32,000 nucleotides of DNA from the NCBI RefSeq assembly GCF_000017945.1, contig NC_009776.1, forward strand, positions 960,001 to 992,000, given 5' to 3'. Positions 1 through 32,000 of this stretch are shown piece by piece. The DNA is from Ignicoccus hospitalis KIN4/I. GTDB lineage: Archaea > Thermoproteota > Thermoprotei_A > Sulfolobales > Ignicoccaceae. A program made the position numbers and the translations under genes. The notes below the pieces were generated by a model. It searched no databases. It saw only the letters and a list, made by a program, of their open reading frames with translations, and was not told the origin of the DNA. Position 1 is the first letter of the stretch. The number at the start of each line of letters is the position of its first letter.

Positions 1-545
1 CAAGTGGCCCCGGCGGAGGCCACCAGCTTTGGCACGTTGAAGGGCCTCTCCAGCCACCCCTTGGGGGAGTACTTAGTCACCGAGCCCGGCGGGGTGGTCA
101 CGGTGGGCACGCCTCCGGTCATCGCTATGTTGAAGTTGTTCACCATGACGACGTTTATGTCTATGTTCCTCCTGGCCGCTTGAAGGGTGTGGTTCAAGCC
201 TATCTGGAACAAGTCGGCATCGCCGCCGAACACCCAGACGTTCAGCTCCGGCTTGGCCAGCTTTATCCCGGTGGCGAAGGCCACTGGCCTCCCGTGGGTG
301 GTGTGCATGGAGTCGACTTTGATGAACCCGCTTATCCTCCCGGAGCAGCCTATGCCGCTGACCACCACCAGCTTGTCGGGGTCGAGCTTGCCCTCTTGCA
401 CGAGCTCGTCCATGGCCCTCAAGAACGTGTTCAGTATCGTCCCTATCCCGCAGCCGGGGCAGAGGCTGTGGGGGAGGGCCTCCGCCCTGGCCAAGGCCAT
501 CTGGGGCATTCGCCTAAGCTTCCTCCTCGCCTCCTCCAAGCTCAT
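1..545 (-). CDS. 2-oxoacid:ferredoxin oxidoreductase beta subunit (TPP-binding); N-terminal part only, C-terminus lies beyond the window start
   Basis: Reverse-strand translation from ATG at 545 gives MSLEEARRKLRRMPQMALARAEALPHSLCPGCGIGTILNTFLRAMDEL...SGIGCSGR...VFGGDADLFQIG...NNFNIAMTGG, typical of KorB/PorB-type beta subunits. Its ATG overlaps the alpha-subunit stop as ATGA (542-545). It is absent from the ORF track because it runs off the window. Confidence 0.85.
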   Translation of the reverse strand, partial: MSLEEARRKLRRMPQMALARAEALPHSLCPGCGIGTILNTFLRAMDELVQEGKLDPDKLVVVSGIGCSGRISGFIKVDSMHTTHGRPVAFATGIKLAKPELNVWVFGGDADLFQIGLNHTLQAARRNIDINVVMVNNFNIAMTGGVPTVTTPPGSVTKYSPKGWLERPFNVPKLVASAGAT

Positions 546-1732
546 ATCCTGACACCCCCCTCCTCCAAGATCTGTTCGGGCGGGATGGGGATCTCGCCTA
601 TCCTGTACACGAACGAAACCTTCTCCTCGGGGACGACCTTTAAGACGTTGTGGAGCATCTGGCCGTAGTTCCACTCCACCACTATCACCTTCTCCGCCTT
701 GGCCGCGACCTCCTTGAGCTCCTTGTCGGGGAAGGGCCACAAGGTCTTCGGCCTGAAGAGCGCTGCCTTCACGTCCTTCTTCCTCAACATGTTGACCGCC
801 TCCTTAGCTGACCTCGCCGGGAAGCCGTAGGCGAAGAGCAGCACTTGCGGCTCCGGGTCCCCGTAGAGCTCGTACTCCACTATCTTGTCCCTGTTCTTCC
901 TTATCTTGTCGCACAACCTCTTGACGAGCTTGTGGTGCGCCCAGGGGTCCTCGCTCACCGGTATGCCCCTCTCGTCGTGGGTGACCCCGGTGACGTGTAC
1001 CCTGTAGCCCTCCCCGAACTCCGGCATCGGGGGGACCAAGTCCTCCTCGGGCTCGAAGGGCTTGAACTGCTCCGGGGGCACCTTCGGCCTCTTGCGGTTC
1101 ACCACCTCCACCTTCTCCGGTATCACTACCTCCTCCATCAAGAGGACGGTCATCTTGTCAGCCATGACCAGCGCCGGAACCCTCCACCTCTCGGCGGCGT
1201 TGAAGGCCTTGACCGTCATGTCGAACATCTCTTGGACGCTGTAGGGGGAATACACCACGGTCTCGTAGTCGCCGTGGCCGCCCCACTTGGCTTGCATGAC
1301 GTCTTGCTGAGCGGCCTTGGTCGCTTGGCCGGTGGAGGGGCCCTCCCTCATTCCGTTTATCAAGACGACCGGGGTCTCCGTCATTGCCGCGTAGGAGATG
1401 TGCTCTTGCATCAGCGAGAAGCCCGGGCCGGAGGTGGAGGTGAAGGCCTTCGCCCCGGCCCAAGAGGCCCCTATCGCCGCCCCGAGGGCGGAGATCTCGT
1501 CCTCAGCCTCGAAGATCACCATCCCCTGCTTCGGCCCGTTCTTTACCATTTCCTCGGCTATGTCCGTGGCCGGCTCTATCGGGTAGTAGGCGAAGAAGTT
1601 GGCCCCGGCGGCGAGGGCCCCCATTGAGGCTGCCCACGCGCCGCTCTCGAAGTACTTGCCGGGCCTAACTGCCAACCCCTGCGACCCGGCGCAAGCTTGA
1701 CTATACGGCATATATCTGCCTATGCTCCACAC
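542..1732 (-). CDS. 2-oxoacid:ferredoxin oxidoreductase alpha subunit
   Basis: 396-aa ORF with YPIEPATDIAEEM, GAAIGASWAGAKAFTSTSGPGFSLMQE and GPSTGQATKAAQQD, which are KorA/PorA-type motifs. The true start may be ATG 1711 or TTG 1675, because the 1732 start overlaps the divergent gene. No gamma or delta subunit gene is adjacent. Confidence 0.9.
   Translation of the reverse strand: MWSIGRYMPYSQACAGSQGLAVRPGKYFESGAWAASMGALAAGANFFAYYPIEPATDIAEEMVKNGPKQGMVIFEAEDEISALGAAIGASWAGAKAFTSTSGPGFSLMQEHISYAAMTETPVVLINGMREGPSTGQATKAAQQDVMQAKWGGHGDYETVVYSPYSVQEMFDMTVKAFNAAERWRVPALVMADKMTVLLMEEVVIPEKVEVVNRKRPKVPPEQFKPFEPEEDLVPPMPEFGEGYRVHVTGVTHDERGIPVSEDPWAHHKLVKRLCDKIRKNRDKIVEYELYGDPEPQVLLFAYGFPARSAKEAVNMLRKKDVKAALFRPKTLWPFPDKELKEVAAKAEKVIVVEWNYGQMLHNVLKVVPEEKVSFVYRIGEIPIPPEQILEEGGVRI
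1710..1715. promoter_or_regulatory. ATATAT element in a divergent promoter region (possible shared TATA box)
   Basis: This is the only A/T-rich hexamer between the oxidoreductase alpha gene and the deoC-like gene. If it is used, it favours internal starts: TTG 1675 on the minus strand and GTG 1773 on the plus strand. Confidence 0.25.
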
Positions 1733-2459
1733 ATTAAGCTCCGCCCTCCCCCGAGTTCGACGGGCGCCCGAGGTGGACGTGCTCTCCTTGGTTAAGGCTT
1801 ACGGGCCCGAGGAGCTGGCCTCCCGGATAGACCAGACCCTCTTGGTCTCCACCTACGAGCAAGCCAAGGCCTTCGCCGAAAGGTCCTCTAAGTACCCCTT
1901 TAGGTCCTTAGTGGGCTTTCCCAGGGCGGTGAGGGCCTTCAAGGAGGTCTGGAAGGGTAGGACTTGCGCGGTCGTCAACTTCCCCTTCGGCGAGTCCCCG
2001 CTGAAGGCGGTGGAGGCGGAATTGGAGGAGGCTTGGGACGCCGGGGCGGAGGAGGTCGACGTGGTGGCCTCCCCCTACTTGGCGAAGGACGACATTAACA
2101 AGTACGGGGAGTACGTGAGGGAGATCTTAGGCGCGGCGAGGGCGGTGGGCTTCGACGTCGTGAAGGTCATAGTCGAGGCCCCCGTGCTGAGCGATGAAGA
2201 ACTTGCGAGGGTGGCGAAGGTGATATACGACCTAGGGGCAGACTTCTTGAAGACCGCCACGGGCACTTTACACAAGACCAGTTTGAGGGACGTGTACGTG
2301 GTCAAGAGGGCGGCGCCGGGGCTGGAGGTGAAGGCCTCCGGAGGGATAAGGGAGCCGGTGCAAGCGCTCTCCTTCATAGAGACCGGGGCCTCAGTTATAG
2401 GCACCAGCACCGGCATAGAGATAGTTGAAGAGTTGAAGAGGATAAAGGAGGTCGGTTGA
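1722..2459 (+). CDS. deoC: deoxyribose-phosphate aldolase (DeoC) family class I aldolase
   Basis: IDQTLL near the N-terminus, VVNFPFGES, GAEEVDVV, FLKTATG (Schiff-base Lys region) and KASGGIR. The start is uncertain; GTG 1773 is an alternative. Confidence 0.75.
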   Translation: MLHTLSSALPRVRRAPEVDVLSLVKAYGPEELASRIDQTLLVSTYEQAKAFAERSSKYPFRSLVGFPRAVRAFKEVWKGRTCAVVNFPFGESPLKAVEAELEEAWDAGAEEVDVVASPYLAKDDINKYGEYVREILGAARAVGFDVVKVIVEAPVLSDEELARVAKVIYDLGADFLKTATGTLHKTSLRDVYVVKRAAPGLEVKASGGIREPVQALSFIETGASVIGTSTGIEIVEELKRIKEVG

Positions 2460-2498
2460 GACAGGTCCGATCACCGCTCACGTCCCGTGGCTCCTCAT

Positions 2499-2557
2499 CC
2501 CCCGTGAGGAAACGACGGTAAGCCGAAAGGTGGGGAGCGTTTCCCCTTACCGAGGGG
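2499..2557 (+). ncRNA. candidate box C/D sRNA with non-canonical boxes (sR-a)
   Basis: Stem CCCC 2499-2502 pairs with GGGG 2554-2557. C box GUGAGGA 2504-2510; 12-nt spacer; D' CCGA 2523-2526; linker AAG; C' GUGGGGA 2530-2536 (degenerate); 13-nt spacer; D CCGA 2550-2553. It lies in the convergent deoC/atpE gap. Confidence 0.5.
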
Positions 2558-2558
2558 T

Positions 2559-3185
2559 TCAGAAGCCCAAGGCCTCTAAAACCTTGGGGTATACCTCCCT
2601 CAAGAGCTCGTCGAAGGCCTTCTCGAGGGTGTAGTTGTACCAAACGCCGCCGCTCTTGGACTTGCCCAGCACGCCTCCCTTAATTTCCCTCCCCACTTCT
2701 TTAACGTCCTTGACCTCGACCACGTTCTTCAACCCCTTCTCTTGCACCATCGCCCTCACGTCCTCCAAGTCGTCCGCCCTCACGTAGGCTATTACCTCGT
2801 CCTCGCCGGCCTCGTTAGACATGGCTATCAGCACCTTTTCTAAGAACTTCTTGTACCTCTCGGTCTTCTTCTCGGCCTCCTCGAGGGCCCTCTTCCAAGC
2901 CTCCTCTACCACCTTCTGGAAGAGCTCCTTCTTCCTCTCCTCTACCTTCCTCCTCACTTCCATGTCTATGGAGCTCTTCTCCGCGCTCAGCCTCGCTTGG
3001 GCGTCGGACAGCAGCTTCTCCACGTCTACTACGGCCCTCTCCAAGAGCTCCTCCTTCTTCTCGTTAAGGAGCTTCTCAGCCTCCTTAACGGCCTCCTCCA
3101 CCACGGAGTCTATCTTCGCCTTAGCGTCCTTCTCTATGTAGCTGGTAAGGTTCTTCACGTCGCCCGCGAACTCTACCTTCACCAA
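2559..3185 (-). CDS. atpE: A-type (V-type) ATP synthase subunit E
   Basis: 208-aa protein with a Glu/Lys-rich helical N-terminal half and a globular C-terminal half (GGVLGKSKSGGVWYNYTLEKAFDEL), typical of archaeal AtpE. It sits downstream of atpF. Confidence 0.85.
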   Translation of the reverse strand: MVKVEFAGDVKNLTSYIEKDAKAKIDSVVEEAVKEAEKLLNEKKEELLERAVVDVEKLLSDAQARLSAEKSSIDMEVRRKVEERKKELFQKVVEEAWKRALEEAEKKTERYKKFLEKVLIAMSNEAGEDEVIAYVRADDLEDVRAMVQEKGLKNVVEVKDVKEVGREIKGGVLGKSKSGGVWYNYTLEKAFDELLREVYPKVLEALGF

Positions 3186-3228
3186 GGCTTCCTCCCCCTA
3201 CCCTCAGCCTTCGGAACTTTTTTACCTC

Positions 3229-3537
3229 TCACCCGAAGCCCAACGCCTTTAGTAGGACCTCGTTGGGGTCCAGCTTGGGCGGCTTTTGCTTCCTCCCCGG
3301 AATTAGCGTGACGACGGGCTTGGAGACCTTAGAGGATATCTCCCTCACCTCCTCCTCAATCCCCACGGCTACGTCGTTAGAGACCAACACCACCGCCGCG
3401 TCCGGGGACTTGAGCAGCTCTACCAACCTCTCCTTGGTCTCATCCGGGGAGTTGACCTCGATCACCGAGGCCCCCGCCAGCCGGAAGAGGGGCGCGGTGT
3501 CCGGGTCTGTTATAACGTAGACCTTGCCTTCCTCCAA
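3229..3537 (-). CDS. atpF: A-type (V-type) ATP synthase subunit F
   Basis: 102 aa: KVYVITDPDTAPLFRLAGASVIEV...AAVVLVSNDVA, the V-ATPase F subunit pattern. TTG start with an upstream GGGAGG. Confidence 0.85.
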   Translation of the reverse strand: MEEGKVYVITDPDTAPLFRLAGASVIEVNSPDETKERLVELLKSPDAAVVLVSNDVAVGIEEEVREISSKVSKPVVTLIPGRKQKPPKLDPNEVLLKALGFG

Positions 3538-3570
3538 GCTTTCCTCCCGAGCTCGCTCCTCCTTCCTCTC

Positions 3571-4965
3571 TTAAGACCCTTCGAGCTTACACTCCAGCCT
3601 CGCCCTCCCGAGGGACCAAGCGACCAAGCCCTTGAGCCGCTTGGCCCACCACTCCACAACCTCGTACGCGGAGTCCCAGTCTGCTAGGAGGGCTGCCAGC
3701 CCCGCTGCCGCCACGTCCGCCATTGGGGTGAACACCGCTACGTAGAAGGTGTACAGAGTCTTGTTCCCGGCCAGGTAAACGGCGCTGAGCCCCAGCAACG
3801 CGGAGACCAAGTATAAACTCGCGAGCCACGCGGGCTTGTAGGTCCTCTTCCTCCTCAAGGGGAAGAGCGCGAAAAACGAAATCAGCCCCAACTGCAAGAT
3901 CGAAGGGTTGGTGTAGACGTAGAGCGCGGGGTCCACGTAGAGCGGGCTGGGCTGATTGCCCGTTAGCCAGTCCAGCGGGCTGGCCGGCGGGGGGCCGGAG
4001 GGCCGGGAGGTCAAGAACCACTTGACCCCTCCGACCAGTCGGGAGAGCCACTGGTCGAAGCCCAAGCCCAGTATTATGGGGAGCGAGAGGACCACCAAGC
4101 CCACGGCGAAAGAGCCCAGGGGCCTGAGGAGGGAGCCCAGCGGGCTCTTGCCCCTCTCGTAGCGGTAGACGTAAGCTATCGGTATGAAGTAGAACAAAGC
4201 TGTGTACTTAGAGTTCGACGCCAACGCGTAGAAGAGCGTCGCGAGGGCCGGGCTGAGGGGGAGGGCGGCGAGCGAGAGGACCGAGAAGGAGGCCGCGTAG
4301 CCGTCGAGCATGGCTACCATGCTCATTACTCTGAACGCCTCGTCGAAGTGGAGTAAGAGGAGCGAGCCCAAGGAGAGTATCAAGCTCCTCGAGTACAAGT
4401 AGAGCGCGACGGGGAGGGCGAAGAAGGCCACGGACCCTAAGGCCACCCCGGGGAGCCTCCAGCTAGGGGGAAGGTCTTCTCCGAGCAGCTTCAGCCCTAT
4501 TATGTACTTCGCTAACGGAGGGTGCTCCAAGTTCAAGTACTTTAGTATTCCCTCGTGGTCGGGGTACTTCCAGCCGGGCTGAACCAAGGTTAAGTTGAAC
4601 TTTTCCGCGTCCTTCATGAGCTTCTTTATGCCCTCCGTGGAGTTGCCCACCAAGTAGGCGGCGTTCTCTATTTTTGAGTAGGGCTCCGAGTAGTCTATCC
4701 CGTACTGCGAGGAGTACAAGGAGATAAACTTGGTCAACGCAACTATATCCTTAGCTTGGACGGTTGCGTTGGAGGAGTTGGGGTAGGCGCGGAAGACCTC
4801 CCTCATGAGGTTTCTGGACGCGGACACGTACCACACTTCGTCACTGATGTAGTTGTACTTGAAAGGGGGCTTACTTATGAATTCTATTCCGAAGTTGTAG
4901 AAGTTCAAGGAAAACAGGAAAGAGAGCGCGAGCACAGCGGCCAGCTTCAACCTATCCGCGTTCAA
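3571..4965 (-). CDS. GT-C fold, PMT/ArnT-like (family 39-like) dolichyl-phosphate-dependent glycosyltransferase; polytopic membrane protein
   Basis: 464 aa with many hydrophobic segments and an EHPPLAKYIIGLKLLG motif, typical of the PMT_2/GT39 family. TTG start at 4965. Confidence 0.7.
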   Translation of the reverse strand: MNADRLKLAAVLALSFLFSLNFYNFGIEFISKPPFKYNYISDEVWYVSASRNLMREVFRAYPNSSNATVQAKDIVALTKFISLYSSQYGIDYSEPYSKIENAAYLVGNSTEGIKKLMKDAEKFNLTLVQPGWKYPDHEGILKYLNLEHPPLAKYIIGLKLLGEDLPPSWRLPGVALGSVAFFALPVALYLYSRSLILSLGSLLLLHFDEAFRVMSMVAMLDGYAASFSVLSLAALPLSPALATLFYALASNSKYTALFYFIPIAYVYRYERGKSPLGSLLRPLGSFAVGLVVLSLPIILGLGFDQWLSRLVGGVKWFLTSRPSGPPPASPLDWLTGNQPSPLYVDPALYVYTNPSILQLGLISFFALFPLRRKRTYKPAWLASLYLVSALLGLSAVYLAGNKTLYTFYVAVFTPMADVAAAGLAALLADWDSAYEVVEWWAKRLKGLVAWSLGRARLECKLEGS

Positions 4966-5096
4966 GCCTCTTCTTCCTCTTCGAAGTACTCTTCTTCGAT
5001 CTCTTCCTCTTCTAGGGCTTCCTCCTCCACTATGTAATCCTCTTCCTCTAGGAGCTCCTCCTCTTCTAGCTCTATGAACCTCTCCTCGAAGGACAC
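4962..5096 (-). CDS. putative 44-aa poly-acidic upstream ORF
   Basis: GTG 5096 to TGA 4962 encodes VSFEERFIELEEEELLEEEDYIVEEEALEEEEIEEEYFEEEEEA. Its stop overlaps the TTG start of the GT-C gene (TTGA). ATTTAT (5135-5130 on the minus strand) lies about 33 nt upstream. It is below the ORF-track size cutoff. Confidence 0.3.
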   Translation of the reverse strand: MSFEERFIELEEEELLEEEDYIVEEEALEEEEIEEEYFEEEEEA

Positions 5097-5129
5097 GCCC
5101 GGCCCCTGCGGGGCTGGCTCGAGGTCGAG

Positions 5130-5135
5130 ATAAAT
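5130..5135. promoter_or_regulatory. ATAAAT/ATTTAT TATA-like element in a divergent intergenic region
   Basis: This is the only A/T hexamer between the acidic ORF/GT-C unit and the DedA-like gene. Its position implies the DedA start is internal (TTG 5170 or 5191), not 5137. Confidence 0.3.
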
Positions 5136-5136
5136 C

Positions 5137-5898
5137 TTGCCTCCCCCAGCGCCCTTCGGGAAGCGGTCGTTGGGCGACCCGATAGAGGACTTGACGAAAA
5201 CGTTGCTGTCCTTAACCGAGCGCTACGGCCTCTTCGGAGTTTTCTTAATATCCTTCGTGGGCAACGCCATACCGTACGCCACGGTCCCCTACTTAGCCTT
5301 GATAGCGGCCCTAGCGGCCCAGAAGAGCTTGACCCTCCCGGAGGCGGTTCTCTGGTCCGTAGTGGGGGGCTTGGGGGCTGCCTTGGGGAAGGTAGTGGTC
5401 TACTTGACCGGCGTGGGCACCTCAGAGCTCTTGCCGGAGAAGGTGAGGAAGAACTTCGAGTTGTTCTCTAAGATAGCCCAGAGGGGGATATTCGTAGCGG
5501 TGTTCTTGTTCGCCGCCCTGCCCCTCCCGGACGACGTGCTGTACGTCCCGCTGGGCGTGGCTAGGTACCCCTTGATCAAGTTCTTCTTCGCAGTCTGGTT
5601 GGGCAAAATAATAATTACCTTCTTAAGCATAGCTTTCGGGAACGCGTACTCGAGGATCATGGAGGAGTACAACGTAAACGCTACGGAGAGCGCCATAATA
5701 TTGATAGTTGCCACAGTGGTGTTGATGGTAATAATAGGCAGGATGGACTGGGCCAGGATAGCGATAGCCCTCTCCCAGAGGGGCACCTTGTACGCGCTGT
5801 ACGTGATGAGCGACGAGCTGGCAAAGGCCATAGGCCTCAAGTGGCTGGCCAGAAAAATCTCCTCACTTCTTTCCAAACCTGAGGGAGCTGGTCACTAG
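5137..5898 (+). CDS. DedA/VTT-domain (SNARE-associated) family membrane protein
   Basis: ERYGLFGVFLISFVGNAIPYATVPY, LGAALGKVVVYLTG and FLFAALPLPDDVLYVPLGVARYP are typical of the DedA/TVP38 family. The true start is probably TTG 5170 or 5191. Confidence 0.65.
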   Translation: MPPPAPFGKRSLGDPIEDLTKTLLSLTERYGLFGVFLISFVGNAIPYATVPYLALIAALAAQKSLTLPEAVLWSVVGGLGAALGKVVVYLTGVGTSELLPEKVRKNFELFSKIAQRGIFVAVFLFAALPLPDDVLYVPLGVARYPLIKFFFAVWLGKIIITFLSIAFGNAYSRIMEEYNVNATESAIILIVATVVLMVIIGRMDWARIAIALSQRGTLYALYVMSDELAKAIGLKWLARKISSLLSKPEGAGH

Positions 5899-7212
5899 CA
5901 CCTCGCTCTCGAATATCTTTATTGTTACCCACAGCAAGGCCGCCGTGGCCGCCACCATGGCCCCCACGCTCCCCGCGGCCTCCACCCAAGCGCCCTTCAA
6001 CGCTTGGTCTATCGCCAAGACCGCGTAGGTGTGGGGGATCACGAAGACCAAGGCCCTCCAAGGCATGGGTATGGCGCTGACGTCCGCGTACATCGCGTAC
6101 AAGATTATTAGCAAGGGCACCATCTGGATCACCCCTCCCAAGGACTGGGCGCTCCTCACGCTGTCTGTCAAGGCTGCTACGGGCATCAACATGGCGGCTG
6201 TGGAGGCTACCACCATTAGCATCACCAGCCCGTGGAGGGCCACCGTGGGGAGGTCCACCGTGAGGGAGCTCACCACCTCCCTCTCCGCGCTCAACGAGGC
6301 CATGCCGGCTATCTGGGAGTTGAGTATCTGAATGTATAGGAGTAGGCCAACTACGTCCGCGACCGCGGCTATCAAGCCCAACACCAAAGTGGCTGAGAAC
6401 TTACCCAACACTACGTTCCTCCTCCTAACGGGCGAGGCCAAGAGCGTCTCCAAGGTCTTCCTCTCCTTCTCCCCGGCCACCGAGTCGCTCACGAACGCCA
6501 ACACGGGCGCGGAGACGTAGAAGATCGAGAACAAGAGGAGCTTAGAGCTCATCAGCTTGCTCAGCTGCGCCCTGCTTATGGCCTCCCCAGTCACGCTGAC
6601 GTATTGGGTCTTCACCTTCAAGGGGTTCAAGACTGCGTCGGGGCTCACCTCGGTGGCGTTGCAACAAGCCAAGAGTATTTGGGCCCTCTGGGCGGCCACT
6701 TGGGAGGAGACCATCTTCAAGACTTGTATTATGCTTTGGTATATCGCCGTGCTCCCCACGCCAACCCCCTTGCTGCTGGCCTTGTAGTAGACAACCACCT
6801 CGGTAACATTGAACATCGTGGGGTCCATGGCCAACATCTTGATGCTGAAGTCCTTAGGTATGATCACTATTACGTCATAATCCTTCACCTCGTCCAAGCT
6901 CTTCACAACTATTACCTTGGTCGTCGGGTTTATCCTCTTTACAGTCTCGTTTATCAGCCTCGCCACTTGCTCGCCCAAGTTCACCTTCTGAGGTTCCAAG
7001 GGGGCCAGCGGCTGGAACGAGAGGGGAGGGGCTTCCGCACCCACGTCTTGGTTCACTATAACCACGGTTAGAGGCACGGTCTTGAGAGCCAGTATCAGCA
7101 GTTGGGCCATCAATGGGAGCATGAAAGCGGGCAAGAAGATCGCGGTGAAGAGCGTCTTCCTGTCCCTAGAGAGGTCCTTGAGCTCCTTCCATATGACCGC
7201 CTTAAGCTGCAC
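5863..7212 (-). CDS. ABC-2 type transporter permease (NatB-like)
   Basis: 449 aa. N-terminal IWKELKDLSRDRKTLFTAIFLP, a large extracytoplasmic loop, then about 5 C-terminal TM segments. It overlaps the upstream ATPase gene by 11 nt. Confidence 0.8.
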   Translation of the reverse strand: MQLKAVIWKELKDLSRDRKTLFTAIFLPAFMLPLMAQLLILALKTVPLTVVIVNQDVGAEAPPLSFQPLAPLEPQKVNLGEQVARLINETVKRINPTTKVIVVKSLDEVKDYDVIVIIPKDFSIKMLAMDPTMFNVTEVVVYYKASSKGVGVGSTAIYQSIIQVLKMVSSQVAAQRAQILLACCNATEVSPDAVLNPLKVKTQYVSVTGEAISRAQLSKLMSSKLLLFSIFYVSAPVLAFVSDSVAGEKERKTLETLLASPVRRRNVVLGKFSATLVLGLIAAVADVVGLLLYIQILNSQIAGMASLSAEREVVSSLTVDLPTVALHGLVMLMVVASTAAMLMPVAALTDSVRSAQSLGGVIQMVPLLIILYAMYADVSAIPMPWRALVFVIPHTYAVLAIDQALKGAWVEAAGSVGAMVAATAALLWVTIKIFESEVLVTSSLRFGKK

Positions 7213-7942
7213 CCTCCCCCACCTCCGTGGCCTTGACGAAGGCCTCCTCCAAGTTCTTGGCGTTGAACTCCCTCTTCAGCTCTTCGGGGGAACCGATCGT
7301 TATTATTTTACCGTTTACTATGAATGCTACCCTGTCGCACAAGTACTCAACCTCAAGCATGTTGTGGCTCGAGAGTATCACGCTAGCTCCGGTCTTCTTT
7401 ACGAACTCCTTTATACTGTCCCTTACTTTGATAGAGGAGTAGACGTCTAGCCCGGAGGTGGGCTCGTCCAGTATCGCGAGCTTCGGGCGGACCATCAAGG
7501 TCCTAGCCAAGGCGAGCCTCCTCCTCATCCCCTTGCTATAAGTCTTCGTCAAGTTGTGAATTGCGTCGCCCAAGTTAGCTATCTTTATGCCCTCCTCAAT
7601 CGCTTCTTCCCTCTCCTTCGGGTCGTCGAAGTATATCATAGCGAAGAACTTGAGGTTCTCATAGCCGGTCAGCCTCAAGTATACGTCGCTCTCCTCGGGC
7701 AAGTAGGAGATCATCCTCCTTACCTCCTCTCGCTCCCTCACCACGCTCTTTCCGTATACTATTATGTCGCCCTTGTCGGGCTTGAGTATTCCAGTTATTA
7801 TCCTCAAGGTTGTGGTCTTTCCGGCGCCGTTGGGGCCCAGGAGGCCGAAGACCTCGCCCTCCTCCACCTCGAAGCTCACGCCCCTCAGGACGGTCTTCTT
7901 GCCGAAGGACCTCCAGACGTCCTTAACTTCGACCGCCGGCAA
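7202..7942 (-). CDS. ABC transporter ATP-binding protein (NatA-like)
   Basis: Walker A GPNGAGKTT, a signature-like YSKGMRRRLALA, Walker B LAILDEPTSGLD and an H-loop SSHNM. Confidence 0.92.
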   Translation of the reverse strand: MPAVEVKDVWRSFGKKTVLRGVSFEVEEGEVFGLLGPNGAGKTTTLRIITGILKPDKGDIIVYGKSVVREREEVRRMISYLPEESDVYLRLTGYENLKFFAMIYFDDPKEREEAIEEGIKIANLGDAIHNLTKTYSKGMRRRLALARTLMVRPKLAILDEPTSGLDVYSSIKVRDSIKEFVKKTGASVILSSHNMLEVEYLCDRVAFIVNGKIITIGSPEELKREFNAKNLEEAFVKATEVGEGAA

Positions 7943-7972
7943 CCTCGGCTTCCGGGGGCGGGGGGACGGGGC

Positions 7973-9028
7973 CTACAAGTACCTTATTATGTTAAAGAAC
8001 GTGTCCCTCTGGGCCGGCACCCTCCCGGAGGTCCTAGCGTAGTGGGCCAACTCCTCCAGCGTAGCGTAGCCGTCGTGGGCTTCCGCAGACCTAAATATCT
8101 TCTCGCTGAAGGCCGTGCCCACCAAGTCGGAGCCGCCGAAGTTGAGCAGCGCGGAGGCGTACTTCTTCCCGTACCCGACCCAGTACACGGATATGTTGTT
8201 GATGAACCCGTTCAGCACTATCCTCGATATGGCTACTACCTTGGCGTCGTAGGGGGCGGGGGCCTCGTGCTTAACCAGTCCCTTCCTCCAGAGCTCCGTG
8301 TTCTTGGGTTTAAACTTCAAGAGGATGAAGGTCAGGAACCCCCCGGTCTTCTCTTGCAGCTCCCTAATCCTCATCAAGTGTCTAATTATGTGCTCGGGCC
8401 TCTCCACGTGCCCGTACAGCATGGTGGCGTTGGTCCTTATGCCCAGCTCGTGGGCGGTTTCGATTGTCCTGAGCCACTCCTCGGCGCTCTTGGCGGGGGC
8501 TATTACCTTGAGGACCTCGTCGTCCAACACCTCGGCCCCTCCGCCGGGCATAGCGTCTAGCCCGGCCTCCTTCAGCCTCTCTAACACTTCCTTCACGCTC
8601 ATCCTATTTATCCTGGCCAAGTAGCTCACCTCGGTGGCCGTCAAGGCTTTTATGGTTAGGAAGGGCCACCTCCTCTTCACTTCTGAGAAGAACTTCTCGA
8701 AGTACTCTACCGTGAGTTCCGGAATTATACCCCCGACCACGTGGAGCTCCGTGGCGCCCAGCCACACGGCCTCTGCAGCTTGCTTCAACATCTCTTCGAC
8801 GGACAAGAAGTAAGCCCCCTCCTCTCCCTTCTCTTTATAAAAAGCGCACAGGGGGCAGCGGTAGACGCAGACGTTGGTGTAGTTTATGTTGTAGTTGGCT
8901 ACGAAGGTAACCACGTCCCCCACGGTCTTCTTCCGGAGATCTTCGGCCATCATGCCTAGCTCGTACAAGTCGTAGTGCCACAAGTCCAAGGCTTCGGAGA
9001 AGCTAGGGGGGTCCTTCGGCGCGCTCAA
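7973..9028 (-). CDS. radical SAM enzyme of the MqnC/MqnE/CofH family (futalosine-pathway type)
   Basis: NINYTNVCVYRCPLCAF (CxxxCxxC), GATELHVVGG, LDAMPGGGAEVL, NATMLYGHVE and LQEKTGGFLTFI. Exact family member not resolved. Confidence 0.75.
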   Translation of the reverse strand: MSAPKDPPSFSEALDLWHYDLYELGMMAEDLRKKTVGDVVTFVANYNINYTNVCVYRCPLCAFYKEKGEEGAYFLSVEEMLKQAAEAVWLGATELHVVGGIIPELTVEYFEKFFSEVKRRWPFLTIKALTATEVSYLARINRMSVKEVLERLKEAGLDAMPGGGAEVLDDEVLKVIAPAKSAEEWLRTIETAHELGIRTNATMLYGHVERPEHIIRHLMRIRELQEKTGGFLTFILLKFKPKNTELWRKGLVKHEAPAPYDAKVVAISRIVLNGFINNISVYWVGYGKKYASALLNFGGSDLVGTAFSEKIFRSAEAHDGYATLEELAHYARTSGRVPAQRDTFFNIIRYL

Positions 9029-9070
9029 AACCTTTTGACCCGTAGCCCCCCGGGCGAGCGAGAGGTTTTC

Positions 9071-9129
9071 AGCGATGAGGGTTACGGGACCTAGTCCGAG
9101 GCGGTGAGGAGGTGGACCGGCCCCGAGCT
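9071..9129 (+). ncRNA. candidate box C/D sRNA with non-canonical boxes (sR-b)
   Basis: Stem AGC 9071-9073 pairs with GCU 9127-9129. C box AUGAGGG 9075-9081; 14-nt spacer; D' CCGA 9096-9099; linker GGCG; C' GUGAGGA 9104-9110; 12-nt spacer; D CCGA 9123-9126. Both box pairs give G:A, A:G, G-C, G-C. Confidence 0.55.
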
Positions 9130-10469
9130 CAGACCTCCATGTCCCTAACTCTGACCTTCAAGTACTTCCGCGGGTCAGCTATCTTGCCCTCCACCGCGCT
9201 CGCCGCCGCAGTGGCGGGGCTCGCTAGGTAGACCTTGCTCGTCCGGTGCCCGCTCCTCCCCCTGAAGTTTCTATTGGTAGTGAACAAGCCCACCTCGTTG
9301 GGGCCCAGTACTCCGTAGTGTGCCCCAACGCACGGGCCGCAAGTGCCGAAGGTGACCAAGCACCCGGCCTCGGTGAGCACGTCCACGTAGCCCTTCTTGA
9401 GCGCTTGCAAGTACACGTTCCTGGAGGCAGTTATGACTATACACCTAGTGTTCGGGGCCACCTTCTTCCCCTTCAGTATCCTCGCGGCCACTGCCACGTC
9501 TTCGAGCCTGCCGTTGGTACAGCTGCCTATGAACACTTGGTCCACCTCTATGCCCTCCACCTCGCTCACCGGAACGGAGTTCGCCGGCGAGTAGGGCTTT
9601 GCCACCATCGGCTCTATCTCGCTCAAGTCGTAGGTGAACTCGTCCTTGTAGTGGGCCCCGGGGTCGGGGAAGGTGAGCTCGGGCTTAGGGACTCCCCTAG
9701 CCCGGCCCTCCACGAACCTCATGACTTCTTCGTCGGCGGGCATGAGGCCTACCTTGGCTCCCATCTCGACCACCATGTTGCTCACCGTCAGCCTGGAGTC
9801 TATCCTCATGTCCTTCAAGCCGTCGCCGACGAACTCCGCGCTCATGTAGGTCGCTCCGTCCTCCTTCAAGTCGCCTATTATCTTCAGTATTAGGTCTTTA
9901 CTCATTACACCCTCCCTAAACTTGCCGATCAGGTTGAACTTGAGCGCCTCCGGGACCTTGAACCATATCCTACCGGTCATCATCGCTATGGCGGCGTCTG
10001 TGGAGCCCACGCCGGTGGCAAAGGAGCCCAGGGCGCCGTAGGTTACTGTGTGGGAGTCCGCCCCCACGAACACCGAGCCGGGCCACGCCCTCCCCTCCTC
10101 CACCATCACTTGGTGGCATATCCCGGTGCCCACGTCGTAGAGGGTGCACTTGTGCTTCCTACAGAACCTCCTCATCTCTATGTGAAGCTCTGAGGTGCCG
10201 GGGTTGTTGCTGGGGGCGGTGTGGTCTATCACGAAGGCTACCTTCTCGGGGTCGAAGACCCTCTCCTCCCCGAACCTCTCCCTCATTACTTTGATGGCAA
10301 GCGGGGCGGTCCCGTCTTGGGCCATTACTCCGTCCACGTCCACTACGACCAGCTCGCCCGGGCTCACTTCCTTACCGACCTTGGCCCCCAGTATCTTCTC
10401 TGCAATCGTGCTCGGCAAGGTATTTCCCCAAAGGGGTTTTGGGAGAGGGATAAGTGTTTTCCCCCTCAC
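9129..10469 (-). CDS. leuC: 3-isopropylmalate/homoaconitate dehydratase large subunit (aconitase family)
   Basis: IDHTAPS, GADSHT, GSCTNGR and NRNFRGR cluster-ligand motifs. Start is GTG 10469 (GTGA overlap with the upstream ORF) or TTG 10418. No small-subunit gene is adjacent. Confidence 0.9.
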   Translation of the reverse strand: MRGKTLIPLPKPLWGNTLPSTIAEKILGAKVGKEVSPGELVVVDVDGVMAQDGTAPLAIKVMRERFGEERVFDPEKVAFVIDHTAPSNNPGTSELHIEMRRFCRKHKCTLYDVGTGICHQVMVEEGRAWPGSVFVGADSHTVTYGALGSFATGVGSTDAAIAMMTGRIWFKVPEALKFNLIGKFREGVMSKDLILKIIGDLKEDGATYMSAEFVGDGLKDMRIDSRLTVSNMVVEMGAKVGLMPADEEVMRFVEGRARGVPKPELTFPDPGAHYKDEFTYDLSEIEPMVAKPYSPANSVPVSEVEGIEVDQVFIGSCTNGRLEDVAVAARILKGKKVAPNTRCIVITASRNVYLQALKKGYVDVLTEAGCLVTFGTCGPCVGAHYGVLGPNEVGLFTTNRNFRGRSGHRTSKVYLASPATAAASAVEGKIADPRKYLKVRVRDMEV

Positions 10470-10723
10470 GGGCTCAGGGGCAAGGTCCCCGCGGGGAGGG
10501 CCTTGAGGGTCGCGACCACCTCCGGAGGGGCCTTAACCCAAGAGCCCCTCTTCTCGTCCCACTGGAAGACCTCCACCTTGCCCCTCCGGAGGTGAAGCTT
10601 CACCTTTATCGTCTCGAAGGACCACCCGTGGAACCCCACGGGCTTGGGCATCTCCAAAACCAGGCTCCTCCGGGAGGACTTGAGGACCTTGAGCCGGTCT
10701 AGTACAAACCTCAAACGGGACAC
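10466..10723 (-). CDS. hypothetical 85-aa protein
   Basis: ORF with the local codon style. Its TGA overlaps the GTG of leuC (GTGA at 10466-10469). No recognisable motif. Confidence 0.4.
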   Translation of the reverse strand: MSRLRFVLDRLKVLKSSRRSLVLEMPKPVGFHGWSFETIKVKLHLRRGKVEVFQWDEKRGSWVKAPPEVVATLKALPAGTLPLSP

Positions 10724-10825
10724 CGGCGTGTGGCCTTCCGAACTCCTCCCTATTCACCTTTTCGTTTTGCAGAGAGGGTATGAAACTGAAATATTCTAAC
10801 GATAGGAAAGGCTCGGGGTGAGGCC

Positions 10826-11314
10826 TTGAGGCTGAACAAGAAAGTGGAGGCGGAGATAGCGATAGCGGCCGTCGTAGTGGCTTCGGTTGTGGTAGGCTTC
10901 TTGGCGTATCAATACGGCAAGAGCTCGGCGAGCTGTCTTTACCCAACGGAGAGGAGCTCGGTGCTCCTGAACATGTTCGGCAAGATAGTAGCGGTGCCGC
11001 CGGGCGAGGAGGTCGAGGGGGACTGGGGGAAGGCCTACTACCAGTCCCGCTGCAGCGAGGCGGAGCTGAAGCTGGAGTTCAAGTCGGGCTTAAAGATCTA
11101 CATAGAGGGCAAGCCCAACGGGAACTTAGTGGTGACGAGCGAGTTCAACGGGAAGAAGTGCACTAAGGAGATAGAGGCCGTTCCGGTGTTGCCCTACGTG
11201 ACGGTCACGGCGACCGTTAACAGAGTGCTGGTGAGCGCGTACGGGAGGATACTGGTAATAGACTTACAGCCGGAGCTCAGCTGTAGGATTGCCGGAGTCG
11301 GCGGGGGGCGATGA
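10826..11314 (+). CDS. hypothetical protein with an N-terminal membrane anchor or signal
   Basis: 162 aa. A hydrophobic AIAAVVVASVVVGFLAY follows a charged N-terminus, and the rest is beta-rich with 4 Cys. An AT-rich stretch (about 10780-10800) lies upstream. Confidence 0.5.
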   Translation: MRLNKKVEAEIAIAAVVVASVVVGFLAYQYGKSSASCLYPTERSSVLLNMFGKIVAVPPGEEVEGDWGKAYYQSRCSEAELKLEFKSGLKIYIEGKPNGNLVVTSEFNGKKCTKEIEAVPVLPYVTVTATVNRVLVSAYGRILVIDLQPELSCRIAGVGGGR

Positions 11315-11366
11315 AGAGGGTCCGGTCTTTCGGATCGGTGAAGAGCTGCCGGACCCCTCCCGAGCC
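11307..11366 (+). ncRNA. weaker candidate box C/D sRNA (sR-c)
   Basis: Stem GGC 11307-11309 pairs with GCC 11364-11366. C box AUGAAGA 11311-11317 contains the UGA stop of the upstream gene; 13-nt spacer; D' CGGA 11331-11334; linker UCG; C' GUGAAGA 11338-11344; 15-nt spacer (long); D CCGA 11360-11363. Confidence 0.35.
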
Positions 11367-11368
11367 GC

Positions 11369-13030
11369 TCACTCTATTCCTATCACCACCTCCGGGAGCT
11401 TGTCCTCCGGAACCCCCAGCTTTTTCGCTATCAACTTCTTTAGCTTCTCCTCTATCTCCTCCTCGCTCACCGTGGGCTTCCTGGTCTCTGGGTCCACGCT
11501 CAAGACCTTCAAGCTCCTCGCTATCTCCGGCACGTACTTGAGGAAGGTTATTACCTTCTCCGCGAGCTCCTCTTCCTTCCTCTTCTTAATTATGAACCTC
11601 TTCAGCCTCCTCGCCGCCTCTTGGAGGGCGAGCCTTATCTCGGCCTCTATCTCCGGCACGTCCGCTATGGTGTCCTTGCTCACGTCCTTAAACGGGACCT
11701 TGGTACTCGCCACGTGGACCAAGACCACTAAGGGGGCGGGGAAGGAGACCTCGTAGTTCTTCCAGTTGAGCTCGCTCACCACCTTCCAGCTCACGTCGTT
11801 CCTCTCATTGTAGAGGAGGGGGGTCTTGTTGGCGTACCTAAGCAAGACCGGGGCGTCGGAGGGGGGTATTTCGCCTCCGTAAGCTATGCCCACCTCCACC
11901 ACGAACGGGTGGCCGGAGTAGGAGGAGGGCCTCCTGCTCACCGCAGTTACGAACTCCGGGTTCAACATGCTCTTGAGGCCTATCTTTATGAGCTTCTCCC
12001 CGATAGGCGAGAGGGCTTCCTTGCTGGGGGCCTTGTACCTCTTGGTCGTCCCGTACTCTTTCATCGCGTTGACCAAGGCTTTGATCTGTTCCTCCGTAAG
12101 CTTCTTCGGCTCTAGGTCCGGCTCCAAGCCGGCCATGCTCAATATCGCCTTAGCGGTCTTCGCACCCACCGCTTGGAACTCGGTGGTCAACATCTGGAGC
12201 AAGGTCTTCGCAGTGGTCAGCTGCGCTATCCTCTTCATAGTTTCTATATCTATGCCCAGCGGGTGGGGCTTCACCTCCTTGGGGGGCTTGGGCATTTCCT
12301 TGGTCCTTCTGGGGTATCTAATTAACGTCCCGTCGGGCGTGATTAGGGTTATGTCCGCGTAGGGCGCCACGATGGCAGTCCTCCGGACGTACTCTACGAC
12401 CTTACTCCTCGCCCTCCTCCAGTTCCCCTCTATGATTACGCTCACCCTGGTCCCGTGCCAGTCGCCGGACTTTGTCCACGAGCCCCTTTCCTTCACGTCC
12501 GGCTCGTTGGTGCTTATGTTAGTGGACACCTTGAACCTGTAGGTCATTTTGTCCTTTATAGGGCTGGAAATTACCGTGGCGGGCTCGCCGGTGGTCTTCT
12601 GCGCGTAGAGGACCGCGGCCTTCACACCTAGGCCGTAGGTTCCTCTGGTCTGCCTCTCCACGTACTTGGAGCTGTACAGCATCCTGCCGAAGGCGTAAGG
12701 TATCTTGTCTTGCGGCACCCCGATCCCGTTGTCGTCCACCGTTATTCTGTAAATTCCGTCCTTGGAGCCCTTGATCTCCTTCTTTTCTTCCTCTTCCTTC
12801 GAAGCCTTTGCCTCATTCAGCCTCTCGATAACTATAGTTATTCTGGGCAGTATTCCGTGAGTTTCTGTGGCGTCTAAGGAGTTGTCCAACATTTCCTTAA
12901 CGGTTTGGAATATCGCCCTCGTGTAGTTGTCGAACCCGGTGAGCTCTATGTTGCGGAAGAAGAACTCCGCCGGCCCGATTGCCTTGAAGCGCTCCTCGCC
13001 CCTCTCGCTCTGGACGCGCTGCTTGGGCAT
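11369..13030 (-). CDS. top6B: DNA topoisomerase VI subunit B
   Basis: 553 aa. GHKL ATPase motifs (EMLDNSLDA, DNGIGV, GTYGLGVKA), a helix-2-turn-helix region and a transducer domain. No top6A gene is adjacent. Confidence 0.93.
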   Translation of the reverse strand: MPKQRVQSERGEERFKAIGPAEFFFRNIELTGFDNYTRAIFQTVKEMLDNSLDATETHGILPRITIVIERLNEAKASKEEEEKKEIKGSKDGIYRITVDDNGIGVPQDKIPYAFGRMLYSSKYVERQTRGTYGLGVKAAVLYAQKTTGEPATVISSPIKDKMTYRFKVSTNISTNEPDVKERGSWTKSGDWHGTRVSVIIEGNWRRARSKVVEYVRRTAIVAPYADITLITPDGTLIRYPRRTKEMPKPPKEVKPHPLGIDIETMKRIAQLTTAKTLLQMLTTEFQAVGAKTAKAILSMAGLEPDLEPKKLTEEQIKALVNAMKEYGTTKRYKAPSKEALSPIGEKLIKIGLKSMLNPEFVTAVSRRPSSYSGHPFVVEVGIAYGGEIPPSDAPVLLRYANKTPLLYNERNDVSWKVVSELNWKNYEVSFPAPLVVLVHVASTKVPFKDVSKDTIADVPEIEAEIRLALQEAARRLKRFIIKKRKEEELAEKVITFLKYVPEIARSLKVLSVDPETRKPTVSEEEIEEKLKKLIAKKLGVPEDKLPEVVIGIE

Positions 13031-13059
13031 TTCTAAGCCCTTTGTAGTCTCGGGAGCTT

Positions 13060-13078
13060 CCTTATTAGTTTAAAAAGG
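13060..13078 (-). promoter_or_regulatory. A/T-rich element: oligo-T terminator signal after glyA plus TATA-like box for top6B
   Basis: The minus strand reads CCTTTTTAAACTAATAAGG. The T5 run starts 12 nt after the glyA stop. TTTTTAAA/TAATAA lie about 32-46 nt upstream of the top6B ATG. Confidence 0.4.
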
Positions 13079-13087
13079 ACGTAGGGC

Positions 13088-14389
13088 TCAGAGCTCCAAG
13101 GCCAGCTTCAAGTACTTCTTGAACCTCTCCTCAGCCTCCTTTAAATCGCTCAACTTGTAGCCGTACTTCACCTCTACGAACTGTTTCCTCAACTCCACGA
13201 CGTCTTCCTTTACCTTCTTCGGGTCCTCGCCGTCCATGACCCTCTTTATGAGCCTCGCGACCTCCTTCATCTCCCCTTCCTTCATCCCGAACCTCGTCAT
13301 CTCTTGGACTCCCATCCTTATTCCGCTGGGGTTCGCTATGGCGTCTGGGGGGTCCCACGGCAACAAGTTCTTGTTAACTATTATGTTAGCCTCTTCGAGC
13401 TTCTTAGCTATCTCCGACCCTCCTCCGAACTCCCTCACGTCTATCACCACTTGATGTGTCCTGGTGAAGCCCAAGCGTTCGCCGAGCACCTTCACCCCCA
13501 AGGCGTGGAGCTCCTCCGCTAAGGCCTTCGCGTTAGAAACCACTTGAGAGGCGTACTGTTCGCCGAACTCCAACATCTCCAACGCGGTGACCGCTAAGGA
13601 GGGGAGGCGGTGGGCGTGGTGGTTGCTCACGAAGACCGGGAAGACGGTCCTAGACACCTTCTTGTAAACGTCCTTGTCGTTAGTGAGTATTACTCCCCCT
13701 TGGGGGCCGGGGAAGGTCTTGTGGGTGGAGGCGGTCATCACGTCCGCGCCCTCAGACAAGGGGTTCTCTAAGGCCTTGCCGGCTATGAGCCCCAACACGT
13801 GGGCGGCGTCGTAAACCACCTTCGCCCCCACGGAGTGGGCCGCCTCGGCTATCTCCTTCACGGGGTGGGGGAAGGGGTACATGCTGCCCCCGAGGACCAC
13901 GAAGGCGGGCTCCACCTCCTCTATCATCTTTACCGCCTTATCGACGTCTATGTTTAGGTTCTCCTCGTCGTAGGGCATCTCTACTTGCTCTATGCACAAG
14001 GCTCCGAGTATGCCGAACTTGGTGTGGCTGACGTGGGAGCCCGCTTGTACCGGGGGTATTATTGCTTTCTTCTTCTCTTGTCCTAAGACGTAGAACACCG
14101 TCCCGTTGGCCGTGGTGCCGCTGACGGGCCTCACCTCGGCGTACTCGGAGTTGAAGAGCTTCTTCATGAGTTCCGTGGCCAATACCTCTATTTCGTCTAT
14201 GTACTTGGTCCCCTGGTAGTACCTCTTGAAAGGCTTGCCTTCGGCGTAGCGGTGCATCATGTCGTTCAAGTACAAGCTTTCCGCCAGAGGACTCATCACG
14301 TTTTCGCTTGCTATGAGGTTTATCGTTTGGTGCCTCCACTCGTCGTGGGCCTCAACTATTTCTATTATCTTCTTTAAGGTCTCGTGCAT
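13088..14389 (-). CDS. glyA: serine hydroxymethyltransferase
   Basis: 433 aa: [10 protein letters not shown], the [19 protein letters not shown]-lysine motif, and full-length similarity to the family pattern. Confidence 0.95.
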
Positions 14390-14409
14390 CCCCTTGTCCC
14401 TAAAAACTC

Positions 14410-15261
14410 TCAGCCCGCGGGAGTAAATATTGACAGTTGGTACCAGTACTTCTTCATCATTACCGCGTCCTCCTCCAAGTTCGGTGACTCACTTATGAGA
14501 ACTCCCTTAACGTTGAACTCCTTCAACACCTCCAGTAACTCTTTCCACCTCATGTCTGACTCCTCCAAGTTCAAGTGGGTTCCGTGCTTGTCCAGCTTTA
14601 TCCCGGAGACGTGAATGTGCATGTTGTCCAAGGCGAACCTTCCCAACTCCTTCTCCAGCTTCTCGAGGACCGCCCTAAACTCCTCCTTGCTGTTCCAGCC
14701 CTCCCTGTACCTCAAGTGGGCGAAGTCCACGCAGGGGAGCACTATGTCGAACTCTTGGGATAGCTTTATGACCTCGTCCAGTGAGCCGAACTTGCTCTTC
14801 AGCTCCATAGTTTCTGGCCTTATCCACACGTCCAGCCCGAGCTCCTTCACCCTCTCCACTACCTCCGCCAAGGCGTCCCTGATCCTCTTGTACACTACGG
14901 AGGGGGCCTTCTTCATGTACCACCCGGGGTGGAAGACCACGCTCCACCCTCCGGCGGCGTGGAGGACCTTAGCGCTTTGGACTATGTACTCTATGCTCCT
15001 CTTCCTCTTCTCCTCCTCCGGCGAGGCGAGGTTTACGTAGTAAGGGGCGTGGGCGGTCAACACCACGTCCAGCTCCCTAGCCACCTTGCCCGCCTCCCTG
15101 GCCTTCTCCTCACTCATCCTAACTCCCCTGACGAACTCAAGCTCCATGGCGTCCAACCCAAGTTCCTTCACTCTCTTTATTCCCTCTATCACGTTCCTCT
15201 TCTTCGCGGAGTTCGGTATCCCCGCCGGCCCGAACCTAAGCCGGTCTATCTGGAAGGGCAT
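14410..15261 (-). CDS. nfo: endonuclease IV-type AP endonuclease (xylose isomerase-like TIM barrel)
   Basis: 283 aa: [51 protein letters not shown] and ISESPN. These are the metal-ligand His/Asp/Glu positions of AP endonuclease family 2. Confidence 0.85.
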
Positions 15262-15349
15262 GAGGTCGCCCGCGAGGCCTTAGGCCGGCCTAACTTTAAT
15301 TCGAAAAGCCTTCTAAAGTCCCGTCCGAGGCCCTCGCGGGGACGTCGAA

Positions 15350-15601
15350 GTGGAAGTCGTTATAGTGTCGTACAGGAGGGGCTCTAACGACCAGAACCCC
15401 CACCAAGTCTTGGTCCGCTTCCCCAGCTACCGGGACGCCGCCTCCGCCGTGAGGAGCAAGATAATCTACGAGGACGAGCACGGCAACGTATACGTCGGGA
15501 AGGTGTTGAGGCCCCACGGCAAGAAGGGGGTGGCGATAGCGGTATTCAAGCCCAACTTGCCGGGACAGGCGATGGGCAAGGTAGCCAAGGTGGAGCGATG
15601 A
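15350..15601 (+). CDS. rpl35ae: 50S ribosomal protein L35Ae (eL33)
   Basis: 83 aa: VSYRRGSNDQNPHQVLV...GKVLRPHGKKGVAIAVFKPNLPGQAMG, the L35Ae signature. GTG start. Confidence 0.9.
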   Translation: MEVVIVSYRRGSNDQNPHQVLVRFPSYRDAASAVRSKIIYEDEHGNVYVGKVLRPHGKKGVAIAVFKPNLPGQAMGKVAKVER

Positions 15602-15652
15602 GGAGCGCGAACCTCCCCTGAAGGGTGATGGAAACAGCCCGCGGCCGAGCTC
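15593..15652 (+). ncRNA. candidate box C/D sRNA (sR-d), the best example
   Basis: Stem GAGC 15593-15596 pairs with GCUC 15649-15652. C box AUGAGGA 15598-15604 contains the rpl35ae UGA stop; 13-nt spacer; canonical D' CUGA 15618-15621; linker AGG; near-canonical C' GUGAUGG 15625-15631; 13-nt spacer; D CCGA 15645-15648. It exactly fills the tail-to-tail gap. Confidence 0.6.
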
Positions 15653-16094
15653 ATAGGAACTTAGCGCAGTCAGAGGGGACGTAGCCCAAGAACGAGGCCT
15701 CGCCCTCCCCCACCAGCTTTCTTATGGAGGTGGCCAAACTCTTCATGAGCTCGAACATCTCCTTCAAGCTCTCAGCCGCGGGCGGCCTCGCGGCGATTAG
15801 GATCACCTCTTGGTCCTCTTCCGCCGAGATGAGGGCCGGTAAGATGGCTTCTAGCGCTTCCTTCTTCAACTCGTGCTTACCCTTCTTCACCATAATTCTA
15901 ATGACCACTGGGATCAACTTCTTGTTTAAGTTATCGTAATACACCCTCAACGCTACGTAAGGCTCGTCGGAGAAGACCAAATCGAAGCAGTTGGTCCCGT
16001 AGGTCACGCTCTCCTCCGCGGCGGAGAAGGCCTCTATCGAGGGGAGGCCTTGGGCCTCGAACGCCTCGGCCAGCTCTTTCAAGTCGAAGCGCAA
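15651..16094 (-). CDS. hypothetical 147-aa protein
   Basis: This is the C-terminal part of the 320-aa track ORF. An in-frame TTG at 16094 gives MRFDLKELAEAFEAQG.... The upstream part of the ORF is antisense to the CBS gene. No recognisable family. Confidence 0.5.
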   Translation of the reverse strand: MRFDLKELAEAFEAQGLPSIEAFSAAEESVTYGTNCFDLVFSDEPYVALRVYYDNLNKKLIPVVIRIMVKKGKHELKKEALEAILPALISAEEDQEVILIAARPPAAESLKEMFELMKSLATSIRKLVGEGEASFLGYVPSDCAKFL

Positions 16095-16146
16095 CGCGCT
16101 CTCCCCATATAACCTCCGGCCCGGTCGTGAAAACCGGTGGAAGAGG

Positions 16147-16578
16147 GTGCGCCCGATTACGGTCGCGGACGTCATGTCCAAGCCCGTGGTGGTGATAGGG
16201 GTCAACAACACCTTGAGGGAAGCGGCAAAGGAGATGATGGATAAGGGCGTGGGGAGCTTGGTCGTGGTGGACGAGAAGGGGGACGTCGTGGGAATAATAA
16301 CCGAGAGGGACGTGGTGAGGGCGGTAGCAGAGGGGAAGGACTTGAACGCGCCGGTCTCAGAGGTCATGACTCCCGACGTGCTCACCGTGTCTCCGGAGAC
16401 CAGCGTGCTCAAAGCTATAGAGACGATGAAGATGCACAACGTCCGCCACTTGCCCGTAGCTTCCGACGACGAAATAGTGGGGATGGTCTCGTTAAAGGAC
16501 TTAGCCTTCGCGGTCGCTGCCGAGATGATACTAAAGAGGATATACGAGATGTTGAAGGAGGAGCTCAGCGAGCTCTGA
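16147..16578 (+). CDS. CBS-domain pair protein
   Basis: 143 aa with two CBS repeats (VMSKPVVVIGVNNTLREAAKEMMDKGVGSLVVVD; VMTPDVLTVSPETSVLKAIETMKMHNVRHLPV). GTG start. Confidence 0.88.
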   Translation: MRPITVADVMSKPVVVIGVNNTLREAAKEMMDKGVGSLVVVDEKGDVVGIITERDVVRAVAEGKDLNAPVSEVMTPDVLTVSPETSVLKAIETMKMHNVRHLPVASDDEIVGMVSLKDLAFAVAAEMILKRIYEMLKEELSEL

Positions 16579-17386
16579 GGAGGGGGGCCAGCGACAAGAA
16601 CGCCGGGAGCCACGCCAAGGTCAAGGTTATTACGGACTTAGTAACGAGCTTGGTGTCGTAACCGTACGCGTAAGCTAGGGCTATGTTCATGAACGCCGGG
16701 GGCATGCTCGCCTCCAGCATTATCGACTTAGGTTCGGTGAGCAAGGCGACTGGAAGGGTCAAGGCGGGCAACAGCAAGTGCTTGAACGCTCCTACCTTGA
16801 GCACCTCCCAATCGACCCTTAGGTATTGGAACTCAAAGCTCAAGCCTAGTATCAACAAGCCCAGCTTGGAGAGCTCCGCGGCGAGGGCCTCCGTCCACCT
16901 CAGCCCCTCCAGTTGCTGGGAGAAGGGGCCGAGGAGGACCCCCAACAAGAACGTCACCGTAAACGGTTGGAGCTTGAAGAGCTTTCCCCTCCCCTTGCAG
17001 CTGTAGAGCGCCGCGAGGGTGTAGTGGACGAAGGTGGTCAACATAGCGTACGCCGCGGCGGCGCTGACCGAGCCCCCGGCGGCTAGGACGGCCGGAATTC
17101 CCAAGAATATTGTGTTCCCGAAGGCGGAAACTATACCAGCCGCCCCCTTCTTCTCGCACCCCTCAAAGGCCTTACGGGCCAAGTAGAACGTAATTACTTC
17201 CGCCACCAAGGCTAAGGGCAACAGCGGCTCGCTCTCGAGGTGAGTCCCGGCCCAGAAGCCCAGCACCGGGGCGACCGCGTAGACCAAGAACTTCGACAGC
17301 GGGGGCGCGAGCGCCTTAGCTCTGGTCCTCCCGAGAGGGAAGCCTAAGAGGAGGAGGGCTAAGGAGACGGCGTCCAAGGCGCTCAC
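16565..17386 (-). CDS. auxin efflux carrier (AEC)-like membrane transport protein
   Basis: A hydrophobic polytopic protein. The start is set at GTG 17386, which overlaps the upstream gene's TGA (GTGA at 17383-17386). The longer track ORF N-terminus overlaps that upstream gene. Confidence 0.6.
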   Translation of the reverse strand: MSALDAVSLALLLLGFPLGRTRAKALAPPLSKFLVYAVAPVLGFWAGTHLESEPLLPLALVAEVITFYLARKAFEGCEKKGAAGIVSAFGNTIFLGIPAVLAAGGSVSAAAAYAMLTTFVHYTLAALYSCKGRGKLFKLQPFTVTFLLGVLLGPFSQQLEGLRWTEALAAELSKLGLLILGLSFEFQYLRVDWEVLKVGAFKHLLLPALTLPVALLTEPKSIMLEASMPPAFMNIALAYAYGYDTKLVTKSVITLTLAWLPAFLSLAPLLRAR

Positions 17387-18090
17387 CTTTTCACTTTGGA
17401 GACCAGCACCCCCACGGCCCTCTTCCACAGCTCGCAGTTCGCCTTGTTCGCGCAGTTGTTGCAAGGCCTCGCGTCCGGGTTGAACACTATCTCCTCTAGG
17501 TAACCCTTACACTTGAAGTCGTTGACCACCCTCCGTAAGAAACCCTCGTCCGCTTCGACCTTCTCTACCGTTACCTTGTTCGGAGTTATTATAACCACGT
17601 AAACGGGGACTCCCAAGGCGGCGGAGTAAGTCATGGTTTGGTAGTAGCTCCTCAGCCCCAGCTCCCCAGTGCTGCGGTACTTCAGCTCCACCGCGAACTC
17701 CTCTTGCGGGCACTTGACGTAGAGGTCCACGTGTCCCTTAACCACCACCTTCCCGGGCTCGCAGTCCACCTCGACCTCCTTCTTCACTTCCTTCTCGCTA
17801 ACCACCTCGCACCCATCTATGACCTTCTTGTCCACCGAGAGCTCGATGGAAGTGTGGACCAACTGCCCCAAGAGCCACGATATGCTGTTGTTCGAGCCCC
17901 TCAGGAGGGAGCTTATCAGCAACTCCGGGTTTTCCTCGTAGGAGTCTTGCTCCACGAAGTTCGCGCAGCCGCGGCTGAGCTTGGAAACGTGAACCACGGA
18001 GGGGTCCTCGTCGGAGCTCTGGAGCTTGTCCTCCCTCGCCCTTTCTACTATCGGCGTGAAGAGGAGTCGGAGTAGGCGCCCTTCATCCAC
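17383..18090 (-). CDS. Cas4-like PD-(D/E)xK nuclease (DUF83/RecB-nuclease family) with an Fe-S cysteine set
   Basis: N-terminal Cys (SRGCANF), GHVDLYV (D), VELKYRS (ExK), YYQTMTY (QxxxY) and C-terminal CNNCANKANC (Cx2Cx5C). The start is set at in-frame GTG 18090. The 326-aa track ORF extension is low-complexity and overlaps the ilvB start. Confidence 0.7.
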   Translation of the reverse strand: MDEGRLLRLLFTPIVERAREDKLQSSDEDPSVVHVSKLSRGCANFVEQDSYEENPELLISSLLRGSNNSISWLLGQLVHTSIELSVDKKVIDGCEVVSEKEVKKEVEVDCEPGKVVVKGHVDLYVKCPQEEFAVELKYRSTGELGLRSYYQTMTYSAALGVPVYVVIITPNKVTVEKVEADEGFLRRVVNDFKCKGYLEEIVFNPDARPCNNCANKANCELWKRAVGVLVSKVKR

Positions 18091-18283
18091 ATCAAACCCC
18101 GCCTCGCCGCTTACATGCTGGCCTATAATCGGTTCCGCTCGCGCTATAACATAAATACCCCTAAGCGAGCGGCCCCGAGGGCTGATGCCTTGGAATTGAG
18201 TTAACTTTCCCCGGACCCGTCTCGGGAAGGAGAGGAGCCGAGGGCAGCTCCTCAACAACAAAGGAGAGGAGGGGTGGTGCGAG

Positions 18284-20017
18284 GTGTACGTAGCTGACGC
18301 GCTGCTGGAGTCGTTAGAGAGGGAGGGCCTCAAGGTGGCCTTCGGAATACCGGGCAGCGCCAACCTGGGCCTTTACGAGAAGATACCGGACCACGACGTA
18401 GAAGTGATACTGATGAGGCACGAGCAAGGGGCCGCCCACGCCGCCGACGCTTACGGAAGGGTCAAGAGGAAGGTCCCCGGCGTGGCCTTCGCCACCTCCG
18501 GGCCCGGTGCGACCAACCTCGTGACCGGCCTGGCCACCGCATACATGGACAGCGCCCCCATGATAGCCGTAACCGGGCAAGTCCCCACCGTGGTCATGGG
18601 GAGGGACGCGTTCCAAGAGACGGACGTAGTGGGCGTAACGATGCCGATAACCAAGCACAGCTTCCTAGTTAGGAAGCCGGAGCAGATAACTTGGGCCATA
18701 AGGGCCGCTAAGATGATATCCGTCACCAACAGGCCGGGCCCGGTGCTGGTGGACGTTCCCAGGGACTTCTGGAGGGTGGACATTGACTTCTACTGGCCCA
18801 GCGACGAGGAGCTCCTAAGCGAGTGGATCCCGGGCTACCGGCCCAACCCGCCCAAGCCCAACCCGGACGCGATAATGAAGGCTGCAAAGCTGCTGGTGCA
18901 AGCTGAGAACCCCGTAATACTGGCCGGCGGGGGCGTTTGGTGGTCCTTCGCCACGGACGAGCTCCTCAAGCTCGCCGAGGTACTCATGGCGCCCGTGGTG
19001 ACGACCCTCATGGGCAAGAACGCCGTCCCGGCGGATCACCCGCTGGTCTTGGGCAACGCCGGCATGCACGGCAGGCCAGAGGCCAACTACGCATTATACA
19101 ACGCCGACGTGGTCCTAGCCGTCGGGACGAGGTTCTCCGACAGAACGGTAGGCAACTTCGAAGAGTTCAGGAGGGGGAAGAAGATAATACACATAGACAT
19201 AGACAAGAGCGAGATAGGCAAGAACATCGAACCGGACGTGGGCATAGTGGCGGACGCCAGAGAGGCCTTGAGGGTCTTGAGGAACTACATCGTCGAGGCC
19301 CTAAACTTCAAGAGGAACGAGGAGGTACCGCTCATCAGGAAGGCGAAGGAGTTCGGAGAGAGGGCTTGGGAGGTCCTCCTAAAGGAGAGGGGTAGGGGCT
19401 TGAAGCCGTGGAAGGTCTTGAAGATAGCTAGGGAAGAGCTGCCGAGGGACGCGATAATAACCACCGGGGTAGGCGGGCACCAGATGTGGGCGGCCTTACA
19501 TTACCCGGTCTACGTGCCGGGGACCTACTTGACCAGCGGGGGCCTGGGGACCATGGGCTACGGCTTCCCGGCGGCCATAGGGGCTAAGGCGGCCGCCCCG
19601 GACAAGCCGGTGTTGGACATAGACGGCGACGGCAGCTTCCTCATGACCTCCCAGAACTTGGCCACCGTAAAGCAGTACAACCTCAACGTGGGGGTGCTGG
19701 TGTTCGACAACGGCTCCCTCCAGCTGATAAGGCAGTGGCAAGACCTCTTCTTCAGCCACAGGAGGGTGGGCGAGAACCTAGCGTACTTGCCGGACTTCGT
19801 GAAGCTTGCGGAGAGCTTCGGGATAGAGGGGGTGAGGCCGGAGACCTACGAAGAGATGAGGAAGGCTCTGAGGAGGGTGGCCCAGGGGGAGGCGCTGGTG
19901 ATAGACTACATCGTCGACCCGGACATAATGGTGCTGCCAATGGTAGCGCCCGGCAAGGTGATATCGCCCGAGAACCTAATCTTAACCCCCGAACAAGCGG
20001 CCGGGATAAAGGTGTGA
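18284..20017 (+). CDS. ilvB: acetolactate synthase large (catalytic) subunit
   Basis: 577 aa. TPP enzyme: FGIPGSANL, HEQGAAHAADAYGR, GPGATNLVTG and the GLGTMGYGFPAAIGA...DGDGSFLM...N TPP motif. Confidence 0.93.
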   Translation: MYVADALLESLEREGLKVAFGIPGSANLGLYEKIPDHDVEVILMRHEQGAAHAADAYGRVKRKVPGVAFATSGPGATNLVTGLATAYMDSAPMIAVTGQVPTVVMGRDAFQETDVVGVTMPITKHSFLVRKPEQITWAIRAAKMISVTNRPGPVLVDVPRDFWRVDIDFYWPSDEELLSEWIPGYRPNPPKPNPDAIMKAAKLLVQAENPVILAGGGVWWSFATDELLKLAEVLMAPVVTTLMGKNAVPADHPLVLGNAGMHGRPEANYALYNADVVLAVGTRFSDRTVGNFEEFRRGKKIIHIDIDKSEIGKNIEPDVGIVADAREALRVLRNYIVEALNFKRNEEVPLIRKAKEFGERAWEVLLKERGRGLKPWKVLKIAREELPRDAIITTGVGGHQMWAALHYPVYVPGTYLTSGGLGTMGYGFPAAIGAKAAAPDKPVLDIDGDGSFLMTSQNLATVKQYNLNVGVLVFDNGSLQLIRQWQDLFFSHRRVGENLAYLPDFVKLAESFGIEGVRPETYEEMRKALRRVAQGEALVIDYIVDPDIMVLPMVAPGKVISPENLILTPEQAAGIKV

Positions 20018-20030
20018 GGAGGTGGTAGCG

Positions 20031-20321
20031 ATGAGCGAGGTGGAGACCTACGTCATAAGGTTCTCCATATACGCAGCGGTGGACGGCGGGCTGGACGGCC
20101 TGGCGAGGGCGATACACGTGGTTAGGAAGGCGCCGATAACCTTCCACGACATGGCCGTAATAGACTCTGGGAAGACCAAAGAGGTGAGTTTGAGGATAAG
20201 CGGAAAGAAGAAGGACGTAGAGTGGTTGGCGAAGAAGCTGGAGAAAGTGGTAGAAGTGTTGGAGGTCAAGGTCCAAAAGATACCGGCAGAGATAGCGGTG
20301 ACCAGCGTCCAACGCTCATAA
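20031..20321 (+). CDS. ilvN: acetolactate synthase small (regulatory) subunit, short ACT-only form
   Basis: It lies immediately downstream of ilvB, with GAGGAGGTGG preceding ATG 20031 (alternative GTG 20022). An ACT-like beta-alpha-beta-beta-alpha-beta pattern is present (YVIRFSIY...LARAIHVV...VSLRISG...LAKKLEKVVEVLEV). Confidence 0.6.
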   Translation: MSEVETYVIRFSIYAAVDGGLDGLARAIHVVRKAPITFHDMAVIDSGKTKEVSLRISGKKKDVEWLAKKLEKVVEVLEVKVQKIPAEIAVTSVQRS

Positions 20322-20330
20322 CCTCTCCTC

Positions 20331-20354
20331 CGGGCCCCTTCCAGGAGGGGCCCG
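20331..20354 (+). promoter_or_regulatory. 9-bp GC hairpin abutting the HIT gene start and enclosing its SD sequence
   Basis: CGGGCCCCT (20331-20339) pairs with AGGGGCCCG (20346-20354) across the loop TCCAGG. GGAGGGG (20344-20350) lies in the loop and 3' arm. The TTG start is at 20355. Confidence 0.5.
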
Positions 20355-20768
20355 TTGGAGGAGTGCGTGTTTTGTAAGATAGTCAGGGGAGAGCTCCCCT
20401 CGTGGAAGGTCTACGAGGACGAGGACGTGGTCGCCTTCTTAGACATAAACCCCGCCACGCCGGGCCACACCTTGGTCGTGCCCAAACAGCACTATAGGAA
20501 CATCTTGGACACTCCGGACGAGGTAGTAGCGAAGGTGTTCAAAGTAGCGAAGAAGATCTCAGAGGCGGTCGTAAAGGGTTTGGGGGCTAAGGGGGTGAAC
20601 GTCATAACCAACGCCGAAGGGGTCGCGGGGCAAGTGGTATTCCACTTCCACGTCCACGTGGTCCCGAGGTACTCCCCGGACGAGCTGAAGTTCCAGTACA
20701 CGCCGAAGAAGTACTCCGAAGAGGAGGCGCAAGAGGTCGCTAGGAAGATAAGAGAAGCTCTCGGATGA
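20355..20768 (+). CDS. HIT (histidine triad) family nucleotide hydrolase/transferase
   Basis: 137 aa: CVFCKIV, DINPATPGHTLVVPKQH and the histidine triad HFHVHVVP. Confidence 0.92.
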   Translation: MEECVFCKIVRGELPSWKVYEDEDVVAFLDINPATPGHTLVVPKQHYRNILDTPDEVVAKVFKVAKKISEAVVKGLGAKGVNVITNAEGVAGQVVFHFHVHVVPRYSPDELKFQYTPKKYSEEEAQEVARKIREALG

Positions 20769-20777
20769 TTTTATTTT
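20769..20777 (+). promoter_or_regulatory. TATA-like box TTTTATTTT for trpB2
   Basis: It lies about 31-39 nt upstream of GTG 20808. GAGGAG lies just before the start. Confidence 0.4.
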
Positions 20778-20807
20778 CCCCAGACCCCAAGCCTTGGGTA
20801 ACGAGGA

Positions 20808-22088
20808 GTGGAGCTTCCGAACAAATGGTATAACATACTCCCCGACCTCCCCAAGCCCTTGGCCCCTCCGAGAGACCCCGAGGGGGCGGAGGAGGAGTTC
20901 TCGAGGATAGAGCTGTTGCTAAAGGTGTTGCCACAAAAGCTCATCTGGCAAGAGAACACCGTGGAGCGCTGGGTCCCCATACCGGACGAGGTGTTGGAGG
21001 TTTACAAGGAAATAGGGAGGCCCACCCCCCTCATGAGGGCGAGGAGGCTGGAGAAGCTCCTAGACACCCCGGCCCGCATTTACTTCAAGTACGAGGGCGC
21101 CACCCCCACCGGCAGCCACAAGATAAACACTGCCGTCCCACAAGCCTACTACGCTAAGGAGGAGGGAGTGGAGGGCCTCACCACCGAGACCGGGGCCGGC
21201 CAGTGGGGCACGGCCTTGGCCTTGGCCGGCGCGATGTACGACATGCCGGTCAAGGTGTTTATGGTGAGGAGCAGCTACCACCAGAAGCCCTACCGCAGAG
21301 TAATAATGAGGCTCTACGGCGCCGACGTCACCCCCTCGCCCAGCGAGGAGACCGAGTTCGGGAAGAAGGTGTTGAGGGAGAACCCCGACCACCCCGGAAG
21401 CTTGGGGATCGCCATGAGCGAGGCCATAGAATACGCTTTGAAGAGGAACTGGAGGTACGGCGTCGGGTCAGTAATGAACTTCGTGCTCCTACACCAATCG
21501 ATCATAGGCCTCGAGGCCATGAAGCAGATGGAGGAGATCGGCGAGGACCCGGACGTGTTAGTGGCTTGCATAGGCGGGGGCTCTAACTTCGGGGGCTTGG
21601 TGTTCCCCTTCTTGGGGCAAGAGCTCCAGAAGACCAAGGACCCCAAGAAGAAGAGGAGGAGGTACGTGGGAGTTACCCCCTCTGAGGTGCCCAAGTTCAG
21701 CAAGGGCAAGTACGAGTACGACTTCGCCGACGCGGCCGGCCTCCTCCCGCAGCTCAAGATGCACACCTTAGGCCACGAGTTCACCCCGCCCCCCATATAC
21801 GCGGGGGGACTGAGGTACCACGGGGTGGCCCCGGCCATATCCTTGCTCTACGAGGAAGGGTGGATCGAAATTATGGAGTACGAACAGAAGGAGTGCTTCG
21901 AGGCCGGCAGGCTCTTCGCCAAGGCCGAGGGAATTGTGCCGGCGCCGGAGACAAACCACGCGATCAAGGCGGTTATAGACCTTGCTTTGGAAGCTAAGAG
22001 GAAGAACGAAGAGATGGTAATACTCTTCAACTTCAGTGGCCACGGGTTGTTAGACCTGGGCAACTACCAGAGCGTCTTGGGCTTGTGA
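20808..22088 (+). CDS. trpB2: tryptophan synthase beta-like protein, TrpB2 class (stand-alone)
   Basis: 426 aa. The N-terminal extension [15 protein letters not shown] is typical of TrpB2. Also [12 protein letters not shown] (PLP Lys), ETGAGQWG and [10 protein letters not shown]. No trpA or other trp genes are nearby. Confidence 0.88.
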
Positions 22089-23797
22089 GGGGATGGCCCC
22101 GAATGCCGGTGCCTTGTCCCTTCTGCGGAGTGGGGTGCAAGCTCAAGGAGGACGGCAAGCCGTTGGGCCCGGTGTGCGGCAAGGGGCTCGAGGCCTTCGA
22201 GTACTACAAGAACGTCTTGGAGAGGCCCCTCCTCCGGGAGGGCGACCTCTTCGTAGAGGTCAGCTTGGAGGAGGCGGCGGAGAGGGCGGCCGAGTGGATT
22301 AGGCAGTCCAAAGCCCCCTTCTTCGCGGGCTCCGCGGAAGACACAAACGAGAGCGCTTGGGCCCTCCAGAAGCTCGCGCGCTTCTTGGGGACCAACGCGG
22401 TGGACCACTGCGGGAGGGTGTGCCACTCCTCGAGCGTGGAGGCTTACAAGCTGATCTTCGGCAAACCCGTAACTCCCTTCAAGATGAGCGATAAGCTCGA
22501 GGAAGTCTTGGTGGTGGGCAGCGACGTCAGCGTGACTTACCCGGTCTTCTGGGGCAAGATAAAGAGGGAGGCCAAGAGGGTTGTGGTAGTGGACGCTTGG
22601 AAGAGCTTCACCATGCTTCAAGCGGACGAGGGGCTCTTAGTTCCCCCGGGCCCGGGCTTCTTGGCCTTCTCAGAGGTTATTTATTCCATAACCTATGGGA
22701 AGGACGTGCCTCGGTGGACGGAGGACTGGGTGGACGTCCGCGAGGTGAAGGAGATCTGGAACTCCTTCGAGAGGCCCTCCTTGGTCCACGGCATGGGCGT
22801 GACCCAGTCCGGCTACGGCTACCAAGCGACGGCGCGCTTGATCTTGGCCACCTTGAAGAGGGGAGGGACCGTCGCCACCCTCAGGGGGAAGGTGAACGTC
22901 CAAGGGGCGGGGGACATGGGCCTCAACCCCTACCCCCCAGCCCCCAGAGAGGCCTTGGAGGAGGCTTGGGGCTTCCCGGTCCCCGCCGAAAGGGGGCCCG
23001 ACCTCGTGGAGGCGTTCAAGGAGCCGAGGGACTTCTACTTGGTCCACTGCCAGAACGTGGTGGCCTCCCTCCCCAACTCTTTCGCCGTGGGGGAAGCGTT
23101 GGAGAACGCGAAGGTGATCCACGTAACTCCGAAGTTTACAGAGACCAGCGTGTTCGCGGACATGATAGTGCCCTCCAGCCCGGTGATCTTCACCACCGGG
23201 ACGGTCACCTCCGGGGACGGCTTGGTGACCGCGGTGAGGACCAGTACCAACAGAGCTTACGAGTTCTTCAGGTTGGTGGCAGAGTACTTGGGCTTGTACC
23301 TTCCTAAGGACGTAAAGGAAGTTACTGAAGAAGCCTTCAGCTTGGTAGACCACTACAAGAAGATAGACGTGAAGCGGCTCTACGCCGGGGAGGACCAGTA
23401 CGTGGAGAAGCCCGAGGGGTGGAGGGAGGTCGACCCGCCGGAGGCCAAGCTCTTGGACTACCACTTGAAGGAGGGCTACTGGTTCTACACCGCCAGGGAC
23501 CCGGCGCTCTGGACGACCAAAGGGGGGACTAAGATGATGAAGAGGCACGCAATGAAGGAGGCGTTCTACTTCGGGGAGGACCCCGGGTGCGAGGCGGTGG
23601 AGGTCTGCTCCGAGGAGACCGGCCGCTGCGTCGAGGGGGAGGTCCGGGTCAGCGAGAGGGTTCCCAAAGGCATGGTCCTCGCGTTCTTCAACCACCTAGG
23701 CCTGAAGGTAAACGCCGTAATACCGTGGGAGCCCAGGGAGCCGACCGGGACGCCGGTCTACAAGGCCGCCAAGGTAAAGGTGAGGTGCCTCAGATAG
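22085..23797 (+). CDS. molybdopterin (Mo/W-bisPGD) oxidoreductase, formate dehydrogenase alpha-like, Cys-type
   Basis: N-terminal CPFCGVGCK...C Fe-S motif. [13 protein letters not shown] aligns with the FdhH VDCCARVUHGPSV active-site segment, with Cys in the SeCys position. A C-terminal [12 protein letters not shown] matches the MopB barrel. Start is GTG 22085 (GTGA overlap with the trpB2 stop) or ATG 22103. Confidence 0.75.
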
Positions 23798-24962
23798 AGC
23801 TCAAGGCTTGGTCCAAGTCGGCCTCCAAGTCCTCCACGTTTTCCAAGCCAACGCTCAACCTCAGCAAGTTGTCCTTTATCCCGAGCTCCTTCCTCACCTC
23901 GGGGGGGACGGTGTGGTGGGTCATGGTGGCGGGGTGAGTTATTATGCTCTCCACCCCTCCGAGGGAGGCGGTCCTCTGAACTACCTTGACCTTCTTCATG
24001 ACCTTTATCGCGTCGAACCCGTTGCCCCTAACCTCGAAGCTCACCACCCCTCCGCAGCCCTTGAGGAGCCTCTTCGCCACCGGGTAGCTGGGGTGCTCCT
24101 CCAAGCAAGGGTAGTAAACCCTCTCAACCTTCGGGTGGTCCCTCAAGAACTTCGCTATCCTCAGGGCGGCCTCGTTCTGGTAGGCGACCCTCACGTGCAA
24201 GGTCTTGAGGCCCCTTATTATGAAGTAAGCTTGCTGGGGGTCGGGGATGCCCCCTAGCATCCTCCTCACGTTCTTCAAGTTGAGTGCGAACTTCTTATCG
24301 TTGGTGGCGAATATACCTCCCAAGACGTCGTTGTGGCCGGCCAAGTACTTGCTGGCGCTGTGCACGACCCCGTAGGCCCCAACCTTCAAGGGCAAGAAGT
24401 TTATCGGGGTGGCGAAGGTGTTGTCAACTATAAGCTTGGCCCCGACCTCCTCGCAAGCCTTAGCTATCTCGTCCACGGGCGGGACTATGAGCAAAGGATT
24501 ACTTATGGTCTCTACGAAGACCACGTCGGTATTCTTGTCTATCCTCTCGAGCACCCCCTCCCCCACCCCTCTCTCGTCCACTTCAATGCCGTACGACCTA
24601 AGGAACGTGGTGAAGAACTCGTAGCTCGTCCCGTAAATGTCCTTAGTGGTGACCAACTTGGACCCCGGCTTGAGGAGGGCCATGGCGGCGGAGCTTATGG
24701 CAGCCATGCCGCTGGAGAAGGCAACGGCCTCCGCGGCCCTTTCTACGGCTGCTGCCTTCCTTTCCAAGGCCTCTATAGTCGGGCTGGAGTTCCTGGCGTA
24801 CTTGTAGCCGTAGGGGTTCCCCTCCGGGTACTTGTATATCGCCGAGACGAAGATAGGAGTGACTATGGAACCCGTCTCGGAGTCCCTATACTCTCCCCCG
24901 TGAACTAGTCTGGTCTCCTCTTCCCAGTCCTCCGGCGGTTCTACGAACACCATCGCCATCAC
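23790..24962 (-). CDS. Cys/Met-metabolism PLP-dependent enzyme (cystathionine gamma-synthase/lyase or O-acylhomoserine sulfhydrylase family)
   Basis: 390 aa: YARNSSPT, the SASKYLAGHNDVLGG PLP-lysine motif and SLGGVESIITHPATMTH. Confidence 0.88.
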   Translation of the reverse strand: MMAMVFVEPPEDWEEETRLVHGGEYRDSETGSIVTPIFVSAIYKYPEGNPYGYKYARNSSPTIEALERKAAAVERAAEAVAFSSGMAAISSAAMALLKPGSKLVTTKDIYGTSYEFFTTFLRSYGIEVDERGVGEGVLERIDKNTDVVFVETISNPLLIVPPVDEIAKACEEVGAKLIVDNTFATPINFLPLKVGAYGVVHSASKYLAGHNDVLGGIFATNDKKFALNLKNVRRMLGGIPDPQQAYFIIRGLKTLHVRVAYQNEAALRIAKFLRDHPKVERVYYPCLEEHPSYPVAKRLLKGCGGVVSFEVRGNGFDAIKVMKKVKVVQRTASLGGVESIITHPATMTHHTVPPEVRKELGIKDNLLRLSVGLENVEDLEADLDQALSSI

Positions 24963-25042
24963 CCCCGCGCATGGCTATCTTCAAGGGCCTCCGGCCGGAC
25001 GCACAAAAAGGCTTTGGGCCCCAGCGAGCCCGGAGCTGAGCC

Positions 25043-25861
25043 TTGCCGGCCTTCCCCCCTGAGCCCGGAGAGAGGGTCGAGGTAGCCATAATAGGGGGCT
25101 CCGGCCTTTACGACCCCGAAATACTGGAGGGCGTCAAGGAGCTCAAGGTCTACACCCCCTACGGCCCGCCGAGCGACAACATAATAGTAGGCACCCTCAA
25201 GGGTAAGAGGGTAGCCTTCCTGCCCCGCCACGGCAGGGGGCACAAGATACCTCCCCACAAGGTCAACTACCGGGCCAACATATGGGCCCTCAAGAGCTTG
25301 GGGGCCAAGTGGGTTATATCGGTCTCCGCCGTGGGCAGCTTGAGGGAGGACTACAAGCCCGGCGACTTCGTAATCCCAGACCAGTTCATAGACATGACCA
25401 AAAAGAGGGAGTACACCTTCTTCGACGGGCCCGTGGTCGCCCACGTGAGCGTGGCCGAGCCCTTCTGCGAGGACTTGAGGAGGCTCGCGTACGAGACGGC
25501 GAAGGAGCTGGGGATAAGGGTCCACGACAAGGGGACGTACGTTTGCATAGAGGGACCCAGGTTCTCCACGAAGGCGGAGAGCAGGATTTGGAAGGAGGTA
25601 TTCAAGGCCGACGTAATAGGGATGACCTTGGTGCCCGAGGTCAACCTCGCTTGCGAGGCGCAGATGTGTTACGCCACCGTAGCGATGGTGACCGATTACG
25701 ACGTGTGGGCGGAGAGGCCGGTGACCGCGCAGGAGGTCATAGAAACCATGCAGAGGAACACTGAGAACGCTAAGAAGCTGTTGTACTCATTGATCCCCAA
25801 GTTGCCGGAGGAGCCGGAGAGGTGCAGCTGCTGCAACTCGCTGGAGACGGCCCTTCTCTAA
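25043..25861 (+). CDS. mtnP: S-methyl-5'-thioadenosine phosphorylase
   Basis: 272 aa: [37 protein letters not shown] and GMTLVPE, with a C-terminal Cys cluster CSCCNS. TTG start. Confidence 0.9.
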
Positions 25862-25914
25862 TAAACCCCGTTTCCTAGCCCCGCCAACGGGTCGCGGAGT
25901 TGGGAAGGAGGAGG

Positions 25915-26229
25915 ATGACCCTACCCAAGGACGAAGAGAGCATGATGAAGATCCAAGAAGAGATAGAGATGGAACACGCTCACGAGCACCACCACCATCA
26001 CCATCATCACCACCACGACATAAACGAGGTCTTGGTCTACATATTGGAGACTTTGGAGGACTTGAAAGAGAGGGTTAAGAGGTGCGAACAGAACGTGGAC
26101 TCCTTACAGAACGACGTTAGGACCCTATACAAGACCGCAGTGTTCACCTTGAGGGCTATAATGAGCGAGGGGGACGAGCGGAAGGAAGCCTTGGAGGACG
26201 CGTTGAAAGCCTTGGAGAAGAAGATATGA
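25915..26229 (+). CDS. histidine-tract coiled-coil protein (hypothetical)
   Basis: ATG 25915 is preceded by GGAAGGAGGAGG; the track ORF begins at TTG 25900. It encodes ...MEHAHEHHHHHHHHHHD... followed by about 65 aa of heptad-like Glu/Lys/Leu-rich sequence. Confidence 0.6.
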   Translation: MTLPKDEESMMKIQEEIEMEHAHEHHHHHHHHHHDINEVLVYILETLEDLKERVKRCEQNVDSLQNDVRTLYKTAVFTLRAIMSEGDERKEALEDALKALEKKI

Positions 26230-26285
26230 GTCGGACTGCCACCGTACAGCTCACCGCTCGCTGAGGGGGCTATTTCTTCATCCCC
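26228..26285 (-). ncRNA. candidate box C/D sRNA (sR-e)
   Basis: Read on the minus strand. Stem GGG 26285-26283 pairs with CUC 26230-26228 (one G:U). C box AUGAAGA 26281-26275 lies in the last codons of the ZPR1 gene; 13-nt spacer; D' GCGA 26261-26258; linker GCG; C' GUGAGCU 26254-26248; 13-nt spacer; D CCGA 26234-26231. The C'/D' pair gives G:A, A:G, G-C, C-G. Confidence 0.5.
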
Positions 26286-26848
26286 TCCTCGCTCCTCTTG
26301 ACCTCCTCTTTGGCCTTTTCGCTCGCTATCTTGCTGTGCCCTTCCGGGTCCCTTATTATTATAGTGAACTTCCTCTTCCCTTCTAACATCTCCTTAAGAA
26401 CTTCTAACCTCTTCTCGCACTCGGCCTTCTCCTTCTCGTCGTGGGCGTCCTTGCACAAGTACTCTATTATGTCCTTGAACCTCTGCAACACGCCCTCCAC
26501 GGTGGTCAAGAAGCCTTGGGACGCCGGCCCCGGGGTGAGCTCCGCTTGGAGCTCCGGTATCTCCAAGCTCGCGGTTGAGGAGCGGAGGACCAAAGTGTTT
26601 AGGTCCTTCTCGTCCTCCACTTTGAACTCTATTTTCTGGTCGCCCTTGGACTCCCAAGTTCTTATGTCTACGAACTTGTACCCGCACTCCGAGCACTTGC
26701 CCACCACCATTATTACTGGGCCTATCATCGGCATGTCGTAAGAGTATATGCTCACCTTCATGCTCTCCTTGCCGCACACCGGGCACTTGACCACTTCCTC
26801 CCTCAACAGCTTCACGCTAGCGCCCTCGGGGAGCTCCAACCCGTCCAA
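26270..26848 (-). CDS. ZPR1-type zinc finger protein
   Basis: 192 aa. CPVCG...28 aa...CSECG zinc ribbon, followed by the ZPR1 beta-domain pattern (LNTLVLRSSTASLEIPEL...GFLTTVEGVL). Confidence 0.85.
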   Translation of the reverse strand: MDGLELPEGASVKLLREEVVKCPVCGKESMKVSIYSYDMPMIGPVIMVVGKCSECGYKFVDIRTWESKGDQKIEFKVEDEKDLNTLVLRSSTASLEIPELQAELTPGPASQGFLTTVEGVLQRFKDIIEYLCKDAHDEKEKAECEKRLEVLKEMLEGKRKFTIIIRDPEGHSKIASEKAKEEVKRSEEGMKK

Positions 26849-26895
26849 CCCCAGCCGGGCGACCCATGGGAGGTATTGAGTGGAGGGCGGTGCCC

Positions 26896-26903
26896 TTATT
26901 TTT
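26896..26903 (+). promoter_or_regulatory. TATA-like box TTATTTTT for rpl44e
   Basis: It lies about 32-39 nt upstream of GTG 26935. GGGGAGG SD-like sequence lies in between. Confidence 0.4.
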
Positions 26904-26934
26904 CGCTCCCGCTTGGGGCCCTCGGGGAGGAAGA

Positions 26935-27210
26935 GTGAAGGTCCCCAAGGAGATAGTTAGGTACTGTCCGCGCTGTAAGACCCACACGCCCCACGCGGTG
27001 AGCTTGTACAAGCACGGCAAGAGGAGGGCGCTGGCCCAAGGAGAGAGGAGGTACAGGAGGAAGCAAGAGGGTTACGGCTCCCAGAGGAAGCCGGAGCAGA
27101 AGAGGTTCGCCAAGGTCACCAAGAACCAAGTGGTAAAGCTGAGGTGCAAGAACTGCGGCTACACGCTGATGTACAACTTCGGGAGGCTCAAGAAGCTGGA
27201 GCTCGTCTGA
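26935..27210 (+). CDS. rpl44e: 50S ribosomal protein L44e (eL42)
   Basis: VKVPKEIVRYCPRCKTHTPHAV...RRKQEGYGSQRKP...LRCKNCGY is the L44e C4 zinc-ribbon pattern. The N-terminal 23 codons of the track ORF lie upstream of the TATA/SD and are probably not translated. No rps27e gene follows. Confidence 0.88.
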   Translation: MKVPKEIVRYCPRCKTHTPHAVSLYKHGKRRALAQGERRYRRKQEGYGSQRKPEQKRFAKVTKNQVVKLRCKNCGYTLMYNFGRLKKLELV

Positions 27211-28180
27211 GCGGGCACAGCGGGTCCCCCTCGAACCCTGCCCCGGAGGCCAGCGCCCTCGCGAAGCACCCTCCCATGCAGTTCTTGTAGTAGGGGCACT
27301 CGCACCCTCCGGGAGGGGGCGAGGAGACCCTCCTCACCAACGGGTGCCTCAAGTACTCTTCCCACACCTCTTCCAACGGCCTCCCCTTGACGTCGTTTAT
27401 CTTGAAGTCTAACACGTCGCAGAGCATGGTCCACCCGTCGGGGCCTATGTCCATGCCCGACGCCTTCCTACAGTTCCCCGCGCTCACCCTCTTGCTCTTA
27501 ACTACGTACTTCGCCCAAGGCGCGCACCACACGCTCCCCCTCATCTCGTTTTCTTCCAACGCTTCCTCAAACAACTTCAACGCGGCTACGAACTCGTCGC
27601 GACCCACGTATACTCCGTTCTTGAGGGCGTTCCCGAAGGGCATTATGGGAATTATGGCTACGTGCGAAGCCCCCAGAGCCCTCGCCGTCCTCACGAACTC
27701 GCCCACCTTGGAGTAGTTGTGTTTCCCCACCGCCATGACGAGCGCGAACTCGGCCCCGGCCTCCCTCAAGTTGTTTATCCCCCTCAAGGTGGCCTCCCAA
27801 GTGCCCTTGCCCCTCAAGAACTCGTGGGACTCCTTGTCGCCGTCCAAGGAGACGTAAGCGAAGATCCCGTTCTCGGCCATGTACCGGGCCCTCTCCTTGG
27901 TTACGAACATCCCGTTGGTCACTAAGCTGACGTCCGCCCCCCTCTGGGACAAGTCCGCTAGGACTTCGAGGACCCAAGGCTTGAAGAAGAGCAGCTCCCC
28001 TCCGCTGAAGTTAGTCCACTCCAGCCCCAAGTCCAACGCCTCCCTCATTACCCTCTCGACCTCCTCCCTCCCCACTTCCGGCCCCCACTTGGAGGGGTCT
28101 AGGAACCTCTTGGCGTAGCAGTGCTTGCAGTCCAAGTTGCACTTCCCGGTCAAGATCCATATTATGCTCCTCAGCTTCAT
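27188..28180 (-). CDS. radical SAM enzyme with a C-terminal SPASM/twitch auxiliary-cluster domain
   Basis: GKCNLDCKHCY (CxxxCxxC). The C-terminal Cys set is NCRKASGMDIGPDGWTMLC ... CECPYYKNCMGGC ... PLCP. Substrate unknown. Confidence 0.8.
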   Translation of the reverse strand: MKLRSIIWILTGKCNLDCKHCYAKRFLDPSKWGPEVGREEVERVMREALDLGLEWTNFSGGELLFFKPWVLEVLADLSQRGADVSLVTNGMFVTKERARYMAENGIFAYVSLDGDKESHEFLRGKGTWEATLRGINNLREAGAEFALVMAVGKHNYSKVGEFVRTARALGASHVAIIPIMPFGNALKNGVYVGRDEFVAALKLFEEALEENEMRGSVWCAPWAKYVVKSKRVSAGNCRKASGMDIGPDGWTMLCDVLDFKINDVKGRPLEEVWEEYLRHPLVRRVSSPPPGGCECPYYKNCMGGCFARALASGAGFEGDPLCPLRRAPAS

Positions 28181-28277
28181 TTCCGCTCCTTGTGACGGCG
28201 TCCGGAGGAGGATTAATGAAGCGGGGACAACACGCTTCTAACCTTCCCCCGGCGCCGCGCAGCCCGGGTCCGAGATT

Positions 28278-29612
28278 TTGGAATACGACGCCGTCGTAGT
28301 GGGCGCGGGGACCACCGGGCTGGTGGCCGCCAAGTTCCTAGCCGAGGCCGGCTACAAGGTCCTAGTGGTGGAGCTCAAGGCCGAGGAGGAGGTGGGCACC
28401 AAGGTCTGCGGGGACGCGATAAGCAAGGAGTACTTCGAGAAGATTCCCATAGGCAACCCCCCGGAGGAGGCGGTGGACGGGAACATAGTGGGGGCCAAGA
28501 TATACTCCCCGGACGAGGAGACCGTGTGGACCGTCCCCGGAGAGGGCTACATGCTCAACAGGAAGAAGTTCGGAGAGTGGTTGTATAACATGGCTAAGGA
28601 GGCGGGCGCGGAGTTCTCCTTCAAGACCCGCGCTCTAGGCCCCGTGGTGAAGGACAACAAAGTCGTCGGCTTGACCGTTCGCAAGGACGGCAAGGTGGAG
28701 ACTGTGAGGGCGAGGCTCGTGGTGGACGCCAGCGGGGTCGCCTACGTAGTGAGGAGGGCCTTACCGAAGAGCTGGCCCGTGGCCGAGCCCTTGGACCCCA
28801 AGGACACCGCCGTGGCTTACAGAGAGATAAGGAGGATAACGACCCCCTTAGAGGACGACAAGTACATAAGGATATACGTCGGCCAGCAGAAGGCCCCGGG
28901 AGGCTACTGGTGGCTCTTCCCCTACCGCGGGGGAGCTAGGGTCAACTTGGGCCTAGGGGTACAAGGCGGGGTGGGCCACAAGGACCCCATGTGGTACTTC
29001 CACGAGTACTTGGCCCCCAGGTTCCCCGGCGAGGTGGAGCACGCCGGCGGAGGCGTTGTGCCCACGAGGAGGCCCTTGGACACCATGGTCGCCCACGGCT
29101 TCGCGACGGCCGGCGACGCGGCGTACCAAGTGAACCCCATCCACGGCGGCGGCATAGGCTCCGGCATGCTGGGGGCCTACTTGCTGGCCAAGACCGCAGT
29201 GAAGGCCCTTGAGGAGGAGCCCACAGTCGAGAACTTGTGGAAGTACAACAAGGACTTCATGGACGCTTACGGCGCGAAGCAAGCTGCCTTGGACGTCTTC
29301 CGCGTCTTCCTCCAGTCCTTGACTGACGACGAGATAAACTACGGGATGAAAAACAGAATAATAAAGGAGGAGGACTTGCTCAAGGCCTCCCTGGAGGGGG
29401 ACTTGAGGGTCTCCGCGCTGGACAAGCTGGGCAGGGTGATAAGGGCCCTCGGGAAGCCTTCCTTGCTCCCCAAGCTCAAGACCGTGGCGGAGTACATGAA
29501 GGAGGTCAAGCAGCTCTACAAGGACTACCCGGAGACCCCGGAGGGCTTCGAGGAGTGGAGGGAAAGGGTCTCGGAGACCTTCGAGCGCTATAGGAAGGAG
29601 CTGAGCAAGTAG
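28278..29612 (+). CDS. geranylgeranyl reductase family FAD-dependent oxidoreductase (digeranylgeranylglycerophospholipid reductase-like)
   Basis: 444 aa: YDAVVVGAGTTGLVAAKFLAEAGYKVLVVE (Rossmann GxGxxG), KVCGDAIS, GGYWWLFP and TAGDAAYQVNPIHGGGIG. Confidence 0.85.
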   Translation: MEYDAVVVGAGTTGLVAAKFLAEAGYKVLVVELKAEEEVGTKVCGDAISKEYFEKIPIGNPPEEAVDGNIVGAKIYSPDEETVWTVPGEGYMLNRKKFGEWLYNMAKEAGAEFSFKTRALGPVVKDNKVVGLTVRKDGKVETVRARLVVDASGVAYVVRRALPKSWPVAEPLDPKDTAVAYREIRRITTPLEDDKYIRIYVGQQKAPGGYWWLFPYRGGARVNLGLGVQGGVGHKDPMWYFHEYLAPRFPGEVEHAGGGVVPTRRPLDTMVAHGFATAGDAAYQVNPIHGGGIGSGMLGAYLLAKTAVKALEEEPTVENLWKYNKDFMDAYGAKQAALDVFRVFLQSLTDDEINYGMKNRIIKEEDLLKASLEGDLRVSALDKLGRVIRALGKPSLLPKLKTVAEYMKEVKQLYKDYPETPEGFEEWRERVSETFERYRKELSK

Positions 29613-30526
29613 CGCGCCAACTCCTTGGCCCCCTCCGGGTAGGAGGGCTTGAGCACGCCCTTAGCCCTCTCGACCGCCTCCCTCAACCCTTTCAAGTCAC
29701 TCAAAACGGCCCCTATCTTCCTAGCGTAGGGGACCGCGTTCTCCGGCGATGCCCCCCTCTTCAAGTGAGGGTTGATGACTAATACCGTGGGCTTCCCGTA
29801 GGCGAGCGCAGCCACGGCGGCCGTGGAGCCCGGGAACGTGGTCACCACCGCCGAGGCCCCCGCGAGCCACTTGTGGAACTCGAAGGAGAAGGAGAAGGCC
29901 TCCCTAACCTTCCCCTCGTACTTCTCCGGCGGCACCTTGCCGGTCTGGAGGACCGCCCGCTCCCCGAAGGCTTGGGCAGCAGCGTCGAAGAGCTCCTCGT
30001 AACCCAAGCTGCCGGCCGTCACTAAGACGTAGCCGCCGTCGTAGGGGTCGTAAAGCCTCGGCTCGTGGACGGGGCCGAACACCTTGGACCTCTTCGGGTA
30101 CGCGGCTTTCTGCTCCTCCCAGTGCAAGGCGTTCAAGTCCGAGAACGCGGAGGCGAGCTTGGCGGCTCTGGTGGGCTTGACTACGGCGTCTATAACTTCT
30201 ACGTTGACCACCTTGGCCCCCTTGAGCTTCTGCGTTATGCCGGGGACCAGGGCGAAGTTGCTCCCGTTTAAGATTACTACGTCATACTTCTTTATCTTTA
30301 ATGAGTCTATCAAGGCCTTGAGGAGCCTCCTCAAAGAGGGGCGGGCCTCGCCCACCGGCACCGGCTGTTCGGTCGAGATGACCTCTTCCGCCACCCCCCG
30401 GAACCTCCCCTCCGTCCCCTTGACCGTTAGGACGTCCGGAGGGGAGCCGAGCTCCTTGAGCCAGTAAGCTATCGCGAACGCTTGGCCCGCGTGCCCCCCG
30501 AAGCCCCCCACCACGAGGGCCTTCAA
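29588..30526 (-). CDS. GT-B glycosyltransferase of the MurG/Alg13-Alg14 type (Agl24-like candidate)
   Basis: 312 aa with an N-terminal VVGGFGGHAGQA loop (GGxGGH) and a C-terminal Glyco_tran_28_C-like half (VLVTAGSLG...VVTTFPGSTAAVAALAYGKPTVLV). The assignment to Agl24 function is inference. Confidence 0.55.
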   Translation of the reverse strand: MKALVVGGFGGHAGQAFAIAYWLKELGSPPDVLTVKGTEGRFRGVAEEVISTEQPVPVGEARPSLRRLLKALIDSLKIKKYDVVILNGSNFALVPGITQKLKGAKVVNVEVIDAVVKPTRAAKLASAFSDLNALHWEEQKAAYPKRSKVFGPVHEPRLYDPYDGGYVLVTAGSLGYEELFDAAAQAFGERAVLQTGKVPPEKYEGKVREAFSFSFEFHKWLAGASAVVTTFPGSTAAVAALAYGKPTVLVINPHLKRGASPENAVPYARKIGAVLSDLKGLREAVERAKGVLKPSYPEGAKELARYLLSSFL

Positions 30527-30539
30527 AACCGAACACCCT

Positions 30540-32000
30540 TCACTCGTGGAGGTATATCAAGTTCAAGGTGTCCTCCTCCACCCCGTCCACCTTGGCGTAG
30601 CCCTTCCTAATCAGCTGTACCCAGCCCTCCAACTTGAGGGCTTCTGGCTCCACCAAGGCAAAGGACTTCCTCTCCCCGGGCCTCCAGACTATAGCCCCCT
30701 TGGGGTCCTTGACCCACTGGACTATGTCGTAGCCCTTCTCCTTGTCCAGTTCCTTGCTCTCGAACTCGAGTAAGTAGACGCCCTCGTCCTCGTCAAAGCC
30801 CTTGTACTTGAAGTTGGCCAACTCCATGAGCCTCAGCCCGCCTCTCCTCTTCGCCCTCCTCAAGTCGGCCCTCTCCAAGTAGACCACCTCCCCGGGCTCC
30901 ACCGAGTACTTCCTAGACCCCAAGCCCTCCGTCGGGTGCCACGGGAGCTCCGCCTCCAAGGGCTCTGGGGCCAGCAGCTTGGCCGGCGCGGGGTCCTCCA
31001 CTGCCATCACCCTGTAGGCCTTCTTGTCTATCACCTTCTTGTTCTCGGCTGCTAAATTTGCGAAGCTTATGCTCGCGTCGCTGCTCTTTATCCCGACGCT
31101 CAGCATGACTTCCCTTATCGCCTCCGGGGCGAAGCCCCTCCTCCTCAGCCCCCTTATGGTCGCTGCCCTGGGGTCGTCGCCCTTGAAGCCGGCCTCCCTC
31201 ATCTTGCTCTTGGAGAGCACGAAGCCCTCGAGCTTGAGCCTCCCGAAGTGTATTACCGTAGGCATGGTCCATCCCAAGTGTTTGTACAAGAACTCTTGCT
31301 TCACCGTGTTCTGCCTGTGCTCCCTGGCCCTGAGCACGTGAGTTATGCCCATTAGGTAATCGTCCACCCCCGCGGCGAAGTTGTAGGTGGGCCACAAGAC
31401 GTACTTGTCGCCCGTTAGCGGGTGGGGGTGTTTGGAGGTGTCTATTATCCTAAACGCCACCCAGTCCCTAACCGAGGGGTCCGGGTGCCTCAAGTCGGTC
31501 TTGACCCTTACCACCGCTTCGCCCTCGCCGAACTTGCCCTCTAGCACTTGGTCGAGCAGCTCCTCTTGCTCCTCCGGAGGCAAGTCTCTGTGGGGGCAAG
31601 GCTTGCCCTCGTCCCTGAGCTTCCTCCACTCCTCCGGGGGGCAAGTGCAGACGTAAGCCCCTCCCCTCCTCACGAGCTCCCTCAAGAGCCCGTAGTAAAC
31701 CTCCATCCTCTGGGACTGGTAGTACTCCTCGTCCCACCCTATCCCCAACCAGCTCAAGTCCTCCTTTATGGCCTCGTAGGCCTCCGGCAAGGGCCTCTTG
31801 GTCCTCGGGTCCGTGTCCTCGAAGCGAAGGACGAACCTCCCCTCGTAGGCCTTGGCGTATTCGTAACTTATTATTGCGGGCCTCGCGTTCCCCAAGGTCA
31901 TGTAGAAGTCGGGGTTGGGGGCGAAGCGGGTCTTGACCTTGCCCCTCTCCGCGTTGGGGAGAGGGGGCAAGCCCTTCCTAGTCTCCTTCTTCCTCTCCTC
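30540..32000 (-). CDS. gltX: glutamyl-tRNA synthetase, archaeal type; N-terminus lies beyond the window end
   Basis: RFAPNP...LRFEDTDPRTKRP, WPTYNFAAGVDD, VLSKSKM (KMSKS-like) and a C-terminal anticodon-binding barrel. The reading frame stays open upstream of the track start (…EERKKETRKG-LPPLPNAERG) to position 32000. Confidence 0.9.
   Translation of the reverse strand, partial: EERKKETRKGLPPLPNAERGKVKTRFAPNPDFYMTLGNARPAIISYEYAKAYEGRFVLRFEDTDPRTKRPLPEAYEAIKEDLSWLGIGWDEEYYQSQRMEVYYGLLRELVRRGGAYVCTCPPEEWRKLRDEGKPCPHRDLPPEEQEELLDQVLEGKFGEGEAVVRVKTDLRHPDPSVRDWVAFRIIDTSKHPHPLTGDKYVLWPTYNFAAGVDDYLMGITHVLRAREHRQNTVKQEFLYKHLGWTMPTVIHFGRLKLEGFVLSKSKMREAGFKGDDPRAATIRGLRRRGFAPEAIREVMLSVGIKSSDASISFANLAAENKKVIDKKAYRVMAVEDPAPAKLLAPEPLEAELPWHPTEGLGSRKYSVEPGEVVYLERADLRRAKRRGGLRLMELANFKYKGFDEDEGVYLLEFESKELDKEKGYDIVQWVKDPKGAIVWRPGERKSFALVEPEALKLEGWVQLIRKGYAKVDGVEEDTLNLIYLHE

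Follow-up and report, generated by a model that had tools for sequence, protein, structure and literature searches.

Catalogued box C/D sRNAs of Ignicoccus hospitalis KIN4/I and the base-pair compensation of their CCGA D box

Five box C/D sRNA-like elements, which a sequence-only reading had proposed in a 32,000-nucleotide stretch of the Ignicoccus hospitalis KIN4/I genome (NC_009776.1, positions 960,001 to 992,000; hereafter the window), and a sixth locus, IHOsR411, are almost certainly archaeal box C/D methylation-guide sRNAs that had been catalogued previously. The five elements are known genes and not a new kind of RNA. Their shared terminal D box, CCGA, is a common, base-pair-compensated variant in I. 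hospitalis, where it is the plurality form and not a universal one.

Catalogued sRNAs in the window

The five elements are identical to the strings of IHOsR124, IHOsR451, IHOsR127, IHOsR129 and IHOsR412 in the RNA-seq-based catalogue of 2015 (Dennis, Tripp, Lui, Lowe, Randau 2015, BMC Genomics 16:632, PMC4644070), which confirms their proposed identity as box C/D sRNAs. Seven catalogued I. hospitalis strings were mapped exactly in the window; six of them are expressed, with an RNA-seq coverage of 340–4100 (Additional file 1 of PMC4644070). The suggestion that standard searches would overlook these genes does not hold, since all five are in the catalogue. Sequences, architecture, N+5 rRNA guides and overlap with the 3′ ends of protein genes are the same as in the published IHOsR set, and no difference was found. 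The shared architecture consists of box C, a guide of 12–14 nt, D′, a short linker, C′, a guide of 12–15 nt and box D, enclosed by a terminal stem of 3–4 bp. All members of the proposed five-member family are real, but a sixth, IHOsR411, had been missed. The catalogued sRNAs of the window match the catalogue strings as follows (exact matches for the six expressed sRNAs; coverage and reads from PMC4644070):

2433..2502, minus strand: IHOsR411, coverage 1880, also recovered by the architecture scan; C AUGAGGA, D′ GUGA, C′ GUGAUCG, D CCGA
2500..2562, plus strand: IHOsR124, coverage 1000; C GUGAGGA, D′ CCGA, C′ GUGGGGA, D CCGA; terminal stem CCCC/GGGG
9070..9135, plus strand: IHOsR451, coverage 340; C AUGAGGG, D′ CCGA, C′ GUGAGGA, D CCGA
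11307..11372, plus strand: IHOsR127, coverage 3760; C AUGAAGA, D′ CGGA, C′ GUGAAGA, D CCGA
14410..14460, minus strand: IHOsR128, fewer than 100 reads; AUGAUGA...CUGA, within the final 51 nt of an AP_endonuc_2-family CDS
15593..15659, plus strand: IHOsR129, coverage 4100; C AUGAGGA, D′ CUGA, C′ GUGAUGG, D CCGA
26222..26285, minus strand: IHOsR412, coverage 1250; C AUGAAGA, D′ GCGA, C′ GUGAGCU, D CCGA

The sequence-only reading had placed the five elements at 2499–2557, 9071–9129, 11307–11366, 15593–15652 and 26228–26285. The strings read at these coordinates contain exactly the C and D boxes that it gave, and the lengths of 59, 59, 60, 60 and 58 nt and C-to-C′ offsets of 26, 29, 27, 27 and 27 nt follow from them. 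Its observation that the plus-strand GTGAGGA heptamers at 5443, 15449, 20014, 21264, 23234 and 28749 lack a partner box was reproduced: neither CCGA nor CTGA occurs 10–15 nt after any of them.

The gene context was also described correctly. IHOsR124 is flanked by convergent genes, DeoC-like (1722–2459, plus strand) and V-ATPase E (2559–3185, minus strand), and contains a GGGGA/UCCCC hairpin. IHOsR411 and IHOsR124 are divergent and share positions 2500–2502 at their 5′ ends, and the 3′ part of IHOsR411 runs antisense over the end of the DeoC-like gene. IHOsR451 lies between two minus-strand genes (7973–9028 and 9129–10469) and is antisense to both. The C box overlaps a stop codon or the last codons of a gene in three sRNAs. 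The stop codon of the ORF at 10826–11314 is the TGA of the IHOsR127 C box (11312–11314), and the 3′ end of the topoisomerase VI B gene (11369–13030, minus strand) adjoins the same sRNA. The product of the latter gene shows 100% identity to I. hospitalis topoisomerase VI B. The stop codon of rpl35ae (15350–15601) is likewise the TGA of the IHOsR129 C box (15599–15601), whereas the C box of IHOsR412 reaches into the final codons of a ZPR1-like gene (26270–26848, minus strand). According to the summary in PMC7994747 of Tripp et al. 2017, location at gene 3′ ends and a stop codon within the C box are a general trait of archaeal C/D sRNA genes. In line with Tripp et al. 2017, the three sRNAs with stop or last codons in or beside box C are probably co-transcribed with the upstream gene, and the transcripts would subsequently be trimmed to the protein-protected core.

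A scan for the complete architecture (a stem of at least 3 bp, C, D′ and C′ boxes, a [CG][CT]GA D box, and compatible 3b:3n and 4b:4n pairs) returned six loci in the window, compared with a mean of 0.13 and a maximum of 1 in 100 dinucleotide shuffles, so that the proposed comparison with shuffled sequence comes out in favor of the family. All six sRNAs have RUGA at C-box positions 1–4, and positions 5–7 are GGA, GGG or AGA instead of UGA. Their guides are 10–15 nt and their linkers 3–4 nt long, with an internal D′/C′ pair in each, and 3–5 complementary bases flank C and D in 6/6. The C′ box of IHOsR124, GUGGGGA, is non-canonical and degenerate (2b is G, and the A of the GA is missing); the C′ pattern NUGANNN, which the sequence-only reading had offered for all elements, therefore fails here for want of UGA. 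The D box of all six is CCGA, which departs from the consensus CUGA at position 2 only; position 1 is still C, and the GA required for the sheared pairs is retained. CCGA thus misses a consensus letter but preserves what the D box requires structurally. IHOsR128 was not recovered by the scan of the window, no C′ or D′ box is recognizable in it, and its membership of the box C/D sRNAs is doubtful.

Searches of the window with Rfam at gathering thresholds gave 0 matches. Sub-threshold, full-length matches to CD-box families occur at IHOsR451, IHOsR127 and IHOsR129, with scores of 16–22 bits against cut-offs of 36–54; the one at IHOsR451 is to the family sR14. Membership in sR1, sR10, sR14, sR17, sR41, sR43 and sR47 was rejected because the gathering score is not reached. 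As the Rfam C/D families are guide-specific, such a miss is expected, and the elements do not belong to those families.

Guide sequences, rRNA targets and conservation

The I. hospitalis rRNAs were rebuilt from the alignments of PMC4644070, and the 23S and 16S numbers given here refer to the rebuilt sequences. The complementarity of the spacers to rRNA that had been anticipated is present in IHOsR411, IHOsR412 and IHOsR127 (9–12 nt), is limited to 8–9 nt in IHOsR124 and IHOsR129, and is missing in IHOsR451. Watson-Crick pairing extends over 11 nt both between the D guide of IHOsR411 and 23S (N+5 at 2751) and between the D′ guide of IHOsR412 and 16S (N+5 at 1149); 0/300 shuffles were as good in either case. 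The D guide of IHOsR412 pairs at 16S 1124, 25 nt from the D′ site, through 12 bp of which one is G-U; two 16S sites have been published for this sRNA (PMC4644070). In IHOsR127, the D′ guide (9–10 nt) and the D guide (10 nt) are complementary to opposite arms of a single 23S helix (N+5 at 2496 and 2517); two 23S sites have been published (PMC4644070). In IHOsR124, for which three 23S sites have been published (PMC4644070), the guides match 23S over 8–9 nt of Watson-Crick pairing that puts N+5 at 2742 and 399. The 8-nt match between the D guide of IHOsR129 and 16S puts N+5 at position 76, in agreement with the published site (PMC4644070). Matches of 8–9 nt are, however, not individually significant in GC-rich rRNA. 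For IHOsR451, neither a significant rRNA complementarity nor a published rRNA target was found.

Genome-wide, D guides were scored for at least 10 nt of Watson-Crick pairing with rRNA including N+5. Such pairing was found for 24% of the CCGA-adjacent guides (2.4% when shuffled), 33% of the CUGA-adjacent guides (2.2%) and 25% of the GCGA-adjacent guides (1.4%), an enrichment of about 10-fold over shuffles. The guides of the CCGA class match rRNA about as often as those of the CUGA class and therefore appear functional.

Orthologues of IHOsR129 in a related metagenome-assembled genome (MAG) and in I. pacificus retain the boxes and both guides while the flanks diverge, the pattern that the sequence-only reading had expected of genuine genes. 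At C′/D′ of IHOsR129, a U:U pair is replaced by G:C between I. hospitalis and the MAG, through a double change. The MAG contains no IHOsR127 orthologue beside its topoisomerase VI B gene, in keeping with the mobility known for box C/D sRNA genes.

The possibility that the elements are chance combinations of motifs, or gene-3′-end hairpins or terminators with no RNA function of their own, has a negligible probability. Every element lies at the 3′ end of a gene, IHOsR451 has no rRNA target and IHOsR124 contains the GGGGA/UCCCC hairpin, all of which such a reading would accommodate. However, it does not account for the six loci found where 0.13 are expected, the abundant published small-RNA reads for all six (PMC4644070), the rRNA complementarities of 10–12 nt in the correct N+5 register, or the conserved orthologues. 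As far as sequence analysis and the published RNA-seq allow, it is refuted.

D-box usage and covariation in I. hospitalis

The boxes of 128 sRNAs were parsed heuristically, with six manual corrections. In the expressed set of 108 I. hospitalis sRNAs, 47 have CCGA as the terminal D box, 27 CUGA, 12 GCGA and 5 GUGA. The claim that the D box is always CCGA is hence true of the window but not of the genome (47/108), and the uniformity in the window is a sampling effect. C-box position 5 and D-box position 2 correspond to the K-turn pair 3b:3n, as had been stated, and the pair is predominantly G-C in I. hospitalis (G:C 54, U:U 13, G:U 11, A:C 4). The mutual information between the two positions is 0.42 bit, and that between C-box position 6 and D-box position 1 (4b:4n; G:C 80, C:G 16) is 0.57 bit; each was matched by 0/10000 shuffles. 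The same covariation is present in the C′/D′ boxes, and the D′ GCGA and C′ GUGAGCU of IHOsR412 give G:C at 3b:3n and C:G at 4b:4n. CCGA is one state of a coevolving pair, in which 3b:3n is mostly a Watson-Crick G-C (UGAGGA/CCGA) and not U·U (UGAUGA/CUGA), and 4b:4n flips in step (UGAGCN with GCGA, UGAUCN with GUGA).

The CCGA bias could be a passive product of genome composition, in which D-box position 2 accepts either C or U and its drift to C in a GC-rich genome drags C-box position 5 to G, involving neither adaptation nor a distinct class of K-turn. This explanation is a real possibility, if not a probable one. The tetramers CCGA and CTGA occur 258 and 139 times in the window (1.9×), which is close to the D-box ratio of 47:27, so composition alone could explain part of the bias. 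The orthologues flip freely between the two forms: for IHOsR129, I. hospitalis and the MAG share the D box CCGA and I. pacificus has CUGA, and for IHOsR55, I. hospitalis has CUGA and the MAG CCGA. The intermediates G:U (11) and A:C (4) occur, and Methanopyrus kandleri, the other biased species, is likewise GC-rich (61%). In contrast, CUGA is kept at similar GC content in Thermoproteus tenax (55% GC; 39/43 CUGA) and P. calidifontis (57% GC), and a Thermogladius locus of 57% GC has GUGAUGA with CUGA. The strong covariation of two positions, moreover, shows that the pairing is under selection. The skewed, compensated box consensus of I. hospitalis is real, although its interest is modest; no discussion of it was found in the searchable literature text.

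Comparison with other archaea and U4 snRNA

The RNAs of about 50–60 nt are expected to fold so that C/D and the internal C′/D′ form a K-turn or K-loop on tandem sheared G·A pairs. By analogy with the family, L7Ae would bind these motifs, after which Nop5 and fibrillarin would assemble. The spacers of about 12 nt located 5′ of D′ and D would pair with rRNA, and the nucleotide opposite the fifth guide position would be 2′-O-methylated. The boxes differ from the textbook consensus RUGAUGA/CUGA in having G or A at C-box position 5 and C at D-box position 2. The predicted outcome is a K-turn similar to that of U4 snRNA, with a stem II that is fully Watson-Crick.

The 5′ stem-loop of U4 is bound by 15.5K/Snu13, the eukaryotic homologue of L7Ae. 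In human U4 the 4b:4n pair is G-C and the sequence is AAUGAGG...CCGAGGC, to which the I. hospitalis consensus GCCGAUGAGGA...CCGAGGC is nearly identical. The U4 K-turn core resembles UGAGG/CCGA in its 3-nt bulge, its G·A and A·G pairs and its G-C at 3b:3n (PMC4382518). U4 differs in that it is a component of the spliceosome, carries a closed pentaloop and does not act as a guide; what the two share is a motif and not common descent. A Watson-Crick 3b:3n pair blocks folding in Mg2+ alone, so that folding of the K-turn depends on protein. A plausible benefit of the G-C pair at 3b:3n is that it would make the short non-canonical stem more rigid when the organism grows at 80–100 °C, while folding would stay dependent on L7Ae.

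The sequence-only reading had raised the idea of a lineage-specific K-turn variant recognized by L7Ae. In its stronger form, such a variant would require an L7Ae or Nop5 adapted to it, and standard methods would have overlooked the genes. This stronger form is improbable. The absence of Rfam matches at gathering thresholds in the window would fit it, but is expected from guide-specific families, and the genes have been in the literature since 2015 (PMC4644070). Surveys of older sRNA sets describe the 3b:3n pair of archaeal box C/D as strongly U:U (PMC5689011), and the D box is CUGA in 16/16 other sRNAs that share the D guide of IHOsR411, mostly from genomes and MAGs of Thermoprotei and including I. 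pacificus. However, special recognition by L7Ae is not implied, because archaeal L7Ae folds in vitro the K-turn of U4, in which the natural 3b:3n pair is G-C or G-U (PMC4382518). Furthermore, CUGA, GCGA and GUGA coexist in one cell with equally good rRNA guides, and one set of proteins must serve them all. The same bias in the unrelated M. kandleri argues against specificity to the lineage.

The bias toward CCGA in I. hospitalis has a counterpart in M. kandleri (C/D box sRNAs of Su et al. 2013; Dennis et al. 2015), a euryarchaeon of another phylum and, like I. hospitalis, a GC-rich extreme hyperthermophile. CCGA is the plurality form there as well (32 CCGA and 20 CUGA among 71 parsed sRNAs), accompanied by UGAGGA C boxes and occasional UGGGGA boxes. 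In M. kandleri, however, many CCGA boxes face UGACGA, giving C:C at 3b:3n (11 cases), and Watson-Crick covariation is therefore weaker than in I. hospitalis. The sRNAs of Sulfolobus, Thermoproteus, Nanoarchaeum and other Thermoprotei have the same architecture and function as those of I. hospitalis but the D box CUGA, which is present in 47/60 sRNAs of S. acidocaldarius and in the 39/43 of T. tenax. Some sRNAs with canonical boxes bear the IHOsR411 D guide and target the 23S sequence GAGACAGGUC.

Published catalogue and architecture of the sRNA genes

Dennis, Tripp, Lui, Lowe and Randau compiled a catalogue of 128 C/D box sRNA genes of I. hospitalis by sequencing small RNAs and then searching manually for GA/AG K-turn motifs (BMC Genomics 2015, PMC4644070). 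All five CCGA-ending elements of the sequence-only reading (elements a–e) are present verbatim in Additional file 1 of that paper. The published strings of these elements and of two further entries map exactly in the window, which thus corresponds to genome positions 960001-992000, and the genes are therefore already known. Topoisomerase VI subunit B, encoded in the window at 11369-13030 (-), shares 100% identity with the I. hospitalis protein.

[quoted passage not shown]
Genome 962500, +, element a, IHOsR124, published coverage 1000
Genome 969070, +, element b, IHOsR451, published coverage 340
Genome 971307, +, element c, IHOsR127, published coverage 3760
Genome 975593, +, element d, IHOsR129, published coverage 4100
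Genome 986285, -, element e, IHOsR412, published coverage 1250
Window 2433-2502, -, sixth element, IHOsR411, published coverage 1880
Window 14410-14460, -, low-read entry, IHOsR128, <100 reads

The proposal that such genes remain unseen by standard methods is contradicted by the presence of all five in the 2015 catalogue (PMC4644070), and genome annotation gains nothing from elements a–e.

When coordinates were read directly, the five elements were found where they had been placed, 58–60 nt long and with the exact box strings. Each begins with a terminal stem of 3–4 bp, box C, a 12–14 nt spacer and an NNGA box, and continues with a 3–4 nt linker, a second 7-nt box, a 12–15 nt spacer and the terminal CCGA. 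The terminal stem was parsed with an offset of one nucleotide (L1) between the stem and box C. From a to e, the C boxes are GUGAGGA, AUGAGGG, AUGAAGA, AUGAGGA and AUGAAGA, and the C-to-C′ offsets of 26, 29, 27, 27 and 27 nt agree with those first reported. A small error in the proposed pattern concerns C′ of element a (2530-2536), which reads GUGGGGA and lacks UGA. The described gene contexts are correct: the TGA stop codons of ORF 10826-11314 and of rpl35ae (15350-15601) lie within box C of elements c and d, respectively, and box C of element e overlaps the final codons of the ZPR1-like gene. Positions at gene 3′ ends and stop codons in box C are summarized as general properties of archaeal C/D sRNA genes in PMC7994747, citing Tripp et al. 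2017.

The whole architecture occurs at six loci in the window, versus a mean of 0.13 and a maximum of one per shuffle in 100 dinucleotide-preserving shuffles. The list of further plus-strand GTGAGGA heptamers in the sequence-only reading is exact. The sixth locus, 2433-2502 (-), was overlooked in that reading; found by the architecture scan, it corresponds to IHOsR411 and also has a CCGA D box. The alternative that the true D box lies farther downstream, e.g. at CAGA after element b, was set aside, as CCGA agrees with both the terminal stems and the guide register. A relaxed scan also gave a candidate at 15137-15192 (-), which was discarded: it is located within a CDS and its boxes are poor. 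The catalogued IHOsR128 is located wholly inside the last 51 nt of an AP_endonuc_2-family CDS (14410-15261, -), the stop codon of which sits in the CUGA D box; its C′/D′ boxes are not recognizable, and the entry probably represents a weak or spurious prediction.

Rfam has no matches in the window at gathering thresholds. In E-value mode, seven of eight weak matches are full-length archaeal CD-box sR families on elements b, c and d. A weak match to the astrovirus frameshift element at 21621-21674 (+), inside a CDS, scored 18 bits, where the cut-off is 70 bits (E = 2.4), and was attributed to chance. ARAGORN identified no tRNA in the window.

D-box usage and covariation with box C

The published set was parsed for sequences with coverage of at least 100 and a parsable structure, which retained 108 of the 128. 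Their terminal D boxes are CCGA in 47 cases, CUGA in 27, GCGA in 12, GUGA in five and CGGA in five, the rest being rarer forms. The statement that the D box is always CCGA thus holds for elements a–e and IHOsR411 but not for the genome, where CCGA is the most frequent state of a coevolving pair and from which the window represents a sample of six.

The pair formed by position 5 of box C and position 2 of box D (3b:3n) is G:C in 54 sRNAs, U:U in 13, G:U in 11, A:U in eight, A:C in four and A:G in four, with mutual information of 0.42 bit. Position 6 of box C and position 1 of box D (4b:4n) form G:C in 80 sRNAs and C:G in 16, with mutual information of 0.57 bit. Neither value was attained in 10000 shuffles. 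The internal C′/D′ motifs behave likewise (G:C 33, U:U 17, C:G 15); in element e, for example, C′ GUGAGCU is opposite D′ GCGA. The skew and the covariation are established in this analysis. CCGA is 1.9 times as frequent as CTGA among the tetramers of both strands of the window (258 versus 139), a ratio near that of CCGA to CUGA among the D boxes of the genome (47:27). Composition may be part of the CCGA bias.

D boxes of other archaea were counted from the supplement of PMC4644070 and in a scan of a genome collection. For S. acidocaldarius and T. tenax, where the parser mis-registers some xUGAUGA boxes, the comparison is limited to D-box counts.

Terminal D boxes in three other archaea
M. kandleri, CCGA 32, CUGA 20, 71 parsed
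S. acidocaldarius, CCGA 1, CUGA 47, 60 parsed
T. tenax, CCGA 2, CUGA 39, 43 parsed

Both CCGA boxes of T. tenax are opposite a UGAGGA C box (2/2). A visual reading of the 26 unparsed entries published for N. equitans shows no CCGA. Among the matches listed for the D guide of IHOsR411 in the genome collection are 16 archaeal sRNAs with complete architecture, from Sulfolobales, Acidilobaceae, Desulfurococcaceae, Ignisphaera, Thermogladius and I. pacificus; all 16 have a CUGA D box, mostly with AUGAUGA. On the species counts and the IHOsR411-guide scan, the bias is thus real. Contrary to the initial suggestion, it is not lineage-specific, since it is shared with the unrelated M. kandleri. Two unrelated GC-rich extreme hyperthermophiles have the CCGA bias, whereas relatives and other GC-rich Thermoproteales do not.

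Guide targets and orthologues

The rRNA alignments of PMC4644070 mark predicted targets in 23S rRNA for IHOsR124 (three), IHOsR127 (two) and IHOsR411 (one), in 16S rRNA for IHOsR129 (one) and IHOsR412 (two), and none for IHOsR451. The I. hospitalis rRNAs were rebuilt from these alignments (16S, 1449 nt, lacking one internal segment; 23S, 3045 nt), and their numbering is used here. Guides were compared with them as Watson-Crick runs including the N+5 position, the rRNA nucleotide opposite the fifth guide position and predicted 2′-O-methylation site. The expected complementarity between spacers and rRNA was found for IHOsR411, IHOsR412 and IHOsR127. The D guide of IHOsR411 matches 11 nt of 23S with N+5 at 2751, and the D′ guide of IHOsR412 matches 11 nt of 16S at 1149; each was equalled in 0/300 shuffles. 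The D guide of IHOsR412 forms 12 bp with one G-U at 16S 1124, 25 nt upstream of the D′ site. The guides of IHOsR127 (11307-11372), 9–10 nt each, are complementary to opposite arms of a single 23S helix (N+5 at 2496 and 2517), the strands of which are GACCGGACCCC...GGGGGUCCGGC, and are therefore partly complementary to each other. The guides of IHOsR124 and IHOsR129 reach only 8–9 nt and are individually non-significant in the GC-rich rRNA of I. hospitalis, and IHOsR451 has no match in the rebuilt 16S or 23S.

Genome-wide, D guides directly 5′ of the D box were scored for runs of at least 10 nt, with shuffled guides as the control. Such runs occur in 24% of CCGA guides (n = 46; 2.4% shuffled), 33% of CUGA guides (n = 27; 2.2%) and 25% of GCGA guides (n = 12; 1.4%). 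Therefore, a CCGA box accompanies a working guide at roughly the same frequency as a canonical box does.

Within 2433-2562, IHOsR411 (-) and IHOsR124 (+) are transcribed divergently and share 3 nt at their 5′ ends (2500-2502, GGGG/CCCC). The guides aim at 23S N+5 positions 2751 and 2742, 9 nt apart, and the two form a back-to-back sRNA gene pair predicted to serve one rRNA neighbourhood. IHOsR451, at 9070-9135 (+), lies antisense to the minus-strand genes on either side, which makes co-transcription with them impossible; its published coverage (340) is the lowest among the six.

Orthologues of IHOsR129 are present in a metagenome-assembled relative (MAG), the topoisomerase VI B of which is 79% identical, and in I. 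pacificus.

IHOsR129 and its orthologues
Window 15593-15659, +, I. hospitalis IHOsR129
L001 7361-7421, -, orthologue in the MAG
L005 7722-7782, +, orthologue in I. pacificus

The boxes and both guides are conserved in the two relatives, while the flanks have diverged. The overlap with the rpl35ae stop codon is retained in the MAG; in I. pacificus, the gene is flanked by a PaREP1 gene and a PIN-domain gene, without that overlap. The D box of IHOsR129 is CCGA in I. hospitalis and the MAG and CUGA in I. pacificus; for IHOsR55, the I. hospitalis gene has CUGA and its MAG counterpart CCGA. At C′/D′ of IHOsR129, the U:U pair of I. hospitalis is replaced by G:C in the MAG, a compensatory change, and by A:U in I. 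pacificus. Beside topoisomerase VI B in the MAG, there is no orthologue of IHOsR127 and a small Zn-ribbon-like ORF is found instead. The I. islandicus locus contains one weak candidate only.

K-turn structure and relation to published work

The human U4 snRNA motif is AAUGAGG...CCGAGGC, and the I. hospitalis consensus, GCCGAUGAGGA...CCGAGGC, is nearly identical to it. The assignment of the fifth position of box C and the second of box D to 3b:3n, after the G·A and A·G pairs, was right. A Watson-Crick pair at 3b:3n abolishes K-turn folding in metal ions alone, U4 snRNA K-turns strongly favour G-C or G-U there, and L7Ae binding folds both box C/D and U4 K-turns (Lilley laboratory, PMC4382518). 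Because L7Ae folds U4 K-turns with G-C at 3b:3n, no special L7Ae is needed; CCGA, CUGA, GCGA and GUGA boxes also occur together in one I. hospitalis cell, and the lineage-specific L7Ae recognition proposed from the sequence is needless.

The 3b:3n pair of archaeal box C/D K-turns has been described as strongly U:U from older sRNA sets (PMC5689011), a picture from which the skew of I. hospitalis and M. kandleri is absent. A fully Watson-Crick stem II may help at 80–100 °C. It is possible, but doubtful, that the consensus of the box C/D K-turn and C′/D′ K-loop shifted independently in I. hospitalis and M. kandleri as a hitherto undescribed adaptation that strengthens stem II when sRNPs assemble near 100 °C. 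In such a shift, the near-universal U·U of 3b:3n would have given way to a Watson-Crick G-C like that of U4 snRNA (UGAGGA/CCGA), and 4b:4n would have flipped in coordination (UGAGC/GCGA, UGAUC/GUGA).

The genes, expression and most rRNA targets of elements a–e were published in 2015, and the finding therefore counts as already known. Logos of the box sequences were published with the 2015 catalogue as its Additional file 2 (PMC4644070); in the searchable literature text, which does not include these logos, no discussion of CCGA or G-C covariation in Ignicoccus was found. The variability of K-turn positions described by Lui et al. 2018 is limited to Pyrobaculum and Pyrococcus. The quantified compensated consensus may be a modest, undescribed residue.

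RUGAUGA/CUGA fits only about a quarter of the terminal K-turns in I. hospitalis, and M. kandleri is similar; the compensated UGAGGA/CCGA pair predominates. Therefore, covariance models and pattern searches trained on Pyrococcus, Sulfolobus or Pyrobaculum sets will under-score these genomes. Covariation of the 3b:3n and 4b:4n pairs across approximately 200 K-turns and K-loops provides a natural data set relevant to the folding rules of the Lilley laboratory.

UGGGGA boxes, which have G instead of A in the second sheared pair (2b), occur repeatedly: as C′ of IHOsR124 (2530-2536), in IHOsR441, where box C reads AUGGGGA and is combined with CCGA, and among the C and C′ boxes of M. kandleri, several of which have it. 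They are a larger departure from the K-turn consensus than CCGA.

Follow-up and report, generated by a model that had tools for sequence, protein, structure and literature searches.

Between the eL33 (rpl35ae) gene of Ignicoccus hospitalis and the convergent gene downstream of it lies a gap of 49 nt, and this gap, together with the gene ends on either side, carries motifs that resemble the boxes of an archaeal box C/D sRNA. The question is whether these motifs make up a functional RNA, how such an RNA would be produced at the very end of a ribosomal protein gene, and what it would guide. We analyzed the locus within a window of 32,000 nt from the I. hospitalis KIN4/I genome (genome positions 960001-992000), and coordinates below are those of the window unless stated otherwise. 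The reading that we favor, and consider very probable, is that the element is the gene of IHOsR129 (hereafter sR129), a typical archaeal box C/D sRNA, with processing from the eL33 mRNA as its proposed origin.

Architecture and published record of the sRNA

All parts of the element lie on the plus strand. The terminal stem is formed by GAGC (15593..15596) and GCUC (15649..15652), and its 5' half is followed by a 3-nt bulge, G-A-U (15597-15599). The C box AUGAGGA (15598..15604) and the D box CCGA (15645..15648) form the external motif, with the pairs G15600.A15648, A15601.G15647, G15602-C15646 (3b:3n) and G15603-C15645 (4b:4n). The internal C'/D' K-loop, with G.A, A.G, U.U and G-C pairs, is made up of the D' box CUGA (15618..15621) and the C' box GUGAUGG (15625..15631), which are separated by a 3-nt loop, AGG. 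The D' guide GCGCGAACCUCCC (spacer gcgcgaacctccc) occupies 15605..15617 and the D guide AAACAGCCCGCGG (spacer aaacagcccgcgg) 15632..15644; both spacers are 13 nt long, which is the second commonest length in the I. hospitalis set after the modal 12 nt. A 10-nt core in the D' guide, CGAACCUCCC, adjoins box D', with C15613 as the N+5 nucleotide, and the core of the D guide, ACAGCCCG, stands at positions 4-11 from box D, with C15640 as the N+5 nucleotide. On reading the sequence, the stem, the four boxes and both 13-nt spacers were found as an earlier note on this DNA had described them, the boxes at exactly the coordinates given there.

Compared with the consensus sequences, the C box agrees with RUGAUGA at 6 of 7 positions and the D box with CUGA at 3 of 4, both GA dinucleotides, which tandem sheared G.A pairs require, being present. 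The strict four-box pattern has a single match in the 32-kb window and none in 100 dinucleotide-preserving shuffles. Folded alone, the sRNA shows no extra stability over shuffled sequences (z=0.17), as is expected of an RNA that is shaped by protein-bound K-turns.

The element is already known, having been catalogued since 2015 as the expressed box C/D sRNA IHOsR129 (Dennis, Tripp, Lui, Lowe & Randau 2015, BMC Genomics 16:632) on the basis of the RNA-seq data of Randau 2012 (GSE38821). Additional file 1 of Dennis et al. (2015) places it at genome position 975593 on the plus strand, with the sequence GAGCGATGAGGAGCGCGAACCTCCCCTGAAGGGTGATGGAAACAGCCCGCGGCCGAGCTCATAGGAA and 4100 RNA-seq reads. In the window the published transcript of 67 nt corresponds to 15593..15659, with an exact match of sequence and start, and seven published sRNAs, IHOsR129 included, map to the window at one common offset of 960000. 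Locus, strand, start and sequence are the same, with no difference between the published sRNA and the element described here. The earlier claim of a box C/D sRNA is borne out in this way both by its boxes, stem and spacers, which are as named, and by a processed small RNA on record from the same start; a reader who had only the DNA letters could thus recover a real sRNA that has experimental support and place its box boundaries correctly. To the IHOsR129 record the present analysis adds a comparison of orthologues, statistics on the box pairs and a control of the target match against chance.

It is highly improbable that the box-like motifs are instead a chance product of abutting gene ends, or a terminator-like structure, and not a functional RNA. 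The UGA stop codons do resemble box cores, the folding result just given fits such a reading as well, and no Rfam family was found at gathering score anywhere in the window, a null result that is weak evidence because the relevant families are genus-specific. The reading is already contradicted, however, by the 4100 published reads, by the lack of the four-box pattern in all shuffles and by conservation, compensatory changes included, in lineages whose sRNA has no gene end adjoining its 3' side.

With permissive settings, several Pyrococcus C/D families of Rfam aligned with sR129 over their full length, at 17-22 bits (E 0.004-0.03) compared to gathering scores of 36-45; sR43 reached 20.8 bits against a gathering score of 45 and sR17 21.7 against 36, both below the family threshold. 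The families sR17 (RF01144), sR43 (RF01128), sR47 and sR10 have the box layout and spacing of sR129, and sR43 also resembles it in part of the guides (ACCUCC; AAAC.GCCC.CGG). These sub-threshold alignments reflect shared architecture and not family membership. Orthology with Pyrococcus sR43 was considered and rejected: the 16S site with which a guide like that of sR43 would pair, GGAGGUGC, is by our own reading matched in I. hospitalis by a guide of IHOsR310, and since IHOsR310 serves this site, sR129 is not the sR43 orthologue.

Conservation and covariation of stem, boxes and guides

In order to find orthologues, we performed exact-protein look-ups of eL33 homologues and read the region 3' of each eL33 gene. 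This covered 11 distinct lineages, including I. islandicus, three MAGs from NCBI and several contigs from vent metagenomes, and a C/D sRNA was present directly 3' of the eL33 gene in all 11. Two metagenome scans, one for eL33 relatives and one with the sRNA pattern, yielded no matches.

The D' core CGAACCUCCC is invariant in the eight Ignicoccus-type lineages, and its ACCUCC is kept in 11 of 11. The D core ACAGCCCG is likewise invariant in the eight Ignicoccus-type lineages, the 3 nt adjoining box D being variable (CGG, UGG, AGG or GUA), and in the three more distant lineages the D guide is a different one. Purifying selection on the two cores of sR129 is clear, and their conservation supports the assignment of both guides.

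The GA positions of the C and D boxes are invariant in the 11 orthologues. In the terminal stem the inner pairs (columns 3-62 and 4-61) are formed in every lineage, with double changes between CG and UA and between GC and UA. The stem covariation score of 0.391 compares to 0.196 for shuffles, none of 500 shuffles scoring as high, and 77% of the cells are paired with the proposed stem pairing vs. 3-46% when the partner columns are slid.

The earlier note had proposed covariation at the 3b:3n pair and had named compensatory changes in orthologous regions as a test. Such changes are clear for the stem and for the internal C'/D' motif. The internal 3n:3b position, read from the box alignment, is C-G in five lineages, U-A in four, U.G in one and U.U in one, the last being I. 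hospitalis itself, alone among the 11; this covariation also supports the C' box. A pair-counting tool run on 10 distinct rows (loci L013 and L023 being identical) gave C-G 4, U-A 4, U.G 1 and U.U 1. The internal 4n:4b pair is an invariant C-G. The covariation is thus clean in the internal pair and only loose in the external one, where 3b:3n is G-C in four lineages, A-U in two, A.C in three, C.C in one and A.A in one, so that just 6 of 11 are Watson-Crick.

The external pair can also be viewed against the other sRNAs of the same organism. Of the 80 published I. hospitalis sRNA sequences (one part of Additional file 1), 70 were parsed with a parser blind to 3b and 3n, and 52 were kept that were expressed, had UGA in both C-type boxes and had a terminal stem of at least 2 bp. 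The external K-turn of these 52 has G-C at 3b:3n in 25 cases, A.U in eight and U.U in four. A G at 3b stands with C in 25 sRNAs and with U in five, and a U at 3b with U in four and with C in none (Fisher p=0.003); 3b and 3n covary across the I. hospitalis paralogues. In the internal K-loop the counts are 21 for G-C, 10 for U.U and 0 for U:C. The combination found in sR129, G-C outside with U.U inside, occurs in 6 of the 52 sRNAs.

The modal C box of the set is AUGAGGA (13 sRNAs) and the modal D box CCGA (23, compared to 14 with CUGA). The variant C/D motif of the earlier note is therefore a variant with respect to the textbook consensus, but not a peculiarity of sR129, since AUGAGGA and CCGA are modal in I. 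hospitalis and external G-C is found in 25 of 52 sRNAs. The external G-C of sR129 is the species norm, and it is the internal U.U that represents the less common state.

A G-C at 3b:3n following the tandem G.A pairs is shared with the K-turn of U4 snRNA (McPhee, Huang & Lilley 2014; Ashraf et al. 2017); at this position the K-turns of natural U4 snRNAs show a strong bias to G-C or G-U. In variants of Kt-7, Watson-Crick pairs at 3b:3n prevent ion-induced folding, and L7Ae-induced folding is kept (McPhee et al. 2014); the variant with G-C remains unfolded in Mg2+ alone and folds on binding of L7Ae. In contrast to I. hospitalis, older collections of archaeal C/D sRNAs had a strong preference for U:U at 3b:3n, as reported by Lilley and co-workers. 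The G-C bias of I. hospitalis is a property of its lineage that is visible in published data: in both C/D and C'/D' motifs 3b:3n is mostly G-C and not the textbook U.U. This bears on sRNA gene finders that demand a U-U pair, and on the part played by K-turn sequence vs. protein-dependent folding at about 90 °C.

Linkage to eL33 and biogenesis

The eL33 coding sequence (15350..15601, plus strand; from the list of open reading frames) has a GTG start and encodes a protein of 83 aa with the Pfam domain PF01247 (Ribosomal_L35Ae, E=1.8e-12), 100% identical to the I. hospitalis protein. About 50 nt before its start lies an A/T-rich element, TTTAATT (15295..15301, plus strand), recognized by inspection of the letters only; located upstream of the eL33 gene, it is the only TATA-like element near the sRNA. 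The convergent gene, on the minus strand at 15651..16094, encodes a hypothetical protein of 147 aa and is a gene call in the identical MAG locus L001. A 320-aa open reading frame encompassing it (15651-16613) gave no Pfam domain, and for the 147-aa product no hit is on record.

Both gene ends run into the sRNA, as the earlier note had observed. The eL33 stop codon UGA (15599-15601) lies within the C box, 6 nt downstream of the sRNA 5' end at 15593, and the stop codon of the convergent gene (15651-15653) overlaps the 3' half of the terminal stem by 2 nt, so that the 3' end of this gene abuts the sRNA. The 49-nt gap between eL33 and the convergent gene is, as had been claimed, taken up by the sRNA in its entirety.

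The eL33 open reading frame ends with ...GAG CGA UGA in six lineages, its last two codons forming part of the sRNA stem and C box. In six others it ends with GAG UAA or GAG UGA, 11-23 nt before the C box; one of these six is represented by a contig that breaks off within the C box. The downstream neighbor also differs. The I. hospitalis type has the convergent 147-aa gene, which is syntenic in loci L013, L014, L018, L020 and L026, and the I. islandicus type has a co-directional class I tRNA-synthetase gene instead (L008, L009 and L011). The linkage to eL33 is nevertheless constant in the 11 lineages although the downstream gene changes.

The stop codon in the C box, the lack of an A/T-rich element upstream of the sRNA and the eL33 linkage in 11 lineages are consistent with co-transcription with rpl35ae, which the earlier note had suggested. 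It seems unlikely by comparison that the sRNA is a primary transcript made from its own promoter within the eL33 3' end, as opposed to a fragment processed from the mRNA. TATA-like motifs do precede about 20% of the sRNA genes in archaea (Tripp et al. 2017, as reported in PMC7994747), and four lineages (L009, L022, L023 and L025) have a T5 tract between the eL33 stop codon and the sRNA that could end the mRNA before the sRNA is reached; the tract is a possible archaeal terminator, and read-through would therefore be needed in these four. Against a separate promoter, the 50 nt upstream of position 15593 in I. hospitalis are G+C-rich coding sequence with no A/T-rich hexamer, and the sRNA start is only those 6 nt ahead of the eL33 stop codon. 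In the lineages where gene and sRNA are separated, a TATA box at -26 would fall within the coding sequence, since the spacer measures only 11-23 nt, and the linkage to eL33 persists in 11 of 11 lineages in spite of the changing downstream neighbor.

The combination of a stop codon in the C box and release from an mRNA has been documented as common among archaeal sRNAs. According to the account of Tripp et al. (2017) given in PMC7994747, the stop codon of the preceding gene falls inside the sRNA gene in 25% of cases in archaea, and in about half of these it lies in the C box; most archaeal sRNA genes have no promoter of their own, maturation requiring the box motifs alone. Lui et al. (2018, NAR) list 23 cases of stop-codon overlap in Pyrobaculum. 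The RNP is thought to shield the sRNA while the remaining transcript is degraded (Lui et al. 2018; Tripp et al. 2017, again as related in PMC7994747). As in these cases, in which an sRNA gene reaches into the end of an open reading frame (Tripp et al. 2017, Mol Microbiol; Lui et al. 2018), the frame upstream of sR129 is ended by the UGA of the C box and there is apparently no separate promoter; the route proposed for them, in which the RNA is excised from the mRNA and shielded as an RNP, is also the one proposed for sR129. It differs from them in that its host gene encodes a ribosomal protein and in that 11 lineages related to Ignicoccus preserve the linkage, about half of them with the overlap with eL33 and half with a spacer of 11-23 nt.

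In the processing model favored here, the RNA would be transcribed as the 3' tail of the eL33 mRNA from the eL33 promoter, and we infer that TTTAATT at 15295..15301 is a putative TATA box of the transcript carrying both eL33 and the sRNA. L7Ae would then bind both K-motifs, the sequences of which may need the protein in order to fold, by analogy with the Kt-7 variants in vitro. Nop5 and fibrillarin would assemble on the RNA, nucleases would trim the unprotected mRNA, and an RNP of about 60 nt would remain. [quoted passage not shown]

Guide targets in rRNA and elsewhere

One predicted rRNA target has been published for sR129. The second sheet of Additional file 1 gives 16S G76 in the column of one guide and "NP" (no prediction) in that of the other, and the label I129 is placed over the helix-6 region of the 16S alignment (Dennis et al. 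2015). In our own pairing G76 comes to lie opposite C15640, the N+5 nucleotide of the D guide, and the column without prediction is therefore that of the D' guide.

The earlier note had proposed a target search with both guides, and we scanned with them the I. hospitalis 16S and 23S rows transcribed from the published alignments, the 16S row being without the lower part of helix 44. Together with the first C of the D box, the D guide forms nine contiguous Watson-Crick pairs with 16S GCCGCGGGC, which puts N+5 at G76, the published site; among 500 shuffled guides, however, 52 (about 10%) also formed nine pairs at some place in the two rRNAs. The G76 duplex uses the three variable positions adjoining box D and leaves the conserved ACA of the core unpaired. 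The best 16S or 23S run of the D' guide was 8 bp, equalled by 310 of 500 shuffles and thus not above chance, and in the scan of both rRNAs with both guides nothing was found beyond the published G76 site. The search therefore recovered a site for the D guide, at a level that shuffled guides also attain, and none above chance for the D' guide. 16S G76 is the only published target of sR129 and would be assigned to the D guide, but it is statistically weak. If G76 is a true target, the rRNA should covary with the last three nucleotides of the guide, and I. islandicus should read UACCGGGC at the site; if helix 6 does not covary in this manner, the conserved ACAGCCCG core points to another target. 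None of the seven rRNA sets from archaea given in the supplement contains the string GGAGGUUCG.

Of the sRNAs reported by Dennis et al. (2015), about a third show no complementarity to rRNA, and it is conceivable that the conserved guides act elsewhere than in rRNA methylation, on Shine-Dalgarno-like GGGAGGU sites in mRNAs, on tRNA or another RNA, or as antisense to the 3' UTR of the convergent gene; we consider this quite unlikely. ACCUCCC in the D' guide is also the sequence found at the 3' end of the 16S rRNA in I. hospitalis, ...GGAUCACCUCCC, and the D' core, invariant in eight lineages and with ACCUCC in 11, has neither an rRNA match above chance nor a published prediction. Any transcript that reads through the end of the convergent gene would also be complementary to the sRNA over its full length. 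Such a role rests on resemblance of sequences, however, and a second sRNA, IHOsR310, also has CACCUCC, together with an 11-bp 16S match (our own reading) in the alignment block that bears its label, so that an ACCUCC guide need not mean mimicry of the anti-Shine-Dalgarno sequence. A 7-mer coincidence is expected about 0.1 times at about 256 guides per genome. With regard to an antisense function, the lineages of the I. islandicus type keep the guides without the convergent arrangement. More specifically, a non-rRNA target of the D' core such as Shine-Dalgarno-like GGGAGGU sites in mRNAs is suggested by the motif and is in our view very unlikely; if it were true, a guide RNA riding on a ribosomal protein mRNA would act on translation initiation regions.

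The target strings for the two guides are GGGAGGUUCG and CGGGCUGU. Among other candidates, the 3' end of the AP-endonuclease mRNA offers the D guide 10 bp, CCGCGGGCUG (14412-14421, minus strand); the match is treated as chance because none of the four orthologous arrangements that we examined (L013, L014/L015, L018 and L020) has it. An exact GGGAGGUUCG in an open reading frame at 31832-31841 is at chance level, and neither this match nor that in the AP-endonuclease mRNA speaks for a role of the guides outside rRNA. No tRNA genes were found in the window or in the fetched loci. GGGAGGUUCG can be read as part of a T-arm, which would place the methyl group at position 52, but the I. hospitalis guide clashes with A58, and this candidate was judged unlikely. 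A search of genome contigs with a 23-nt pattern from 23S rRNA returned matches only in two Undinarchaeota MAGs.

Helix 44 of 16S rRNA may be a target of the D' guide. In N. equitans this helix has been drawn with an extension of 60 nt relative to I. hospitalis (Seistrup et al. 2016). Spurious open reading frames across the helix-44 region, looked for on both strands, gave none from I. hospitalis itself, and the frame of a relative at helix 44, P0015, reads VGGSNP, which is compatible with GGGAGGUUCGAAC without being proof of it. With conserved cores, a weak target and one orphan guide, the sR129 family offers a clean case on which to test the search for archaeal guide RNA targets that are not obvious.

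K-turn pairs and boxes of the published sRNAs

Published I. hospitalis sRNA positions in the window include 2433-2562, 9070-9135, 11307-11372, 15593-15659 and 26222-26285. At the K-turn 3b:3n pair, which follows the tandem G.A pairs, G-C mostly replaces U.U in the sRNAs of this organism. Among 52 expressed sRNAs of the published genome-wide list, all with UGA in both C-type boxes and a terminal stem of at least 2 bp, the external (C/D) pair is G-C in 25 and U.U in 4, and the internal (C'/D') pair is G-C in 21 of 52 and U.U in 10 of 52. Positions 3b and 3n covary strongly in the I. hospitalis list, and its modal boxes are AUGAGGA and CCGA. In a sample of the Methanopyrus kandleri list, D boxes CCGA and CGGA also accompany C boxes AUGAGGA and AUGACGA, whereas the D boxes of the P. 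calidifontis list are mainly CUGA. The S. acidocaldarius entries inspected have C and D boxes that both appear canonical.

The published sRNAs IHOsR411 (2433-2502, - strand) and IHOsR124 (2500-2562, + strand) are divergently oriented, with a 3-nt overlap between their 5' ends.

The 3' end of eL33

The box C/D sRNA sR129 (15593-15659, + strand) lies directly 3' of the eL33 gene, and the sRNA shapes the eL33 C-terminus. In lineages where the two overlap, eL33 terminates in E-R-stop, and the codons GAG CGA UGA (within 15590-15601 in I. hospitalis) supply both stem and C box; eL33 proteins without sRNA overlap terminate in E-stop. In the related locus L013 (3240-3264), eL33 is extended by five residues, LKGER. 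Four loci that are among those whose eL33 ORF ends ahead of the sRNA carry a T5 tract in the short spacer, directly upstream of the C box (L009, 2392-2410; L022, 674-690; L023, 815-830; L025, 876-892). The tract could serve as an oligo-T terminator of the archaeal type; the sRNAs of these four loci would then need read-through.

Guide matches and the AP-endonuclease gene

The D guide of sR129 can form, at 15635-15644, 10 contiguous Watson-Crick pairs with the mRNA of the neighbouring AP-endonuclease gene (14412-14421, - strand), at its final codons, CCGCGGGCUG, and extending into the UGA stop. This pairing is longer than the published sR129 match to rRNA, and it is missing from the orthologous loci compared (L013, L014/L015, L018 and L020). 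The published IHOsR128 (14410-14460, - strand; fewer than 100 reads) comprises merely the final 17 codons of the same ORF, starting at an AUGAUGAAGA, and is probably a computational false positive.

Near matches to the D' guide core in the window occur at chance level. An exact complement of the conserved core, GGGAGGUUCG, lies at 31832-31841 (- strand), within the ORF at 30540-31970.

Helix 44 of 16S rRNA

Outside the window, lower helix 44 is missing from the I. hospitalis row of the published 16S alignment, which shows a gap of 66 columns there. Compared with I. hospitalis, helix 44 of N. equitans is drawn with a 60-nt extension by Seistrup et al. (2016). A full-length helix 44 is spanned by the spurious ORF P0015 of a close relative.
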